A DNA stretch of 64,000 bases from Bradyrhizobium sp. (GTDB taxonomy: Bacteria; Pseudomonadota; Alphaproteobacteria; Rhizobiales; Xanthobacteraceae): assembly GCF_049519115.1 (NCBI RefSeq), contig NZ_JBEKRB010000007.1, positions 103,798 to 167,797 of the forward strand, given 5' to 3'. Positions within the stretch are counted from its first letter, which is position 1, and each line of letters starts with the position of its first letter. The translations under genes were made by a program, and so were the position numbers. Positions 1 to 64,000 of the stretch are shown here, piece after piece. The notes beneath the pieces are model-generated. The model made no database searches. It had not been told where the DNA came from and worked only from the letters and a program-made list of their open reading frames with translations.

Positions 1-339
1 TTTTTGGCGATTGCCGGCATTTCCCGCGGCCTATTCGGCCGGCTGCTCGGCTCCGGCGTTACCGCCGGCGTGATCGGTGCGGTCTTCTGGTTCTTGCTGG
101 GATCGATCGCCGTTTCCGTCGGGTTCAGTATCTTTGCGTTCATTCTCACGCTGTTCGGCGATGCCATCATGGCCGCAAGCCAGGCGGCGAGCCGCAACGC
201 CGGCCGCGGGGGCAGCGGCTGGTCGACGGGTTCGTCCGGAAGTTCCTGGTCCAGCGGTTCGAGTTCGGGCTCCAGCGACAGCGGGTTTTCCGGCGGCGGT
301 GGCAGTTTCGGCGGCGGCGGCGCGTCGGGGAGCTGGTAG
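1..339 (+). CDS. TPM-domain (YgcG-like) membrane protein, C-terminal part (5' partial)
   Basis: Frame is open from base 1. It has hydrophobic helices and the Gly/Ser tail GGGGSFGGGGASGSW typical of YgcG/TPM proteins, and lies 2 bp upstream of a second TPM gene. Confidence 0.75.
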   Translation, partial: FLAIAGISRGLFGRLLGSGVTAGVIGAVFWFLLGSIAVSVGFSIFAFILTLFGDAIMAASQAASRNAGRGGSGWSTGSSGSSWSSGSSSGSSDSGFSGGGGSFGGGGASGSW

Positions 340-341
340 CG

Positions 342-839
342 ATGAGCCTTACACGCATCAGTAAGCATCTGATCGAGCACCACTGGCGGGTGCGGCGGGT
401 TTTCCCGCAACAAGCGCTCGACCTGATCGAGCAGGCCATCAAGGCGGGCGAGGCGACGCATTCCGGTCAGATCCGTTTTGTCGTCGAAGGCGCGCTCGAC
501 GGCAAGCCGTTGTTCAGCGGGCAATCGGCACGCGAGCGCGCGCTCGATATTTTCTCTCACCTGCGGATCTGGGACACCGTGCACAATAACGGCGTGCTGA
601 TTTATCTCTTGCTCGCCGATCGTGATGTCGAAATCGTCGCCGACCGCGGCATCGACGCCAAGGTCGGCGCGGCCGGTTGGGACAAAATCTGCAAAGCGAT
701 GGAGGCCGATTTCAGAGGCGGCAATTTTTCGGGCGGGGTGATCAAGGGAATTCAAGCCGTCTCGCAACAGCTGGCGACATATTTTCCCAAACAGGGCGCG
801 GGTCCCAACGAACTGCCGGACAAGCCGGTCGTGATGTGA
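342..839 (+). CDS. TPM domain-containing protein (DUF477-like)
   Basis: 165 aa; motifs HSGQIRFVVE, WDT..NNGVLIYLLLADR.VEIVADRGI. Confidence 0.85.
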   Translation: MSLTRISKHLIEHHWRVRRVFPQQALDLIEQAIKAGEATHSGQIRFVVEGALDGKPLFSGQSARERALDIFSHLRIWDTVHNNGVLIYLLLADRDVEIVADRGIDAKVGAAGWDKICKAMEADFRGGNFSGGVIKGIQAVSQQLATYFPKQGAGPNELPDKPVVM

Positions 840-842
840 CGT

Positions 843-948
843 TGTCATTCCGGGGCGCGCGTTAGCGCGAACCCGGAATCCATTTATCCGCGCGCTATTG
901 TGGCTCATGGATTCCGGGCTCGAGGCTTCGCCTCGCCCCGGAATGACA
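843..948. repeat. CGTC/GTC-tagged palindromic REP-like repeat (GTCATTCCGGG type)
   Basis: Outer IR GTCATTCCGGGGCG/CGCCCCGGAATGAC and inner IR CCCGGAATCCAT/ATGGATTCCGGG; lies between convergent genes; related copy at 20141. Confidence 0.85.
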
Positions 949-982
949 CCCAGTCGTGCTACGATGGCCACCGCGCGCGCGT

Positions 983-1633
983 TCACGCCTTCTTGGCAGC
1001 GGCAGGAGGGGTCACAGGGTCAGCCTTCAGCGAAGGCCGCTCGGCGACACGGTCGAACCATGCCTTGATATGGGTGTTGGCGGGATCGATCGATTGCCCG
1101 ACCAGGGCACCGAAATCGAGCCAGCAAAACAGCAGGATGTCGGCCAGCGTGAAGCGTTTGCCGCAGAGATATTCGCGCCCGTCGGCCATCTGGCCGTTGA
1201 GCCAAGCGAGGCGATTGGCCGCGACCATCTTCAAGCCTGCCGAAGCCTCCGGAACGACCGGAACGCGCTTTTCGAAGAACCTCACGGCTTCGCCGAAACG
1301 ATAACCGTTGGCGAGCGGCTCGCAAATATTGAGATCGACGCGGCGCGTCCACATCCGGCATTCCGCACGTTCCTTCGGAGTCGATCCGATCATCGGCGGC
1401 TCCGGCTTGATCTCTTCGAGATATTCGCAGATCGCGGTGATCTCGGAGAGATAGCTGCCATCGTCGAGTTCGAGCGTCGGCATCTGGCCGTGCGGGTTGC
1501 GCTTGATATGTTCGGCCTGCCGGTTTTCGCCGCCGCGCAGATCGACGGTCTGTTTCGGCATCTCGATGCCTTTTTCCGCCATGAAGATGCGAACGATGCG
1601 CGGATTGGGCCCGATCGAGTCGTAAAGTTTCAC
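983..1633 (-). CDS. Glutathione S-transferase family protein
   Basis: KLYDSIGPNPRIVRIF, NPHGQMPTLELDDG, GKRFTLADI motifs. GTG start at 1633 behind a GGGGGAG RBS, shorter than the ORF-track call. Confidence 0.9.
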   Translation of the reverse strand: MKLYDSIGPNPRIVRIFMAEKGIEMPKQTVDLRGGENRQAEHIKRNPHGQMPTLELDDGSYLSEITAICEYLEEIKPEPPMIGSTPKERAECRMWTRRVDLNICEPLANGYRFGEAVRFFEKRVPVVPEASAGLKMVAANRLAWLNGQMADGREYLCGKRFTLADILLFCWLDFGALVGQSIDPANTHIKAWFDRVAERPSLKADPVTPPAAAKKA

Positions 1634-1707
1634 GGCGTTCTCCCCCTCTGTTTTTTTCAACGGCAGGATGAGCAGACCGAAGTAGACCTGTCAAATGGCG
1701 GGGATGC

Positions 1708-2523
1708 TTAACTGTCGTCGAGCTTGTTGAGGTCGCGCACCGATTGCATGATCGGCTCGAAGTTCGAGCGCGCGTCGAGCGCGTCGAACAGTTGCGCGGT
1801 ATCGGACAACAATGCGTGCGAACGCGCGATCGCGATCCGCACATCTTCCTGCGGCGTATCGGACAGCCGTCCATGCCCCGACAGCAGGATTTTCGAGTCG
1901 AGGCCCTTCAGCCGCCCCAGCGACTGGATGTAGTCGCTGATGCTGCCGGAGCCGAACACCCCGCCCATCACGCCGCCGGGCATCAGCGTGTCGGCGGCAA
2001 ACAACAGTCCCTTGTCCTGGTCGAATAGGCTGATGCAGGCCGAGGTGTGGCCCGGCGTGTACATGACATTCAGGCGGAAATCGCCGAGGTCGAGCAGATT
2101 GCCTTCCTCGAGCCAGATGTCGACATTGATCGGCACGTTCGGCTCGTTGAACATCTTGCGCAGCATCGAGAAGTCGTCGCGCAGCATGATCTTGTTGGCG
2201 GCAAGCCGATGCGCCGCGATGATGGTGCGGCTTTCGTTGAAATGCCAGGCGGCGCCGATGTGATCGAGATGCTCGTGGCTCAGGATCACCATGTCGATCT
2301 TGCTTGGTGGACAGTCGAGATGGTTCAGGCACTCCAGCAGAGCTGAGTAGTTCGACGACAGCCCGACATCGATCATGATGGTGCGCAATTTGCCGCGCAC
2401 CAGATAGGCGTTGGCGGCGCGGTTCTTGAACCGGATCTGGTAGACGTTTTCGGCAGCCTGGATCAGCGAGCAGACGTCGTTGTTGAGCAGCACCGGAAAC
2501 GGGCTCGGCTTGCGGTCGCTCAT
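1708..2523 (-). CDS. MBL-fold metallo-hydrolase
   Basis: HEHLDH (HxHxDH), PGHT, AADT and SGHG motifs. Confidence 0.9.
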   Translation of the reverse strand: MSDRKPSPFPVLLNNDVCSLIQAAENVYQIRFKNRAANAYLVRGKLRTIMIDVGLSSNYSALLECLNHLDCPPSKIDMVILSHEHLDHIGAAWHFNESRTIIAAHRLAANKIMLRDDFSMLRKMFNEPNVPINVDIWLEEGNLLDLGDFRLNVMYTPGHTSACISLFDQDKGLLFAADTLMPGGVMGGVFGSGSISDYIQSLGRLKGLDSKILLSGHGRLSDTPQEDVRIAIARSHALLSDTAQLFDALDARSNFEPIMQSVRDLNKLDDS

Positions 2524-2891
2524 GAGTTCGCCGCCTTGAAGGTGACGGCATTGGAGGCGCGCAGGCGTTTACTGAGCGCATCCATCACCATCAGCGCGAA
2601 CGCCGGCTGCTGGCTGACCAGATAGACAAAGCGGGCGTGATTGATCCGCATCACGCGGGTATTGGGCGCAGCCGCGATCGCGGTCGCGGAGCGGGCCGAG
2701 CCGTCGATAACAGCCATCTCGCCAAAAAACTCGCCTTTGCCGAGGGTGACGATCACGGTCTTGCGGCCGTCGTTGAGCTTGGCGATCTCGACCTGGCCGT
2801 CGAGCACGACGAAGAGTTCGCGCCCGGTCGAGCCTTCCTCGAAAACGACCTGATCGACCGCAAACTCGTTGATGCATTTCTCGATGGCCAT
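2520..2891 (-). CDS. Stand-alone cyclic nucleotide-binding domain protein
   Basis: LGKGEFFGEMAVIDGSARSATAIA phosphate-binding cassette. Start ATG at 2891; ATGA overlap with the MBL gene. Confidence 0.85.
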   Translation of the reverse strand: MAIEKCINEFAVDQVVFEEGSTGRELFVVLDGQVEIAKLNDGRKTVIVTLGKGEFFGEMAVIDGSARSATAIAAAPNTRVMRINHARFVYLVSQQPAFALMVMDALSKRLRASNAVTFKAANS

Positions 2892-2953
2892 GGCTCCCCC
2901 GCCCATCTTTTCAAGCCATGTTAGTCGGGAAAGCTGGCGCTGCAAACCGGTCG

Positions 2954-3118
2954 CTAGTGTGGCGGTTCAGAAGTCCGCATCATTTCTGCCGCGAGTTCGT
3001 CATGCGGACTTCTGAACCAAAGCCACACTAGATCAATGGGTTTGCTAGTGTCCTTTCGATTCCGAAGTTCGAAATGTAGCTCCGCAAAACGCGACGAACT
3101 TCGGAATCGGGACACCAG
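2954..3118. repeat. CTAG-capped twin-hairpin element, copy 1
   Basis: Hairpin A is CTAGTGTGGC + 17-bp stem, AAA bulge, GCCACACTAG. After a 13-nt spacer, hairpin B is CTAGTGTCC, TTT bulge, 15-bp stem, GGACACCAG. Confidence 0.9.
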
Positions 3119-3276
3119 CCCGGGGATGGGTTCCGGCCGGGAGGCCGGCGGGGAGGCCGCTGGCTGCCCAAAGACCGCCCCGGTCATTTCCTAAATTTTC
3201 GGTAAGACCTCTGCCAGTTAAGGATTTGGCAAGATATGAAAGTTACCAAATGGTCAATCTTTAATGGAGAATTGCC

Positions 3277-4347
3277 GTGAGCGACCAGCAACCCGAGCCA
3301 ATTGGCGGCGAATCCGGTTCCCTTGACGCAGGTGTTTCCCATCCGTCCAGCGAGGCGGTAACGGCTTCCGCGGCGGCGACCAGCGAAGCGGCGGTCGTGC
3401 CGGTGTCCGAGCCATCCATGCCGGAGCCGTCAATGTCCGAGCCTTCAATGGAGGCAGTGGCGTCGGAGACCCCGAAAGTCGAGGCCCCGAAAGTCGAGGC
3501 CGTGAAGGCCGAGGCGAGCCCTCAGGCAGCCCAGCCGGAAGCCGCGGGTGAGAAAATTTCACCCACCCCCGGCAAGGTCATCGTCATGTCACGGGGCGAT
3601 CGTGCCTGGTCCGATCATGGCGTCCATGCCGAGTCTGAGGCGGCCGGGCAGCAAAGCGTGTTCGGCATGCGCCGAATCGCGGCGATCGCCGCCGTGGTGG
3701 CGCTGGCGATTGCAGCCGGTGCGCTCGGCGGTGCGTTTGCGACCGCGACCCTCATGCATGGCGGCAGCGACACGGCAAGCAACGGCAGCCCGACTTCGCT
3801 CGAGGCTTCGCTGTCGCGGATCGACACCGATATCCAGGCGCTGAAGACCGGCCTCGATCACACCTCCAAACTCGGCTTGAGCCAGTTCAACAAGACCAGC
3901 GAGCGTCTCGACAAGCTCGAGCGTGCGCAGGCCGACCCGGCCGCCAAGATCGCCAAGCTCAGCGAAACCGTCGACAAGCTCCGCGCCGCACCCGCTGCGG
4001 CACCGGCGGCGGCTGCGGCGGCTCCTGCCGCATCTTCCGCCGCGAAGGAAACCACCGGTTCGATCGCACCCGCCCAGCAAGCTTCGGCAACGACGGCTGT
4101 GCCCAAAACCGAAGCCAAGACCGAAGCCAAGGTCGACACGAAGACCGAAGTCGGCCGCTTGCCGACGCTGGAAGATTGGGTGCTGCGCGATGTCGGCTAT
4201 GGCGGCGCCCTGATCGGCGGCCGTCGCGGCACTTACGAAGTCTATGCTGGCGACACGATTCCGGGTCTCGGCCGGGTCGATGCCATCCGCCGCCAGGACG
4301 GCCGCTGGGTGGTCGTGACCAGCCGCGGCCTGATTGTGGCGCGCTAA
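3277..4347 (+). CDS. Hypothetical membrane-anchored protein (low-complexity N-terminus, TM helix, coiled coil, small C-terminal beta domain)
   Basis: 356 aa ORF with GGAGA RBS and GTG start; TM segment IAAIAAVVALAIAAGALGG. Confidence 0.75.
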   Translation: MSDQQPEPIGGESGSLDAGVSHPSSEAVTASAAATSEAAVVPVSEPSMPEPSMSEPSMEAVASETPKVEAPKVEAVKAEASPQAAQPEAAGEKISPTPGKVIVMSRGDRAWSDHGVHAESEAAGQQSVFGMRRIAAIAAVVALAIAAGALGGAFATATLMHGGSDTASNGSPTSLEASLSRIDTDIQALKTGLDHTSKLGLSQFNKTSERLDKLERAQADPAAKIAKLSETVDKLRAAPAAAPAAAAAAPAASSAAKETTGSIAPAQQASATTAVPKTEAKTEAKVDTKTEVGRLPTLEDWVLRDVGYGGALIGGRRGTYEVYAGDTIPGLGRVDAIRRQDGRWVVVTSRGLIVAR

Positions 4348-4489
4348 AAATCCTTCGTCCGGTTCTCACCGTGACGTGAAAGTGCGGCGGTTGTCACAAG
4401 ACAGCCGCCGTCTTTTTGTCTATTTCCTGACCACAAAGCCTCACCCGAAACGTGTGGAATGCGGGCCTCCGCGCGGGGTTTGTCAGGAT

Positions 4490-6076
4490 ATGGGTCTTCC
4501 GTTGCGTTCACTTGTCATCGCCTTCGCGCTCGTCTTTAGTTCGTTGCCGCCAAGCGCTGCGCAAAGTGCGCCGGCGCTGGAGCGCGGCACGGCGGTCACC
4601 GATCCCCTCGCTTTACGTGAACTCGATCGAGGCCCATTCGGCCTTGCGCGGATGCTCTCCGCATCGTCATCGTCGAACAAACCGTTTACCGACGACGCAT
4701 TGTTTGCGTTGTCGGCCATCACGCCGATCCGAAAATCGCTCGACGAGGAGTTCGAACGATATGTGCAGCGGCACAAGGCCGAACTCCCGAACGAAACCAT
4801 CGGCGTCGGGCCGCAATTCGATTTCCAGCTATTCGACCGCGACCAGCTTTATTCGCAGGCCAGCCGCTTTGTGCTCGCCGGTATTGTCAGCCGGATGGAC
4901 CGCGCTTTTGTGGCGCCGGACAGTTGCGGTGAAATCCGGCTGATCTATCGCCTCAGCGAGATCGATGCGCCGCCGGTCGGCGATCACGGCGATCACGGCG
5001 CTTCGGCGCGGCTGCCGATGACGCTTAATCTGGTTTTGAAGGCGAAAGCCGACAAGGCCGACGCCAAGGGCGCGGCACTGACCTGCGCGGCCATTGCCCG
5101 CCGTTGGCTGGAATCAGGTGACTGGCCGCTCGCTGGCGCGGCGCTCGCGGAAAAACTGACGTCCGATGAGGGGCCGTTGGTTTCGATCGGGCCCGAAAAT
5201 ATCGAGCGCATCGAAACCAACCTGCAGATCGCGCATGTGTCGCAGTCGCCGGGCCATGAATTCCGCACCGACTATCTGCTGAAGGTCTTTGACTATAACC
5301 CGCAGGCAAAAGCTTTCGAGGAAGCAACGCTGGAAGACCAGATCGATCGCGAGCGTTTGCTGGCGGATGAAAAGCTCAGGCGGGATTTCAAGGCGTGGCT
5401 GCTCGATCCCACGCATCTGGCGGAATTCGATCGCGGCACGGTCCTGATCCCGAAGGAATTTCTCGCCAAAGCGGCGATCGCGCCGACCCCGATCGGCTTT
5501 GCGGCCTCGCCGGTACAACCAGCTTTCGGCCTTGTGCAGGGCGAGGGCGAAAATCCCCTGTTTTCGACGGATGACGTCGTGACGGCGCTGCAAAAAGCAG
5601 CGGCGCACGGAATCAATTTGCAAAACATCCGTTCGGTTGCAGGCTTCGAGCGCCGTCTCAACGACATCACCTGCGCCGGATGCCACCAGACCCGCGGCAT
5701 CGGCGGATTTCATTTTCCCGGCGTCGACTGGATGGCGGCCCATCCGTCCAACACATTGATCGTGCCGGCCTCGCCGCACTTCTTCGGCGATCAGGTTCGC
5801 CGCCGCGACATTCTGGCCGAAATCCGCGACGGCAAGCCGGTCGATTACAGCCGCGGCTTTTCCGAACGGCCGCAGTTGCGCGGCAGCGGGGAGCTGGTCG
5901 GAACCGAATATGACGACGGCTGGGGCGCGCATTGCTATGGCCTGCATGCCAAAGCCGGCGACAAGGCCGCCGATAACGACCGAAGTTTCGTGTCATGGAG
6001 CTGCGCCAAGGGGCTCGCCTGTCAGGTCATGAGCGAGGCCTCGCGCATGGGCATGTGTTTCGTCGCCAATCAGTAG
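4490..6076 (+). CDS. Secreted hypothetical protein with one CxxCH motif
   Basis: Signal-peptide-like MGLPLRSLVIAFALVFSS from ATG 4490; ITCAGCHQ motif; Cys-rich C-terminus. Confidence 0.7.
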   Translation: MGLPLRSLVIAFALVFSSLPPSAAQSAPALERGTAVTDPLALRELDRGPFGLARMLSASSSSNKPFTDDALFALSAITPIRKSLDEEFERYVQRHKAELPNETIGVGPQFDFQLFDRDQLYSQASRFVLAGIVSRMDRAFVAPDSCGEIRLIYRLSEIDAPPVGDHGDHGASARLPMTLNLVLKAKADKADAKGAALTCAAIARRWLESGDWPLAGAALAEKLTSDEGPLVSIGPENIERIETNLQIAHVSQSPGHEFRTDYLLKVFDYNPQAKAFEEATLEDQIDRERLLADEKLRRDFKAWLLDPTHLAEFDRGTVLIPKEFLAKAAIAPTPIGFAASPVQPAFGLVQGEGENPLFSTDDVVTALQKAAAHGINLQNIRSVAGFERRLNDITCAGCHQTRGIGGFHFPGVDWMAAHPSNTLIVPASPHFFGDQVRRRDILAEIRDGKPVDYSRGFSERPQLRGSGELVGTEYDDGWGAHCYGLHAKAGDKAADNDRSFVSWSCAKGLACQVMSEASRMGMCFVANQ

Positions 6077-6172
6077 AACGCGGGCGCTCTCGCACCGCGC
6101 GAGATTGACAGTAAGCTCACTAATCGTGTTTCATCGCGCCAACGCAACCACCAAGGGATGCGGGGAGGGAAC

Positions 6173-7408
6173 ATGGACGACATCCTGATCGTCGGCGGTG
6201 GCATCGGCGGCCTGACCCTGGGTCTGTCGCTGCACGCGGCCAACATTCCCTGCCGGGTCTTCGAGTCTGCGCCGGAAATCCGTGCGGTTGGCGTTGGCGT
6301 CAATCTGCTGCCGCACGCCACCAAGGAACTCGCCGCGCTCGGGCTTGAGGCAGATCTGGCGCGGGTGGCGATCGAGACCAAAGACGCATCCTTCTTCAAC
6401 CGCTTTGGCCAGTTGATCTACCAGGAGCCGCTCGGGCGCGCGGCCGGTTACGACCATCCGCAGTTCTCGATCCATCGCGGCGACCTGCAAATGGTGCTGC
6501 TCGAAGCCTTCAAGAGCCGCGTCGGCGCCGATCGCATTCTCACCAACCATCACTGTGTCGGCGTCGAGCAGGACGACCACGGTGTCACCTTGCATTTTGC
6601 GTTCGGCTCAAACGATGCAGTCGGCAAGAGCGTGCGCGGTCGCGCTGCGATTGCCTGCGACGGCATCAATTCGGTGATCCGCAAGCAGTTTTTTCCCGAC
6701 GAAGGCGAACCGCGTTATTCCGGCGTCAACATGTGGCGCGGCGTCACGCGATGGAAGCCGATCTTGTCGGGCGCAAGCATGACGCGGGCCGGCTGGCTGT
6801 CGCATGGCAAGATGGTGATCTATCCGATCCGTGAGGCCGGCAGCGATGGCTTGCAACTCATCAACTGGGTCGCCGAGATCGAGACGCCCAATTATCGCCG
6901 GCGCGACTGGAATCGCTCGGGCTCGCTTGACGATTTCATCGGGGCCTTTGCCGACTGGCATTTCGACTGGCTCGACGTCCCCGCCTTCATCCGCGCCGCC
7001 GACAGCGTGCTGGAATTTCCGATGGTCGATCAGGATCCTCTGCCGCAATGGAGCTTCGGCCGCGTCACGCTGCTCGGCGACGCCGCGCACCCGATGGTGC
7101 CGCGCGGCTCCAACGGTGCGGGCCAGGCGATCCTGGACACGCGGGCGATGACCTCGGCGCTGCTCGCCGACGATGATCCCGTCGCGGCGTTTGCGGCCTA
7201 TGAGAAGCAACGGCTGGAGGCGACGACACGCGTGGTTCTCACCAACCGCACCAATCCGCCAGACGCGATCCTGCGCGAAGTCTATCAACGCACCAACGAC
7301 CAGCCGTTCAAGGCGATCGGTGACGTCATCAGCCATGATGAACTGGTCGCGTTGTCCGATAGCTATAAGCAGATCGCGGGCTTTTCCCAAGAAGCGCTGC
7401 GCGCGTGA
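6173..7408 (+). CDS. FAD-dependent aromatic monooxygenase (salicylate hydroxylase-like family)
   Basis: IVGGGIGG, IACDGINS and TLLGDAAHPMVP motifs; ATG 6173 after GGGGAGG. Confidence 0.9.
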   Translation: MDDILIVGGGIGGLTLGLSLHAANIPCRVFESAPEIRAVGVGVNLLPHATKELAALGLEADLARVAIETKDASFFNRFGQLIYQEPLGRAAGYDHPQFSIHRGDLQMVLLEAFKSRVGADRILTNHHCVGVEQDDHGVTLHFAFGSNDAVGKSVRGRAAIACDGINSVIRKQFFPDEGEPRYSGVNMWRGVTRWKPILSGASMTRAGWLSHGKMVIYPIREAGSDGLQLINWVAEIETPNYRRRDWNRSGSLDDFIGAFADWHFDWLDVPAFIRAADSVLEFPMVDQDPLPQWSFGRVTLLGDAAHPMVPRGSNGAGQAILDTRAMTSALLADDDPVAAFAAYEKQRLEATTRVVLTNRTNPPDAILREVYQRTNDQPFKAIGDVISHDELVALSDSYKQIAGFSQEALRA

Positions 7409-8802
7409 CCGGCACATCGCCAAGAGATGCGTCGACCGTCGACGTCGCGACGTTCATCGACGCCCAGCCGGTCGGCGCCTTTCAGGTCAAGCTGCTGCTG
7501 ATCTGCGCGACGGTCCTGTTTCTCGATGGCTTCGACACCACTGCTATCGGCTATGTCGCGCCGGCGCTCGCAAAGGAATGGAATGTGGGCAAGGCCGCGC
7601 TCGGCCCCGTTTTCAGCGCGGGCCTGTTCGGCCTGATGATCGGTGCGTTGGTGTTCGGCCCGCTGGCCGATCGCATCGGGCGCAAGAAGATCATCATTTT
7701 CTCCACGCTCGCGTTCGGTCTTGGCACGCTGGTCACTTCGCTCGTCAACGACGTGAATTCGTTGTTGGCGATCCGGTTTCTGACCGGCCTTGGTCTCGGC
7801 GGCGCGATGCCGAATACGATTGCGCTCACCTCCGAATTCGGCCCGGATCGCCGCCGCGCCACCATGGTGATGGTGATGTTCGTCGGCTTTTCGATCGGGG
7901 CGGCGCTCGGCGGCCTGTTGGCCGCCGCGTTGATTCCGCCATTCGGCTGGCGATCGGTGTTTGTCGTCGGCGGCGCTGCGCCGCTCGTGCTGGTGCCGTT
8001 TCTGGCTTGGCGGCTGCCCGAATCCGTGCGGTTCCTGGCGCTGACCGGCCGCGCCGATCGACGCGTCGCCGAGCTTTTGACCTTCGTCAATGCCAAGGCG
8101 GCCTTCGCCGAAGGCGCTCGCTTTGTCGTCGATGAGCCCGCATTGAAGGGCATTCCGGTCCAGCATCTCTTCAGGGGCGGACGAACGCTTGCCACGCTGT
8201 TGTTGTGGGTGGTGTTCTTCATGAGCCTGCTCGATATTTATTTTCTGTCGAACTGGTTGCCGACCGTGCTCAACGATCTCGGCGCCTCGATCTCTGAAGC
8301 GGCCGCGATCGGCTCGATGCTGCAGGTCGGCGGCGTGGTCGGCACCTTTGCGCTCGGCAGCATCATCGATCGCTTCTCGTTTCGCGCGCTGGCGCTGGTC
8401 TATTTCGTCGCGGTGTTCGCCGTCGGCGCGATCGGCCAGCTCGGACATTCGGCCGCTCTTGTCACGTCAGCGATCTTCGTCGCCGGCTTTTGCATTGTCG
8501 GCGGTCAGATCGCGGCGAATGCGCTCGCCGCCGGATTCTATCCCACGTCAGTCCGAGCGACCGGCGTTGGCTGGGCGCTGGGTGTGGGGCGCATCGGCTC
8601 GATCGTCGGTCCGCTGGTCGGCGGCGTCTTGCTCAGTCTGCAATGGAGCGCGGGCGAAGTGTTTGTGGCCGCAGCCGTGGCTGCGCTGTGCGCCGCACTG
8701 GCCGCGTTTTCGCTGGGCCGGTTGGCCGGATTGGGTGGAACCGGCAGGGATGTTCGCGCATCCGCGCCGCCGCTGGAGGCGGTGACGCGGGCTCGGGCAT
8801 AA
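7405..8802 (+). CDS. MFS aromatic acid:H+ symporter (PcaK-like)
   Basis: LDGFD in TM1, GPLADRIGRK, YPTSVRATGVGWALG; GTGA overlap with the monooxygenase. Confidence 0.9.
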   Translation: MTGTSPRDASTVDVATFIDAQPVGAFQVKLLLICATVLFLDGFDTTAIGYVAPALAKEWNVGKAALGPVFSAGLFGLMIGALVFGPLADRIGRKKIIIFSTLAFGLGTLVTSLVNDVNSLLAIRFLTGLGLGGAMPNTIALTSEFGPDRRRATMVMVMFVGFSIGAALGGLLAAALIPPFGWRSVFVVGGAAPLVLVPFLAWRLPESVRFLALTGRADRRVAELLTFVNAKAAFAEGARFVVDEPALKGIPVQHLFRGGRTLATLLLWVVFFMSLLDIYFLSNWLPTVLNDLGASISEAAAIGSMLQVGGVVGTFALGSIIDRFSFRALALVYFVAVFAVGAIGQLGHSAALVTSAIFVAGFCIVGGQIAANALAAGFYPTSVRATGVGWALGVGRIGSIVGPLVGGVLLSLQWSAGEVFVAAAVAALCAALAAFSLGRLAGLGGTGRDVRASAPPLEAVTRARA

Positions 8803-8840
8803 GATACCTTGGGGCCAGAGTCGTTGCTGGGAGATACGCC

Positions 8841-9005
8841 GTGACCGATCCGACCGGAGAGAGCAAGGAACGCAACCGCGAGATCGCCGCCAATGAAAGC
8901 GCGCGGCAGACCACGAGTTCCGTTCGCGTCAGCGTCTGGGCGATTGGGGCGGCCGTGATCATCGGGTTGGCGGCCTTCGGCTGGGTGGCCCTCCACAACC
9001 AATAG
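8841..9005 (+). CDS. Small single-TM membrane protein (54 aa)
   Basis: GGGAGA RBS then GTG; C-terminal hydrophobic helix VSVWAIGAAVIIGLAAFGWVAL. Confidence 0.55.
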   Translation: MTDPTGESKERNREIAANESARQTTSSVRVSVWAIGAAVIIGLAAFGWVALHNQ

Positions 9006-9038
9006 GCGGCGCGGCAAACTTGACTCGGACGTCTTGGC

Positions 9039-9683
9039 TCAGACGTAGTGCGTCAGGCGTTTGCCTGGCAGGAGGTCGTAAGCCGAACGCCAGCCCGGAA
9101 GGGCCGCCACGCGTTGCAGCCAGCGATCAATCGCGGGATGGCTGGTCTCGAGATCATATCCGGTTTCCTCGGCCGGATAGTGCAGATAGGCGATCATCGA
9201 GATATCCGCGATCGTGGGCTTCACGCCTGCGGCAAAATCGTTTTGCTGCACATGCCGCTCCAAAATGCCCAGGAAATCGTCGAGGCGTTTGCGCAGGAAT
9301 TTCAGAACATTCGGATCTGGCGACGGCGTGAAGGTGCGCATGAAACGATAGGTCGCCATGTAGCCCGAGAGCTTGTGGTTGTCCCAGAACAGCCAGCGCA
9401 GCACTTCGAATTTTTCCTCCGCGCTCTCGCCACCGAGGCGGTCATATTGTTCGGCGAGTTTGAGCAGGATCGGCGCGGTCTGGGTCTGGCGCGCGCCGTC
9501 TTCTTCCAGCACCGGGATTTCGCCCATCTCGTTGACGGTTTTCCGCCACTCCGCGGTTCGCGTCACGCCCCCGGAGAAATCGGTCCACACCGGCTCAAAG
9601 CTCTGGCCGCACAAGGTCAGCATCAGCGCCAGCTTGTAGCTATTGCCGGATTCCGGGAAGTAATGCAGTCGGTAGGTGGGCAT
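9039..9683 (-). CDS. Glutathione S-transferase family protein
   Basis: HYFPESGNSYK, NEMGEIPVLE and PTIADISM motifs. Confidence 0.9.
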   Translation of the reverse strand: MPTYRLHYFPESGNSYKLALMLTLCGQSFEPVWTDFSGGVTRTAEWRKTVNEMGEIPVLEEDGARQTQTAPILLKLAEQYDRLGGESAEEKFEVLRWLFWDNHKLSGYMATYRFMRTFTPSPDPNVLKFLRKRLDDFLGILERHVQQNDFAAGVKPTIADISMIAYLHYPAEETGYDLETSHPAIDRWLQRVAALPGWRSAYDLLPGKRLTHYV

Positions 9684-9694
9684 TCTCGTCACCC

Positions 9695-10900
9695 TTACGC
9701 CACGGCACCGGACGCCTTCAGGCGACCAATCGAAGCCTCATCGTATCCGGCCTCGCGTAGAATTTCATCGCTGTGTTCGCCGACTTCAGGCGGGTGCTTG
9801 GGTTTGACCTTCGCGCTGCCATCGACCCAGATCGGGCTATTGATCGTCAGCATCGTATCGTTTTCAAACGGCACCAGCGCCTGGGTTTCGATCATCTGCG
9901 TATCGTTTTTGATATCGTCGAGAATGCCGACCACCCCGAATACCAGGCCGTTGCCGTCGAGAACGGTGCGCCATTCGGCAAGGTCTTTTGTCGCGAAGAT
10001 CTGGTCGAAAATCGCGATCAACTCGATCGAGCGCGCATGGCGTTGGGCCTTGGTGGCAAATCTGGCATCACTCACCAGATCTTCGCGCCCCAGGCAACGG
10101 GCCAGCGCCGGCCATTGCCGCTCTTCATTGAGCAGCGAGAGGATCAGCCAGCGGCCGTCCCTGCAGCGATAGTGATTGGTCACGGCGTTCAGCGCGCGGT
10201 CGCGCGGCCTCCGCTCCTGAAACTCGGCGCCGCATAATTTGGCCTGTGCCAGCACGCCCGCGGCCCATAGGCCATTCGCCATTAGGTTTGACGATACGTG
10301 CGAACCTTCGCCGGACCGCTCGCGCTTGTAGAGTGCGGTCACAATCGCCCCATAGAGCGCCATCGCGCACGGATGGTCGCCCATGCCGGGAATAGAGCGC
10401 GCTGGTGTCGTGTTCTCTTCGGCGCGCACGAGGTCCATCAGGCCCGATCGCGCCCAATAGGCGTTGCTGTCGAAGCCGGGCTTGTCGGCCTCCGCGCCGG
10501 TTTCGCCGTAGCCGGTGAAGGAGGCGTAGATCAGACGCGCGTTCATGGGCTTGATGTCTTCATAGGTGATGCCGAGGCGCTTGCGAACACCAGGCGGAAA
10601 ATTGGTGATGAAGACATCGGCCTCGGCGGCCAGCCGATACAGCACCTCGCGTCCTTCCGGCTTGGCGAGGTCGAGCGCCAGGCTTCGTTTGTTTCGCCCT
10701 TCCAGGAGCCAGGCAAAGTTATGCTCGCTGATCGGATATCCCGGCAGTTTTGGTAAAAGCCGGTAAGGATCGCCGGTGCCCGGCGGCTCGATCTTGATGA
10801 CTTCGGCGCCGAAATCCGACAGCACGGTGGCGGCTGCGGGCGCCGCGATAAAGCTCGCGCAATCCAGAACCTTCAGCCCTTCGAAGATGCCGCCTTCCAT
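9695..10900 (-). CDS. Family III CoA-transferase (CaiB/BaiF)
   Basis: GAEVIKIEPPGTGDP, GRNKRSLALDL and YASFTGYG motifs; start at MEGGIFEGLKVLD. Confidence 0.9.
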   Translation of the reverse strand: MEGGIFEGLKVLDCASFIAAPAAATVLSDFGAEVIKIEPPGTGDPYRLLPKLPGYPISEHNFAWLLEGRNKRSLALDLAKPEGREVLYRLAAEADVFITNFPPGVRKRLGITYEDIKPMNARLIYASFTGYGETGAEADKPGFDSNAYWARSGLMDLVRAEENTTPARSIPGMGDHPCAMALYGAIVTALYKRERSGEGSHVSSNLMANGLWAAGVLAQAKLCGAEFQERRPRDRALNAVTNHYRCRDGRWLILSLLNEERQWPALARCLGREDLVSDARFATKAQRHARSIELIAIFDQIFATKDLAEWRTVLDGNGLVFGVVGILDDIKNDTQMIETQALVPFENDTMLTINSPIWVDGSAKVKPKHPPEVGEHSDEILREAGYDEASIGRLKASGAVA

Positions 10901-11027
10901 GATGAGGCCGTCCCGTGTGTTGATATTATTCCGCGCGATGGAAACGTCGTTCCACGCGGTTTGCCGATGGTTTTGATCGATAACGGCGGTCGATGCAACG
11001 GCGGTTTTTTGCCGTCGACGATGACGG

Positions 11028-14000
11028 CTATTCCTCGCCCGACAGCAGCGCGGCATTGCCGCCGGCGGCGGCCGTATTGATCGTTACGGTCTGCTCGGTG
11101 GCAAAGCGCGCGAGGTAGTGCGGGCCGCCGGCCTTGGGGCCTGTGCCGGACAGGCCGGAGCCGCCGAACGGTTGCACGCCCACGACCGCGCCGATCATGT
11201 TGCGGTTGACATAGACATTGCCCACGCTGAGCCGCTCCACTACCGCATCGACCACATCGTCGATCCGCGAGTGAATCCCGAGCGTCAGCCCGTAACCGGT
11301 GCGTTCGATCGACGCCAGCACCTCGTCAAGACTACTGGCCGCGTAACGCACCACATGCAGGATTGGGCCGAATACTTCTTCGGTCAGCTGACCGGCGTTT
11401 TCGAGTTCAAAGATATGCGGCGCGACATACTGGCCCTCCGGGGCGGCCCCGGAAAAATGCACCCGCGCCTCGCGCTTCATCCGCGCAATGTGCGCGTCCA
11501 GTCGCGCTTTGGCCTCAGCATCGATCACCGGGCCGATATGAACGGCGGGATCGGAAGGATTGCCGATCTTCAATTCACGCGCAGCCCCGGAAATCATTTC
11601 GATCATGCGATCGGCGACGTCTTCCTGCACGAACAAAATCCGCAACGCCGAACAGCGTTGGCCGGCCGAACGGAAGGCAGAGGTGAGGACATCGTCGGCA
11701 ACTTGTTCTGGCAGCGCGGTCGCATCCACGATCATGGCGTTGATGCCGCCGGTCTCGGCGATCAGCGGCACGATCGGGCCGTCCTTGGCCGCCAACGTGC
11801 GATTGATGCTGCGCGCGACTTCCGTCGAACCCGTAAAGACGACGCCGGCCGCGTCCGGATGGGCCACCAGCGACGCACCGATGCGGCCGTCGCCGGGCAC
11901 CAGATGCAGCGCGGACGAAGGCACGCCGGCCTCGTGCAACAGAGCTACCGCCTCGAACGCGATCAACGGCGTCTGCTCGGCGGGCTTTGCCACCACGGTA
12001 TTGCCGGCCATCAGAGCCGCGGTGATCTGGCCGGTAAAAATCGCGAGTGGAAAATTCCAGGGCGAAATCGCGACGAAGGCGCCGCGGCCGCGCAGGCCCA
12101 GCACATTGCTCTCGCCGGTCGGGCCAGGCATGGTCTCGCCCGCGCCAAACAGCTCGCGGCCAAGGCTCGCGTAATAGCGGCAAAAATCCGTGGCCTCGCG
12201 AACTTCCGAGATCGCGTCGTCGAGCGTCTTGCCGCCCTCGCGTTGTAAAAGCGCGATGAAACGCGCGGCGCGGCTCTCCAAGAAGTCAGCGGCGCGATCG
12301 AGATGATCAGCACGGATGGCGGCCGGCGTGCGGCTCCAGCTTGAGAAGCCGGCGCGGGCAGCAGCCATGGCTGCATTGGCGCCCTCAACGGTCGGCTCGA
12401 TCACGTTTCCGATCGGCGTGGCCGGATCGGCCGGGCTGAAAAGCTGTCGCGCCTTCCCGGTGCCGGCGTTGCCGCCGATCACGGCTGTCGCGTCGACCGG
12501 CGCGGTCTCGGCTTGGACCGACGCGAGCATGGCTTGCAAGGCCGCGCGGTCGCCGAATTCGATGCCGCGCGAGTTCTGGCGCTGCGGCCGATAGAGATCG
12601 ACCGGCAAGGGGATGTTGGGGTGGCGGGCATTGTCGGCGCTACCGATGATATCGGCGGGACGCCGCAGCAACGTCTTTACTGGCACGGCGTCGTCAGCGG
12701 CGAGCGCGACGAAGGAGGAGTTGGCGCCGTTTTCAAGCAGGCGCCGCACCAGATAAGCGAGCAGATCACGGTGGCTGCCGACCGGCGCGTAGGTGCGGCA
12801 AGCGAGCGTCGGGCGATCGGCGGTCAGTCGCGCATAAAGCGCTTCGCCCATGCCGTGCAGGCGTTGCAATTCAAAGCCGCCCTCGTCGCCCGCAAGTTCA
12901 AGAACGGTGGCAACCGTCAGCGCGTTGTGGGTGGCGAATTGCGGGAACAGCCGCGGCCGCAGCTTCAGGAGCTGTTCGGCGCAGGCGATGTAGTTCAGGT
13001 CGGTCATCGCCTTGCGCGTGAAGACGGGATAGCCGTCGAGGCCGCGCTCCTGCGCGCGCTTGATCTCGCTGTCCCAATAGGCGCCCTTGACGAGCCGCAC
13101 CATCATGCGCCGGTTCAGTTTGCTTGCCAGTTCGCAACTGTAGTCGATCACGGCGCTGGCGCGTTTTTGATAAGCCTGAATGGCGAGGCCAAAGCCGTCC
13201 CAGTCCGCGAGCGAGGGGTCGGCAAACGCCGCCTCAATCACTTCGAGCGAAAGGTCGAGCCGGTCGGCCTCTTCGGCGTCGACCGTGAGGTTGAGGTCGA
13301 AGGATTTGGCGCGCTGCGCCAGATCGATCAGCCGTGGCACTAATTCCGCCATCACGCGCTGCCGGCTCAAGGGCTCAAAGCGCGGATGCAGCGCCGAGAG
13401 TTTGATCGAAATGCCGGGCCGGTCGGGCAGGGGGCGCGAGCCGGCGCTGGCGCCGATCGCGTCAATCGCGCGTGCGTAGGCTGTGAAATAGCGCTCGGCG
13501 TCGGCGGCGGTGCGCGCGCCTTCGCCAAGCATGTCGAAGGAGTAGCGGGGAAACGCGCCCGATTGGGCCCGCGCCAGCGCGGCCTCGATGGTCTCTCCAA
13601 GCACGAAATGGCTGCCCATCAGCCGCATCGCCTGCCGCGTGGCGGCTCGGACGGCCGGCGCGCCGAGGCGCTTCACCAGCCGGCCGATGGTCCCATCCGG
13701 CGTTTCGCCCGGTTGAATGACCCGCGCCGACATGCCGAGCGCCCAGGCCGAGGCATTGACCAGGAATGCGCTCGATCGGGTCTCGTGGTGGATGAAGTCG
13801 CCCTCGCCGAGCTTGTCCTCGATGAAGCGGTCGGCGGTGCGCGCGTCCGGAACGCGCAGCAGCGCCTCCGCCAGCACCATCAGCGCGAGGCCCTCTTTGG
13901 TGGAGAGCGCAAATTCGCGCAGCATGTCCTCGACGCCGCCGAACCGGTCGTCGTTGGCGCGGATGGCCTCGATCAGCCGGGTCGCGGTTAGGTCAATCCG

Positions 14001-14114
14001 CGCCTCGCGATCGCCACTGAGGCGTGAAGCGCCCAATAACTGCCTTGCGATCGCGATATCGTCCACAGCGTAAGGCGCCGTAAACGCAAGCAGGCCAGCA
14101 GGTTCGGAATGCAT
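11028..14114 (-). CDS. putA: Bifunctional proline dehydrogenase / P5C dehydrogenase
   Basis: SFDMLGE, VRLVKGAYW, YLVRRLLENGANSSF, ISPWNFP, AETGG and GQRCSA motifs. Start set at ATG 14114 because the upstream extension is repeat-derived. Confidence 0.95.
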   Translation of the reverse strand: MHSEPAGLLAFTAPYAVDDIAIARQLLGASRLSGDREARIDLTATRLIEAIRANDDRFGGVEDMLREFALSTKEGLALMVLAEALLRVPDARTADRFIEDKLGEGDFIHHETRSSAFLVNASAWALGMSARVIQPGETPDGTIGRLVKRLGAPAVRAATRQAMRLMGSHFVLGETIEAALARAQSGAFPRYSFDMLGEGARTAADAERYFTAYARAIDAIGASAGSRPLPDRPGISIKLSALHPRFEPLSRQRVMAELVPRLIDLAQRAKSFDLNLTVDAEEADRLDLSLEVIEAAFADPSLADWDGFGLAIQAYQKRASAVIDYSCELASKLNRRMMVRLVKGAYWDSEIKRAQERGLDGYPVFTRKAMTDLNYIACAEQLLKLRPRLFPQFATHNALTVATVLELAGDEGGFELQRLHGMGEALYARLTADRPTLACRTYAPVGSHRDLLAYLVRRLLENGANSSFVALAADDAVPVKTLLRRPADIIGSADNARHPNIPLPVDLYRPQRQNSRGIEFGDRAALQAMLASVQAETAPVDATAVIGGNAGTGKARQLFSPADPATPIGNVIEPTVEGANAAMAAARAGFSSWSRTPAAIRADHLDRAADFLESRAARFIALLQREGGKTLDDAISEVREATDFCRYYASLGRELFGAGETMPGPTGESNVLGLRGRGAFVAISPWNFPLAIFTGQITAALMAGNTVVAKPAEQTPLIAFEAVALLHEAGVPSSALHLVPGDGRIGASLVAHPDAAGVVFTGSTEVARSINRTLAAKDGPIVPLIAETGGINAMIVDATALPEQVADDVLTSAFRSAGQRCSALRILFVQEDVADRMIEMISGAARELKIGNPSDPAVHIGPVIDAEAKARLDAHIARMKREARVHFSGAAPEGQYVAPHIFELENAGQLTEEVFGPILHVVRYAASSLDEVLASIERTGYGLTLGIHSRIDDVVDAVVERLSVGNVYVNRNMIGAVVGVQPFGGSGLSGTGPKAGGPHYLARFATEQTVTINTAAAGGNAALLSGEE

Positions 14115-14140
14115 CGCGGGCTCCGACGCAAGAATCCGCA

Positions 14141-14306
14141 CTAGTGGTCCAATTCTAACATTCGCACCCCTTCGCAGCCGCACTTTTGCGAATGTTAGAA
14201 TTGCAGAACCACTAGCAACAGTCGATTTTCGTGGAGTTTAGGATTTGACATTCGCTTCGGGAGTTTGCGGCTAGGCGGGTAGCGAATGTCAAATCCACTC
14301 CACGAA
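14141..14306. repeat. CTAG-capped twin-hairpin element, copy 2
   Basis: Hairpin A is CTAGTGGTCC + 16-bp stem, GCA bulge. Hairpin B is TTCGTGGAGT/ACTCCACGAA (compensated cap), TTA bulge, 16-bp stem. Confidence 0.9.
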
Positions 14307-14363
14307 GCATATATTATAAGGCGCCTTCAAAGGAATCGGCTTTGCGAAAGCGCCGGGGTCGGT

Positions 14364-15524
14364 CTAGCCGGTCCTCAGCGAGGCGCTATGGCCGATCGGC
14401 GCGAGAGACGGTCCATCCTGGCGTTTGGACCACGATGCATAGCCTGCAACCATCGTCATGATGGCGATACCGCCGAGGCTGACCAGGATCTGTTGCATCG
14501 GGGACCCGGACCCCGTCACCAGAACAAAGTGGCCGGCAAGGGAAAGCAGCACGCCGGCGCAAAACACCGACAGCGCCTGTTCGCCGCACAGGATCAGCGG
14601 CCTGAAGACCGGCGAGTTAAGGGCGTACCACCGCTTCGGGATCAGGCGTGTGGCAAACAGCGCCAGAACGATGAAATGCAGGATGCGGTAAGGGGCGAGG
14701 TTGACCCGGTCGTTTGGAATGAACGCGTCGTGCAGCCACACCGGCAGCATATCGCCGAGCGCGGGGAAGTGCCCGGCCAGCGTCATGGCATAGGCGAAGA
14801 CGAGAAAGGCAAGACCAAGATACGCCCATAAGGGCTTGCGGAAACGGGCGTGAAACCGGCTCACGCCGCCAAGCGCGCACCAGGAGCCGAGCACGAACAG
14901 CAACTGCCAGCAAAACGGGTTGAAATTCCAGTTTCCGTCCGGAAAAGTCTGCAATGTCCATTCGAACCGGCGCGCGGCAACATAGAGCACGAACGATCCG
15001 GCCAGCGTGAAATTGGGCACGCGCAGCATCAGCCACAACACGGCCGGAAAGCACGCCATCAGCAAGACGGAGAGCTGAAGCACGTCGAGGTTGGCTGCCC
15101 TGGATTGCAGCAGCAGGCCGTGGGTGATGGTGCGGACCGGATCGTCGAGGAGAGCGACAACATTGAACTCGTAGACGATGTCAGGCGCGGCGTAGCGCGT
15201 GGCGATATCGCCGATCGACACGGCGTAAATCGCGAACAGCACGATGAAGGCGGCATAAAGCTGCCAGGCGCGCCGGAATACCCGCGTGGCACCGACGATG
15301 CTGCCACGTTCCAGCATGATGGGCGCATAGGTCAGCGCGGCGGTATAGCCGATGATGAATACAAACAGCTCCGCGGCGCCGGAGAAACCGAAGTTCCGCA
15401 GCGTGATCGAGCTCACCAGGTTGTTCGGGATGTGGTCCAGAAAGATGAACCAGTTCGCCAGACCCAGGAACAGATAGAGCCTCGTGTCGCGCGCGTGACG
15501 AGCGAGGGCGGTAATGGCATCCAT
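14364..15524 (-). CDS. opgC: OpgC-domain membrane protein (glucan modification)
   Basis: FLDHIP, NFGFSGAAELFVF, FNPFCWQLLF and GEQALSVFC motifs; RDTRL where the family usually has RDLRLD. Confidence 0.8.
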   Translation of the reverse strand: MDAITALARHARDTRLYLFLGLANWFIFLDHIPNNLVSSITLRNFGFSGAAELFVFIIGYTAALTYAPIMLERGSIVGATRVFRRAWQLYAAFIVLFAIYAVSIGDIATRYAAPDIVYEFNVVALLDDPVRTITHGLLLQSRAANLDVLQLSVLLMACFPAVLWLMLRVPNFTLAGSFVLYVAARRFEWTLQTFPDGNWNFNPFCWQLLFVLGSWCALGGVSRFHARFRKPLWAYLGLAFLVFAYAMTLAGHFPALGDMLPVWLHDAFIPNDRVNLAPYRILHFIVLALFATRLIPKRWYALNSPVFRPLILCGEQALSVFCAGVLLSLAGHFVLVTGSGSPMQQILVSLGGIAIMTMVAGYASWSKRQDGPSLAPIGHSASLRTG

Positions 15525-15758
15525 AAAGATTAATTTCGTGTGGGGGCGTTCTGCCGGCGTGACAATGAACGCAGGACGTAAGGCGCTTCGGCCGCGCTTG
15601 CAAGGAGGCTCGCCGTTATGTGAATCGAGGCTGATCTGCGCCTGCGTTCATCGTGAAGTTCGCTGGGGACACGAAGCCGTGAGGCACGGGAATATTTTAG
15701 CGCGTGGGCGAATGATCGTTAATTGATCATTGACGGCTTCTGCTTTCGAAAGAGGCAA

Positions 15759-15881
15759 TCATCTCCAGGGCGCGAACGAATCACCGGTTTGCAAAGTGAG
15801 GGGAGCGGCGTTCGCGCCGTACTTGATCAGCAGAGCGAGAACGATCGCAAGCAGGATGACGAAGAGAAGCCGTCGTTTCAT
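15759..15881 (-). CDS. Candidate 40-aa small protein with signal/TM-like N-terminus
   Basis: Manual translation MKRRLLFVILLAIVLALLIKYGANAAPLTLQTGDSFAPWR; RBS is weak. Confidence 0.3.
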   Translation of the reverse strand: MKRRLLFVILLAIVLALLIKYGANAAPLTLQTGDSFAPWR

Positions 15882-16012
15882 GGCGGCGAGTGTGACACCC
15901 GCTTTCGTCAAGTCAATTCCGGATCACCGGTCAGCCTGTTTTCTCAAAAAATGCGACGCTCCGGCCGCGAGCTGGCGACCGGAGCGTTCGAAGCAAACGG
16001 GAATCATTTCGA

Positions 16013-16252
16013 TCAGTAAGCGCAGACGTTCACGGTGCGGAAGCGATAGCCATACGGCGTCAGCACACGGCGGGTGACGTAGCAGCCGTCGTCCACATAG
16101 CCGACGCCCATGCCGAAGCCGCCGAAGTGGCGATGATGGAATCCGCCCCAACCCCAGCCGCCAAAGGGCTTGGCCGATGCGGTGGATGGAGCCAAGGCTG
16201 CGACGCTGAGAGAAGCCGCGGCGGCCAATACGATCGTCAGTTTGCGTAGCAT
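16013..16252 (-). CDS. Small secreted Gly/aromatic-rich protein (79 aa)
   Basis: GAGGAG RBS; signal peptide MLRKLTIVLAAAASL; tail CYVTRRVLTPYGYRFRTVNVC with two Cys. Confidence 0.75.
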   Translation of the reverse strand: MLRKLTIVLAAAASLSVAALAPSTASAKPFGGWGWGGFHHRHFGGFGMGVGYVDDGCYVTRRVLTPYGYRFRTVNVCAY

Positions 16253-16568
16253 GGTCGTTCTCCTCGATTTGCGCTGGTTGCGCGGGTTGCAGTTGCTGTC
16301 AGTTGCAGTCTCACCCCTTGGCAATCAGTCGCGCCGTTTCGAAACGTGGTTCGAGAAAACCCCATTCGGTTTAAGGATTTTTTTCTGAATGCCTGTTCAG
16401 CTTCGCGCGTAAATAGCTTCGTCCCCGCCTTGTGCGCAATTGCGCACTGGCGCGGGGACCCCAGCGTGAGCACAATCACGCTCGTCGCGGTACGCCGTGG
16501 CTTCTCATTTTTGAAATTTGGCTGACGGCGTTTGCTGCCATCTGCTGGTGGTTATGGGTCCCTGCTTA

Positions 16569-16632
16569 CCGCCTTCGCTAAAGCTTCGGCGGCCGGAGAG
16601 CCTTCACACCGGCGAAGCCTTGGCGTAGCCGG
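16569..16632. repeat. Imperfect palindromic repeat (CCGCCTTCGCTAAAGCTTCGG type)
   Basis: Arms CCGCCTTCGCTAAAGCTTCGGCGG and CCGGCGAAGCCTTGGCGTAGCCGG, downstream of the cyclase stop; recalled as a recurring alphaproteobacterial intergenic motif. Confidence 0.55.
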
Positions 16633-16668
16633 GTCGCAGGGACGACGTGGGCTGCGGCGGCGGATCGT

Positions 16669-18417
16669 TCAGGCGGCTACAGGCTTCTCGTCGTCAACGA
16701 GCGCAGACAAGGCATCGGCCTTGGCGACGACGCACACACTCATCGGTCCCGCGCGGCCACGGATTTCAATGTCCTGCCGTGATAGCGCATCGTCGGCAAC
16801 GCCCGCCGTCGCGCGCACGTCATCCGAGAAGATGACCTCGCAGCCGAGGCCTTTGGTCATGTCCTGCAACCGCGCCGCGACGTTGACGGCGTCGCCGAGC
16901 GCGGTGAACACCATGTGGTCGCGGTAGCCGATATCGCCGACGATGACCTCGCCGGCATGAATGCCGATCCCGAATCGGATCGGCTCGCGCAGGTCGTTTT
17001 TGAGGAATTGATTGAGTTCCTCGACATGGGCCGAAATGCGCCCCGCCGCCGCCAGCGCCTGGCGGCAGGCGATTTGTTTGGTCGTCGCCAGTCCGAACAG
17101 CGCGAGTTGCCCGTCGCCGAGAAACTGGTTCGGCTGGCCGCCGCATTCGATCACGGCCCTGGAGACCGCGCCGAGAAAACGGTTGACGACGAAGACCGTG
17201 TCGAACGGCAGGCGGTTTTCCGCGAGCCGCGTCGAGCCGCGCATATCCACGAACATGCTGACGAGATAACGCTCCTCGCCGATATGCGAGGGGCCGTGAC
17301 GGGTCGGCGCGGCCTGCGGCGTGAAGATCTGGAAGAAGGAAAGGTCGGCATCGGGGCGGAGCTGACAGGCGAGCCGGATCGCCGGATCGGCGTCGCTCCC
17401 GACCCGGTTGAGTACGAACGCTTCGCGGTTGGAGGGCCGCGGCAGGGACGCACAGTCGCCGATCACGCGGATGCGGCAGGTCGAACAGCGGGCGCGGCCG
17501 CCGCAGACGCTGGCGTGCGGGACCTGATAGCGCAGGCTTGCCTCGAGCACCGAAAGGCCTTTCGGCACCCGGATGGTGCGGCCATTGCCGTAAGACAGGT
17601 TAATCATGCCGGCGCGCCGCTCGTGAAGCGTGCGAAAGCCACGCGCAACCAGTACCAGACCGAGCAGGCCAAGATAGCCGATCAGGAAGTCCGTCGTGAT
17701 GGTTTCGAGCACATCGGCCTGGGCCGGCGTGCCCGTCTTGTCGGGAGCCAGATTGACCGCGCGCCACTCGGCGTCAGCGCTGTCTTTCACGATCGTTCGG
17801 CCGCTCTGGTAGAGGCCGAGCAAAGCGAGGGTCGGCACCACAACCGCCGCAGCCAGCAGGAACGGGGCGGCGTATTTGAAAAACGCCTTCATCCGCAGCC
17901 AGAAATAAAGGCCGATGCTGCCGTGGATCCAGGCGATGATCAAAACCGAGAGCGTCATCCACATCCGGTTCGATGCCGTCGCCCAATAGCCGTGAAGCAC
18001 CTGCGGATAGAGCTTGGAGGTCCCGAACAGCGTGTGGCCGAGCCGCGTCCCGATGATGTGGGCGGCAATCAGCGCCGGAATGCACAGGCCGAGCACGAGT
18101 TGCAGCGGCTCGATCGTCTTCCAGCGGAATTGCCGCCGCTCGTAAAGCGCCCAGATTCCAAGACCGCCATGAACCAGCACCGCGCCGTAGAACACGATTG
18201 CGACGGGCAGGAATTGCCAGAACAGGAGATGGTAGTGCAGGCCCCAGGCCAGCGCCTCCAGCGAAATATTGCCGAGCGCGTGGTTGAGGAAATGGCTGAT
18301 CAGATAGGCCAGCAGGATCAGCCCGCAGACCATGCGAATCTGCCGGACGCTGACGCCACGAAGGAATTTTCCGATTTGGGGCAGGGTGGGTTCGCTCATT
18401 CCGGTCCACTGATTCAT
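16669..18417 (-). CDS. Membrane class III adenylate/guanylate cyclase with 2Fe-2S ferredoxin domain (CyaC-like architecture)
   Basis: TM region with several His; CGGRARCSTC...RLAC; FVDMRGST, FLGDG and GDAVNVAARLQ motifs. Start may be 18399. Confidence 0.9.
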   Translation of the reverse strand: MNQWTGMSEPTLPQIGKFLRGVSVRQIRMVCGLILLAYLISHFLNHALGNISLEALAWGLHYHLLFWQFLPVAIVFYGAVLVHGGLGIWALYERRQFRWKTIEPLQLVLGLCIPALIAAHIIGTRLGHTLFGTSKLYPQVLHGYWATASNRMWMTLSVLIIAWIHGSIGLYFWLRMKAFFKYAAPFLLAAAVVVPTLALLGLYQSGRTIVKDSADAEWRAVNLAPDKTGTPAQADVLETITTDFLIGYLGLLGLVLVARGFRTLHERRAGMINLSYGNGRTIRVPKGLSVLEASLRYQVPHASVCGGRARCSTCRIRVIGDCASLPRPSNREAFVLNRVGSDADPAIRLACQLRPDADLSFFQIFTPQAAPTRHGPSHIGEERYLVSMFVDMRGSTRLAENRLPFDTVFVVNRFLGAVSRAVIECGGQPNQFLGDGQLALFGLATTKQIACRQALAAAGRISAHVEELNQFLKNDLREPIRFGIGIHAGEVIVGDIGYRDHMVFTALGDAVNVAARLQDMTKGLGCEVIFSDDVRATAGVADDALSRQDIEIRGRAGPMSVCVVAKADALSALVDDEKPVAA

Positions 18418-18525
18418 AGACTCGCAAAGCTAGCGTTTAATTCCATCTGGCACGAGTGGCGGTTTTGGCCAATTAACGCAATATCCGGCCGTTGACACCC
18501 ATGCCGGAGTTGGGGAGAAAGCGCC

Positions 18526-20100
18526 GTGACGATGGCGCCCCCAGATAGCTTCCGGAGCGAAGCCAAACATTCCGCGCTCAAGCCGTGGCTTGGCGTCATC
18601 GCGCTGATCGTGGCGATGACGGTCATGCGCGCCGTCTATGCGAGCCTGATCGATCTGCGGACCGACGAATCCTATTACTGGACCTGGTCGAAGGAGAGCG
18701 TGCTTTCCTTCCTCGACCATCCGCCCATGGTGGCCTGGTTCGTTCGTTTCGGCACCGCGATCTTTGGCGATACGAATTTCGGCGCGCGATTCGCCGGTCT
18801 CGTGGCCATGCTTGCCGCGCAATTATTGCTTGCCGATCTCGTCTGGCGCGTCACGCGCGATCTTCGGATGGCCGTCGTCGCGGTACTGATGATGGAGGCA
18901 TCGCTCTATTACGGCCTGCTGATGACCAAGATCGCGCCGGATGTCCCGCTGGTTCTCTTCGTCACCGCGATGGCCTGGGCGCTGGTGCGGTTGGCCGAAA
19001 GCGGCGATGGGCGATGGTGGCTCGCGGCCGGTGTTTTTGCCGGGCTCGCGGCACTGTCGAAATTCACGGTTGCCTTACTGCTTCCGGCGGTGCTCGCCTT
19101 CATGTGGGTGCCAAACTGGCGCGGCCGCTGGCTGCGCAGTCCCTATCCATGGACGGCTGCCGCAATAGCATTGTTGCTGTTCACGCCGGTCCTGATCTGG
19201 AACATGCAGCACGATTGGGCTTCGTTTCGTTTTCAGGCGGTGCGGGCGGCAGCATCCCATCAATGGTCGCTACGTACGTTCGGCGAATTTCTGGGCCTGC
19301 AATTCGGCCTCGTCGGTTTTGTCCTGTTGCCGGTCGTCTTGACGGGCGTCGTGTTGACGGCGTGGCGCGGATATCGCCGTGGTGAAGCCGTTGCGATCCT
19401 GCTGTCGACCGCCGTGCTCATTCCCTTTGTCTACTTTTTGTGGAAGTCGCTGAGCTTGCGGGTCGGCGATACCTGGCCGACCTTCATCTGGCCGTTCGGT
19501 TTTGCGGCGGCCGCGATCAATCTGTCGATGCTGCGGAAGGAAGGATGGTCCCAATCCTTTATCGCGATGTCGCACCGCTGGGTCAGGATCGCGATCGTCT
19601 CCGGCATCGCCTTTGTGGTTGCTGTTTGCTTCTACTACCTGGCGATGCCGTTCAATTTCATCGGCCGCACCGATCCGGTCGGTGGCGAGGCTGGCTATGA
19701 GTCGATCGTGACGCGGACCGAGGCCGAGCTGCAAAAGACCGGTGCGACCTGGATCGCCACGTCAGACTACCGCACTTATGCGATGCTGCGCTGGTTCTTC
19801 CATGGCCGCCTGCCGGTGGTGCAAATCAACGAGCGCGGTCGGTATCAGGGTTTTCGCGAGCCGGACATGAGCCTGATCGCAGGCCATGCCGGCATATATG
19901 TCGGGCGCGAACCCGACAATAATCCGTCGGCTTCCTTGTGGGCTTCGGTCCCGGCCAAACGCGAACCGCTGGAGCGGGTCGATCGCGTCTGGCGTGGGAT
20001 CGTCATGGATAGTTATTCGATCGAGAAGTTCACCGGCTGGACGCCACAGCTCTCGCCGCCGCCGGATTCGCCGTTGTTCGACTGGCGCTGGCTGGCGTAG
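18526..20100 (+). CDS. GT-C glycosyltransferase family 39 (ArnT/PMT-like)
   Basis: DESYYWTWS, FLDHPPMVAW, LSKFT and PVLIWN motifs; many TM helices. Confidence 0.85.
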   Translation: MTMAPPDSFRSEAKHSALKPWLGVIALIVAMTVMRAVYASLIDLRTDESYYWTWSKESVLSFLDHPPMVAWFVRFGTAIFGDTNFGARFAGLVAMLAAQLLLADLVWRVTRDLRMAVVAVLMMEASLYYGLLMTKIAPDVPLVLFVTAMAWALVRLAESGDGRWWLAAGVFAGLAALSKFTVALLLPAVLAFMWVPNWRGRWLRSPYPWTAAAIALLLFTPVLIWNMQHDWASFRFQAVRAAASHQWSLRTFGEFLGLQFGLVGFVLLPVVLTGVVLTAWRGYRRGEAVAILLSTAVLIPFVYFLWKSLSLRVGDTWPTFIWPFGFAAAAINLSMLRKEGWSQSFIAMSHRWVRIAIVSGIAFVVAVCFYYLAMPFNFIGRTDPVGGEAGYESIVTRTEAELQKTGATWIATSDYRTYAMLRWFFHGRLPVVQINERGRYQGFREPDMSLIAGHAGIYVGREPDNNPSASLWASVPAKREPLERVDRVWRGIVMDSYSIEKFTGWTPQLSPPPDSPLFDWRWLA

Positions 20101-20140
20101 CCGAGGGAGTTTTGCGGTCGCACGTTGCCGCCGCCAGCAT

Positions 20141-20215
20141 GTCATTCCTGGGGCCCGAAGCGCGAACCCGGAATCTCGAGATTCCGGGCTCATGCTTCTC
20201 ATGCCCCGGAACGAC
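20141..20215. repeat. CGTC/GTC-tagged REP-like repeat (short GTCATTCC variant)
   Basis: GTCATTCCTGGGGC...GAACCCGGAATCTCGAGATTCCGGGCTC...GCCCCGGAACGAC; lies between convergent genes. Confidence 0.8.
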
Positions 20216-20231
20216 GAGTTCAACAACTTAA

Positions 20232-21269
20232 TCACCGCTCGTCCTCTTCCCCACGCTTCCGCAAAAGATCCTTGGCGAGGTCCGTGAGCGAGGGACGCGG
20301 CAGGGCTGCAAACGGTAGCGGCCGGGTGACGTCGATCGCAGCCAGCCCCAGCCGCGCCGTCAGGAGCCCGTTGAGGACACCTTCGCCGAGCCGTTGCGAC
20401 AGTTTGGCGGTCAGGCCATGGCCGAGGATCTGCTGGATCACGCTGTCGCTCGCCGCCATGCCGCCGGTGATGGCGAGATGAGCGAGCACGTGGCGCATCA
20501 ACCTTATCATACCAAGCGTGCCGGGCCGTCCGCCGTAAAGCCGCGCCAACTGCCGGATCAGGCGGAGCGAAGCCGCGAACACAAAGACGACGTCGAACAG
20601 CGCGCGCGGGCTGATCGCGGTGACGAGCAAGACGCGTTGCGCGGCGGCGGAAATCAGCAGCCGCGCCTGCTGATCGAGCGGCGTCATCAGTTCACGCTCG
20701 GCGAGGCGGATCATGTCCGCGCCGTCAATAATGTCGCCGGAATGCTGGCTCAGCGTGGCGCGGGCGCGCGCTAGATGCGGATTTTGATGAGCGATCTTCA
20801 AGAGATCGCGCAACACGTCGCGGCTCTGGTTGCGATCGTCGCTCGCGATCACTAAAGCTGCACGCCGATGCAGCTCTTCGATCGCGGAAAGCCGCATCAG
20901 GCCGATCGCCTCGCGCGCGGTCACCACGATCAGTGACAGGGTCGAAGCAAAGGTCAGCACCAATCCCAGGATCCCGAGGCTTTCGCTGCGCGCAAACAGA
21001 TCCTCGATCAGATGCGCCACGCCAAGGCCGGCGCCGAGCAGCACCAGCCCACCGAGCGCGCTCCAGAACAGCGTGCCCCAGCGAAATCGCGGCTCGGGCG
21101 GAGCGATCACAGGCTCCAACGCCACCGGTAACTGCGGCGCGTCGTTTTCCGGCGTGACGTGAACCGTGCCGCGCGAAGGGCGGCTCTCGTCGTTTGGATC
21201 GGTTACGACGACGTTTGCGTCGTCCAGCTTGAAGGTCGCGGGCTTGCGGTTGTGGGGGCGCTCGCTCAT
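20232..21269 (-). CDS. ycjF: YcjF family (UPF0283) membrane protein
   Basis: TAISPRALFD, LYGGRPG and GEGVLNGLLTARLG motifs; 4-bp overlap with ycjX. Confidence 0.9.
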   Translation of the reverse strand: MSERPHNRKPATFKLDDANVVVTDPNDESRPSRGTVHVTPENDAPQLPVALEPVIAPPEPRFRWGTLFWSALGGLVLLGAGLGVAHLIEDLFARSESLGILGLVLTFASTLSLIVVTAREAIGLMRLSAIEELHRRAALVIASDDRNQSRDVLRDLLKIAHQNPHLARARATLSQHSGDIIDGADMIRLAERELMTPLDQQARLLISAAAQRVLLVTAISPRALFDVVFVFAASLRLIRQLARLYGGRPGTLGMIRLMRHVLAHLAITGGMAASDSVIQQILGHGLTAKLSQRLGEGVLNGLLTARLGLAAIDVTRPLPFAALPRPSLTDLAKDLLRKRGEEDER

Positions 21270-22735
21270 TGCAGCCTGTCTCCGATCAAGAACTGCAGCG
21301 CCCGGTCAAGGCGGATGTGGGGCAGCGAAGCCGCATTGTCGCCCTCCGGCGTGAGGCGGGGCGGGCGGAAGCGAAGGAAGCGGAAGTCGGTGCCGTTACC
21401 TTGCCCGTTGGCGAGGCCGGAAAACGCGGCCTCGCTCTCGAACAATGCTTGCGGATCCTCAGGCAGCTCGCCGGGAAAGGTCGCCACTTCCGTGTTGCCG
21501 TCGAAAGTCTCGCCGTCCGCTTTCTCGCCCGCGATCGGTGTTCCTAGGATCGACGGCAGGCTTTCCCGGCTGCGCGTGACCTGGGCCTCCCGCGTGGCGC
21601 GGACGGCGGAAAGGGCCACGACGTCGATGGTGGCGCCGGTATCTTCAGCCCGCATCACGGCGCGCGAAACCGCCCGCCGCAGCACCGCTTCCAGCCGGTC
21701 GTGGCTTATATGATGCAGGTGGTCGGCTTTGGTGGCGGCGAATAAAATGCGGTCGATCTTCGGGCGGAACAGCGCGTTCAGGATCGTGCCGCGGCCGATG
21801 TGGAAGCAGTCGAGGATTCCGGCCAGCGCCGACTCCAGGTCGAACAGCGCGTTCGGTCCCGAATTGAACGCGGCCAAGGCATCGACCAGAACCACCTGGC
21901 GATCGAGCCGCGCGAAATGGTCGCGGAAGAACGGGCGAACCACGACGTCCTTGTAGGACTGATAGCGCCTGCGCATCATCGCCCACAGCGAGCCGTCCGG
22001 CGGGTTACCGTCTCCGGGCACGTCGAGCGGCGCGAAGGTCAGCGCCGGCGAGCCCGCAAGATTGCCCGGCATCAGGAAGCGGCCCGGCGGCAGTAGGCTC
22101 ATGGCGAAACGCTCGTCGCGGCAGGCACGCAGATAATCGGTGAAGAGTTTGGCGGAGGCAAGTGCGGCCTGTTCGTCGGCCGGCGCTTGTGCGTCCAGCC
22201 CGGAGATATACGCATGCCAGTCGGCAGCGAGGGCCGCGCGGGCATTCCCGCGCGACAGTGCCAGGCTCTCGCTCGACCACTGTTCGTAGCTTTTGTTGAG
22301 CAGTGGCAGATCGAGCAGCCACTCGCCGGGATAATCCACGATATCGAGGGTCAGCGTCCGCTCGGTACCGTTCTGGCGCTGGTAATCGATCACAAGCCGC
22401 AACTCGCTGATGTCGACAGTCGAGTTCGGCCAGGCCCGTTCGTCGATCAACGTGCGAACGTGGCGCTCATAGTCGAAGCGCGGCACGGCGTCGTCGGGCT
22501 GCGGCGCGAGATAGGCGCGGGCGATCCGGCCCGAGGCCAGCGGCTCGAACACTGGAAAGCGTCCGCCGCGGGTGAGGCCATGGATCAGCGCCGTGATGAA
22601 CACGGTCTTGCCGGCCCGTGAAAGCCCGGTGATGCCGAGTCGCAGCGTCGGATTGAAGAGGCCCTCGCTGAAATCCTTCAGCGCGCGCGCCGAAATGCGC
22701 GCTTCCTCCATCATGTCGGAAAAATCAAAGGCCAT
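21266..22735 (-). CDS. ycjX: YcjX family P-loop ATPase/GTPase
   Basis: GLSRAGKT, DIVDYPGEWLLDLPL, AATKADH and PHIRLDRALQFL motifs. Confidence 0.92.
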   Translation of the reverse strand: MAFDFSDMMEEARISARALKDFSEGLFNPTLRLGITGLSRAGKTVFITALIHGLTRGGRFPVFEPLASGRIARAYLAPQPDDAVPRFDYERHVRTLIDERAWPNSTVDISELRLVIDYQRQNGTERTLTLDIVDYPGEWLLDLPLLNKSYEQWSSESLALSRGNARAALAADWHAYISGLDAQAPADEQAALASAKLFTDYLRACRDERFAMSLLPPGRFLMPGNLAGSPALTFAPLDVPGDGNPPDGSLWAMMRRRYQSYKDVVVRPFFRDHFARLDRQVVLVDALAAFNSGPNALFDLESALAGILDCFHIGRGTILNALFRPKIDRILFAATKADHLHHISHDRLEAVLRRAVSRAVMRAEDTGATIDVVALSAVRATREAQVTRSRESLPSILGTPIAGEKADGETFDGNTEVATFPGELPEDPQALFESEAAFSGLANGQGNGTDFRFLRFRPPRLTPEGDNAASLPHIRLDRALQFLIGDRLQ

Positions 22736-22930
22736 GCGCTGAAAAGGGGAACAAACCGGCTTCGGAAAGGTAATTTGGTAAACCAATCACAAGTGGCGAT
22801 TGACCGGCTAAAATCAAGCTTCACATTTAAGACGCCAATTCCGCTTAATTTCCGCGTACAGGCTTAGGGGATCGTTGACGCCCCAAAGTTATCCTCTGTT
22901 TCATCCTGAAGAAGTGCAGTACTGGATTAA

Positions 22931-23626
22931 ATGACCGTTTTCCAACTGAAACAGTTCGCCTCGACCTCGGCCCATGCGGCGGCCGACGCGATTCGCTGGA
23001 ATTATGACCGCGCCGAGCTGATCGCCGACGGCATCGTGCACGGCATCGGCGTGTTCGGTGGCGTGGTGGCGGCGACCGTGCTGATCGTGCTCGCGGCGGT
23101 GTTCGCCTCCGCCTATGAAGTCGTCACCGTGTCGGTCTATGCCGCGGGCCTGCTGGCGATGCTCGGATTTTCCGCCGCCTATAACCTCTGGCCGGTGTCG
23201 CGGCGCAAGTGGCTGTTGCGCCGCTTCGATCATTCGGCGATCTATGTCCTGATCGCGGCGACCTATACGCCGATCTTCACGCAGTTGCAGGACCGCGTGT
23301 TCGCAATGTCGCTTTTGGCAGGCGTATGGGGCGTGGCGGTGATCGGCATTGCCGTGAAGCTGATGTTCCCCGGACGCTTCGACCGGCTGGCGGTCGGGCT
23401 CTATCTTGCGATGGGCTGGAGCGGCATCATTGCCTATGACGCCGGCCTCTCGCAGCTGCCGCAACTGGTGTTCTGGCTGATCCTCGCCGGTGGCATGCTC
23501 TACAGTTTCGGGGTAATCTTCCACGCATGGCAACGGCTGCGCTTCCAGAACGTGATCTGGCATTGTTTCGTGCTTCTCGGCGCGGCGTGTCACTATACGG
23601 CTGTGCTCGATCTGGTTCTGGCGTAA
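22931..23626 (+). CDS. trhA: Hemolysin III / PAQR family membrane protein
   Basis: RRFDHSAIYVLIAATYTP, YLAMGW and IWHCFVL motifs. Confidence 0.9.
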   Translation: MTVFQLKQFASTSAHAAADAIRWNYDRAELIADGIVHGIGVFGGVVAATVLIVLAAVFASAYEVVTVSVYAAGLLAMLGFSAAYNLWPVSRRKWLLRRFDHSAIYVLIAATYTPIFTQLQDRVFAMSLLAGVWGVAVIGIAVKLMFPGRFDRLAVGLYLAMGWSGIIAYDAGLSQLPQLVFWLILAGGMLYSFGVIFHAWQRLRFQNVIWHCFVLLGAACHYTAVLDLVLA

Positions 23627-23654
23627 CACTTCATTTCATCATTCAGGGTTTGCG

Positions 23655-24449
23655 ATGCAGGTGAACGGCAAGGTCGTCGTCGTCACCGGCGGCGCCAATG
23701 GCATCGGCCGAGCGTTGTGCGAGGCCTTTCATCGCGCGGGCGCCGCCAAGGTGATCGTGGCCGATCTCGATATCGCAACCGCGCGGACGGTCGCCGCTTC
23801 GCTCGACGGCGCGGCATTCAAATGCGATGTCGCGCAGGAGAAAGACATCCTTCACGTCATCGACGAGACCGAACGCTTGTTCGGACCGATCGATTTGTTC
23901 TGTTCCAATGCCGGGATCTTCGCCGGCATCGATCCGTTGTCAGAAAATGCCGGCGGCAGCTCGGATGAACCATTTTCGCGAAGCTGGGCCGTTCACGTCA
24001 TGGCACATATTTACGCGGCGCGGCATCTCGTCCCCCGCTTCAAGGCGCGCGGCGGCGGCTATTTCCTCAACACCATTTCGGCTGCAGGGCTTTTGTCGCA
24101 GGTCGGAAGCGCGGCTTATTCCACGACCAAGCATGCGGCCGTGGGTTTTGCGGAAAATCTCGCGATCTCGCACAAGGCCCACGGAATCAAGGTTTCGATC
24201 CTCTGCCCTCAGGGCGTCGACACCGAGATGATCCGTACGCTCCCGAAGGGGCCGCAATCCGGTGACGGCGACCTGCCGCCGGCGCAGGTCGCCAAAGATG
24301 CGCTCGAAGGCATCGAGTGCGAGACGTTTCTGATTTTGCCGCACCCGCAGGTGCTTACCTATATGCGCAACAAGACCGAGAATTACGACCGCTGGATTGG
24401 CGGCATGGCCAAGATCCAGGCGAAGCTGCGGGAAGAGCATCGCGGTTGA
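23655..24449 (+). CDS. SDR family oxidoreductase
   Basis: TGGANGIG, SNAG and YSTTK motifs. Confidence 0.9.
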   Translation: MQVNGKVVVVTGGANGIGRALCEAFHRAGAAKVIVADLDIATARTVAASLDGAAFKCDVAQEKDILHVIDETERLFGPIDLFCSNAGIFAGIDPLSENAGGSSDEPFSRSWAVHVMAHIYAARHLVPRFKARGGGYFLNTISAAGLLSQVGSAAYSTTKHAAVGFAENLAISHKAHGIKVSILCPQGVDTEMIRTLPKGPQSGDGDLPPAQVAKDALEGIECETFLILPHPQVLTYMRNKTENYDRWIGGMAKIQAKLREEHRG

Positions 24450-24456
24450 CGGAAAG

Positions 24457-24942
24457 TCAGTCGGTGGCAAGCTGAAGCGAGCCTTCCAGCGACGCGGATC
24501 TCAAGTGGTCCGCTGTCAATGCTGCCGCATACAGTCTCAGCCCCTCACGCACCGTCCGCTGCTCCGATTTGCTTAGACGTTGGAGTGCGGCCATCACCTG
24601 GCGCCTGCCAAAATCGTGAAGCGCGGCAAGAGTGCGCTTTCCCTTGGCCGTGAGCGAGAGTGGCTTGCTGCGCGAATCGCACGAATCCATTGTGTCCTTC
24701 AGTTCGCCGGCCTCGATCAGCTTGTGTACCATCCGGCTAACGCTCGATTTCTCCAGATGCAAAATATTGGCAAGTTGCATCGCCGTCATCGGCCCGCGAA
24801 GTCCGATCTCGAGAATGGTATGGACCGCCGAAGGCGGATAGTCGGTGGCTGCCAGCGTCGCTTCCATAAAACCCAGCTCGCGAACCATCAGGCGCGAAGA
24901 CGAGCGGATGTCGTCAATGAGAGCGACGTCGAGATCAGGCAT
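24457..24942 (-). CDS. MarR family transcriptional regulator
   Basis: Winged HTH LEKSSVSRMVHKLIEAG...DSRSKPLSLT; GAGGAG RBS. Confidence 0.85.
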   Translation of the reverse strand: MPDLDVALIDDIRSSSRLMVRELGFMEATLAATDYPPSAVHTILEIGLRGPMTAMQLANILHLEKSSVSRMVHKLIEAGELKDTMDSCDSRSKPLSLTAKGKRTLAALHDFGRRQVMAALQRLSKSEQRTVREGLRLYAAALTADHLRSASLEGSLQLATD

Positions 24943-24957
24943 CTTGACTCCTCATAC

Positions 24958-24974
24958 AGTTGTATTATACAACT
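24958..24974. promoter_or_regulatory. Probable MarR operator palindrome
   Basis: Perfect AGTTGTA-TTA-TACAACT in the 93-bp divergent marR/SDR gap. Confidence 0.65.
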
Positions 24975-25035
24975 ATATGCCGAAACGATGTACTTTGAAA
25001 GAGGAACCGGCCTTCGTCGCGGTTAGTCAGGTGTC

Positions 25036-25833
25036 ATGAGCGAGACTTTGCCAAGTGAAGGTCGGCTAGCGAAATCATCGGCTCGCATGCTCGGGAAGGT
25101 CTGCCTGGTCACGGGAGGCGGCACCGGCATCGGCCGCGCCTCCGCGCTAAAGATGGCTGAGGAGGGGGCTGCCGCCGTGCTGATCGCCGGACGGCGGCCA
25201 TCCGAGATCGAAGCCACAGCGCAAGCCTGCGAAAATTTCGGCGTCGAAGCCTTTGCGCTCGCCACCGACGTAACCCGCGAGGACGAAGTCGAGCGTCTGG
25301 TTGCGACAGCGATCGCGCGCTTTGGCAGGCTGGATGCCGTCTTCAACAATGCCGGCTTTCAGGAAAGACGCGCTCCTCTCGAAGCACAGGACAGCGCCGT
25401 TTACGATACGGTATTCGACACCAACGTGCGGGGCGTATTCCTCTGCCTGCGAAATCAGTTGCCGGTGATGTTTGCGCAAGGCTCGGGCAGGATCGTCATC
25501 AATGCCTCGGTGAGCGGTGTCCGCAATCCGAATCCGGGTCTGTCGCTCTATTCCGCTTCCAAGGCCGCGGTGCTGTCCCTGGTTCGTTCGGCAGCGATGG
25601 AGGCCGCGTCGCGCGGCGTCTCCATTAACGCGGTCGCGCCGGGCCGCGTCATCACCGATATGATGCTGCGCTCGGGCGTTGGCGACATGGCAAGCGTTGC
25701 GGCCGGCTTGCCGCTGAGACGCATGGGCAAGGCGGAGGAGGTGGCCGAGGCTGTGGTCTGGCTGCTCTCAGACGCGTCTTCTTACGTGGTCGGTCATGTT
25801 CTCGCGACCGATGGCGGCTTCCTGGCCTCCTGA
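25036..25833 (+). CDS. SDR family oxidoreductase
   Basis: TGGGTGIG, NNAG, YSASK and GHVLATDGG motifs. Confidence 0.9.
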   Translation: MSETLPSEGRLAKSSARMLGKVCLVTGGGTGIGRASALKMAEEGAAAVLIAGRRPSEIEATAQACENFGVEAFALATDVTREDEVERLVATAIARFGRLDAVFNNAGFQERRAPLEAQDSAVYDTVFDTNVRGVFLCLRNQLPVMFAQGSGRIVINASVSGVRNPNPGLSLYSASKAAVLSLVRSAAMEAASRGVSINAVAPGRVITDMMLRSGVGDMASVAAGLPLRRMGKAEEVAEAVVWLLSDASSYVVGHVLATDGGFLAS

Positions 25834-25842
25834 GGCTGCGCG

Positions 25843-27447
25843 CTACGTCGGTGTCTTGCGCGCGTAAAGCACCGTCACCGCGGAATCCACCGTCACCTCG
25901 ATCACGCTCGTGCCCTGATGCGTCAGGCCAAGCTGCAGCGCGCTGGCCAATTCGGATGATTTCGTCACGCGCAACGCCATGCAGCCCATGCCCTCGGCGA
26001 TCTTAGCAAAATCGATGCCGGGCATGTCGAGGCCGGGCACATTGCGCACCTGCATCACCTGGCTGAACGCGCGCATCGCGCCATAACCTTCATTGTTGAT
26101 GACGATGACGGTCAGCGGCAACTTCCGCTGCGCCGCCGTCCAAAGCGCCTGGATCGAATACATCGCCGAGCCGTCGCCGACGAGGCAGACGGTGCGGACG
26201 TTCGAGCGCGCCATTGCGATGCCGACGGCGGCCGGCAGGCTGTGGCCCAATCCGCCGCTCGCCATGGTGTAAAAACTGTCCTGGCCCCGCATCGGCATGA
26301 ACTTGTGCATCGTCGGACGATGTGAGGGCGCTTCTTCCACCAGCACGGCATCCTCGGGCATCGCCACGCTAAGGCTAGCCAGCAGAAATTCCGCCGGAAT
26401 CGGATCGGCCGCTTTCGGCGGCGGCGGCAGTGCGCGGCCTTTCGGCATGGCGCGTGTGGTCTCAGCCGTCAGCTCGATCAGCGCGGCCAGCGCCGGCTTC
26501 ATGGTCGCGATGATGCTGGTGCCGGCCGGCGTCACTGCGGCCGCTTCCGGATCGTCGGTAATCTGGAATAGCTGCGTCGCGCCATCGAAAATCGGAGCGT
26601 GGCCTTCGACGTGAAAGGTGAACACCGGCGCGCCGATCACGACGACCAGATCATGGCCGCGCAACGCTTCGGATAGTTGACCGGGCGAGGCGTGCAGAAA
26701 GCCCGCGAATTGCGGATGGCGTTCCGGGAAACTGCATCGCGCCGAGAAAGGGCTGACCCAGACCGCGGCGCGGGTCTTCTCGGCCAGCCGCACCATCAGA
26801 TCAACCGCCTGCGCGCGATCGATGCCGGGACCGACCACAAACGCGGGTCGTTCACTCGCCGCGAGGGCTTGCGCCAGACCCCTGATAGCGTCTGGATGGG
26901 GGCCGAGCTCGCGCGTCACGCTGCGGGCTTCCAGTGCCTGCGCGGGCTTGGTCCAGTCGTCGATCGGCACCGAAACAAAGGTCGGTCCGCACGGCGGCTG
27001 CATCGCCGTATAATAAGCGCGCGCAATCGCCGCCGGCACGTCTTCGGCGCGCGCCGGCTCGACCGCGAATTTCACATAGGGCCGCGGGAATTCGGAGGCG
27101 CGTTCGGCAAACAGAAACGGCTGCAACGGCAGGATCGAGCGCGCCTGCTGGCCCGCGGTGATCACCAGCGGCGTCTGGTTGCGATAGGCCGTGAACAGGT
27201 TGCCGAGCGCGTGACCGACGCCCGCCGCCGAATGCAGATTGACGAAGCTGGCATTGCGGGTCGCCTGCGCATAGCCGTCGGCCATGCCGATCACGGAGGC
27301 TTCCTGCAGGCCCAGCACGTAATCGATGTCGTCGGGCCAGTCGCTCAGAAACGGCAGCTCGGTCGAGCCGGGATTACCGAAGACTTTTCGAATGCCGAAC
27401 GCCCGCAACAGGTCCAAGGTGACCTGTTTGACCGTGAGCGTGCTCAC
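25843..27447 (-). CDS. mdlC: Benzoylformate decarboxylase-like ThDP enzyme
   Basis: FGNPGSTELPFL, GLQEA, NLHSAAGVGHA and GDGS...NN motifs; GTG start overlaps the upstream TGA. Confidence 0.85.
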   Translation of the reverse strand: MSTLTVKQVTLDLLRAFGIRKVFGNPGSTELPFLSDWPDDIDYVLGLQEASVIGMADGYAQATRNASFVNLHSAAGVGHALGNLFTAYRNQTPLVITAGQQARSILPLQPFLFAERASEFPRPYVKFAVEPARAEDVPAAIARAYYTAMQPPCGPTFVSVPIDDWTKPAQALEARSVTRELGPHPDAIRGLAQALAASERPAFVVGPGIDRAQAVDLMVRLAEKTRAAVWVSPFSARCSFPERHPQFAGFLHASPGQLSEALRGHDLVVVIGAPVFTFHVEGHAPIFDGATQLFQITDDPEAAAVTPAGTSIIATMKPALAALIELTAETTRAMPKGRALPPPPKAADPIPAEFLLASLSVAMPEDAVLVEEAPSHRPTMHKFMPMRGQDSFYTMASGGLGHSLPAAVGIAMARSNVRTVCLVGDGSAMYSIQALWTAAQRKLPLTVIVINNEGYGAMRAFSQVMQVRNVPGLDMPGIDFAKIAEGMGCMALRVTKSSELASALQLGLTHQGTSVIEVTVDSAVTVLYARKTPT

Positions 27448-28292
27448 CACGTCGCCGTCCCCTTCATGGTCGGCTGTCCCATTGAATTCGCCGTCCACGT
27501 CTCTAGGCCGGCCGTCGTCTCGTTGGCATTGACCGAAAACTCAGAACCCTCGAACAACGGTTGCACGCCGCGATAGGCGAATTTTGCCGGCACTCGCCCG
27601 CGCAATTTGGCGGCGAACTCGATCTGCAGCGCCGCCTGCATCGGTCCGTGAAAGATCAGGCCGGGATAGCCCTCGACCTTGGTGACGTAGTCGCGGTCAT
27701 AGTGGATGCGATGGCCGTTAAACGTCAGTGCCGAGTAGCGAAACAGCAGCACCGGATCGGCCATATGGGTTTCGCGGTGCTTTGCCGCCGGCGGCGGCGC
27801 GGCGGCCTTGGCGGGCGCGGCCGCAGCGGGGGTGACATCGCGGTAGACGATATCGTGCCGCTCCCGGATCGCGATGCCGCGCTTGGTGGTCAGCTCGTGG
27901 TCCACGGCCACAAAACACAACGTGCCGGTCGAGCCGCTCTTCAAGCTCACGTCCTTGATGCGCGAGGTGCGTGTCACCTCGTCGCCGACGCGCAGCGTGT
28001 CGATGAATTCCAGTTCGCCGCCCGCCCACATCCGGCACGGCAGTGGCACCGGCGGCAGAAAGCCGCCGCGGGCCGGATGACCGTCGAGGCCGAGCTCCGA
28101 GCTAGGCACCACCGGCGGCGCCAGGCACCAATGCACGGTGAAGGGCGCCGCGTCGCCCGCCTTGGGCTCGCCGACGGGGAGAAACAGCGTGGCCTGCAAT
28201 CCCTTCACGAGTTGGGCGGTGACGGTGTCGGAGGCTTCGGTGCTGCGGCCGATCCATTGCCGTAAATGATCGAGGTCGGGCTTTTCGCTCAT
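27444..28292 (-). CDS. MaoC/FAS1-like hydratase (HTD2 / itaconyl-CoA or mesaconyl-C4-CoA hydratase family)
   Basis: DGHPARGGFLPP, RMWAGG, FRYSALTFNGHRIHYD and HGP motifs. Confidence 0.85.
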   Translation of the reverse strand: MSEKPDLDHLRQWIGRSTEASDTVTAQLVKGLQATLFLPVGEPKAGDAAPFTVHWCLAPPVVPSSELGLDGHPARGGFLPPVPLPCRMWAGGELEFIDTLRVGDEVTRTSRIKDVSLKSGSTGTLCFVAVDHELTTKRGIAIRERHDIVYRDVTPAAAAPAKAAAPPPAAKHRETHMADPVLLFRYSALTFNGHRIHYDRDYVTKVEGYPGLIFHGPMQAALQIEFAAKLRGRVPAKFAYRGVQPLFEGSEFSVNANETTAGLETWTANSMGQPTMKGTATW

Positions 28293-29416
28293 GACGCTTT
28301 CCGCGTGGAAGACTTCTTGGCGGACGCAGGCTGCTCGCCGATCGCGGGCACCGCTCCGTAGGTCCGCGGTTCGTCGACGAAGATCACAGCCGGCGCCGGG
28401 TAACTCACCACGCCATTGGGCGTATCCACCTCGATCCGCCTTAAGTGCGGGTGCTGGGCCAGGTCGGCAGTGCTGTTGACCTCGGCAAAGGCGATGTCGG
28501 CCTCCGCCAGCCGCTTTAAAACCTCGTCGCGCGTCATCGATCCAAAACTGTCGCCGACGATGCCGTCGGTGAGTTGACGGTTCTTGACGCGCTCGACCAT
28601 GCTGGAAAAGCGCGGGTCATTCGGCAGGTCGGGCTGGCCGAGCACGTCACTGCAGAGTTTTTTCCACTCCCGCTCGCTCTGGATCGAGATCAGGATGTCC
28701 TTGCCGTCTTTTGAGCGGAACACGCCATAGGGCGCGATCGAGGGATGGGCGAGGCCGATCCGTTTCGGCGGTTGACCGGCTTCTGAGTTGATCAGCGGCA
28801 CGGCCATCCAGTCGGCCATCACGTCGAACATCGAGATGCGGATGTCGGCGCCCTTGCCGGTGCGCGAGCGCGCGATCAGCGCTTCGAGTATCGAAGCATG
28901 CGCGGTGGCGCCGGTGGCGATATCGACGATCGAGAGCCCGACACGCGAGGCGCCCTCCGGTCCGCCGGTGATCGATGCGAGTCCGCTTTCGGCCTGGATC
29001 AGGAGATCATAGGCCTTGCGGTGCGCGTAGGGCCCTTGGTCGCCGTAACCTGATATGGTGCAGCAGATCAGCGCCGGATAATCCTTCTTCAGCCGATCGA
29101 GCGAAAAGCCGAGCTTGTCCATCGAGCCGGGCTTGAGATTCTGCAACAGCACGTCGGCCCTTGCGATCAGCGTTTCAAGCTTAGTGCGGCCCTCTTTGGT
29201 GGCGAGGTCGACCACGGCGGAATCCTTGCCGCGGTTGAGCCAGACGAAATAGCTGCTTTGTCCTTTTGCGGCGGCATCATAGCCGCGCGCGAAATCGCCT
29301 TCGGGCCGCTCGACCTTGATGACATGGGCGCCGGCGTCCGCGAGCCGCGACGAGCAGAACGGCGCGGCGACAGCCTGTTCGACGGCGATGACGGTTATTC
29401 CTTCGAGCGGCAGCAT
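28289..29416 (-). CDS. Family III CoA-transferase (CaiB/BaiF)
   Basis: EQAVAAPFCS, ADAGAHVIKVERPEGDFARGYD and LNRGK motifs. Confidence 0.92.
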   Translation of the reverse strand: MLPLEGITVIAVEQAVAAPFCSSRLADAGAHVIKVERPEGDFARGYDAAAKGQSSYFVWLNRGKDSAVVDLATKEGRTKLETLIARADVLLQNLKPGSMDKLGFSLDRLKKDYPALICCTISGYGDQGPYAHRKAYDLLIQAESGLASITGGPEGASRVGLSIVDIATGATAHASILEALIARSRTGKGADIRISMFDVMADWMAVPLINSEAGQPPKRIGLAHPSIAPYGVFRSKDGKDILISIQSEREWKKLCSDVLGQPDLPNDPRFSSMVERVKNRQLTDGIVGDSFGSMTRDEVLKRLAEADIAFAEVNSTADLAQHPHLRRIEVDTPNGVVSYPAPAVIFVDEPRTYGAVPAIGEQPASAKKSSTRKAS

Positions 29417-29418
29417 GG

Positions 29419-29586
29419 CTAGTGTCCCGGTTCTGACATTCGTATCATATCACAGCGGGCACTTTACGAATGTCAGAACCAAAGGGACACTAGCAAATCT
29501 ATAAATTCTAGTGTGGCTTTTGACCCTGACGTTCCTTTTGCGAGGCCGCTGAGAAACTGAAAGGAACGTCAGCGTCGCCACACTAG
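29419..29586. repeat. CTAG-capped twin-hairpin element, copy 3
   Basis: Hairpin A is CTAGTGTCCC + perfect 16-bp stem, AAA bulge. After spacer CAAATCTATAAATT, hairpin B is CTAGTGTGGC, T-run bulge, GCCACACTAG. Confidence 0.9.
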
Positions 29587-29589
29587 ATC

Positions 29590-30756
29590 TCAATAAGAGC
29601 GGGGCATGCCGAGCACGTGCTCGGCGATATAGGACAAAACCAGATTGGTCGAGATCGGCGCCACCTGATAGAGCCGCGTCTCGCGGAATTTGCGCTCGAC
29701 ATCGTATTCTTCAGCAAAACCGAAGCCGCCATGGGTCTGCACGCAGGCATTGGCCGCTTCCCAGGAAGCATCCGCCGCCAGCATCTTGGCCATGTTGGCT
29801 TCCGCGCCGCAATCAAGCCCGGCTTCATATTTGCGGGTGGCTTCCTTGACCATCAGTTCGGCGGCGCGCATCGCGGCATAGGCTTTCGCGATCGGAAACT
29901 GGACGCCTTGGTTCTGGCCGATCGGGCGGCCGAACACGCTGCGTTCCTTGGCATAGGTCGAAGCCTTTTCAATGAGCCATTTGGCGTCGCCGATACATTC
30001 GGCCGCGATCAAAATCCGCTCGGTGTTCATGCCGGAAAGAATGTAGCGGAATCCCTTGCCTTCCTCGCCGATCAGGTTCTCCGCCGGCACCTTCATGTCG
30101 GTGAAGAACACTTCGGTCGTCGAGTGGTTCATCATGGTGCGGATCGGGCGGATCGTGAGCCCGGCCTTCTTGGTCTCGCGCATATCGACAATGAAGACCG
30201 ACAGCCCGTCGGTGCGTTTTGCCGCCTGCTCCTTCTGCGTGGTGCGCGCCAGCAGGATCATCAGGTCGGAATATTCGGCTCGGCTGGTCCAGATCTTCTG
30301 GCCGTTGACGACGTAGCTGTCATTGCCTTCGCGCCGGGCGAAGGTTTTCAGCGACGACGTATCGGTGCCGCTGGTTGGCTCGGTGACGCCAAAGGCCTGC
30401 AATCGCAATTCGCCGCTCGCGACCTTCGGCAGCCACTGGGCCTTTTGCGCCTCGCTGCCATGCCTCAGCACCGTACCCATGGTGTACATCTGGGCGTGGC
30501 AGGCTCCGGCGTTACAGCCGGCGCGGTGAATTTCTTCCAGGATCGCGGTTGCGGCCGAGAGTTTCAGGCCCGCGCCGCCATATTCTTCCGGGATCAAAAC
30601 CGAGAGATAGCCGGACTCCGTGAGCGCATCGACGAAGGCCTTGGGGTAGGCCATCTCGCGATCGAGCTTGCGCCAGTATTCGCCCGGAAACTGCGCGCAG
30701 AGCTTGGCGACGGCGTCGCGGATATCGGCATGTTCATCGTGGTCGGTCGTTGTCAT
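29590..30756 (-). CDS. Acyl-CoA dehydrogenase
   Basis: FGVTEPTSGTD, NGQKIWTS, SGMNTERI and QTHGGFGF motifs. Confidence 0.92.
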   Translation of the reverse strand: MTTTDHDEHADIRDAVAKLCAQFPGEYWRKLDREMAYPKAFVDALTESGYLSVLIPEEYGGAGLKLSAATAILEEIHRAGCNAGACHAQMYTMGTVLRHGSEAQKAQWLPKVASGELRLQAFGVTEPTSGTDTSSLKTFARREGNDSYVVNGQKIWTSRAEYSDLMILLARTTQKEQAAKRTDGLSVFIVDMRETKKAGLTIRPIRTMMNHSTTEVFFTDMKVPAENLIGEEGKGFRYILSGMNTERILIAAECIGDAKWLIEKASTYAKERSVFGRPIGQNQGVQFPIAKAYAAMRAAELMVKEATRKYEAGLDCGAEANMAKMLAADASWEAANACVQTHGGFGFAEEYDVERKFRETRLYQVAPISTNLVLSYIAEHVLGMPRSY

Positions 30757-31190
30757 CGGAACTCGGCTGGAAGATCGAGGCCGCGCATGGTGGCGGTGCA
30801 GAATGCGCAGAGGGTTTCACCGGCCTCGTCTTTGCTGAAGATTTCGACCGTTGCAACCCCGATCGAGCCCGACATTTTCAAAGTTTTGGCCCGGGCGATC
30901 AGCTCGCTGCCGCGGGCCGGTTCCATGAAGTTGATCTTGAGTTCGACGGTGACCCCTATTCGCCCCTTGGGTAGTCTGGACGTTACGGCAATTCCAGCCG
31001 CCTGGTCGGCCAGTGCCGTGATCACGCCGCCATGGAAATGGCCGAAAAACTGCAGGAGATCGTCGCGGCGCGACAGCGCCACCTCGGCATAGCCCGGTTC
31101 GACGGTGACGATGCGAAAACCGGCCGCGCCCGTGAAACCCTTGGCATTGATGGCTTCAGCGAGGCTCGGCGGGTTCAGCGCGTCATTCAT
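30753..31190 (-). CDS. PaaI family thioesterase
   Basis: GHFHGGVITALADQAAG hotdog motif; TVELKINF. Confidence 0.88.
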   Translation of the reverse strand: MNDALNPPSLAEAINAKGFTGAAGFRIVTVEPGYAEVALSRRDDLLQFFGHFHGGVITALADQAAGIAVTSRLPKGRIGVTVELKINFMEPARGSELIARAKTLKMSGSIGVATVEIFSKDEAGETLCAFCTATMRGLDLPAEFR

Positions 31191-32461
31191 GAGGGTATGC
31201 GTACAGGTAGGGACTCGATACCCCGCACAAAGCTGGAATAGACCCGCTTCGGCTCGCCGACCACCTCGATCCGCTCGAACCGCTTCAATATCTCCTGCCA
31301 GACGATCTTCAATTGCAGCTCGGCGAGCCGCATGCCGACGCAGCGGTGAATGCCGAAGCCGAACGCCAGGTGGATTTTCGGCCGCGCCCGGTCGATGATG
31401 AATTCATTGGGCCGCTCGATGACTTCCTCGTCGCGGTTGCCGGAGACGTACCACATCACGACGCGGTCGCCTTTGCGGATTTTCTTGCCGTTAAGCTCGG
31501 TGTCGACCAGTGCGGTGCGCCGCATATGCGCAAGCGGCGTCTGCCAGCGAATGACCTCCGGCACCATGGAATCGATCAGATCAGGATTGTCGCGCAGCTT
31601 CTTGTACTGCTCCGGATTTTCGCTCAGCGCCAGCACCGAGCCGCTCATGGTGTTGCGGGTGGTGTCGTTGCCGCCGACGATCAGGAGAATGATGTTCCCC
31701 AACAGATTATCGGGGTCCATGTTTCGTGTGGCCTCGCTGTGCGCCATCATCGAGATCAGGTCGTTGCGCGGCTCGACATTGACGCGCTCGTTCCAGAGTT
31801 TGGTGAAATAGGCCGCGCATTCGCCCATCTCGGCGCGGCGCTGTTCTTCGGAATCGACGATACCGCCCTTCGGCAGTGCGGTCGAGACATCCGACCAGCG
31901 GGTCAGCTTGCGCCGCTCTTCAAAGGGGAAGTCGAACAGCGTCGCCAGCATCTGCGTGGTCAGCTCAATCGAAACCAGGTCGACGAAATTGAAGGTCTCG
32001 TTGCGCGGCAGCGAATCCAGCACCTTGCCGGTGCGCCCGCGAATCAGGATCGCGAGTTCGTCGAGATGTTTCGGCGTGAACATCGGCGACACCGTCTTGC
32101 GCTGCGCCGAATGCCGCGGCTGATCCATGGCGATGAAGCTCGGCCAGTCATAGCCCGACGGAACGTCCCGGATCGAAATACCGCCCAGCGACACGTCGGA
32201 CGAGAAGATGCCATGGTTGGTATCGACATGCATGATGTCGTTGTATTTCGTGACCGACCAATAGGGTTCGATCGGCGACTTGGTGCAGTAGTGCACCGGC
32301 TCTTCCTTGCGCAGCCGCTCGAAATAAGGCCATAGCGTATCGTTGCGGAACAGTTGCGGCGCGCCGGGATGAAAATCCTCCAACGGTGTGGAATAGGCGG
32401 CCTCGCGCGCAGCGCGCTGAAGCTCCTGGCTGTCTAACCCGGGCGATCTCTGGATGTTCAT
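31187..32461 (-). CDS. Cytochrome P450 (CYP153-like by recalled motifs)
   Basis: FIAMDQPRH, IVGGNDTT, EVIRWQTP and FGFGIHRCVG heme motif; start at ATG 32461. Confidence 0.92.
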   Translation of the reverse strand: MNIQRSPGLDSQELQRAAREAAYSTPLEDFHPGAPQLFRNDTLWPYFERLRKEEPVHYCTKSPIEPYWSVTKYNDIMHVDTNHGIFSSDVSLGGISIRDVPSGYDWPSFIAMDQPRHSAQRKTVSPMFTPKHLDELAILIRGRTGKVLDSLPRNETFNFVDLVSIELTTQMLATLFDFPFEERRKLTRWSDVSTALPKGGIVDSEEQRRAEMGECAAYFTKLWNERVNVEPRNDLISMMAHSEATRNMDPDNLLGNIILLIVGGNDTTRNTMSGSVLALSENPEQYKKLRDNPDLIDSMVPEVIRWQTPLAHMRRTALVDTELNGKKIRKGDRVVMWYVSGNRDEEVIERPNEFIIDRARPKIHLAFGFGIHRCVGMRLAELQLKIVWQEILKRFERIEVVGEPKRVYSSFVRGIESLPVRIPS

Positions 32462-32478
32462 GGCGGCTCTTCCCTGGA

Positions 32479-32650
32479 CTAGTGGTCCAATTCCAACATT
32501 CGCATCCTTCTCAGCAGGCACTTTGGCGAATATTGGAGTTAGAAGGACCACCAGCAAATATAGGTTTCCAGTGGAGTTCTGGGTTTGACATTCGCGTTTT
32601 ACGAATTCGCGGCTAGTCGCGAGCAGCGAAAGTCAAATCCACTCCACTAG
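32479..32650. repeat. CTAG-capped twin-hairpin element, copy 4
   Basis: Hairpin A is CTAGTGGTCC...GGACCACCAG. After spacer CAAATATAGGTTT, hairpin B is CCAGTGGAGT, TCT bulge, ...ACTCCACTAG. Confidence 0.88.
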
Positions 32651-32864
32651 GCCCCCTCCGTTGAGTCGGAAGGTGGGTGTTAGGACCAAATTACATCCTC
32701 TTGCGCAGCTTTGGGCAAGAGACAGTTTTGACGGATTTGATGTCGCGGCTCCATGGCATGCCACACACAATGCCTTCCTCACCTCTGTCGCCCGTGACAA
32801 GGTGAGGTCTAGGGATTAAGGCATAGTTTGAAACAACGTTTGATTTCGCCGGAGGCCGCCCGCC

Positions 32865-34037
32865 ATGATTCCCAACGCATACCGGATGTTCAATTTTGAC
32901 CTTGGCGAGACCGCGGACGCGCTGCGCGAGACCGTGCATGACTTTTCAAGCAATGAAATCGCACCGCGCGCCGCCGAGATCGACAAGGCCAATCAATTTC
33001 CCATGGATCTCTGGCCGAAGCTTGGTGCGCTCGGCCTGCACGGGATTACGGTCGAGGAGGAGTATGGCGGCTCGGGCTTAGGCTATCTCGAACATTGCGT
33101 GGCGATGGAGGAGATTTCGCGGGCGTCGGCTTCGGTCGGTCTTTCCTATGGGGCGCATTCAAATCTCTGCGTCAATCAGCTTCGGCGCAACGGCAACGAG
33201 GCGCAGAAGCAGAAATATCTGCCGAAGCTCGTTTCCGGCGAACATGTCGGCGCGCTCGCGATGTCCGAGCCTGGTTCCGGCTCCGACGTGGTCTCGATGA
33301 TGACGCGCGCCGAGAAAAAAGGTGACCGTTACGTCCTCAACGGCTCCAAGATGTGGATCACCAATGGGCCGGTCGCCGAGACGCTCGTGGTCTACGCCAA
33401 GACCGATCCGGCCGCAGGCCCGCGCGGCATCACCGCGTTCATTATTGAAAAGGGCATGAAGGGATTTTCCACCGCGCAGAAACTCGACAAGCTCGGCATG
33501 CGCGGCTCCGACACCTCTGAACTGGTGTTCGATAATTGCGAAGTGCCGGAGGAAAACGTGCTCGGCCAGGTCGGACGCGGCGTCAATGTGTTGATGTCGG
33601 GTCTCGATTACGAGCGCGCGGTGCTGGCGGCAGGGCCACTCGGCATCATGCAGGCCTGCATGGACGTGGTGCTGCCTTATGTGCACGAGCGCAAGCAGTT
33701 CGGCCAGCCGATCGGCAGCTTTCAACTCGTGCAAGGCAAGATCGCCGACATGTACACGACGATGAATGCCTCGCGCGCCTATGTCTATGCGGTAGCGAAG
33801 GCCTGCGATCGCGGCGAGACCACGCGCGAGGATGCGGCCGGCGCCATTCTCTATGCCGCCGAAAAAGCGACACAATGCGCGCTCGATGCGATCCAGTTGC
33901 TCGGCGGCAACGGCTATATCAACGATTACCCCACCGGCCGCCTGCTGCGCGACGCCAAGCTTTATGAAATCGGCGCCGGCACCTCGGAAATCCGCCGCAT
34001 GCTGATCGGCCGGGAGCTTTTCGAGAAGTCGGCTTAA
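32865..34037 (+). CDS. ivd: Isovaleryl-CoA dehydrogenase
   Basis: [40 protein letters not shown] and [12 protein letters not shown] motifs. Confidence 0.92.
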
Positions 34038-34094
34038 AGGCGGATTAACCGGGACGGCGCGCGCGCGTTGACATCGGCTCAATCCAAGGTTTCA

Positions 34095-34254
34095 CTAATA
34101 CCACCGATCTGAAGTCCCTGCACTGCGGGCGGCGGGTTCTCCCCAGGGACTTCAGATCGAAAGCGGTACTAGAATCATATCTTTGCAAGTGCCCTTGCTT
34201 TCCGAAGTTCATGTAAGGTGCCGCTGCGATGTCTCACGATCTTGAGGGCACTAG
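34095..34254. repeat. CTAG-capped twin-hairpin element, copy 5 (second hairpin decayed)
   Basis: Hairpin A has a perfect 16-bp inner stem CGATCTGAAGTCCCTG and an AAA bulge. Hairpin B keeps the outer CAAGTGCCC/GGGCACTAG but has lost inner pairing. Confidence 0.8.
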
Positions 34255-34298
34255 CGAGGTGGGACCGCTAGCGCCCGCTTTTCCTTGAGGGCGCCTTC

Positions 34299-35525
34299 GT
34301 GAACGAGATGAGTTCGGTGCCGCATTTTCCGCCGCCGCCGCCATTGCCGGCATCGTCGGTGAAGGCGATTTTTTCCGGAGATCGCGGCGAATTCCGTGGA
34401 TTGGTGGAGCGCGGCACCGGTCTGGAGCTGGTTACCTTCGGCTTTTACCGCTTCTGGCTTGCCACCGACATCCGCCGTCATCTGTGGTCGCATACCTCGC
34501 TCGACGGCGACGCGCCGGAATACACCGGACGCGGCCGGGAATTGCTGATTGGATTTTTGTTCGCGCTGGCGATCCTGGTGCCGATCTATCTCGCCTACTT
34601 CCTCATCGGCATCGAAGCGGAGCGCGCCAAGGCCTTTGGGAGCTTCCCGCTGTTCCTGTTCTTCTATCTGTTCGGACAGTTCGCGATCTATCGGGCGCGG
34701 CGCTACCGTCTCACCCGCACGGTGTGGCGCGGGGTGCGTTTCTGGATGGATGGGTCGGGCTGGGTCTATGCGATGCGGGCCGCAGGCTGGGCCTTACTAA
34801 CAGGGCTCACGCTCGGCGCGGTATTGCCGTGGCGGGAAGCCGCGCTCGAGCGCTACAAGATGCGGCATTGTCATTACGGCGATCTGCAAGGCGGCTTTGA
34901 TGGGCGCGGATCGGAGCTGTTTCAACACGGCTGGAAATTATGGCTGATAGCGCTTTCCCCGGTCATCGTCGGGCTCGCGCTATTCGTCATGAACGCCGGT
35001 CATAGATTACCTGCCGCGCAAAGCCGCGTGTTCGGTCTGGTGATCCTGATCTGGATGGTCGCTTTGCCGTTCGTCTACGGCGCCTTCAAAGCCACCGAAT
35101 GGCGCTGGTGGATTTCGGGCATCCGCTTTGGCGAGGTCTCGTTTGAATCGGATCTCTCGTCAGGTGCTCTGTACGGCCTCTACTGGAAAGTAATCGGCTG
35201 GTTCGTTCTTGTTCTGCTGCTGTTCGCCGGCATTATCGTTGCTTGCAGCTTCTGGATTTTTGGCTTTGGCGATCTATCTCATCTCGGCGATCGGCTCCGT
35301 GCGAGCACGGCGATGACGGTAGTCTTCGGCATCGGCTATCTCGGATTCATTCTCGCCGTGAATATCGTGCTTCGGGTTTATCTCCTGCGCGACGTCTGGG
35401 CGAGAGCAGCAGCATCTGCGACCGCCTTCCGCCTGGAAGCAGCCGCCAACGTCGCCGCCAAAGGCGAACTCGCCGATGCGCTGGGCGAGGGTTTTGCCAA
35501 CGGCCTAGATGTCGTCGGATTCTGA
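34299..35525 (+). CDS. YjgN / DUF898 family membrane protein
   Basis: TFGFYRFWLATDIRRHLWSHT and YRLTRTVWRGVRF motifs. Confidence 0.88.
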   Translation: MNEMSSVPHFPPPPPLPASSVKAIFSGDRGEFRGLVERGTGLELVTFGFYRFWLATDIRRHLWSHTSLDGDAPEYTGRGRELLIGFLFALAILVPIYLAYFLIGIEAERAKAFGSFPLFLFFYLFGQFAIYRARRYRLTRTVWRGVRFWMDGSGWVYAMRAAGWALLTGLTLGAVLPWREAALERYKMRHCHYGDLQGGFDGRGSELFQHGWKLWLIALSPVIVGLALFVMNAGHRLPAAQSRVFGLVILIWMVALPFVYGAFKATEWRWWISGIRFGEVSFESDLSSGALYGLYWKVIGWFVLVLLLFAGIIVACSFWIFGFGDLSHLGDRLRASTAMTVVFGIGYLGFILAVNIVLRVYLLRDVWARAAASATAFRLEAAANVAAKGELADALGEGFANGLDVVGF

Positions 35526-36660
35526 GCACATGATGTCTGGGATCGATGGCGGGGTGGAGAACAATTCGGAAGCCGGCTCAACGGAGCCTGAGCCCCGCCC
35601 GTCCGTTTTTTACGACGGCACATCGAGCCGCCGTCGTCAGGTGCAGCTTGCGCTCAAGGACGGGCTCGAAATTATCGAGAGCGGGGCGATGCTTGCGACC
35701 TGGCCGTTTGCGGACATCCGCCGCGCTGACGGTGTTGCCGGTATCTTGCGCCTGAGTTGTGTGACCGCGCCGTCGCTGGCACGGCTTGAAATTCGCGATT
35801 CCGCACTCGGCGCGGTTTTGATCTCCCGGTGCCCGCATCTAAACGACAATGCGGTCGGCCGGCGTGGCGTCGCGACGATCGTGGGCTGGTCGGTGGCCGC
35901 GACCGTATCGATCGCCGCCGTGATCTGGTTCGGGCTGCCCTTGGCGGCGGACCGTCTCGCGCCGCTGGTGCCGAGCGCTCTGGAGCGCCGCATCGGCGAT
36001 GCTGCTGAAGGCCAAATGGGGGCCATGTTCGGCGGCAAGACATGCAGCAGTGCCGCCGGAAGTATCGCCTTCAACAAGTTGATGAAGAAAATCTCGACCG
36101 CCGCGGGCTTCGAAGCGCCGGTCCGGGCCGCTGTTTTGAATACGCCGGTTCCGAACGCTTTCGCACTGCCGGGCGGCAAGGTCTATTTGTTCAACGGATT
36201 ATTGGTACGGGCGAACGATCCGGATGAAATCGCGGGCGTGCTTGCGCATGAGCTCGGTCATGTCAGCCATCGCGACAATACGCGCAACATGATCTATAGC
36301 GGCGGCACCTCGTTCCTGATCGGTCTGTTGTTCGGCGACGTCACCGGGTCCGGCGCCCTGATTTTCGCCTCGCGCTCGCTCTTCAACGCGTCCTATTCGC
36401 GCGAGGCCGAGCAAAACGCCGACAATTTTTCCATTGAGGTGATGCATCAGCTCGGCCGCCCGACCAAACCGATGGGTGACTTGATTTTCCGTGTTACCGG
36501 AAACCAGGGGGACAATACCTTGTCGATCCTGGCCAACCATCCGCTCACCGAAGACCGGCTGAAACATCTCAGCGACGAAAACCGCCCCGCAAGCGGCCCG
36601 TCGCTACTCAGCGAGCCGGAGTGGACGGCGCTGAAGACGATCTGCAAGTCGAGGAGTTGA
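35509..36660 (+). CDS. M48 family metallopeptidase (DUF898 partner)
   Basis: NAFALPGG, AHELGH, YSREAEQNAD and NHP motifs; start uncertain. Confidence 0.88.
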   Translation: MSSDSEHMMSGIDGGVENNSEAGSTEPEPRPSVFYDGTSSRRRQVQLALKDGLEIIESGAMLATWPFADIRRADGVAGILRLSCVTAPSLARLEIRDSALGAVLISRCPHLNDNAVGRRGVATIVGWSVAATVSIAAVIWFGLPLAADRLAPLVPSALERRIGDAAEGQMGAMFGGKTCSSAAGSIAFNKLMKKISTAAGFEAPVRAAVLNTPVPNAFALPGGKVYLFNGLLVRANDPDEIAGVLAHELGHVSHRDNTRNMIYSGGTSFLIGLLFGDVTGSGALIFASRSLFNASYSREAEQNADNFSIEVMHQLGRPTKPMGDLIFRVTGNQGDNTLSILANHPLTEDRLKHLSDENRPASGPSLLSEPEWTALKTICKSRS

Positions 36661-36690
36661 GGCCGCTGGCGGCCGGTCGTCATTGCTTAG

Positions 36691-36773
36691 TCGTCATGGG
36701 CCGAGACAAACGCGAGAGGCGTTTGCGCACGGGAGCGCAAGCAATGCTTGATCGTCATGCCCGGCCATGACGA
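36691..36773. repeat. Degenerate CGTC-tagged palindromic repeat
   Basis: TCGTCATGGG...CCATGACGA termini between convergent genes. Confidence 0.55.
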
Positions 36774-36811
36774 GAGAGTTATTGCTGTTCGTAGAGACCT
36801 TGAATGTAGAG

Positions 36812-37435
36812 CTACTGCACCACCACCACGGTTCCGACCGGGACGCGGCTATAGAGATCGGTGACATCCTCGTTGGTCATGCGGAAGCAGCCGGAGGAGA
36901 CGGCGTGGCCGATCGTTTCCGGTTCGTTGGAACCGTGGATGCGGTAAAGCGTCGAGCCCAGATACATCGCGCGCGCGCCGAGCGGGTTTTCGATGCCGCC
37001 GGCCATGAAACGCGGCAGGTCAGGCCGCCGGGCGCGCATCTGCGAGGGCGGCGTCCAGCTCGGCCATTCCTTTTTTGCCGTGATGCGGTGGGTGCCGGTC
37101 CAGCGGAAGCCGTCGCGGCCGACGCCGATGCCGTAGCGCAGCGCCTCGCCATTGCCCAGCATCAGATAAAGCCGCCGTTCCGAGGTCGAGATGTAGATGC
37201 TGCCCGGCGCCATCGCGATCGGCGCGCTGACCCGCTCGCGCGGGATGGGACCTGAACCGCCGCCGCCGAAATAGTCGGAGCCGGGGCCGTAATAGGGGGC
37301 GCCTCGTTGCTGCATCCCCGGCTGCTGCTGGCGGCCGCGGAAATTGAAAAAGTCGTCGTCCATGGTGGCTCGGGCAGAGGAGGTGGCCGCCAGCACCATC
37401 AGCACCAGGGTGAGATAGGCAAAAATCCGGGTCAT
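36812..37435 (-). CDS. L,D-transpeptidase (ErfK/YkuD family)
   Basis: RYGIGVGR, NPLGARAMYL and YRIHGSNEPETIGHAVSSGCFRM motifs. Confidence 0.93.
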   Translation of the reverse strand: MTRIFAYLTLVLMVLAATSSARATMDDDFFNFRGRQQQPGMQQRGAPYYGPGSDYFGGGGSGPIPRERVSAPIAMAPGSIYISTSERRLYLMLGNGEALRYGIGVGRDGFRWTGTHRITAKKEWPSWTPPSQMRARRPDLPRFMAGGIENPLGARAMYLGSTLYRIHGSNEPETIGHAVSSGCFRMTNEDVTDLYSRVPVGTVVVVQ

Positions 37436-37516
37436 CGGGTTCCTCGCAATTCAAGCTTGATGAGTAAGCAGGCCATATCGGGGCTATTTTCGCAAGCAAA
37501 CGTGACGGATTTCAAA

Positions 37517-37683
37517 CAAGTACCGCCGATCTGAAGTCCCTGCGGCACTTGTAGCGAATTATTTCAGGGACTTCAGATCGAAGGCGGTACTTGAATCCAC
37601 AAGTTTGCTGGTGCCCTTGGCTTCCCGAAGTTCGCAAAAGGTATTGTGGAGCCCGGGGGCGAACTTCGGAAAGCGGGCACCAG
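37517..37683. repeat. CTAG-capped twin-hairpin element, copy 6
   Basis: Hairpin A is CAAGTACCGC/GCGGTACTTG (compensated cap) with a perfect 16-bp stem and AAG bulge. Hairpin B is CTGGTGCCC/GGGCACCAG with a TTG bulge. Confidence 0.9.
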
Positions 37684-37833
37684 TGCGGTTAAAATTGCGC
37701 TTGGCGTGTACCGGCGATGGCAGCCATGCGCCCAAAACCTCCACGGCCCCTTCCGGACCCCTTTGACGAACGGCGTAAAACGAGTGATTGATCTGGCCAT
37801 AAGGTGCTTCGAACCCCGAACGGGAGCTAAAGA

Positions 37834-39381
37834 ATGAACGGTGCGGAAAGTCTGGTGCGGACCCTGGTCGCGGGCGGGGTCGACGTCTGTTTCACCAACC
37901 CCGGCACCTCGGAGATGCATTTCGTCGCGGCGCTGGATCGCGTGGAGGGCATGCGCTGCGTGCTCGGCCTGTTCGAGGGCGTGGTGACGGGTGCGGCCGA
38001 CGGCTATTTCCGCATGAAGGGCACGCCGGCCTCGACGCTGCTGCATCTCGGGCCTGGTCTCGCCAATGGGCTTGCCAACCTGCACAACGCCAAGAAGGCG
38101 CATTCCGGCATCGTCAATATCGTCGGCCAGCACGCGACCTATCACATCGGCTACAATGCGCCGCTCACCTCCGACATCGAGGGTCTGGCGCGACCGATGT
38201 CGGAATGGGTGCGGACCTCGCCGGATGCCAAGTCCGTCTCGGCAGACGGCGCCGCCGCCATTGCCGCCGCCAAGAGCGCCCCGCCGCAGATCGCCACGCT
38301 GATTTTGCCCGCAGACACCGCCTGGAACGAAGCCGACGGCATCGCGCAGGTCCCGCCGCCCAAACAGCAGCCGGGTTTTTCGGCTGGCGCGGTCGAAAAG
38401 GCCGCCGGGATACTGCATTCGGGCGGTACGCAGAATCTGCTGCTGATCACCGGCAGCGCGCTGACCGAGCGAGGTCTGGCGCTGGCGCAGCAGATCGCCG
38501 GCAAGTCCGGCTGCAAGGTGATGGGCCAGACCTATCACCCGCGCATGGCGCGCGGCCGCGGCCGGTTCTCGATCGACCGCATTCCCTATGTGATCGAGCA
38601 GGCGCTGCCGCTCTTGAAGGACTTCAAGAACATCATCCTGGTCGAGGCCAACGACCCGATCGCCTTCTTCGCCTATCCGAACAAGCCGAGCCATCTGAAA
38701 CCCGACGGCTGCGAGGTTCACCGCCTGACCGCCTGGGGCGAAAATTCGGTCGCAGCACTTGAAGCGCTCGCCGATGCGCTCGGTGCCAAGCCTTCCGATG
38801 TCAAGCCGCAGAAGCTCGTCGAACTCAACAAGCCGACCGGGCCGCTCAATCATGCTTCGATCGCGCAGGCGATCGCATGCGCGATCCCCGAGAACGCGAT
38901 CATCGTCGATGAATCCATCACCACCGGCCGTGGCTTTTTTCCGCCGACGGCGGCGGCAGCCCCGCATGACTGGCTGCAGAACATGGGCGGCTCGATCGGA
39001 TTTTCGACGCCGGTGGCAACTGGTGCCGCGGTGGCGTGTCCCGACCGCAAGGTGATCTGCATGGTCGGCGACGGCAGCGCGATGTACACACTCCAGTCCC
39101 TGTGGACGCAGGCGCGCGAAGGCCTCAACGTCGTCACGATCGTGTTCGCCAATCGCATCTATCAGATCCTGCGCGGCGAATTCGACGGGGTCGGCGCCGG
39201 CGCGCCCGGCCAACGCGCCATGGACATGCTGAAGATCGACAACCCGACGCTGGACTTCGTCGCGCTTGCCAAGGGCATGGGCGTTGCGGGGCGCGCGGTG
39301 ACCACGGCGGACGAATTCAACGTGGCGCTGGCGGAAGCGATCGCCGAGCCCGGGCCGCGGCTGATCGAAGTAAAGTTCTAA
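37834..39381 (+). CDS. Acetolactate synthase large subunit-like ThDP enzyme
   Basis: FTNPGTSEMH, LFEG, LHLGPGLANG and GDGSAMY motifs. Confidence 0.88.
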   Translation: MNGAESLVRTLVAGGVDVCFTNPGTSEMHFVAALDRVEGMRCVLGLFEGVVTGAADGYFRMKGTPASTLLHLGPGLANGLANLHNAKKAHSGIVNIVGQHATYHIGYNAPLTSDIEGLARPMSEWVRTSPDAKSVSADGAAAIAAAKSAPPQIATLILPADTAWNEADGIAQVPPPKQQPGFSAGAVEKAAGILHSGGTQNLLLITGSALTERGLALAQQIAGKSGCKVMGQTYHPRMARGRGRFSIDRIPYVIEQALPLLKDFKNIILVEANDPIAFFAYPNKPSHLKPDGCEVHRLTAWGENSVAALEALADALGAKPSDVKPQKLVELNKPTGPLNHASIAQAIACAIPENAIIVDESITTGRGFFPPTAAAAPHDWLQNMGGSIGFSTPVATGAAVACPDRKVICMVGDGSAMYTLQSLWTQAREGLNVVTIVFANRIYQILRGEFDGVGAGAPGQRAMDMLKIDNPTLDFVALAKGMGVAGRAVTTADEFNVALAEAIAEPGPRLIEVKF

Positions 39382-39402
39382 AGCGCATCAATTAATCCGC
39401 TC

Positions 39403-39495
39403 CTCGTCATGCCCGCGCTTGTCGCGGGCATCCACGTCTTAAGTAGCCATGGAAAGAAAGACGTAGATGGCCGGGACAAGCCCGGCCATGACGAG
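39403..39495. repeat. CGTC-tagged REP-like repeat (CGTCATGCCCG type)
   Basis: CTCGTCATGCCCGCGCTTGTCGCGGGCATCCACGTCTT...AAGACGTAGATGGCCGGGACAAGCCCGGCCATGACGAG. Confidence 0.88.
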
Positions 39496-39564
39496 ATAGC
39501 ATCAATCGGCCGAAATTATTGTTGAAGCTAAATCGCCGTGCTTCATGAGACTTGCGGGGGCCAG

Positions 39565-40080
39565 ATGCGTACCGAACTGGACAAGATCGTCGCCGCGCTG
39601 AAGGAATTTTATGCGCGCGAAGCATTCCTGTTTGAGCACGATCTCGGCGAGCGCGCCCTGGCGCATCGGCTGGCGCTGCATGTGGAGCGGCAGTTTCCGG
39701 ATTTCGAGGCCGATTGCGACTTCGACCGGCTCGGTCCGCGAACCCTGAACATGCCGCACGGTTCGATCGTGTCGACCGACGACCATCTCGGCAAATCGGT
39801 CTACCCCGACATCGTCGTGCATCAGCGCAGCGTTCCCAACAATCTGATCGCGATTGAGGTTCGCAAGGCCTCCAATCATCAGCCGCTGGAGCACGACCGG
39901 CAGAAGCTGCGCGCTTTGACCGATCCGCACATCTGGTTCGCCTACTGGATCGGTATTTTGCTGACGCTTGGAAAAAACAACGTCACGTCAACGGAAATCT
40001 ACGCGTCGGGCAAGCACGATCCCGAAATGTCCGGCGTTCTGGCCGAGCTATTGAAAGAGGCTGATATCGGCCTCGCTTGA
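39565..40080 (+). CDS. Hypothetical protein, possible PD-(D/E)xK nuclease fold
   Basis: YPDIVVHQR...NLIAIEVRK motif; start at MRTELDK. Confidence 0.6.
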   Translation: MRTELDKIVAALKEFYAREAFLFEHDLGERALAHRLALHVERQFPDFEADCDFDRLGPRTLNMPHGSIVSTDDHLGKSVYPDIVVHQRSVPNNLIAIEVRKASNHQPLEHDRQKLRALTDPHIWFAYWIGILLTLGKNNVTSTEIYASGKHDPEMSGVLAELLKEADIGLA

Positions 40081-40096
40081 GCCGCGCGCAAACGCG

Positions 40097-41212
40097 TCAC
40101 TGCGTCGGACGGACGGCCTTTTCCCGCATGCGGTAGAATTTGAGCGCGGTTCGCGCGGTCGCCGGCTGCAGCCGGTAGAAATTGGCGAAGGTCACGTCGA
40201 GCTGCTGGCGGGAAGAGCCGTTGACGCCGGCATGCATCAGCAACAGCTTCATCGTCGTCGCCCAGGAGATATCGAGCGCGCGGGCGAGAACGACGATCTG
40301 TTCGGTCTGGTTCTGCACCAGTGCGCGTTCCACGACGCCGACCGGCAGGTCGCACATCAAGGCGAGCGAGGCGACCACCAAATCGAAATTTCCTTCATCG
40401 GCGAAGGCCAGTAACTGCGGCTCGTTCAACTTGCCGGCGGCGTTCAGTTCACGCACCTCGTTGGAGGCTACCGAAAAGTCGTTGGAGCCGGCGCGCGCCT
40501 TGGTCTGGATGTCGTCGGTGGCTTGGGCAACCATCGACTTGATCAGTTCGGCGCGGCGAGGATCGGCTTCCACCAGCTGGTTCTTGACCGCCTCGGACGC
40601 ATCGACGAACAGCTTGACCAGGTTTTGCCGCGGGATATCCGGGCGGGACCAGACGCACAAAGCAAGGTCGCCGTCGTCGCACGCCTTGCGGACCAAAGTG
40701 GAGACCCCGAATTCGGAGAATTTCGCTCCGGCATTATGCGCGGTCGACGAGACCACGGCGTTGTTGCCGCGTTCCACCAGCACATCGGTCACGGCTTCGA
40801 CCAGGACCTTGCGGGTCGAGATCGCCAGCAGATGGTCCTGGCTCATCGTCTTCGCGGTGTCGACCAGCGTGTCGACGTCGAGGCGCTCGCTATGGGTGAG
40901 CAGGGGGCCGGCGACCTCGATCGCGTGATCGAATGCCAGCAGGCGGACCACCCCGCGCGGCGCATCGGGCAGTTTTGCGATGCGGCTGCCGAACTGCGCG
41001 CGGGCAGCACTTTCGATGTTGTCGACGAGCTTGCCCATCACGACATCGAACAGCGCGATCTGATCGTCGGAAAACGACCCGGATCGCAGCACGAAAAGGT
41101 CGGTGACCCGGCGCAGGACCTCGGCGCGCCGCGCCAGATCCTTGTTGCCAAGCGCGCTTTCGAGTTGATCGATCAAACCGCCCTGCGAATCTGCTTGCGC
41201 GCCCATGGTCAA
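40097..41212 (-). CDS. DUF2336 domain-containing protein
   Basis: LRRVTDLF, LAFDHAIEVAGPLL and HLLAISTR motifs. Confidence 0.85.
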   Translation of the reverse strand: MTMGAQADSQGGLIDQLESALGNKDLARRAEVLRRVTDLFVLRSGSFSDDQIALFDVVMGKLVDNIESAARAQFGSRIAKLPDAPRGVVRLLAFDHAIEVAGPLLTHSERLDVDTLVDTAKTMSQDHLLAISTRKVLVEAVTDVLVERGNNAVVSSTAHNAGAKFSEFGVSTLVRKACDDGDLALCVWSRPDIPRQNLVKLFVDASEAVKNQLVEADPRRAELIKSMVAQATDDIQTKARAGSNDFSVASNEVRELNAAGKLNEPQLLAFADEGNFDLVVASLALMCDLPVGVVERALVQNQTEQIVVLARALDISWATTMKLLLMHAGVNGSSRQQLDVTFANFYRLQPATARTALKFYRMREKAVRPTQ

Positions 41213-41233
41213 ATCCGGAAAAGAATTCTCCGC

Positions 41234-44200
41234 TTAGGCCACCATATTTTGCTTAACCGACGGATAACGGACGGTGAAATCGAGCTGGGAAGCGGGCACC
41301 GGCCGGCTGAAAAGATAGCCCTGGGCGAGGTTGACGCCTGCGGAGCGCATATATTCGAACTGCTCCTCGGTTTCGATGCCTTCCACGGTCGTGACCTTGT
41401 CGAGGCCTTTCGCGAGTGCGAGCACCGACGACACCACCGCGGCGTAGTCGCGGCGCTCCAGGACGCCGTGGGTGAAGGTCCGGTCGATCTTGATCTTGTC
41501 GAACGGAAAATTCGTCAGGTACGTCACCGACGAATAGCCGGTGCCGAAGTCGTCCAGCGCCAGGGATATGCCGAGGTTCTTGAGCTGGCGGATCGTCGCC
41601 AGATGGGCTTCCTGGTTTTCCAAGAGCGAGGTTTCGGTGATCTCCAGCTCCAGCCGCTCCGGATCGAGGCCGCTCTCGACCAGCGCGCACAGGATGACCT
41701 CAAACAGGTTGCCCCGTTTTAACTGAACGGCCGAAATGTTGATCGCGAGCTTGATATGCGCCGGCCACTGGGCTGCGTCGTTGCAGGCCCGTTGCAGGAT
41801 CCACTCGCCGATCGGCACGATCAGGCCGCTCGATTCGGCGAGCGGAATGAACTGATCGGGCCCAACCAGTCCCTTGACCGGATGCCGCCAGCGGACCAGC
41901 GCCTCGACGCCGCAGATTTGCCGGGTCGTGACGTCAACCACCGGCTGGTAATGCAGTTCGAATTGCTCGCGCGCGATGGCGTCGCGCAATTCGCTTTCCG
42001 CCGTTTGCTGCGAGGCTGCGTTTTCCAGCATGCCGGGCTGATAGATGCGGTAATCGCTCCGCCCATTTGCCTTTACGGCATAAAGTGCCAGATCGGCGCT
42101 CTTGAGCAGTCCTTCGGGGTCGGTGCCGTGTTCGGGCGCCAGCGCAATTCCGATGCTGGTGCCGACATTGACCTCAAACCCGCCGAGTTCGAACGGCTCG
42201 GCAATCGCGCTATTGATCCGCAGCGCCAGCGCGATCGCCCCCTCGTGCTGGCTGGGTCCGCCATCCTGAATGATGGCGAATTCGTCACCGCCGAGCCGTG
42301 CCAGCAGGTCGGTTTCCCGCAATGTGGATTTCAGCCGGCGGCCGACTTCGATTAGCAGTTCGTCACCGGCGGGATGGCCGAACATGTCGTTGACCGCCTT
42401 GAAGCGATCGAGATCGAGCATCATGACGGTGATGGCCTCGCCGCCGCGCTTCAGCCGCTTACAGGCCTCGTCGAGCTTCTCATTGAATTCGGCGCGGTTG
42501 GCGAGCCCCGTCAAAACGTCGTGGCGTGCCAGGTGGACGATTTCGGCTTCCGCGCGCTTTCGCTCGGTGATGTCTTCCACGATGGCGAGCCAGCCGCCGC
42601 CCGGCATCGGCTGACGCGACAGCAGCAGGAAGCGGCCGTCGGCGAGTTCATCGACCCGGTGCGAGTCTCTTGCCAGCGAAGACAGCTCGGTGACTTTCGC
42701 CTGGACGGCCTCGGGGCTCGTATCCGCCTTGGTGACGCCGCGGGTAAAGCGGTCGGCGATGATGTCCTCGTAGGGCGTTCCGACCTTCAGGAACTTTTCC
42801 GGCACGTCGTACAATTCGGCAAAGCGCTTGTTCCAGACCACGAGCCGCCTGCGTTCGTCGAACATCGACAGGCCCTGCGTCATGTGGCTCAGCGCCGCAT
42901 CGAACCGCAGGTTGATGCGCGCAAGCTCGGCAGCCTGATTGAAAAGGGCTTCCTCGTCGCTGACGCGTTCGGTGATGTCTTCGTGGATCGCGATCCATCC
43001 CCCGCCTGATATCGCTGTATTGGTGACCGACATCACGCGCCCGTCGTTCAAGCGCGAGATTTTTACGCTTCTGCCGTCCTTTAGCAGGTCGTTGCGGAAT
43101 TCGTCGACATAGGTTCTCGCGTCCATGTCGAGGCCGCTGATCAGCTTGCGATGCGCGACGATGTCGTAGATGTCCGCGCCGCGCGTGACGAGATCGGGCG
43201 ACATTCCGTACAGCTCGATGTAGCGCTCATTGCACACCATCAAGCGGCCGTCGGCATCGAACATGCTCAAGCCCGTCGGCATGTTGGCCAACGCGGCGTC
43301 GAAACGGGTATTGGTCTCGCGAAGTTCGATCGAATTTCTGGCAAGGTCTTTGGTGGCGCGCCAGACGAAAGCACCCATCACCAGGATGAAGCAGGTGATG
43401 GCCGCGGTCTCGATCAGCCGGCGAATCGCGTTGGCCTTCCACGGCGCCAGCAACTCATTCATGTTCTGCGCGACGGCGACGAAGATCGGATAGGTTTGTC
43501 CCTGCTCGTAGCTGTTGAAGCGCGTCACGCCGTCGATCGAAGCCTTGATTTCGAGGCTTCCAGAAGGCGCCTGTTTCAACTGCGCGAAGATCACGCTGTT
43601 GGTCATATCGCGGCCGACATTGGCCTCGACGAACGGCCGCCGTACCAGAAGCGTCCCATTTGTCGACACCAGGATGACGGCGCTGTTGTTGTCGAGTTCG
43701 AGGCGATCGTAGAAATCCTGGAAATATTGCGGATTGATCCCGGCCACCGCGACGCCGCCGAATGTCCCGTCGGGCTTGTTGTAGCGGCGCGTCACTGGAA
43801 TGAGCCAACCTTCGGCCTTGCGGCCCCGGATGGGAGCGCCGATGTGGAGCTCGTCGTGGGTGCGATGATAGGCAAGGTATTCTCGGTCGGAGAATTGTCC
43901 CGACGGCGCCTCGCCGAACGTGCTGACGATCATCGCGCCGTCGCTGTCGATCACGGCAAAGCTGACGAATTGAGACGAGTGGCGCACTTCGTCGGCGAAC
44001 CAGGCCCTGAGTCGCTCGTGCGTAACTGCATCGAGCGATTCGTGCTCCAGCCGTTCGACAACGCCGATCAGGATCGCGTCTGCCGTCCGGAAGGTCAGCT
44101 CGGCGTGCTGAAGCAGGGATTTCGTGAGATTGGCCGTCTGCAATCGCGCATTGGCGATGACTGTGGAACGCTGGGTGACGATGCGGGAGACTTCCAGGCC

Positions 44201-44329
44201 GATCAGCACGGTGCAGGCCAGCGCGACAAACCACGCGACCCGTGTCGCCAAACGTTGAGCGGTGCCGTTACCGGACCGCCTGGCCATCATCCATGCCTTG
44301 ACTCCGAACATGACGGCGCCGGTTCCCAA
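41234..44329 (-). CDS. Cache-PAS-PAS-GGDEF-EAL diguanylate cyclase/phosphodiesterase
   Basis: Periplasmic Cache region between TMs; two PAS-like repeats; RLGGDEF, VEALVRW and LDDFGTGYSS motifs. Confidence 0.93.
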   Translation of the reverse strand: MGTGAVMFGVKAWMMARRSGNGTAQRLATRVAWFVALACTVLIGLEVSRIVTQRSTVIANARLQTANLTKSLLQHAELTFRTADAILIGVVERLEHESLDAVTHERLRAWFADEVRHSSQFVSFAVIDSDGAMIVSTFGEAPSGQFSDREYLAYHRTHDELHIGAPIRGRKAEGWLIPVTRRYNKPDGTFGGVAVAGINPQYFQDFYDRLELDNNSAVILVSTNGTLLVRRPFVEANVGRDMTNSVIFAQLKQAPSGSLEIKASIDGVTRFNSYEQGQTYPIFVAVAQNMNELLAPWKANAIRRLIETAAITCFILVMGAFVWRATKDLARNSIELRETNTRFDAALANMPTGLSMFDADGRLMVCNERYIELYGMSPDLVTRGADIYDIVAHRKLISGLDMDARTYVDEFRNDLLKDGRSVKISRLNDGRVMSVTNTAISGGGWIAIHEDITERVSDEEALFNQAAELARINLRFDAALSHMTQGLSMFDERRRLVVWNKRFAELYDVPEKFLKVGTPYEDIIADRFTRGVTKADTSPEAVQAKVTELSSLARDSHRVDELADGRFLLLSRQPMPGGGWLAIVEDITERKRAEAEIVHLARHDVLTGLANRAEFNEKLDEACKRLKRGGEAITVMMLDLDRFKAVNDMFGHPAGDELLIEVGRRLKSTLRETDLLARLGGDEFAIIQDGGPSQHEGAIALALRINSAIAEPFELGGFEVNVGTSIGIALAPEHGTDPEGLLKSADLALYAVKANGRSDYRIYQPGMLENAASQQTAESELRDAIAREQFELHYQPVVDVTTRQICGVEALVRWRHPVKGLVGPDQFIPLAESSGLIVPIGEWILQRACNDAAQWPAHIKLAINISAVQLKRGNLFEVILCALVESGLDPERLELEITETSLLENQEAHLATIRQLKNLGISLALDDFGTGYSSVTYLTNFPFDKIKIDRTFTHGVLERRDYAAVVSSVLALAKGLDKVTTVEGIETEEQFEYMRSAGVNLAQGYLFSRPVPASQLDFTVRYPSVKQNMVA

Positions 44330-44686
44330 TGCTTTTGCGGGAAATGAAAGGAAATTCAGCCGCCAAGCGTAGGTTTAAGGGGTTAAAAAAGTGACGCGGC
44401 GATTCTGCAAAACCCCTTTGCAAGATCGAGTCGGATGGCTGCACGCGATGTGAAAATTCTCTCTGCTGTTGTCTGATTTTTTGTCTACCCGTTTTGCGTG
44501 CAGATCGGTTCCGTAGAACTACGGAACTGCGAACAGAGAACGCGCGGATCTTTGAATCCGCCGCTTCGCGGGGATTCACGCTGCGTTAAGTCTGCGAGTA
44601 AATGGATCGTAGCCTGCTTCCGGCGCAGGGGGTACGAAGAAGCTCATGAATCCGTCGCAAGGATCGGTCGCAGGTCGCCTTCGAAC

Positions 44687-45040
44687 TCAGCGGGATTCGT
44701 GAAGTGCGCGCACTTCCGCGTCGCGATGTTTTGCGATCAACTCCGGTTCTTTCTCGTCCAGCCTCGTCAGTTCCGAGCGCGCGTTTTCATCGGCGCGGAT
44801 CAGCTCATCCAGCTTGGCGTGAATCGCGAGCGTATCGCGGTGGCTTGAGCGTTGAATGAACAGCGTCATGATCCACACGATCAAGGTCGCAACGGCGCTG
44901 AAGTCGAAGGTTTGCCGGTCGAAGGCTAGCCAGGCGAGCGCATAAAGCAGAACGACGGCGAAAGCCGCCGGATGGGCGGCGGCCTGGCCGAGCGTGGTCG
45001 TCCAGTGTCGCCTTTCGTGCGATGTGATCTCCGAGGGCAT
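44687..45040 (-). CDS. Low-affinity iron permease (Fet4-like) family small membrane protein
   Basis: FIQRSSHRDTLAIHAKLDELI motif. Confidence 0.75.
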   Translation of the reverse strand: MPSEITSHERRHWTTTLGQAAAHPAAFAVVLLYALAWLAFDRQTFDFSAVATLIVWIMTLFIQRSSHRDTLAIHAKLDELIRADENARSELTRLDEKEPELIAKHRDAEVRALHESR

Positions 45041-45087
45041 TCGAAGCTAATTCCTTCGTGAGATAACGGCTGCGAACAAGCTTTGCG

Positions 45088-45257
45088 CCAGTGGATTGGA
45101 TTTGACATTCGCGACCCACTCAGCCGCAAACTCGCGAAACGCGAATGTCAAATCCTAAACTCCACTGGAAACCTATATTTTCCGGTGCTCCTTTGATTCG
45201 AACATTCGCAAAAGTGCCGGCTGAAAAGGGATGCGAATGTTAGAATCGGACCACTAG
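45088..45257. repeat. CTAG-capped twin-hairpin element, copy 7
   Basis: Hairpin A is CCAGTGGATT/ACTCCACTGG with a 16-bp stem and TAA bulge. Hairpin B has a TTT bulge and ends GGACCACTAG. It is an inverted relative of copy 4. Confidence 0.88.
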
Positions 45258-45664
45258 CCGGCCTCTTCTCTGGCGCGCTCCTGAATTTCTTCCTGCGCGG
45301 CATCCAGTTCTTCCGGACTGGCGTTTTCGATCGCCGCGATCTTGTTGTTGGCGGTCTCAAGCGCCAGGATCAATTCGGAGAGCTTGACCTGCAGCGCCTT
45401 GGTGTCGCGGTTTTGCGTATTTTGAATCAGAAACACCATCAGGAACGTGACGATCGTGGTGCCGGTATTGATCACTAGTTGCCATGTATCGCTGTAGTGA
45501 AAGACCGGGCCGAGAACGGCCCACACCAGCACGACCAGCACGGCGATCACGAACGCCGGCGAGGTGCCGGCCCAGGTCGCGGTCGACGCGGCAAAGCGCA
45601 CAAACCAGTGGGTTGAGCTGGTCGCGGAACCTGTCAGCGATGACACCGGGAGGCTGCCGCGCAT
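45254..45664 (-). CDS. Low-affinity iron permease (Fet4-like) family small membrane protein
   Basis: YSDTWQLVINTGTTIVTFLMVFLIQNTQNRDTKALQVKLSELI motif. Confidence 0.85.
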   Translation of the reverse strand: MRGSLPVSSLTGSATSSTHWFVRFAASTATWAGTSPAFVIAVLVVLVWAVLGPVFHYSDTWQLVINTGTTIVTFLMVFLIQNTQNRDTKALQVKLSELILALETANNKIAAIENASPEELDAAQEEIQERAREEAG

Positions 45665-45745
45665 GCATCCGTTCTCGAGAGGGCGATCCCGTTATAATTC
45701 CGTGGGTTCCCTATGGTTCCATCGGGGAAGGCTGGCTTCCGCTGG

Positions 45746-45910
45746 CTGGTGGAGTGGATTTGACTTTGTTCCCCTGTGGCCGCGCGCTCGTGGCGCGAAT
45801 GTCAAATCCAAAAACTCCACCAGGAACCTATTTGCTAGTGGTCCTTTGATTCTAGCATTTGCAAAAGTGCCTCCGACACCGAGATGCAAATGTTAGAATC
45901 GGACCACTGG
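45746..45910. repeat. CTAG-capped twin-hairpin element, copy 8
   Basis: Hairpin A is CTGGTGGAGT/ACTCCACCAG with an A-run bulge. Hairpin B is CTAGTGGTCC, TTT bulge, GGACCACTGG. Confidence 0.88.
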
Positions 45911-45997
45911 AGGAAGTGGCCGGATCGGGGTGCTTGCATCGTGCACCTCGGCAGCCATACTTTGAACCTACAGGGTTCACCTTGCGAGGAGTTCCGA

Positions 45998-46480
45998 TTG
46001 AGCGTCGCATTTACCAAGGAAGAGAGTGCGGAGACGGCTTCCGAGACCCTGCTGCCCGATCGGCCGATCTCGCCTCATCCCAATCTGGTAACCGGGACCG
46101 GATTGAAGACCCTGGAGCGTCAGCTCCGAGAGGCGCGCGAGGCCTATGAGGCCGCACACGGAATCGAAGACGTGAACGATCGCAGGCGGGAGGCGGCAAT
46201 CCCGTTGCGGGATCTGCGTTACTACTCGGAGAGAGTGAGAACGGCTCAACTCGTTCCCGATCCGACCTCATCCGAGGTCGTTGCCTTTGGCAGCACGGTG
46301 ACCTTCAAACGGAATGACGGCCGTGTGCAGCAATATCGGATCGTCGGAGAGGACGAAGCCGATCCCAAAGCCGGCTCGATTTCGTTCGCCTCGCCGGTGG
46401 CGAAGTCCCTGATGGGCAAAGGCGTGGGCGATGTCGCAGGCGCTGGAAGTCAGGAGCTTGAGATCTTTGCGATCTCGTAG
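45998..46480 (+). CDS. GreA/GreB C-terminal-domain family protein
   Basis: GAGGAG RBS and TTG start (MSVAFTKEES); VAFGSTV and YRIVGEDEADPKAGSISFASPVAKSLMG motifs. Confidence 0.85.
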   Translation: MSVAFTKEESAETASETLLPDRPISPHPNLVTGTGLKTLERQLREAREAYEAAHGIEDVNDRRREAAIPLRDLRYYSERVRTAQLVPDPTSSEVVAFGSTVTFKRNDGRVQQYRIVGEDEADPKAGSISFASPVAKSLMGKGVGDVAGAGSQELEIFAIS

Positions 46481-46533
46481 ACCCCGCTGCTCGTAGGCGC
46501 GACGTGACGCGGAATCGGGATCGCAGGCCCGCG

Positions 46534-46758
46534 TCAGCGCGTTCCAGCCCACCTTTTGCCGAAGTCAGGTGTGTCAGCCTTGTCGACCTGCCAATCGAAG
46601 AAATCGTAGTTGCCGGACCAGGCGTGGACCAGGCTGCCGCAGACTTCGCAAGCGAAGCTGCCGGAACGCCTGGTCGGCTGCTCTTCCTTGGTCACGCTGT
46701 AGGGCAGCGCGCAACTGGGACAGCTGAAATATTCGATGGTGAAAAGACTGCCTGCCAT
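46534..46758 (-). CDS. Small zinc-ribbon protein (74 aa)
   Basis: CPSC and CEVC pairs. Confidence 0.6.
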   Translation of the reverse strand: MAGSLFTIEYFSCPSCALPYSVTKEEQPTRRSGSFACEVCGSLVHAWSGNYDFFDWQVDKADTPDFGKRWAGTR

Positions 46759-46895
46759 CGCGCCATGATGCTATGCGCGGCGGGTTTGTCCAGCCCGACA
46801 GGTTGTGAGAGTCAATGACCTGCTACCCGGATCGTCGAGGCTGGTCGCGTACCAGCTAGCGATTTCTTAACCCGGTGAATTTTCGGCAAGCGTGA

Positions 46896-47426
46896 TCACA
46901 GGCACGTATCGTTCAGCATCAATCGGCAAGGCTTCTCCTTGCCTTTCGCGCCCTTGACGTTCCCTCTGCGCTCGGGTTCCGGCCCCGCAATCACCATCGC
47001 CCAGTAGATCTCACCGCTCTTGCTTCTGGCGCTGGCGATGCCGACGCGCGTGCCTTCGTGCATCAACAGGTTGCTGCGGTGGCCGTACGATCCGATCCAT
47101 TGGTCGAGCGCCTTCGCAAAAGTGGCGTCCCCTTGCGCAAGGTTTTCCGCAGCCCGCTCAGCGTTGAGGTTTGCGACGCGATCGGCGAATGGCTTCTGCA
47201 CGGCATGATCCATCCTGTCCCTTGCGGCCATCGCACCAGCCTGCTCCTGCGCGATGCGATTGAGGGCGGGATCGGTCGTGACCTTCCCTTCGCCGTGCGC
47301 GAGTCGATAATGTGAGATCATCTCGGCGGGAGAGGCGGCTTTCGCAGCTAACGAGCAAGCGAAGACGAGGAGGGCGACAGATAACGTGACGCGATATCCG
47401 ATCAAGATCAATTCGCCGAATTTCAT
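46896..47426 (-). CDS. CAP/SCP domain secreted protein
   Basis: AAENLAQG, WIGSYGHRSNLL and YWAMVI motifs; GAGG RBS before ATG 47426. Confidence 0.85.
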   Translation of the reverse strand: MKFGELILIGYRVTLSVALLVFACSLAAKAASPAEMISHYRLAHGEGKVTTDPALNRIAQEQAGAMAARDRMDHAVQKPFADRVANLNAERAAENLAQGDATFAKALDQWIGSYGHRSNLLMHEGTRVGIASARSKSGEIYWAMVIAGPEPERRGNVKGAKGKEKPCRLMLNDTCL

Positions 47427-47466
47427 GTTGCCTCGTAACGCCGCTGTTCCGATCTTGTCAAAAACG

Positions 47467-47491
47467 AAAAGCCCCGATTTGGGGCTTTTTT
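47467..47491. terminator. Rho-independent terminator (likely the native tRNA terminator)
   Basis: AAAAGCCCC-GATTT-GGGGCTTTTTT hairpin with A and T tracts, just downstream of the tRNA fragment on the minus strand. Confidence 0.75.
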
Positions 47492-47529
47492 GGGCTGGCC
47501 GCGCCATCCGGAGCCCGAAGGGCGAAGCA

Positions 47530-47574
47530 TGGTGGGCGCACAAGGGATCGAACCTTGGACCTCTCCCGTGTGAA
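47530..47574 (-). other. att junction: 3' 45 nt of tRNA-Val(CAC), not an intact tRNA
   Basis: Minus strand reads TTCACAC GGGAG AGGTC CAAGG TTCGATC CCTTG TGCGCCC ACCA. The 5' half (GGGCGCA acceptor, D arm) is absent, and an integrase lies next to it. Confidence 0.9.
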
Positions 47575-47618
47575 CATATGTGGCCACAGGCGGCCATCCC
47601 GGTCCATACTGCATTTTG

Positions 47619-47798
47619 TGTGCCCCTGTTGTGCCCCCTGTGAATTTTCCCCTGGGGCACAAAACGGGGGGAGGTCTGAGACCCGGTTCTGTTTGGGTCT
47701 GTCGATCATTCCTGCGTGGGCACAGGGCGAGGGAAAGGTCTGAGGCCAAGTTTTGTTCAAGGGCTGATCATCGTTCGTGCGGGGCACACCGGGGCACA
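47619..47798. repeat. GGGGCACA octamer cluster (probable integrase arm-type sites)
   Basis: TGTGCCCC at 47619 and 47630; GGGGCACA at 47654, 47781 and 47791; TGGGCACA at 47717. Confidence 0.65.
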
Positions 47799-47815
47799 AA
47801 GAAGGGGTAGGGATC

Positions 47816-49147
47816 GTGACGGAGCTGGCCAATCAACTGACACTCACCGATGCGGTGATCCGCAACGCCACGCTGCCGCCGGGCAAAGCGCAGCATTATC
47901 TCCACGACGACAAGCTGCCCGGCCTCGCCATGCGCATGCGCACCACCGGTGGTCGGACCTGGGTCTACCTCTTCACCAAGCCGGGTGTGAGGGGGACCCA
48001 GCGCAAGACACTCGGCGCGTGGCCCAAATACAATGAGAAAGCTGCGCGCAAGGCCGCCACTATCGCCGCTGGTGAAGTCGTCAAGGGCGTGGACCCCAAC
48101 GAAACGAAGCGCGAGGCGAGGCGGCAACAGGCAGCCGAGAAGCAGCGGACCACGCTGGCGATCCTCATCGTTGAAGATGGTCCCTACCAGACGTTCTTGA
48201 CCGGACGTCAAGTCGTCAACTGGAAGCCAGCAATGTCGGCGCTGCGGCGCGGGCTCAAGGATCACGCCGAGAGCGGCGTGGGGGACCTGACGCGGCGGCA
48301 GATCATGGCGGCGGTCGACAAGATTGCGAAGACCGGCAAGCGTGGCGCGGCCAAAGACCTGCGCAAGCACACCCACACCTTCCTCGAATGGTGCGTTAGC
48401 GAGGGCTATGTCGACCACAATGTGGTCGCCGGCTATCGCGAGCCCAAAGAAACCCGTGCGCAGAGGATCGGACGCCGAACGAAGGGCCGCGCATTAACCG
48501 ATGATGAGATCATCAAGGTTTGGCATGCATCCGGCAAGCTCGGGGCTTTTGGTCTCCTGACACGCATGTGCCTACTCGGGGGCCCGCGCCGCAGCGAGCC
48601 CACCATGATCGAGTGGTCTAAGCACGTCATGGAGGACCGCATCACCTTCGATGCGGCGTGGACCAAGATGGGCCTACACCACGACGTGCCACGCACCCAC
48701 CTCGTTGACGAGGTGCTTGCAGCCGCGCAACATTTCCAGCGAGCGACGTCCGACTATGTCTTCCCGTCACCGAAGACCGGCGGCCAGATGTCAGGCTTCA
48801 CCAAGATGGTCAACCGTCTGATCAAGGAAGCCGGTGTTGCCAAGTTCACCATGCATGATTTAAGGCGCAGCTTGCGCACCATCATGTCACGCTGCGGCTA
48901 CGACAACGAAATCCAGCGGCTGTGTGTTGGGCAAAAGCCGCGCGGAATCGATCAGGTCTACAATCACGACGAACAGTGGATCATCCGCAGGATGGCGTTC
49001 GAAGCGGCTCATGACTACATCGCGCAGTTGGTTGGCGCGAAACGGGTCGGCAAGGTCGTGCGCCTGCAGCGGACGAACCCGCTCGACCCCATCAAAGCCG
49101 AGCTGCTCGGCCGTCTCCGCGAGCATTATGCGGCTGGGGCGGCTTAG
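47816..49147 (+). CDS. Tyrosine recombinase/integrase with N-terminal Arm-DNA-binding domain
   Basis: DDKLPGLAMRM...RKTLGAWP arm domain; GPRRSE, MHDLRRS and VYNH catalytic boxes. Confidence 0.92.
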   Translation: MTELANQLTLTDAVIRNATLPPGKAQHYLHDDKLPGLAMRMRTTGGRTWVYLFTKPGVRGTQRKTLGAWPKYNEKAARKAATIAAGEVVKGVDPNETKREARRQQAAEKQRTTLAILIVEDGPYQTFLTGRQVVNWKPAMSALRRGLKDHAESGVGDLTRRQIMAAVDKIAKTGKRGAAKDLRKHTHTFLEWCVSEGYVDHNVVAGYREPKETRAQRIGRRTKGRALTDDEIIKVWHASGKLGAFGLLTRMCLLGGPRRSEPTMIEWSKHVMEDRITFDAAWTKMGLHHDVPRTHLVDEVLAAAQHFQRATSDYVFPSPKTGGQMSGFTKMVNRLIKEAGVAKFTMHDLRRSLRTIMSRCGYDNEIQRLCVGQKPRGIDQVYNHDEQWIIRRMAFEAAHDYIAQLVGAKRVGKVVRLQRTNPLDPIKAELLGRLREHYAAGAA

Positions 49148-49463
49148 TGGTCTTGTCGCATCCGGCCAGATAGTCGCGCACGGCATCGACACGATAGAGT
49201 GGGCGGCCATCGACGTAGCGCCATTTCAGCGGATGGTTCGGATCGCGCCGCCACTGCTCCAGCGCGCCGGGCGTGCGCCGAATTACCGCGGCCGCCTCCA
49301 ATGCTGTCAAATTGGAGCTGCCCGGCAGCGTGTCGATATCGAAAGTCGCGGGCGGAGGGATGCCACGGTTTTTACGATGGCGCTTCGTTGAAGGTAGCAC
49401 TCCCTGGGGACCACTTGATGACCCCAATGCCTCGCTACGAGTCTTTTCGTCCTTGCCGCTCAT
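49092..49463 (-). CDS. Excisionase-like HTH DNA-binding protein
   Basis: LTALEAAAVIRRTPGALEQWRR...GRPLYRVDAVRDYL (HTH_17/AlpA-like); convergent with and overlapping the integrase. Confidence 0.7.
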   Translation of the reverse strand: MSGKDEKTRSEALGSSSGPQGVLPSTKRHRKNRGIPPPATFDIDTLPGSSNLTALEAAAVIRRTPGALEQWRRDPNHPLKWRYVDGRPLYRVDAVRDYLAGCDKTTKPPQPHNARGDGRAARL

Positions 49464-49828
49464 GCCATCCCGAACAATGATCGGTCTGAGGCAATAAGAT
49501 CGTATTCGTCTCTAGCAAGAAAGAAATCGCGAGCGCAGATACGGCTGCTGGGTAGCTGTGGCGTAGAAATAGGACGAATGCATCCTTTCGCGCAGGCGGG
49601 GCGGCGCTCAAAGTCGACAGCAGCGGCAATCTTCCGCCGATCGAGGAAGCGGCGACCGCTGCGGGATCCGAATCGTTTGCGCCTGTCACGATCACGTTTC
49701 TGACGGTCGAGCAGTCCGGAAACTCCACTTGCCGCGGTTCGTAAACAGGCGTTGGATGATTTCAGGGACGCAGGTCGGGCAGGCGCCGATTTCGTACCTC
49801 GGTCGACTGTAGATGGCACGGAATCCAC
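49460..49828 (-). CDS. Hypothetical basic protein
   Basis: Only support is an ATGA overlap with the xis-like gene; no recognised motif. Confidence 0.3.
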   Translation of the reverse strand: MDSVPSTVDRGTKSAPARPASLKSSNACLRTAASGVSGLLDRQKRDRDRRKRFGSRSGRRFLDRRKIAAAVDFERRPACAKGCIRPISTPQLPSSRICARDFFLARDEYDLIASDRSLFGMA

Positions 49829-49881
49829 TTCTGAGGGCTGGCAGCCCGAAGAATACGTTCACGGCATCGGAGGACTGACCC

Positions 49882-50529
49882 ATGACTTCCGAGAAGAGCA
49901 AGGTTCGCGTCACCGTTTCCGACAACGGCCCCTACATGGTCACCGGCGACATCCCTCTCGCCAAACAGACCATCACGACGAATGCCGAAGACGGGTCCGA
50001 GGCGTGGCAGGAAGGTTCGGCCGTCGCGCATCGAGAAACATATGCGCTGTGTCGCTGCGGGGCGTCGCAAACCAAGCCGTTCTGCGACGGCTCACATCTC
50101 AAAATCGGTTTCGTCGGTAACGAGACGGCGAGTCGAGAGCTAACTGACGCGGAAAGCCTCTGCGCGTTCGCGCGTTTCTGCGACCCGAACGGCAATGTTT
50201 GGAGTCAGGTTTCGCAGACCGACGATGGCGAAGTCCGCACCATGTTTGTTCGGCAGGTGAACGAATGTCCCTCGGGACGTCTGGTGGCCTGGAACAAAGT
50301 CTCCGGTAAACCCGTCGAACATGCGTTGCCGGTATCGATCGGCCTGATCGAGGACCCCGAGCAGCAATGCAGCGGACCCCTGTGGTTGCGAGGTGGGATA
50401 CCGGTCGTCGCTTCGGACAGGTTCGAATATGAGGTTCGCAATCGCGTCACACTCTGCCGTTGCGGAGAATCGAAGAACAAGCCGTTCTGCGATGGGACGC
50501 ATGCGGCAATCAAGTTCTCGGATTCCTAA
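49882..50529 (+). CDS. CDGSH iron-sulfur domain protein (two CDGSH motifs plus a central Cys domain)
   Basis: LCRCGASQTKPFCDGSH and LCRCGESKNKPFCDGTH; LCAFARFCD...CPSGRL. Confidence 0.9.
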   Translation: MTSEKSKVRVTVSDNGPYMVTGDIPLAKQTITTNAEDGSEAWQEGSAVAHRETYALCRCGASQTKPFCDGSHLKIGFVGNETASRELTDAESLCAFARFCDPNGNVWSQVSQTDDGEVRTMFVRQVNECPSGRLVAWNKVSGKPVEHALPVSIGLIEDPEQQCSGPLWLRGGIPVVASDRFEYEVRNRVTLCRCGESKNKPFCDGTHAAIKFSDS

Positions 50530-50543
50530 CATTGGAGTAGGTC

Positions 50544-51813
50544 ATGGTTTCGAATCAGGCGGGTTCTCCCGATTCAGCGTTGCGCGACCTCGAAAGACTC
50601 CTCCCGGACTTGGAAGCCCTTTACAAGGACGTGCATTCGCATCCCGAGTTGTCGATGCAGGAGACGCGCACGGCGGCGCTGGCGGCGGACCATCTTCGCG
50701 CTGCGGGTTTTGAAGTCTCAGCGGGTGTCGGAAAGACCGGCGTGGTCGGCTTGCTCCGGAACGGCGAGGGGCCGACCGTCATGCTGCGCGCCGACATGGA
50801 CGCGTTGCCCGTCGAGGAAGCGACCGGACTTCCCTATGCCAGCAAGATCACCGCCAAGGATCAAGACGGAATGACGGTCCCCGTCGGTCATATGTGCGGC
50901 CACGACATGCACGTAACCTGGCTCGTCGGCGCCACCAAATTGCTCGCCGAGGCCAAAACGACGTGGCGCGGGACCGTAATGGCAGTCTTTCAGCCCGGCG
51001 AGGAGACGGCGCAAGGAGCGCAGGCCATGATCGACGACGGGTTGTTCAAGCGCTTCCCGAAGCCGGATGTGGTTCTCGGCCAGCACGTCATGGTGGGCTC
51101 CTTCGGGTACGGTTGCCGGCCGTGCGGGTGCGATCACTTCGGCGGCGGACAGCTTGCAGATCCGCCTGTTCGGGCGCGGCGCGCACGGATCGATGCCGCA
51201 GGCGAGCATCGACCCGGTCGTGATGGCGGCCGCTACGGTGATGCGGCTCCAAACGATCGTTTCACGGGAGATCGCCGCGGCGGAGGCGGCCGTCGTAACC
51301 ATCGGCGTCTTGCAAGCGGGGACGAAAGAAAACGTCATTCCGGACGAGGCCATCATCAAACTGAACGTGCGGACTTTCGACGCCGACGTCAGGACGCGCG
51401 TACTGGCTGCGATCGAGCGGATCGTCAACGCCGAGGCGGCAGCTTCCGGCGCTCCTCGCAAACCTGAGATCACGTCGCTGGACCACTATCCTCTCAACGT
51501 CAACGACCGGGAGGCCAGCAAGCGGGTAGTTGACTCGTTCCGGGGGCATTTCGGTGCCGACCGCGTCCGGGAAACGGGGCCCGCTCCAGCGAGCGAGGAC
51601 TTCGGATCGTTCGGGACCGAATGGCACGTGCCCTCGGTTTTCTGGTTCGTCGGCGGCACCGATCCGGAGACTTACGCCAAGGCGAAAACGGCAAACAAGC
51701 TCACCGAGCTTCCGGTGAACCACAGCCCGAAATTCGCACCTGTTCTACACCCCACCTTGCAAACCGGTGTGGAAACGCTGGTGGTCGCGACCCGCGCCTG
51801 GTTGCCGGCGTAA
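50544..51813 (+). pseudogene. M20 amidohydrolase (hippurate hydrolase-like) with a +1 frameshift near 51099
   Basis: The N-half (HPELS, RADMDALP, CGHDMH, QPGEE) and C-half (GRGAHGS, SEDF, NHSP) lie in different frames; total length is 3x423+1. Confidence 0.8.
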
Positions 51814-51830
51814 CGCCGGAAAGCGGCATC

Positions 51831-52496
51831 ATGGAAAAGCTCCCGCTTGCGCTTGATCTGACGGGTACCTTCGTCTTCGCGCTGAGCGGGGCGTTGGCGG
51901 GGGTCAAGCGCGAACTGGACTTGTTCGGCGTTCTGGTGCTGTCGTTCGCGGCGGCCAATTCCGGAGGTATCACCCGGGATCTCCTGATCGGCGTCGTTCC
52001 TCCCGGAGCGGTCGCCGATTGGCGCTATCTCGGCGTGTCGCTCTTCGCCGGCATCATCACCTTCTGCTTCTCGCCCCTGATCGTGCGCCTGTCGAACCCG
52101 GTCCTTCTCTTCGACGCGGCGGGTCTCGCGCTGTTCGCGGTCACCGGAGCATCGAAAGCGCTGGCCCACGGACTGAACCCGGTCATGGCGATCGTGCTCG
52201 GCATGGTGACCGGAATCGGCGGCGGCATGGTCCGCGATGTGCTGCTGGCCGAGATTCCGACGGTGCTTCGTGCGGAACTGTATGCCGTCGCGGCGCTGGC
52301 AGCCGCAGCCATCGTAGTGGTCGGACACATGTTGCGGTTGCCGGATGCCCCGGTGATCGCGGTGGCGCTTTTTTCATGCTTCACGCTCCGCCTCATGGCG
52401 ATCAAGTACCGCTGGCGGCTTCCGGTCGCGAAGATCAGGGGCCAAGGCGATGCGGGCGTCGAAAAAGCGCGTTCGAAAGATCCGGAGAAGTCCTAG
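51831..52496 (+). CDS. Trimeric intracellular cation channel / UPF0126 family membrane protein
   Basis: FALSG...DLFG...GGITRD, then DAAGL...GIGGGMVRD (internal repeat). Confidence 0.88.
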   Translation: MEKLPLALDLTGTFVFALSGALAGVKRELDLFGVLVLSFAAANSGGITRDLLIGVVPPGAVADWRYLGVSLFAGIITFCFSPLIVRLSNPVLLFDAAGLALFAVTGASKALAHGLNPVMAIVLGMVTGIGGGMVRDVLLAEIPTVLRAELYAVAALAAAAIVVVGHMLRLPDAPVIAVALFSCFTLRLMAIKYRWRLPVAKIRGQGDAGVEKARSKDPEKS

Positions 52497-52564
52497 TGCT
52501 CCGTTCTCGTCCCCTAAAAATCGAGCCCCGCCAATCTCTGAAATCCTGGATCATGCTGCGCCGC

Positions 52565-52720
52565 TCAAATCGGGAGGCCAAGTTGCGATTCCTCTTGGTC
52601 GTCACCTTGCAATGAAGAAAGAGAAACCCCCAAGAGGCGCACCGGCCTGGGAACGGGCATCTCGTTTTGCAGCAGTGCGATCGACAGCCGTTCGAGGTCG
52701 CCGCGGCTCGCTACCGCGAC
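52565..52720 (-). pseudogene. dinB: C-terminal remnant of DNA polymerase IV
   Basis: PVRLLGVSLSSL...QLGLPI little-finger terminus; no catalytic domain upstream. Confidence 0.6.
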
Positions 52721-52932
52721 GATGCCGCCGACATGTAATCCCCCGAAAGCGCGAGGCCGTTCTGCCATCCTGTGAGGACTCGACCTGAAGAACGTGAAGA
52801 ACTGGCCTGAGTACGCCATCTGGGGTCTGGCACTTCACCAGGAGCAACTGCCGTGGTTCACATTGGTGGAATTCATCCAGTGTCTCAGAAGCGCCAAAAG
52901 CCAACCTCGCGGCCAAAGCAGGCTTAACGCCG

Positions 52933-54105
52933 CTAAGTCGTCGGCATCCGAAAAGTGAACCGGGTCTCCGCTGCCGATGAAGTGACATCGAGTGTCCCTC
53001 CGTGCGCACGTGCTATCTCTGATGCGATGTACAATCCAAGGCCCAAGCCTTGAAGAGATTGTTGCACGGTTCCTCGATAAAAAGGGTGAAATAATTTCTC
53101 CATGGCCGCTGGCGGGATTGGACTACCGGAATTCGCAACCGACAATTCAAACGTTCCGGCGTGAGTTGCGGCGTTGACGATTATCGGCTTGTCCTGGGAT
53201 CCGTGTGTGATGGCGTTGCCGAGCAGATTTGAAAACAATTGGCCGATCCGCTGCCCGTCGAAATTTACCGTCTTGGTCAGGTTGAAATTCGTCTCGATCG
53301 TTCTGTCCAGATGACTTGAACGAAGCTCCGCCACGACCTGATCGAGTATCTGAGCTATTGGTTCTTTGGTGCTACGTTGTAAAGTCAGACCGCCGCCCAA
53401 GCGTCCCCGCGCGAAATCCAGCACGTTATCGATCAAACGAGACATGCGATTGATGGTGGTTTGCATCAAGATGGCAATGTCGGATATCTCTTTTTCCGAT
53501 TTTGCTCTCGTCATCATTCGCGTGCCAGATGCCATTGACGCAAGCGGGTTACGCAGGTCATGGCCCAGCACGGCGATAAACTGTTCGCGTAGATCAGATA
53601 CTTGGCGCTCACCGAGAAGAATGGCCTCGCTTGCCGCTAGACTTTGAGCGGAGTTAAGCTGGGAGCCAATCAGTTCGGCGAACAGTTTGAACGTCTGGAC
53701 GATTTCGGGACTTAGACGTGCTGGGCGCGGGTCGATAGCGCACAGCGTCCCGAACATTGACCCATCCGACAAAATGATCGGCATCGATATATAGCTTTGG
53801 AAACCGTATAGTGCTGGAGTGGGATGACCGCTGAAACATTCATCGTTGGCTACGTGCTCAATGACGACAGCTTCATGGCTGAGGCGGATTTCGTTGCAGA
53901 TCGTGGTGTCAAGTTTGAGCTCACTTCCGGGTTTCAGGCCGAAGGCGATTTCGTCGCGTGCCGCACAGCAAACCCATCGATGGTCGGTAACCCGTGCGAT
54001 GCCAGCAAATCCCATTCCGGTAGAACGGCACACAACCTCGAGAATACGAGGCACCGCATCGATGCCCTGTATGGCGTCGATGTCTGCCGCAAAATCGTTC
54101 GCCAT
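52933..54105 (-). CDS. GAF-domain sensor histidine kinase
   Basis: GTLCAIDP GAF; LGHDLRNPL H-box; NLLGNA and GLGLGLYI motifs. Confidence 0.92.
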   Translation of the reverse strand: MANDFAADIDAIQGIDAVPRILEVVCRSTGMGFAGIARVTDHRWVCCAARDEIAFGLKPGSELKLDTTICNEIRLSHEAVVIEHVANDECFSGHPTPALYGFQSYISMPIILSDGSMFGTLCAIDPRPARLSPEIVQTFKLFAELIGSQLNSAQSLAASEAILLGERQVSDLREQFIAVLGHDLRNPLASMASGTRMMTRAKSEKEISDIAILMQTTINRMSRLIDNVLDFARGRLGGGLTLQRSTKEPIAQILDQVVAELRSSHLDRTIETNFNLTKTVNFDGQRIGQLFSNLLGNAITHGSQDKPIIVNAATHAGTFELSVANSGSPIPPAAMEKLFHPFYRGTVQQSLQGLGLGLYIASEIARAHGGTLDVTSSAAETRFTFRMPTT

Positions 54106-54214
54106 CAGTAGCTAACTCAAACGTCCAAATTTACGGTAACCGACTGAATTGACTTTTGTCCACATGGAACAAGCGTCGCACGCGGTGCTTAGCATCCATA
54201 GGGAGGCATATGGT

Positions 54215-54595
54215 GTGGCGCAATCGACAAAGAGATCGCCGGTCGTCCTGATCGTTGAAGACGAGTTCCTTATCCGAAAGGATGCAGCCGATATGGTTAC
54301 GGAAGCCGGCTTCGATGTTGTCGAAGCAGAAAACGCCGATGAAGCGATTTCGATCCTTGAGAGCCGCTTCGACATAACCGTTGTGTTCACCGATATACAG
54401 ATGCCGGGTTCTATGGATGGGTTGAAGCTTGCCGCCGCCATTAGAGGCCGCTGGCCGCCCATCAAGATCGTGGCGACCTCTGGACTGCTCAAGATTAACA
54501 AGGATGACTTGCCTTCTGGCAGTCGCTTTCTGCCCAAGCCCTACAGCCCCTCGCAGATCGTTGGAGCGCTCCGCGAGTTGACCGGCGAGGTCTGA
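54215..54595 (+). CDS. Single-domain response regulator (receiver only)
   Basis: VLIVEDE, FTDIQMPG and LPKPY motifs; GGGAGG RBS before GTG 54215. Confidence 0.9.
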   Translation: MAQSTKRSPVVLIVEDEFLIRKDAADMVTEAGFDVVEAENADEAISILESRFDITVVFTDIQMPGSMDGLKLAAAIRGRWPPIKIVATSGLLKINKDDLPSGSRFLPKPYSPSQIVGALRELTGEV

Positions 54596-54924
54596 TGCCT
54601 CGAGCCCCTCTGACTTAGGGTTCCTGAGTCCGCCGCCGCGGCAGATTTAACTCCTCCCGCGTGTGCGTATAATGGCGCGCATGGAAGAGACTGCACCCAA
54701 GGAACCAGCTGCGCCGCCTTGCAGCAAGGTGCGGGGACCAACCTCGGTTTATGACCAGCATGCTGGACCCGCCGACCGGCCGGACGTTTCACATATTCCG
54801 CTGCCCATGCGGGGATAATTCCTGGATTTCGGAAAAGAAGCCAGGGCCCGGGTGGACGAATTATCGGGGCTTAAGTTGATAGCCTCGCACCGTGGCGATC
54901 AAAACGTTTGAATGCAAAGTGCAA

Positions 54925-56058
54925 CTACGCCACCGCTTGGCTTTTCGCCTCACCGCCTGCAAAGGTCGCGTGAGTAACCGTAACGGCCGTTCCTTGTGGT
55001 CCGCTCGAAGTAACGACTTGGGAGTCGAGTTGCTTGGCGAGCGCCTTGACGATACCGGTGCCAAGGCCGGATTTCGGCTGGGCAAAGACGCCGTCAGGTT
55101 TTCCAATCCCGTTATCGACGACGGATAGTTTCCAGTCTATGCCGGACACTTCGTAAGAGACGGCGATCTGTCCGTTTTGCGTTCCTGGTTTAAAAGCGTG
55201 CTTTAACGCGTTAATCACAAGTTCGGTGACGATTAATCCCAGGCTCTCGGCGTCGCGACAAGTTGCCCTCCCACCCCGACCGAGCACCCTCAACGAAATC
55301 GACTGATGCTCGGCTATCATCGAGTGGGCGAGTGCTTCGCAAAGCTTGGTCAGATACGGCTGCATTTCCATCGAGCCGAGGCCCGCCGAAGCGTGAAGGT
55401 GCTCCTGCACGGCCGCAACCGAAATGACCCTGACGTGAGCGTCGTGCAGATGGCGCCGCGTTTCCTCCGACTCCACCGATTTTGCCTTCATCATGATAAT
55501 GCTGGCGATGATCTGGAGGCTGTTGGCGACCCTATGCTGGAGTTCGTCGAGCAGCACGTCTTTCTGGTGTAATAGCTCATCCTTATCGCGCTCTAGACCG
55601 CGTTGAATCGTAATGTCCTCGATGCCAAGCAGGATATTGGTATGCGCTTTCTCGTAGCGAACGATGCAGGCATTTAAAAGCATCACACGTCGTCCGATGC
55701 GGAGAAAGTCATGCTCGACTTCGTATTCAACCATCGGACTTTGACTGGGTATAACTTCTTCCAGGAGCAAGCGGAGCTTGGGAATGTCCCATTCGCGGTC
55801 GCGCAATTCATAAAGGTGCTTTCCTTGTGCGTCGCGGGGATCGATCGAGAACTTCACATAGAACGACCGGCTCGCGGCGACCACCCGCAGGTCCTTGTCG
55901 AGGACGATCAGAGGTTCACGAACGGTGTCGACCATCGCTTGTGCCAGCGCACAAGCGTCTTCGACCTCGCTAAATTGCTTTCTAAACACGGGTGACCTTT
56001 CGCCGCGCGTTCGGATGTGCGCGGGATAAACCGGATGCGGTGAGGAGATCAGGTCCAA
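54925..56058 (-). CDS. PAS-domain HisKA_2/HWE-type histidine kinase
   Basis: DELQHRVANSLQ, ELVINALKHAF, DNGIG and GLGTGIV motifs; start may be GTG 55989. Confidence 0.9.
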   Translation of the reverse strand: MDLISSPHPVYPAHIRTRGERSPVFRKQFSEVEDACALAQAMVDTVREPLIVLDKDLRVVAASRSFYVKFSIDPRDAQGKHLYELRDREWDIPKLRLLLEEVIPSQSPMVEYEVEHDFLRIGRRVMLLNACIVRYEKAHTNILLGIEDITIQRGLERDKDELLHQKDVLLDELQHRVANSLQIIASIIMMKAKSVESEETRRHLHDAHVRVISVAAVQEHLHASAGLGSMEMQPYLTKLCEALAHSMIAEHQSISLRVLGRGGRATCRDAESLGLIVTELVINALKHAFKPGTQNGQIAVSYEVSGIDWKLSVVDNGIGKPDGVFAQPKSGLGTGIVKALAKQLDSQVVTSSGPQGTAVTVTHATFAGGEAKSQAVA

Positions 56059-56154
56059 CGGTCTTAAGTTACTTAAGGTCCGTCGTTAGATCGGCTTATT
56101 ACCGGTCAATATTGACCACTCGACCGTAGCAGGTTGGAGCCGCAGATCGTCGTG

Positions 56155-56274
56155 ATGTCCGAGTTGGGGTCATTAGCACCGTTCTGACGCTTTGCCGGCC
56201 ACTTCCGGTCTAACCCGACGAACAGACATTTTCTGATGCGCTCGGCATGTTGGCTTCGTGCCAGAAGCAGAACT
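56155..56274. repeat. ATGTCC...GGTCAT...GACAT dispersed repeat, intact copy
   Basis: Anchors and spacing are collinear with the IS-interrupted copy at 56905/58335. Confidence 0.65.
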
Positions 56275-56286
56275 GAAAGTGCCCGG

Positions 56287-56805
56287 CTACTTCGCCCGCT
56301 TGAATACGACTTCAAGCGTCGTGCTGGGCACCAAGCCAGGTCTTGTGAACTTCAACTCGTTTTCGGTCAGTGAAGTAATAGTGCGTTTTTCGGTGGGGTC
56401 GCCGGTTAGATTTGCAAATGTACTGGCTTGGATATCGACACTGAGAACGTTGCTTGCTTCGTCCAGCAAATATTTTCCGAAATAGGCGATGGACCCGGCG
56501 AGGACGGCCTTGGCCTCGTCAGCAGTCGCCGTTTGGGGTCTGCCGGAAACCAGCTTTGGAAGATCAGCCCGCGCCTGCATGAGAGAAAAATATCCATCGC
56601 TCGTGTAGATTACGATGCCCTTCGGATTTTCACCGAACAGAGGACGCCTCGTGCCGTCGGAAGACACGACATCGACGGAAACCTGGAGCCAGGTGCCGAC
56701 GAGTTTTTCCTTGAGCGATTGTTTCTGGCCGAGCGCATCGAATGTCATCAGGGGCGATCCAAAAGCCGCGATAATGCATGCGGCAAAAATCACGCGCAAA
56801 TTCAT
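56287..56805 (-). CDS. Lipocalin-like domain secreted protein
   Basis: Signal peptide; KLVGTWLQVS, GIVIYT.DG and IAYFGKY motifs. Confidence 0.8.
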   Translation of the reverse strand: MNLRVIFAACIIAAFGSPLMTFDALGQKQSLKEKLVGTWLQVSVDVVSSDGTRRPLFGENPKGIVIYTSDGYFSLMQARADLPKLVSGRPQTATADEAKAVLAGSIAYFGKYLLDEASNVLSVDIQASTFANLTGDPTEKRTITSLTENELKFTRPGLVPSTTLEVVFKRAK

Positions 56806-56945
56806 TGGTTTCTCCCGAAGAGACGACTGATCGCGTTGGTCAAAGCCGCAATTCCGGACGTTACCACGCTCCGAAAAACGAGCAAGGTAAGGCTCGGGCC
56901 TGGCATGTCCTTGAGGGTCATGTGTGGACGACGCCCACGGGTCAA

Positions 56946-57197
56946 GGGATTTTTTGGTTCTCAGCTTGCGGTCGGGTGCAAGTCATGTGTCCGGCCTGTT
57001 GGTGCGGCGCTCATGACCGCTGGCCCTGATGTAATCCGCAGATTGAGTCCCTATCATTCGCCCGCGCTCAAGAGCGCTTGACCCAGTAGCGGGTTCTCCC
57101 AATCCCCGGTCCAACCGGTTCGCATCAAACCATTATCACCCTCGACTTTCTTGTGCGCCTCGACGCAGCTTCCCAAACTATTTCGATGCCAAGCCCT
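56946..57197 (-). ncRNA. Predicted bridge/seek RNA in the IS 3' non-coding region (boundaries approximate)
   Basis: Contains segments matching the target junction (GGGUCA, GCGAAUGA) and the donor junction (ACAUCA, ACACAUGA), arranged in two loops. Confidence 0.7.

Positions 57198-64000: not shown

What the first reader, a model, noticed from the sequence alone, without database searches (positions are those of the whole stretch)
2954..45910. Eight-copy CTAG-capped twin-hairpin element with fixed geometry but divergent sequence
Seen: copies at 2954, 14141, 29419, 32479, 34095, 37517, 45088 and 45746, each 160-172 bp. Each has two hairpins separated by an 11-14 nt spacer. Each hairpin has a 9-10 bp outer stem capped by CTAG or a variant, a 3(-4) nt bulge always on the arm facing the spacer, a ~15-17 bp inner stem and a ~20-30 nt variable loop (hairpin B of copy 5 has decayed). 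The architecture is therefore dyad-symmetric. At least three sequence subfamilies share it (GTGTGGC/GTGTCC, GTGGTCC/GTGGAGT, GTACCGC/GTGCCC). Caps change on both arms together (CAAG/CTTG, CTGG/CCAG, TTCG/CGAA). Established: REP/REPIN sites of RAYT HUH nucleases, IS200/IS605 ends and integron attC sites are recognised as folded ssDNA with extrahelical bases. Inference: this is a structure-specific ssDNA/RNA substrate family, not ordinary terminators. I do not recognise it as the GTAG or CGTC REP families, and no cognate enzyme is evident in the window. Whether it has been described elsewhere is unknown to me.
Basis: partly seen in the sequence, partly recalled or inferred. Interest (0 to 1): 0.85.

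Follow-up and report, generated by a model that had tools for sequence, protein, structure and literature searches.

The report
Twin-hairpin mobile repeat targeting CTAG
The eight copies are real members of a large family of about 165-base non-coding mobile DNA elements, each made of two mirrored, bulged hairpins, that insert at the rare sequence CTAG in soil alphaproteobacteria; it resembles known bacterial REP/BIME and MITE repeats, but I found no earlier description and no enzyme that moves it.

Summary
The window has exactly 16 homologous hairpin units in 8 pairs at the stated coordinates, and no others. Fifteen units fold far better than shuffles; copy 5's second hairpin has decayed. The "divergent" hairpins are one family. 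Each element joins two distinct unit types in mirror orientation across a 12-14 nt AT-rich spacer.

In 119 related genome stretches the geometry recurs: 130 of 146 neighbouring unit pairs have it. Base pairing is kept through two-sided changes: 98.5% paired, slid controls 27-38%. G-U pairs are almost absent, which points to DNA rather than RNA.

The elements are insertions. Relatives have empty sites. Adjacent and nested copies share exactly one CTAG. Copies 99.4% identical sit at different loci in one genome. No Rfam family, no paper found, and no RAYT or recurrent neighbouring enzyme matches.

Verdict: a non-autonomous, CTAG-targeting, BIME/REPIN-like element family of Hyphomicrobiales and some Sphingomonadales. 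That it is recognised as folded single-stranded DNA is plausible but unproven; a DDE-transposase MITE is the main rival. Interest is moderate.

The parts
2954..3118 (+). Copy 1. Unit A is 2954-3031 (R-type, TGTGGC). The spacer is 3032-3044 (ATCAATGGGTTTG). Unit B is 3045-3118 (L-type, TGTCC, on the - strand). It lies between divergent genes: a cNMP-binding protein at 2520-2945(-) and an ORF at 3277-4347(+).
14141..14307 (-). Copy 2. Unit A is 14141-14215 (L-type, GGTCC). The spacer is 14216-14227. Unit B is 14228-14306 (R-type, GGAGT, with caps TTCG/CGAA). It lies between the opgC stop codon (14364) and the putA start.
29419..29586 (-). Copy 3. Unit A is 29419-29493 (L-type, TGTCC). The spacer is 29494-29507. 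Unit B is 29508-29586 (R-type, TGTGGC). It fills the whole 173-nt gap between the acyl-CoA dehydrogenase stop codon (29590) and the CoA-transferase start codon (29416). In relatives this gap is 8-14 nt.
32479..32650 (-). Copy 4. Unit A is 32479-32554 (L-type, GGTCC). The spacer is 32555-32567. Unit B is 32568-32650 (R-type, GGAGT). It lies between divergent genes: P450 (start near 32461, - strand) and an acyl-CoA dehydrogenase at 32865(+).
34095..34254 (+). Copy 5. Unit A is 34095-34172 (R-type, TACCAC/ACCGC, with cap CTAA). The spacer is 34173-34185. Unit B is 34186-34254 (L-type, GCCC) and has decayed (fold z = -0.4; CM score 23.7 bits).
37517..37684 (+). Copy 6. Unit A is 37517-37593 (R-type, TACCGC, caps CAAG/CTTG). 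The spacer is 37594-37607. Unit B is 37608-37683 (L-type, GCCC, caps CTGG/CCAG). It lies between a YkuD gene (- strand) and a TPP-enzyme gene (+ strand).
45088..45257 (+). Copy 7. Unit A is 45088-45168 (R-type, GGATT/GGAGT). The spacer is 45169-45181. Unit B is 45182-45257 (L-type, GGTCC). It lies between two iron-permease paralogues. Its right CTAG cap supplies the TAG stop codon of the gene at 45254-45664(-).
45746..45910 (+). Copy 8. Unit A is 45746-45823 (R-type, GGAGT, caps CTGG/CCAG). The spacer is 45824-45834. Unit B is 45835-45910 (L-type, GGTCC, caps CTAG/CTGG). It lies upstream of, and overlaps the longest ORF call of, a GreA-like gene at 45884-46480(+).

Best explanation
The eight copies belong to a large family of non-autonomous mobile DNA elements of about 165 bp.

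Anatomy. Each element is a fixed cassette: R-type hairpin unit, then a 13-nt AT-rich spacer (consensus AAWCNTATATTTG, similar to the IHF core site), then an L-type hairpin unit in mirror orientation. Each unit has a CTAG foot, a 10-bp outer stem, a 3-nt A-rich bulge on the spacer-facing arm, a 16-bp inner stem and a loop of about 22 nt.

Insertion (shown). The cassette inserts at the tetranucleotide CTAG. This target is often the C+TAG of a gene's stop codon or a cap of an older copy. After insertion a CTAG lies on both sides, so the net gain is the element body plus one CTAG.

What copies spread (shown). Copies with intact Watson-Crick hairpins are the ones that propagate. Subfamilies have therefore diverged through two-sided compensating changes while keeping the geometry. 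Individual copies then decay.

Mechanism (inferred). I think it most likely that a trans-acting enzyme, encoded elsewhere and not identified here, recognises the two bulged hairpins as folded single-stranded (or extruded) DNA and cuts and joins at the CTAG foot. This would be like RAYT on REP/BIME, or IS200/IS605 TnpA on its end hairpins. A nucleoid protein such as IHF may bend the spacer.

Confidence by step: about 0.9 that this is a non-autonomous CTAG-targeting mobile element family, and about 0.5 that recognition is of folded single-stranded DNA.
For: Homology and copy number:
- 16 units in 8 pairs in the window.
- 326 units in the 125 loci then held (119 genome-scan stretches plus six metagenome contigs identical to the window).
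Matches were in Afipia, Bradyrhizobium-labelled and Xanthobacteraceae MAGs, Pseudolabrys, Rhodoplanes, Mesorhizobium, Phyllobacterium and Sphingomonadales.
- Plasmid copies occur in Aminobacter, Rhizobium and Bradyrhizobium.

Fixed architecture:
- 130 of 146 adjacent unit pairs are (+,-), and 109 of those have a 12-14 nt spacer.
- Unit partners are type-specific: GGAGT with GGTCC 54 times, TGTGG with TGTCC 16 times.

Structure maintained:
- Window units: 93.6% paired, 21 of 26 pairs with two-sided changes, 0 of 500 shuffles as high.
- 145 distinct units elsewhere: 98.5% paired, 636 two-sided-change cells, slid controls 27-38%.
- Same-type window units: stems differ at 17% of sites and loops at 36%, with 33 compensated, 4 uncompensated and 61 one-sided differences.
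- G-U pairs are roughly 0.7% of cells.

Mobility:
- 80 related loci (73-91% protein identity) carry no unit. Their ACAD-to-CoA-transferase gap, read in the nearest relatives, is 8-14 nt, against 173 nt in the window.
- Clean empty site: L016 reads ..CAT CTAA CGGAC.. where L036 reads ..TAT CTAG[element]CTAG CGGAG...
- Window 10942-10963 is empty where L099 is occupied.
- Related strains in peat and soil runs lack copies 3 and 4.
- 99.4% identical copies lie at different loci in one MAG.

CTAG target:
- All 7 (-,+) junctions overlap by exactly 4 nt.
- Nested copies in L084, L044 and L014 are inserted at inner caps.
- 28 of 172 outer caps are the TAG stop codon of a neighbouring ORF.
- L107 sits between two convergent stop codons.
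- CTAG is about 5-fold under-represented in the window (41 against 225 expected), about 10-fold once the elements' own copies are excluded, and 18 of the 41 lie in the elements.

Non-autonomous: no coding capacity, and no recurrent enzyme family among 150 neighbouring ORFs.

IHF-like spacer: at least 7 of 9 matches to WATCAANNNNTTR in 56 of 101 spacers, against 21% of shuffled spacers.
Against: - No enzyme was identified. There is no RayT homologue in about 1.6 Mb of element-bearing loci or on any Hyphomicrobiales plasmid in PLSDB. No autonomous copy with the same ends was found.
- The ends also fit a classical double-stranded DDE mechanism: CTAG flanking repeats, 5'-TG...CA-3' termini and terminal inverted repeats sharing CTAGTGN. 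From my own knowledge, IS481, IS630 and IS5 relatives prefer CTAG or YTAR targets.
- The data cannot tell a 4-bp (or TA) target duplication from insertion 3' of CTAG by an element that carries its own 3' CTAG.
- In one orthologous pair (L008/L051) the element is about as diverged as its flanks (91% against about 92%), and the stem changes there are disruptive. In-place selection on individual copies is therefore weak at best.
- Compensation could partly come from repair within the palindrome rather than from selection.
- Sequences are related by descent, so the covariation counts overstate the number of independent events.
- The literature search was limited to open-access full text.
Confidence: 0.6

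Rival explanations
1. This is an ordinary MITE moved in trans by a DDE transposase acting on double-stranded DNA. The candidate would be an IS481-, IS630- or IS5/IS701-like IS living elsewhere in these genomes. The outer arms are the terminal inverted repeats, the flanking CTAG (or its central TA) is a target-site duplication, and the spacer is an IHF site that helps assemble the transposition complex. On this view the hairpin character of each half is a by-product of the element's origin, or serves something other than transposition.
For: - Termini are 5'-TG...CA-3' directly inside CTAG flanks, and both ends share CTAGTGN, with position 7 co-varying between the two ends (G/G 66, T/T 19, C/C 6 of 101).
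- The empty site holds a single CTAG-like tetranucleotide.
- Neighbouring copies share exactly one CTAG.
- The spacer is IHF-like.
- The 5' end resembles the Correia repeat TATAGTGGATTA... (PMC5039591): the window has CCAGTGGATTGG at 45088 and the common form is CTAGTGGAGTGG.
- CTAG or YTAR target preference of IS481, IS630 and IS5 is from my own knowledge and was not tested here.
Against: - A transposase that reads only the terminal repeats leaves the inner arms free to drift. Yet they stay 98.5% Watson-Crick complementary across subfamilies.
- The 3-nt bulge makes the two arms of a unit non-equivalent as duplex binding sites, and its position and length are conserved.
- Loop and spacer lengths are constrained.
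- No parent IS with these ends was seen in about 1.6 Mb of element-bearing loci or among 150 neighbouring ORFs.
Confidence: 0.33
2. The hairpins are kept because they work in RNA. When co-transcribed inside operons and untranslated regions, they would act as mRNA stabilisers, processing sites (RNase III or RNase E) or translation-coupling modulators, as proposed for REP, ERIC and Correia elements. Host selection on RNA structure would then explain the covariation.
For: - Copies lie inside operons and next to start and stop codons. Copy 3 lies between the ACAD and CoA-transferase genes. Plasmid copies lie within or beside ABC-transporter gene clusters, for example between the sugar-binding-protein and ATPase genes in Bradyrhizobium sp. 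CB82.
- Predicted RNA folds are very stable, -70 to -94 kcal/mol per element.
Against: - G-U pairs are almost absent, roughly 0.7% of cells, although RNA tolerates them.
- Both orientations occur relative to the neighbouring genes.
- Copies also sit between divergent and between convergent genes.
- This cannot explain insertion polymorphism, the CTAG target or nested copies.
- At most it is a secondary effect of a mobile element.
Confidence: 0.05
3. The elements are domesticated chromosomal sites for host DNA-binding proteins (IHF, gyrase or DNA polymerase I, as reported for enterobacterial BIMEs), spread long ago and now immobile.
For: - The architecture is BIME-1-like, with an IHF-like spacer.
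- Copies in the window genome are old: at most 83% identical to one another, with degenerate caps.
Against: - Near-identical copies at different loci in MAG CAWHSM (99.4%) and frequent nested or tandem insertions show recent movement in some genomes.
- Orthologous copies decay.
Confidence: 0.05

Closest known systems
BIME-1 / RIB-RIP elements and REPINs of enterobacteria and pseudomonads (REP pairs associated with RAYT, a Y1 HUH transposase)
   Same: - Intergenic, high-copy and non-coding.
- Two palindromic units in inverted orientation across a short fixed linker.
- The two units are of different types, as with Y and Z REPs.
- The linker resembles an IHF site.
- Subfamilies behave as evolving populations.
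- Recognition as folded DNA is the accepted model for REP/RAYT.
   Different: - Units here are about 75 nt with 26 paired positions, a fixed 3-nt bulge and a 22-nt loop, against 20-40 nt for REPs.
- The tag is a palindromic CTAG at both feet, not GTAG or CGTC at one end (PMC3733652).
- The insertion target is clearly CTAG.
- No RAYT was found.
- The host range is Hyphomicrobiales and Sphingomonadales.
Correia repeat-enclosed elements (CREE/NEMIS) of Neisseria
   Same: - Non-autonomous repeats of about 100-160 bp with terminal inverted repeats.
- The short flanking repeat contains TA.
- A central IHF site (from my own knowledge).
- No known transposase.
- Often co-transcribed with neighbouring genes.
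- The terminal bases are similar: TATAGTGGATTA... (PMC5039591) against CTAGTGGAGTGG or CCAGTGGATTGG here.
   Different: - A Correia element is one long palindrome (left end pairs with right end). Here each half is its own hairpin and the halves cannot pair beyond 7 nt.
- Correia duplicates TA; here the flanks are CTAG.
- There is no sequence similarity beyond about 9 nt.
- The phylum-level host differs.
IS200/IS605-family ends and their non-autonomous derivatives (PATEs)
   Same: - Two subterminal hairpins with unpaired bases.
- Insertion next to a specific tetranucleotide that is also the cleavage site.
- Seamless single-stranded 'peel and paste' would give exactly the observed CTAG-body-CTAG product.
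   Different: - In IS608-type elements both hairpins are read on one strand and are not mirror images.
- Their cleavage sites lie at a distance from the hairpin foot.
- Their left and right cleavage sites differ.
- No TnpA (Y1) was found here.
RIME1 (Rhizobium-specific intergenic mosaic element; Osteras et al. 1995), recalled from memory as holding two large palindromes
   Same: An intergenic mosaic repeat of rhizobia, reported to contain two large palindromes, with tens of copies per genome.
   Different: - blastn of a window copy and of a 32-nt consensus unit end against all PLSDB plasmids returned no Sinorhizobium record. Whether pSymA/pSymB are among the records searched, or carry RIMEs, was not checked.
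- The original paper could not be read, so the comparison of architecture is unverified.
Br-REP1 / Br-REP2 of Bradyrhizobium (Hahn et al. 2016, PMC5082802)
   Same: Same lineage of hosts, intergenic, palindromic. Both are present in this window (20157-20198 and 843-948).
   Different: They are different sequences (CCGGAATCTCGAGATTCCGG; CGAGATTCCGGGTTCGG...CCCCGGAATGA). They are short palindromes without CTAG caps and without the twin bulged-hairpin cassette.

Membership tests
REP / REPIN-RAYT system | A short (20-40 nt) imperfect palindrome carrying a conserved GTAG (or CGTC) tag at one end | tested here: not met
   Units are 74-83 nt with CTAG at both feet, and no GTAG or CGTC tag is conserved. 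The definition is taken from PMC3733652.
REP / REPIN-RAYT system | Two units in inverted orientation separated by a short spacer (a doublet) | tested here: met
   130 of 146 adjacent unit pairs are (+,-), and the spacer is 12-14 nt in 109 of them.
REP / REPIN-RAYT system | A single-copy RAYT (Y1 HUH) gene flanked by the repeats in the same genome | tested here: inconclusive
   No RayT homologue was found in the window plus about 1.6 Mb of loci (tblastn). None was found on Hyphomicrobiales plasmids. None of the families shared by two or more of the 150 neighbouring ORFs is a transposase or nuclease. Whole genomes could not be scanned.
MITE (non-autonomous DDE-type transposon) | Small (<300 bp), non-coding, many copies, with terminal inverted repeats | tested here: met
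   Elements are 160-172 bp. Their ends are CTAGTGN... and ...N'CACTAG. The estimate is tens to hundreds of copies per genome by extrapolation: 4.5-12.5 per 100 kb.
MITE (non-autonomous DDE-type transposon) | A target-site duplication flanking each copy | tested here: inconclusive
   CTAG lies on both sides and one CTAG-like tetranucleotide lies in the empty site. Because CTAG is palindromic and invariant, a duplication cannot be told apart from an element-borne CTAG.
MITE (non-autonomous DDE-type transposon) | A parent IS with the same terminal repeats and a transposase gene | tested here: not met
   None was found in the held loci or next to the plasmid copies. Whole genomes were not available.
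IS200/IS605-derived element | Subterminal hairpins and insertion 3' of a specific tetranucleotide, without duplication and with strand bias | tested here: inconclusive
   The hairpins and the tetranucleotide specificity are present. The mirror symmetry of the element and the palindromic target make strand bias and duplication undecidable. Both orientations occur in one replication arm of the window.
Intrinsic (Rho-independent) terminator | A short GC-rich stem-loop followed by a T-run | tested here: not met
   None of the 23 terminator-like sites in 28000-47000 lies in an element, and the units have no T-run.
Any Rfam 15 RNA family | A score at or above the family's gathering threshold | tested here: not met
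   There are no hits at gathering threshold in the window. In 45050-45950 there are only chance microRNA-model hits far below threshold.
Integron attC site | R/L boxes (GTTRRRY), extrahelical bases on the bottom strand, and a location in cassette arrays next to intI | tested here: not met
   Inspection of the aligned units shows no GTTRRRY core. The copies are scattered among housekeeping genes, with no integrase among the ORFs scanned.
Br-REP1 / Br-REP2 | The consensus sequences given in PMC5082802 | tested here: not met
   Those consensus sequences match other palindromes in the window (20157-20198 and 843-948), not the twin hairpins.

The most novel reading that the evidence does not exclude
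The twin hairpins may be the substrate of a still unidentified transposition system that reads DNA structure. In this reading a trans-acting enzyme, not a canonical RAYT, recognises a 26-bp bulged DNA hairpin and cuts and joins exactly at its palindromic CTAG foot. The variable four bases of the outer stem, together with position 7 (which co-varies between the two ends), would act as a subfamily 'address'. The system would have persisted and diversified across Hyphomicrobiales and Sphingomonadales as a REPIN-like population of intragenomic replicators.
Probability: 0.3. Interest if true: 0.8.

Novelty: new variant of a known kind. Interest (0 to 1): 0.55.

Why it matters
If the family is indeed undescribed, it adds a well-defined and widespread class of structured mobile repeats to the Alphaproteobacteria. 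The abundant CGTC REPs of this group have no associated transposase gene (PMC3733652).

Several features make it a tractable system for finding the enzyme and for asking how hairpin-shaped DNA is recognised:
- strict geometry;
- co-diverging subfamilies;
- a clean CTAG target;
- recently active copies in some genomes.

It also has practical consequences:
- The elements hold close to half of all CTAG sites in this window.
- They sit exactly on stop codons and inside operons.
- They break metagenome assemblies: contig joins between copies appear.
- Gene callers can extend ORFs into them, as with the longest ORF calls for putA, P450 and the GreA-like gene here.

Tried and rejected
- Rfam at gathering threshold and at permissive E-value found nothing.
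- Candidate 'gene flanked by units' gaps in L116, L047 and L057 hold ordinary genes: an agmatinase-like gene, a response-regulator histidine kinase and an acetyltransferase-like gene, judged from their translations.
- The search for an interrupted or autonomous unit, with the 5' arm and its complement kilobases apart, found only separate copies.
- 'Solo' units turned out to be deletion chimeras between the directly repeated inner arms of A and B, truncated remnants, or pairs whose partner belongs to a further subfamily.
- E. coli RayT searched by tblastn against all held loci and against PLSDB plasmids gave no relevant hit.
- A Pfam scan of 150 ORFs next to elements showed no recurrent transposase or nuclease. 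The most frequent families are TctC, SDR, SBP and Crp, with 3 members each.
- The plasmid copies have no transposase nearby.
- The viral contig scan gave 98 pattern hits, of which only 3 are real units. It was uninformative.
- The IS110-family transposase in the window has no twin hairpin at its borders.
- The original RIME paper could not be read.
- The polarity test, asking whether the cap that doubles as a stop codon always adjoins one unit type, gave 13 against 15 after I reassigned two TGGTTC units that the script had counted as R-type. It cannot separate the mechanisms in any case.
- Positions 8-9 differ between the two units of an element in a complementary way. This turned out to be a fixed R-type versus L-type difference, not covariation.

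Full report

Yes. At each of the eight coordinates there are two strong hairpins separated by 11-14 nt.

A profile built from the 16 hairpins, each read in its own orientation, finds exactly these 16 in the window. They fall in eight (+,-) pairs with no solo unit. A covariance model run with all filters off gives the same answer.

Folded as single-stranded DNA, 15 units have z-scores of -3.7 to -10.3 against dinucleotide shuffles. The second hairpin of copy 5 has decayed, with z = -0.4. No Rfam family matches. No terminator-like or promoter-like consensus site falls inside copies 3-8, the six copies in the scanned stretch.

**2.

The hairpins are not unrelated sequences that happen to share a shape. 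All 16 align to one consensus: CTAGTG-N4-GATTCTGACATTCGC-loop-GCGAATGTCAGAATC-AAA-N4-CACTAG.

The bulge is always on the 3' arm of a unit read in its own orientation, and the two units of an element face each other. That is why the bulges face the spacer.

Each element joins two different unit types. I call them R (GGAGT, TGTGGC, TGCGGC, TACCGC) and L (GGTCC, TGTCC, TGCTCC, TGCCC). The partners are specific: GGAGT with GGTCC in 54 elements and TGTGG with TGTCC in 16. Elements therefore have polarity. In the window, copies 1, 5, 6, 7 and 8 lie one way, and copies 2, 3 and 4 the other.

The first seven bases (CTAGTGN) are the same at both ends of an element. Base 7 co-varies between the ends: G/G 66, T/T 19, C/C 6 of 101.

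The spacer is 13 nt in 67 of 101 elements, with consensus AAWCNTATATTTG. It matches the 13-nt IHF core WATCAANNNNTTR in at least 7 of 9 specified positions in 56 of 101 elements, against 21% of shuffled spacers. This is a resemblance, not a binding test.

**3. The family outside the window.**

The window's own proteins occur only on metagenome contigs. The DNA is found in peat, bog and soil runs.

The taxa were:
- Afipia, including A. massiliensis DSM 17498;
- Bradyrhizobium-labelled and Xanthobacteraceae MAGs;
- Pseudolabrys and Rhodoplanes;
- Mesorhizobium sp. B2-4-15 and Phyllobacterium;
- Sphingomonadales MAGs and the isolate Sphingobium sp. OAS761.

Plasmids of Aminobacter, Rhizobium sp. 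SSA_523 and Bradyrhizobium sp. CB82 carry copies.

The 125 loci then held contain 326 units. Of 146 adjacent unit pairs, 130 are (+,-), and 109 of those have a 12-14 nt spacer. The geometry is narrow: outer stem 10 bp, a 3-nt bulge that is mostly AAA, an inner stem of 16 bp in most units, and a loop of 21-24 nt.

The density of further elements around the sampled ones is 4.5 per 100 kb. In the window it is 12.5 per 100 kb. By extrapolation this suggests hundreds of copies per genome.

**4. The structure is maintained, and at the DNA level.**

On the window units, 93.6% of cells are paired. Twenty-one of 26 pairs show changes on both sides, and none of 500 shuffles reaches these values.

On 145 distinct units from other genomes, 98.5% of cells are paired and 636 cells have changes on both sides. 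Structures slid by 1-3 columns give 27-38%. That alignment was fitted to the model and the sequences are related by descent. The numbers therefore overstate independent events, although the effect is very large.

Within single unit types in the window, stems differ at 17% of sites and loops at 36%. There are 33 compensated double differences, 4 uncompensated and 61 one-sided.

G-U pairs are roughly 0.7% of cells. An RNA-selected helix would tolerate them. A helix that must form on either DNA strand would not.

Caps are CTAG in at least 90% of units. The variants are nearly all CTGG or CCAG and are more often uncompensated, 13 against 4.

**5. The elements are insertions.**

Eighty metagenome loci encode relatives (73-91% identity) of the acyl-CoA dehydrogenase next to copy 3. 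None contains a single unit. In the nearest of them the dehydrogenase and CoA-transferase genes are 8-14 nt apart. In the window the 173-nt gap is filled by copy 3.

A clean pair of sites is L016 and L036. L016 reads ..GCAT CTAA CGGACCATAAAGCC. L036 reads ..GTAT CTAG[TG...CA CTAG]CGGAGCATAAGCC. The window is empty at 10942-10963 where L099 carries a copy.

Contigs from related strains in the same environments skip copy 3 (29416 to 29588, with 6-7 other letters between) and copy 4.

In one MAG (CAWHSM01), copies at different loci are 99.4% and 96.4% identical. The best pair in the window is 83% identical. The family is recently active in some genomes and old in this one.

An orthologous copy shared by two Afipia genomes is 91% identical, about the same as its flanks, and the stem changes there are disruptive. 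Individual copies therefore decay. The perfect hairpins seem to be a property of the lineages that keep copying.

**6. The target is CTAG.**

- Every (-,+) junction between neighbouring elements overlaps by exactly four bases, the shared CTAG.
- In L084, L044 and L014 one element sits inside another, inserted exactly at an inner CTAG cap, again with one CTAG at each junction. The net gain per insertion is therefore the body plus one CTAG.
- Twenty-eight of 172 outer caps supply the TAG stop codon of a neighbouring long ORF. This includes window copy 7, which provides the stop codon of the gene at 45254-45664.
- In L107 the element lies exactly between the stop codons of two convergent genes, one in each cap. 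This fits a single pre-existing CTAG.
- CTAG is rare in the window: 41 observed against 225 expected from composition. Eighteen of the 41 lie inside the eight elements.

**7. Which enzyme?**

None was found.
- The window's only transposase is an IS110-family RNA-guided transposase at 57198-58247, with no unit at its borders.
- Gaps that looked like 'unit-gene-unit' hold ordinary genes.
- Truncated units are deletion chimeras or remnants.
- E. coli RayT finds nothing in about 1.6 Mb of element-bearing DNA, nor on any Hyphomicrobiales plasmid.
- Among 150 ORFs next to elements, no family recurs more than three times and none of the recurring families is a transposase or nuclease.
- The two plasmid copies with gene annotation lie within or beside ABC-transporter gene clusters; the Rhizobium record is almost unannotated.

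The elements are therefore non-autonomous, and their mobilising gene is probably single-copy or rare.

**8. Mechanism.**

Shown: a fixed cassette inserts at CTAG, leaves CTAG on both sides, and only hairpin-intact lineages multiply.

Inferred: I favour recognition of the two bulged hairpins as folded single-stranded (or extruded) DNA by a trans-acting enzyme that cuts at the CTAG foot, at about 0.5. My reasons are:
- a transposase that reads only duplex terminal repeats would leave the inner arms free to drift;
- the bulge makes the two arms unequal as duplex sites, yet it is conserved;
- stem, loop and spacer lengths are constrained;
- pairing is strictly Watson-Crick.

The main rival, at about 0.33, is a DDE-type MITE. 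TG...CA termini inside a CTAG repeat, shared terminal heptamers and an IHF-like centre are what such an element would show. From my own knowledge, several IS families prefer CTAG or YTAR. The sequence data cannot separate a 4-bp or TA duplication from insertion 3' of CTAG, because the target is palindromic and invariant.

RNA-level roles are possible side effects, given the operon locations and folds of -70 to -94 kcal/mol. They do not explain the mobility.

**9. Comparison with what is known.**

The architecture is closest to enterobacterial BIME-1/RIB elements and REPINs: two different palindromic units in mirror orientation around a short, IHF-like linker. It fails the defining REP feature, a 20-40 nt unit with a GTAG or CGTC tag (PMC3733652), and no RAYT was found.

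It shares size, terminal repeats, the lack of a known transposase and a nine-base terminal resemblance with Correia elements (PMC5039591). Those elements, however, are single palindromes.

It is not Br-REP1 or Br-REP2 (PMC5082802), both of which occur elsewhere in this window. It gives no BLAST hit in any Sinorhizobium replicon, so it is not detectably related to RIMEs. I could not read the RIME paper itself.

Element-specific 15-mers occur in no paper of the searchable library.

**10. Verdict.**

This is a real, abundant, structured and mobile repeat family. It is best filed as a new variant of the REP/BIME-MITE kind. Novelty is limited by an incomplete literature search and by the missing enzyme. 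Interest is moderate. It would be high if the enzyme proves to be a new hairpin-specific system.

Noticed in passing
window 20157-20198: A perfect-core palindrome, GAAGCGCGAACCCGGAATCTC/GAGATTCCGGGCTCATGCTTC. Its centre, CCGGAATCTCGAGATTCCGG, is the Br-REP1 consensus described for Bradyrhizobium japonicum (PMC5082802).
   Followed up: partly
window 843-948: Nested palindromes: TGTCATTCCGGGGCG...CGCCCCGGAATGACA enclosing CGAACCCGGAATCCAT...ATGGATTCCGGGCTCG. They carry motifs of the Br-REP2-containing larger repeat of Bradyrhizobiaceae (PMC5082802).
   Followed up: partly
window 39403-39495: An inverted pair of 38-nt arms. Each arm is itself a small stem-loop preceded by CGTC (CGTC ATGCCCGCG CTTGT CGCGGGCAT). 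It looks like a head-to-head dimer of the CGTC-tagged REPs described for Alphaproteobacteria (PMC3733652).
   Followed up: no
window 57198-58247 (- strand), within 52000-60000: An IS110-family RNA-guided transposase gene (NCBIfam NF033542, E = 7.8e-102). It lies in a stretch of lower G+C (0.565-0.573, against about 0.62 elsewhere). No twin-hairpin element occurs anywhere in 46-64 kb, so this segment may be a more recent acquisition. The IS ends and its target were not determined.
   Followed up: partly
whole window: CTAG occurs 41 times against 225 expected from base composition, and 18 of the 41 lie in the eight elements. Degenerate caps are almost always CTGG or CCAG. From my own knowledge, these are the products expected from a very-short-patch-type T:G repair bias. 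This was not tested.
   Followed up: partly
window 44687-45040 and 45254-45664 (both - strand): Two tandem paralogues of a low-affinity iron permease (PF04120) are separated by copy 7. The TAG stop codon of the 45254-45664 gene lies inside the element's right CTAG cap. The first paralogue matches the Pfam model much more weakly (43.6 against 163.4 bits).
   Followed up: partly
L107 2225-2392: An element sits exactly between two convergent genes. Each gene's TAG stop codon is provided by one CTAG cap. This is consistent with an original single CTAG in which the two stop codons overlapped.
   Followed up: yes
L116 1362-1560: A unit whose loop carries an extra palindromic insert of about 34 nt (ACATAAGCGCGTTCACGCGCGTCTTCGACGCGCT). 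A different small repeat has inserted into the hairpin loop.
   Followed up: no
window 34142-34196 and 37543-37660; window 29442 and 32544: Logan contigs from peat and soil runs join copy 5 to copy 6 (skipping about 3.4 kb) and copy 3 to copy 4. These are either assembler joins across the repeat or real recombinant or deleted variants.
   Followed up: no
window 3119-3170: Directly after copy 1 lies a G+C-rich run of short inverted repeats, CCCGGGGATGGGTTCCGGCCGGGAGGCCGGCGGGGAGGCCGCTGGC. It is of unknown nature.
   Followed up: no

What the first reader, a model, noticed from the sequence alone, without database searches (positions are those of the whole stretch)
56946..57197. IS1111-type element carries a readable bridge RNA whose four guide segments match its own target and donor junctions
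Seen: the rejoined target is GAGGGT-CAT-TCGCG and the circle (donor) junction is CCACAT-CAT-GTGTGG. On the transposase strand, the 3' non-coding region reads GGGUCA (57084-57079), a GCGCU-CUUG-AGCGC hairpin, then GCGAAUGA (57061-57054). These match the left top strand (6 nt) and right bottom strand (8/8) of the target. Further on come (UU)ACAUCA (57032-57027) and ACACAUGA (56990-56983), which match the donor (6 nt plus 2 possible G-U pairs, and 8/8) and are enclosed by UGCGG/CCGCA. Established: IS110/IS1111 recombinases use a bridge/seek RNA with target- and donor-binding loops. Inference: this is a complete natural programmable recombinase with a CAT core and a predictable specificity. The system class is known; this guide set may be uncharacterised.
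Basis: partly seen in the sequence, partly recalled or inferred. Interest (0 to 1): 0.85.

Follow-up and report, generated by a model that had tools for sequence, protein, structure and literature searches.

The report
IS1111-type insertion sequence with bridge RNA
This is an intact IS1111-type jumping gene whose own small RNA reads both its insertion site and its own ends, a mechanism described in 2024, so it is a well-documented new member of a known class and not a new kind of system.

Summary
All four RNA segments are at the stated coordinates and match the rejoined target and the joined IS ends (joint chance 0/5000 shuffles).

The element spans 56921-58331 on the minus strand. It is a complete IS1111-group insertion sequence:
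- a 349-aa DEDD/Transposase_20 recombinase
- 15-nt subterminal inverted repeats
- an 84-nt 5' and a 277-nt 3' non-coding region

Evidence that the RNA is real and guides targeting:
- Relatives inserted elsewhere change the 3' target guide and the left flank together (0/20000 shuffles).
- 63 of 76 right flanks start ACCC, as the invariant GGGUCA guide predicts.
- The stems flanking the target loop show compensatory changes.
- Seven soil metatranscriptomes hold near-identical contigs for the non-coding region only.
- The 3' donor guide tracks the right end in distant relatives.

- The shared core is CA (TG in IS orientation), not CAT.
- The UGCGG/CCGCA closing stem is not conserved; a long-range helix closes a multi-loop instead.
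- The 5' donor guide is the least certain segment.

The target, GCGAA-TG-ACCC, lies in a REP-like repeat. This is a new member of a known kind, and interest is modest.

The parts
56921..58331 (-). Body of the IS1111-group insertion sequence: 1411 bp, or 1413 bp counting one copy of the 2-nt core.
   Evidence: Ends were fixed by aligning 13 related copies in different flanks. The window holds a single copy.
56919..56920 (-). Core dinucleotide at the right junction (TG in IS orientation, CA on the + strand).
   Evidence: The junction pattern flank-TG-ATGnn-GTGGACG ... CGTCCAC-ACA-TG-flank recurs in close and distant relatives. The base 5' of TG belongs to the flank (L002, L009-L011).
58332..58333 (-). 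Core dinucleotide at the left junction (TG in IS orientation).
58334..58338 (-). Left half of the target (GCGAA in IS orientation), read by the 3' target guide.
   Evidence: Guide and flank covary: 4.24 of 5 variable positions match against 2.69+-0.27 when shuffled, 0/20000 shuffles.
56915..56918 (-). Right half of the target (ACCC in IS orientation), read by the 5' target guide.
   Evidence: 63 of 76 distinct right flanks of relatives start ACCC.
57198..58247 (-). Recombinase gene, 349 aa. DEDD residues are D10, E53, D90, D93. The GLVPRQNSTG motif places T258-G259 at the nucleophile position.
   Evidence: Pfam PF01548 at 8.7e-16 and PF02371 at 3.3e-24. ISCro4 (9t56) at 1.5e-12 and IS621 (8wt6) at 1.3e-10, with the DEDD residues aligned in ISCro4. 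Residue numbering. The TG variant of the motif is described for IS1111 (PMC11187229).
58312..58326 (.). Left subterminal inverted repeat (GTGGACGGCGCCCAC in IS orientation).
   Evidence: Inverted repeat I3: 15 nt, 93% complementary.
56924..56938 (.). Right subterminal inverted repeat.
   Evidence: repeat I3.
56921..57130 (-). Bridge/seek RNA region. The 5' limit is approximate and comes from transcript contigs.
   Evidence: Metatranscriptome contigs at 97-100% identity cover 56922-57102, 56916-57120, 56915-57053, 56941-57077, 56916-57059 (twice) and 56981-57130. No contig at 97% identity or better runs through the gene body; short pieces touch the gene's 5' start and a conserved internal stretch.
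57079..57084 (-). 5' target guide GGGUCA. It pairs with the top strand (IS orientation) TG+ACCC.
   Evidence: Invariant in nearly all relatives, and right flanks match it.
57064..57077 (-). Hairpin P4 inside the target-binding loop (GCGCU-CUUG-AGCGC).
   Evidence: Three pairs have changes on both sides, e.g. GCACU/AGUGC in L007, L008 and L012.
57054..57061 (-). 3' target guide GCGAAUGA. It pairs with the bottom strand of GCGAA+TG+A.
   Evidence: Natural allelic series: GCGAUUGA, GUGAAUGA, GCUAAUGA, GGUUUUGA and GUUCAUGA, each with the matching flank.
57098..57104 (-). 5' strand of stem P2 (GAUUGGG), which closes the target-binding arm. It pairs with 57041-57047.
   Evidence: All 7 pairs show compensatory changes and 96.4% of cells are paired.
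57041..57047 (-). 3' strand of stem P2 (CUCAAUC).
57027..57034 (-). 5' donor segment UUACAUCA. It is complementary to TG+ATGTGG of the left end (6 Watson-Crick pairs plus 2 G-U).
   Evidence: The match is. Distant relatives covary at right-donor position 4 (T:A, C:G, A:U, G:C). Close relatives with ATGCG or ATGAG left ends keep ACAUCA.
56993..57025 (-). Hairpin arm P6/P7 between the two donor segments (GGCC A GCGGU ... GCCGC ... GGCC).
   Evidence: 97.9% and 99.2% of cells paired. P7 has two pairs with changes on both sides; its terminal pair shows CG/UA/UG/AU.
56983..56990 (-). 3' donor guide ACACAUGA. It has the same sense as the right end ACACA+TG+A and pairs with the bottom strand.
   Evidence: It covaries with the right end in distant relatives: L024 ACAUAUGA/CACATA, L025 AGACAUGA/CAGACA, L026 AUACAUG/CATACA, L030 AUAGAUG/CATAGA.
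57111..57117 (-). 5' strand of the long-range helix P1 (CGGUUGG). It pairs with 56969-56975 and encloses both arms in a multi-loop. A local hairpin, CCGG(57118-57115)/CCGG(57109-57106), competes with it.
   Evidence: Compensatory changes in L023 (GGUUGA/UCAACC) and L024 (UGAUCG/CGAUCA). Column counts are blurred by poor alignment of the 3' tail.
56969..56975 (-). 3' strand of helix P1 (CCGACCG).
57122..57127 (-). Conserved upstream motif UGAUGC, complementary to the 5' donor segment.
   Evidence: Near-invariant in 24 sequences. UAAUGC occurs with GCAUUA in L019, L020, L027 and L031. Its role is unexplained.
56940..56945 (-). -35-like hexamer TTGACC of a junction promoter. The -10 (CATGAT) exists only when the ends are joined (56922-56919 plus 58331-58330).
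   Evidence: Scan of the reconstructed circle junction gives 9/12 with a 17-nt spacer, and nothing in the linear form. No promoter-like site lies inside the integrated element.

Best explanation
**What it is.** Window 56921-58331 (minus strand) is an intact insertion sequence of the IS1111 group of the IS110 family. It encodes a DEDD/Transposase_20 recombinase. From its 277-nt 3' non-coding region it produces a bridge (seek) RNA of roughly 200 nt.

**The RNA.** It has two arms.
- The target-binding arm consists of stems P2/P3, an internal loop and hairpin P4. The loop presents GGGUCA, which pairs with the top strand of TG+ACCC, and GCGAAUGA, which pairs with the bottom strand of GCGAA+TG+A. 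Together they specify the 11-bp site GCGAA-TG-ACCC (GGGTCATTCGC on the window + strand). This site lies in a REP-like repeat.
- The donor part lies in a multi-loop around hairpin P6/P7. ACACAUGA matches the right end ACACA+TG+A. UUACAUCA is complementary to TG+ATGTGG of the left end.

**Proposed cycle.** After excision the joined ends create a promoter, TTGACC-17-CATGAT. This promoter transcribes the recombinase gene and the RNA together, and the RNA is then trimmed and kept stable. A recombinase tetramer holding the RNA aligns the circle junction with the target and exchanges strands at the 2-nt TG core. The nucleophile is T258 (or the adjacent S257) acting with the DEDD site, as in IS621.

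**Shown here:** element anatomy; guide-flank covariation for the target loop; covariation of the 3' donor guide with the right end; stem covariation; RNA presence in metatranscriptomes.

**Inferred by homology:** circle formation, junction promoter activity, RNA processing, the chemistry, and the role of the 5' donor segment.
For: **Family**
- Pfam PF01548 and PF02371 hit the protein.
- ISCro4 and IS621 structures are matched, with D10/E53/D90/D93 aligned to ISCro4's DEDD residues.
- The GL-P----TG motif is present.
- The protein is 43.6% identical to ISEc11 and 37.7% to IS5075 over nearly its full length.
- There are 15-nt subterminal inverted repeats and the long non-coding region lies downstream of the gene.

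**Guides**
- All four segments are verified and are non-random (0/5000 shuffles jointly).
- The order, top-strand match 5' of bottom-strand match, is the IS1111 order (PMC11187229).
- Among 21 distinct guide/left-flank pairs, 4.24 of 5 variable positions match against 2.69+-0.27 when shuffled, 0/20000 shuffles.
- 63 of 76 right flanks start ACCC.
- The 3' donor guide follows the right end in L024, L025, L026 and L030, and the spacing between donor segments is 42-43 nt in all.

**Structure**
- 91% of cells are paired, 15 pairs change on both sides, 0/500 shuffles reach this, and slid controls fall to 19-40% paired.
- G-U pairs are tolerated only on the recombinase-sense strand.

**Expression**
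- Seven metatranscriptomes hold contigs at 97-100% identity on 56915-57130, and none that runs through the gene body.
- A DNA run covers most of the element, including an 870-bp contig across the gene body.

**Promoter**
- A promoter-like site exists only across the joined ends.

**Literature**
Against: - No experiment links this RNA to this protein.
- The RNA strand is not shown, because contigs carry no direction. The metatranscriptome runs were also chosen because they hold words from 56923-57400, and contigs show presence, not absence.
- The minimum-free-energy fold of the whole non-coding region is not better than shuffles (z = -0.99).
- Rfam has no matching family.
- For ISEc11 the short 82-nt seekRNA was sufficient for movement and the role of the long form was left open. 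A donor loop may therefore be dispensable in this group.
- The 5' donor segment does not follow left-end variants ATGCG and ATGAG in close relatives. It is also complementary to a conserved upstream motif. A similar UUACAU occurs in ISEc11, whose left end does not match it.
- A few insertions have imperfect flanks (L003, L007, L064, L120).
Confidence: 0.85

Rival explanations
1. Only the target-binding arm is a guide (a seekRNA in the strict sense). The recombinase recognises the IS ends through the subterminal inverted repeats. On this view the two 'donor' segments are structural parts of the RNA, or products of shared ancestry, and are not functional guides.
For: - For ISEc11 the 82-nt short seekRNA alone supported transposition, and the role of the long form was left open.
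- The 5' donor segment ignores left-end variants in close relatives.
- It pairs with a conserved upstream motif, with one compensatory change.
- ISEc11 has a similar UUACAU without a matching left end.
Against: - The 3' donor segment follows the right end at two variable positions in four distant lineages, with one exception (L114) in the metagenome set.
- ISEc11 has AUAUAAA, matching its own right end CATATAAA, at the homologous place.
- Distant relatives show all four Watson-Crick combinations at right-donor position 4.
- The donor pair is non-random (20/5000 shuffles).
Confidence: 0.12
2. The matching segments act as DNA, not RNA. They would be internal copies of the end and target sequences that serve as recombinase binding sites or as single-strand DNA hairpins.
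For: The matches themselves do not say which molecule is read. The subterminal repeats show that DNA-level recognition exists in this group.
Against: - Stem covariation tolerates G-U only on the recombinase-sense strand.
- The region is present in seven metatranscriptomes, which hold no contig through the gene body.
- Homologous elements co-purify with this RNA.
- The two target segments pair with opposite strands and overlap at the core, as in solved IS621 complexes.
Confidence: 0.02
3. The matches are chance resemblances in a GC-rich non-coding region.
For: Single 6-mers recur by chance. For example GAGGGT and GGTCAT also occur in the region.
Against: The two pairs together are reached in 0/5000 shuffles. 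Guide-flank covariation is reached in 0/20000 shuffles.
Confidence: 0.01

Closest known systems
ISEc11 and other IS1111-group elements with a seekRNA (ISPa11, ISKpn4, ISPst6; Siddiquee et al. 2024, PMC11187229)
   Same: - The recombinase is related over its full length (43.6% identity to ISEc11).
- It has subterminal inverted repeats and a long non-coding region downstream of the gene.
- The top-strand match lies 5' of the bottom-strand match, with a hairpin between them.
- The target is a structured repeat; ISPa11 targets a REP.
- A junction promoter has its -35 box just inside the right repeat.
- The ISEc11 non-coding region has the same layout and the shared string GCGRAUUACAU...GCCGGA.
   Different: - The guides and target differ (GCGAA-TG-ACCC).
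- The recombinase has the TG variant of the SG motif.
- No experiment has been done on this element.
- Comparative evidence here points to a donor-reading 3' segment. The seekRNA study did not assign one.
IS621 / ISCro4 bridge RNA recombinases (IS110 group; Durrant et al. 2024 PMC11208160; Hiraizumi et al. 2024 PMC11208158)
   Same: - The DEDD plus Tnp-domain recombinase matches PDB 8wt6 and 9t56.
- The RNA has one part for the target and one for the donor. Each has two guides that pair with opposite strands and overlap a 2-nt core.
- The target is a REP-like repeat.
- A promoter forms at the circle junction.
   Different: - The RNA lies 3' of the gene, not 5'.
- The guide order within a loop is reversed.
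- The donor segments sit in a multi-loop, not an internal loop.
- The subterminal repeats are long (15 nt).
- The core is TG, not CT.
- The nucleophile position holds T-G, not S-G.
- Sequence identity is low, and only the C-terminal half aligns with confidence.
ISPpu9 of Pseudomonas putida (PMC12288879)
   Same: It is an IS110-family element inserted in REP sequences, with a small-RNA gene downstream of the transposase gene (abstract).
   Different: I did not compare the sequences. ISPpu9 has solo copies of its RNA gene, and no solo copy is present in this window.

Membership tests
IS110 family, IS1111 group (insertion sequence) | N-terminal RuvC-like DEDD catalytic domain | tested here: met
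   PF01548 hits at 8.7e-16. D10, E53, D90 and D93 align with the DEDD residues of ISCro4.
IS110 family, IS1111 group (insertion sequence) | C-terminal Tnp domain with the GL-P----S(t)G motif | tested here: met
   PF02371 hits at 3.3e-24. The motif reads G250-L-V-P-R-Q-N-S-T258-G259, the TG variant reported for IS1111.
IS110 family, IS1111 group (insertion sequence) | Subterminal inverted repeats of 7-17 bp with short terminal extensions | tested here: met
   The arms are 56924-56938 and 58312-58326, 15 nt, 93% complementary. Extensions of 3 and 5 nt lie outside them.
IS110 family, IS1111 group (insertion sequence) | The longer non-coding region lies downstream of the recombinase gene | tested here: met
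   277 nt downstream against 84 nt upstream.
IS110 family, IS1111 group (insertion sequence) | Recombinase related over its full length to IS1111-group transposases | tested here: met
   ISEc11-family: 43.6% identity over 94% of the query. IS5075: 37.7% over 96%.
IS110 family, IS1111 group (insertion sequence) | Insertion at one specific sequence, in one orientation | tested here: met
   Independent insertions share flank-TG-IS-TG-ACCC.
IS110 family, IS1111 group (insertion sequence) | Circular intermediate with a promoter formed by the joined ends | tested here: inconclusive
   A promoter-like TTGACC-17-CATGAT exists only in the reconstructed junction. No read or contig with the junction was seen (searches list no joints).
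Bridge RNA / seekRNA | A stable RNA is made from the long non-coding region | tested here: met
   In 7 of 7 metatranscriptomes examined, contigs at 97-100% identity lie on 56915-57130, and none runs through the gene body. Short pieces touch 57949-57987 and the gene's 5' start. Strand and exact ends are not determined.
Bridge RNA / seekRNA | Two segments pair with opposite strands of the target and overlap at the crossover point; in IS1111 the top-strand match comes first | tested here: met
   GGGUCA sits 5' of GCGAAUGA, and they overlap at TGA.
Bridge RNA / seekRNA | Guide and target covary among relatives (natural reprogramming) | tested here: met
   0/20000 shuffles reach the observed match. 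There are five allelic guide types with matching flanks.
Bridge RNA / seekRNA | Guides sit in loops bounded by conserved stems | tested here: met
   Stems P2, P3, P4, P6 and P7 are 83-99% paired, and 12 of their pairs carry compensatory changes.
Bridge RNA / seekRNA | A second pair of guides reads the joined IS ends (donor-binding part) | tested here: inconclusive
   The 3' segment covaries with the right end. The 5' segment gives mixed results.
Bridge RNA / seekRNA | The RNA binds the recombinase, is required for recombination and can be reprogrammed | not testable with these tools
   This needs co-purification and a recombination assay.
Bridge RNA / seekRNA | Match to a curated RNA family model | tested here: not met
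   There is no Rfam 15 hit at E<=1 on 56500-58700. I do not know of any Rfam model for this RNA class, so this says little.

The most novel reading that the evidence does not exclude
IS1111-type RNAs may carry two features not yet described for this group.
1. Product-matching ('handshake-like') bases. The last base of the 3' donor guide follows the first base of the right target. The last base of the 3' target guide follows the first base of the left end.
2. A conserved upstream motif, UGAUGC, that pairs with the 5' donor segment. It could act as an anti-guide switch controlling when the donor is bound.

Together with covariation of the 3' donor segment, this would give the 'long seekRNA' a role: it would be the donor-reading half of the RNA.
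Probability: 0.15. Interest if true: 0.55.

Novelty: new member of a known kind. Interest (0 to 1): 0.3.

Why it matters
The system class is established. RNA-guided recombination by IS110/IS1111 elements was described in 2024, so this element does not change that picture. It has three modest uses:
- It supplies a natural allelic series. At least five target-guide variants occur, each sitting in the matching variant of one repeat family. This is a ready-made specificity data set for the less studied IS1111 branch.
- It gives comparative evidence that the 3' half of the long RNA reads the right end of the element. The published seekRNA work left the role of the long RNA form open.
- It shows that the RNA is detectable on its own in soil metatranscriptomes.

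For genome annotation, the 11-bp site predicts where further copies can land in these soil Alphaproteobacteria.

Tried and rejected
- **Rfam.** A scan of 56500-58700 at E<=1 found nothing.
- **Single-sequence folding.** The whole non-coding region folds no better than shuffles (z = -0.99), and the minimum-energy fold buries the guides. I relied on comparative structure instead.
- **Promoter scan of the integrated element.** It found no site.
- **More insertions of the identical recombinase.** The look-up returned ten contigs, all of the same locus as the window, so it added no independent insertion.
- **Further intact targets in the window.** Matches with up to 1 mismatch in 11 are no more frequent than chance.
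It is 75% paired and not positionally conserved outside close relatives, so I rejected it as the conserved closure.
- **A CCG/CGG pairing proposed by RNAalifold.** It appeared on a truncated alignment and was an artefact of cutting off the 5' hairpin.
- **The UCAUGA loop of hairpin P7 as an extra guide.** I rejected this because the loop varies freely among relatives.
- **CAT as the core.** Rejected.
- **L018, L025 and L023.** These gave poor target matches. Other IS elements lie next to L018 (an IS110-family gene) and L025 (an IS6-family gene), so their flanks are probably not cognate.

Full report
**1. Observation**

- GGGUCA: 57084-57079
- Hairpin GCGCU-CUUG-AGCGC: 57077-57064
- GCGAAUGA: 57061-57054
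- UGCGG: 57040-57036
- UUACAUCA: 57034-57027
- ACACAUGA: 56990-56983
- CCGCA: 56971-56967

The two junctions read as stated. I shuffled the 259-nt non-coding region 5000 times, preserving dinucleotides. A complementary plus a same-sense match through the core, in the right order and spacing, reached the observed length in 16 shuffles for the target and 20 for the donor. No shuffle reached both.

**2. The element**

The ORF at 58247-57198 (minus strand, 349 aa) hits Pfam DEDD_Tnp_IS110 and Transposase_20. It also matches the solved ISCro4 and IS621 recombinases.
- D10, E53, D90 and D93 align with the DEDD residues of ISCro4.
- The motif GLVPRQNSTG puts T258-G259 at the nucleophile position. This is the TG variant described for IS1111-group enzymes (PMC11187229).
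- A 15-nt subterminal inverted repeat lies at 56924-56938 and 58312-58326.
- The non-coding region is 84 nt upstream of the gene and 277 nt downstream.
- The protein is 43.6% identical to an ISEc11-family transposase and 37.7% to IS5075, over nearly its full length.
- The closest isolates are 56-67% identical.
- The exact protein is on record on 23-24 metagenome contigs. The ten I read are all the same locus as the window.

All defining features of the IS1111 group that sequence can test are met. The window holds one copy.

**3. Ends and core**

Thirteen related copies from Xanthobacteraceae, Pseudolabrys and other MAGs (78-97% amino-acid identity) lie in different flanks. They fix the ends. 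In IS orientation the pattern is flank-TG-ATGTG-GTGGACGG ... CGTCCAC-ACA-TG-flank. More distant plasmid-borne relatives show the same pattern.

In L002 the left junction reads GCGAT-TG, and in L009-L011 it reads ...TT-TG. The right junction stays ACACA-TG in all of them. The base 5' of TG therefore belongs to the flank, not to a shared core. The core is TG (CA on the window + strand; 56919-56920 and 58332-58333).

In L023 and L031 the right junction carries CG where the left has TG. In L031 both target guides specify CG. Even the first core position can therefore differ between partners.

**4. Target guides**

Among the first relatives, the 3' target segment changes together with the left flank.
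- GCGAUUGA with GCGATTGA
- GUGAAUGA with GTGAATGA
- GCUAAUGA with GCTAATGA

A metagenome scan with an invariant 29-mer from the donor part returned 80 more loci. Combined with the earlier loci, these give 21 distinct guide/left-flank pairs. Of the 5 variable positions, 4.24 agree on average against 2.69+-0.27 after shuffling the flanks, and 0 of 20000 shuffles reach the observed value.

The 5' segment GGGUCA is nearly invariant, and 63 of 76 distinct right flanks begin ACCC. Pairing does not extend further. The specificity is therefore 5 + 2 + 4 = 11 bp: GCGAA-TG-ACCC.

The order, top-strand match first, is the one reported for IS1111 seekRNAs and the reverse of the IS110 type (IS621 definitions). 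That test is passed.

**5. Donor segments**

Close relatives carry no variation here, so I used 14 plasmid-borne relatives.

The 3' segment follows the right end, and the spacing between the two donor segments is 42-43 nt throughout.

| Locus | 3' donor segment | Right end |
|---|---|---|
| L024 | ACAUAUGA | CACATA |
| L025 | AGACAUGA | CAGACA |
| L026 | AUACAUG | CATACA |
| L030 | AUAGAUG | CATAGA |

ISEc11 has AUAUAAA at the homologous place, directly after GCCGG, and this matches its own right end CATATAAA.

The 5' segment is less clear.
- For: distant relatives show T:A, C:G, A:U and G:C at the fourth base of the left end, and L030 pairs over 9 nt.
- Against: close relatives whose left end is ATGCG or ATGAG keep ACAUCA.
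- Against: the invariant part CAUCA pairs with an invariant TGATG, which says nothing either way.
- Against: the segment is complementary to a conserved upstream motif UGAUGC (57127-57122), and that motif changes to UAAUGC exactly where the segment is GCAUUA.

I count three of the four segments as supported guides. The fourth is probable.

**6. Structure**

This analysis used a 24-sequence alignment.
- Stem P2 (57104-57098 with 57047-57041) has compensatory changes at all 7 pairs.
- P3, P4, P6 and P7 are 83-99% paired.
- Overall 91% of cells pair and 15 pairs change on both sides. No shuffle out of 500 reaches this, and sliding the partner drops pairing to 19-40%.
- G-U pairs occur on the recombinase-sense strand, which argues for an RNA of that sense.

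CGGUUGG (57117-57111) can pair with CCGACCG (56975-56969), with compensatory changes in L023 and L024. That helix would enclose both arms and place the donor segments in a multi-loop. This is the layout Durrant et al. describe for many IS1111 orthologues. A local hairpin CCGG/CCGG competes with this helix, and I could not decide between the two.

**7. Expression**

The element occurs in peat and soil metagenomes. In seven metatranscriptomes the only contigs at 97-100% identity that extend over more than a short stretch lie on the non-coding region.
- 56922-57102 (no differences)
- 56916-57120
- 56915-57053
- 56941-57077 (adapters on both sides)
- 56916-57059 (twice)
- 56981-57130

No such contig runs through the gene body. 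In contrast, a DNA run gives an 870-bp contig across 57059-57928 and covers most of the element.

There are caveats. The runs were selected for holding words from 56923-57400. Contigs have no strand. Contigs show presence, not absence. Even so, 42% of the query used to find the runs was coding sequence, and none of it was recovered.

A sigma-70-like site, TTGACC-17-CATGAT, exists only across the joined ends, as in ISEc11 and IS621. No promoter-like site lies within the integrated element.

**8. Target context**

The flanks are conserved beyond the guided 11 bp. The right-flank consensus is ACCC-AAAG-CGGACA. The motif ATGTC-N4-9-GGGTCA occurs 4 times in the window against 0.11 expected. The target is therefore part of a short REP-like repeat, as for ISPa11, IS621 and ISPpu9. 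An unoccupied variant site GGGTCATTAGC lies at 56167-56177. It matches the L012-type guide exactly and this element's guide at 10 of 11 positions.

**9. Verdict**

This is an intact, probably active IS1111-group element with a bridge/seek RNA. The class and the mechanism are known (PMC11187229, PMC11208160, PMC11208158). The guide set and target appear not to have been characterised, so this is a new member of a known kind.

The points of some interest are:
- the natural allelic series of target guides
- the comparative support for a donor-reading 3' segment in the IS1111 branch
- two unexplained features: the upstream UGAUGC motif and the product-matching terminal bases

Interest is 0.3.

Noticed in passing
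window 56155-56177 (+): An unoccupied site ATGTCC-N6-GGGTCATTAGC lies 750 bp from the element. It matches this element's 11-bp target at 10 of 11 positions. It matches exactly the target of relatives whose guide is GCUAAUGA (L012, L092).
   Followed up: partly
window 13718-13733 (-), 19567-19585 (+), 56155-56172 (+), 56905-56920 (+): The motif ATGTC-N4-9-GGGTCA occurs 4 times against 0.11 expected by chance. Right flanks of related insertions share ACCC-AAAG-CGGACA well beyond the guided bases. The target therefore belongs to a short REP-like repeat family. From memory, this repeat reads as '...ANDPKRT' in spurious ORFs of Bradyrhizobium-like genomes; I did not check that.
   Followed up: partly
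window 57122-57127 (-) with 57027-57032 (-): The conserved motif UGAUGC upstream of the RNA arms is complementary to the 5' donor segment. It changes to UAAUGC where the segment is GCAUUA (L019, L020, L027, L031), although the DNA left end stays TGATGC. It may be an anti-guide or an alternative helix.
   Followed up: partly
L019, L023, L026, L030, L031 (non-coding regions): The last base of the 3' donor guide tends to equal the first base of the right target flank (G, G, C, G). The last base of the 3' target guide tends to equal the first base of the left end (A). The guides thus match the recombination products, which recalls the handshake guides of IS621. The sample is small and L030 is an exception.
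   Followed up: partly
L162:1705-1990 (ISEc11 on E. coli plasmid NZ_CP119442.1): The ISEc11 non-coding region has the same layout as this element, including GCGAAUUACAU..GGGGC...GCCGG-AUAUAAAG. AUAUAAA matches the ISEc11 right end CATATAAA. This suggests that the published 'long seekRNA' equals the target arm plus a donor-reading part.
   Followed up: partly
window 57059/57060, runs X29 and X31: Two metatranscriptome contigs match 56916-57059. They then diverge completely inside the 3' target guide (CAAGGACATAAACG...). This is either a relative with an unrelated target arm or a chimeric contig.
   Followed up: no
L008:2826-2860 and 3240-3326: The right end of this copy is followed by a second partial right end (GGGCGCCGTCCACACATG) before the usual ACCC flank. 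A further 78%-identical fragment of the right end lies about 400 bp downstream. These are remnants of earlier insertions at the same repeat.
   Followed up: no
L004, L005, L013, L014 (one MAG, CAVUXO01): One genome bin carries at least four copies with two different 3' target guides (GUGAAUGA and GCGAAUGA). Where flanks could be read (L004, L005, L014), each sits in the matching flank. Guides have thus diversified within one genome.
   Followed up: partly
window 58348-58357 / 58384-58393: A perfect 10-nt inverted repeat, GCGATGTCGG/CCGACATCGC, lies just outside the left junction. An overlapping terminator-like hairpin was called at 58345-58364. Both are probably part of the repeat element that holds the target.
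   Followed up: no
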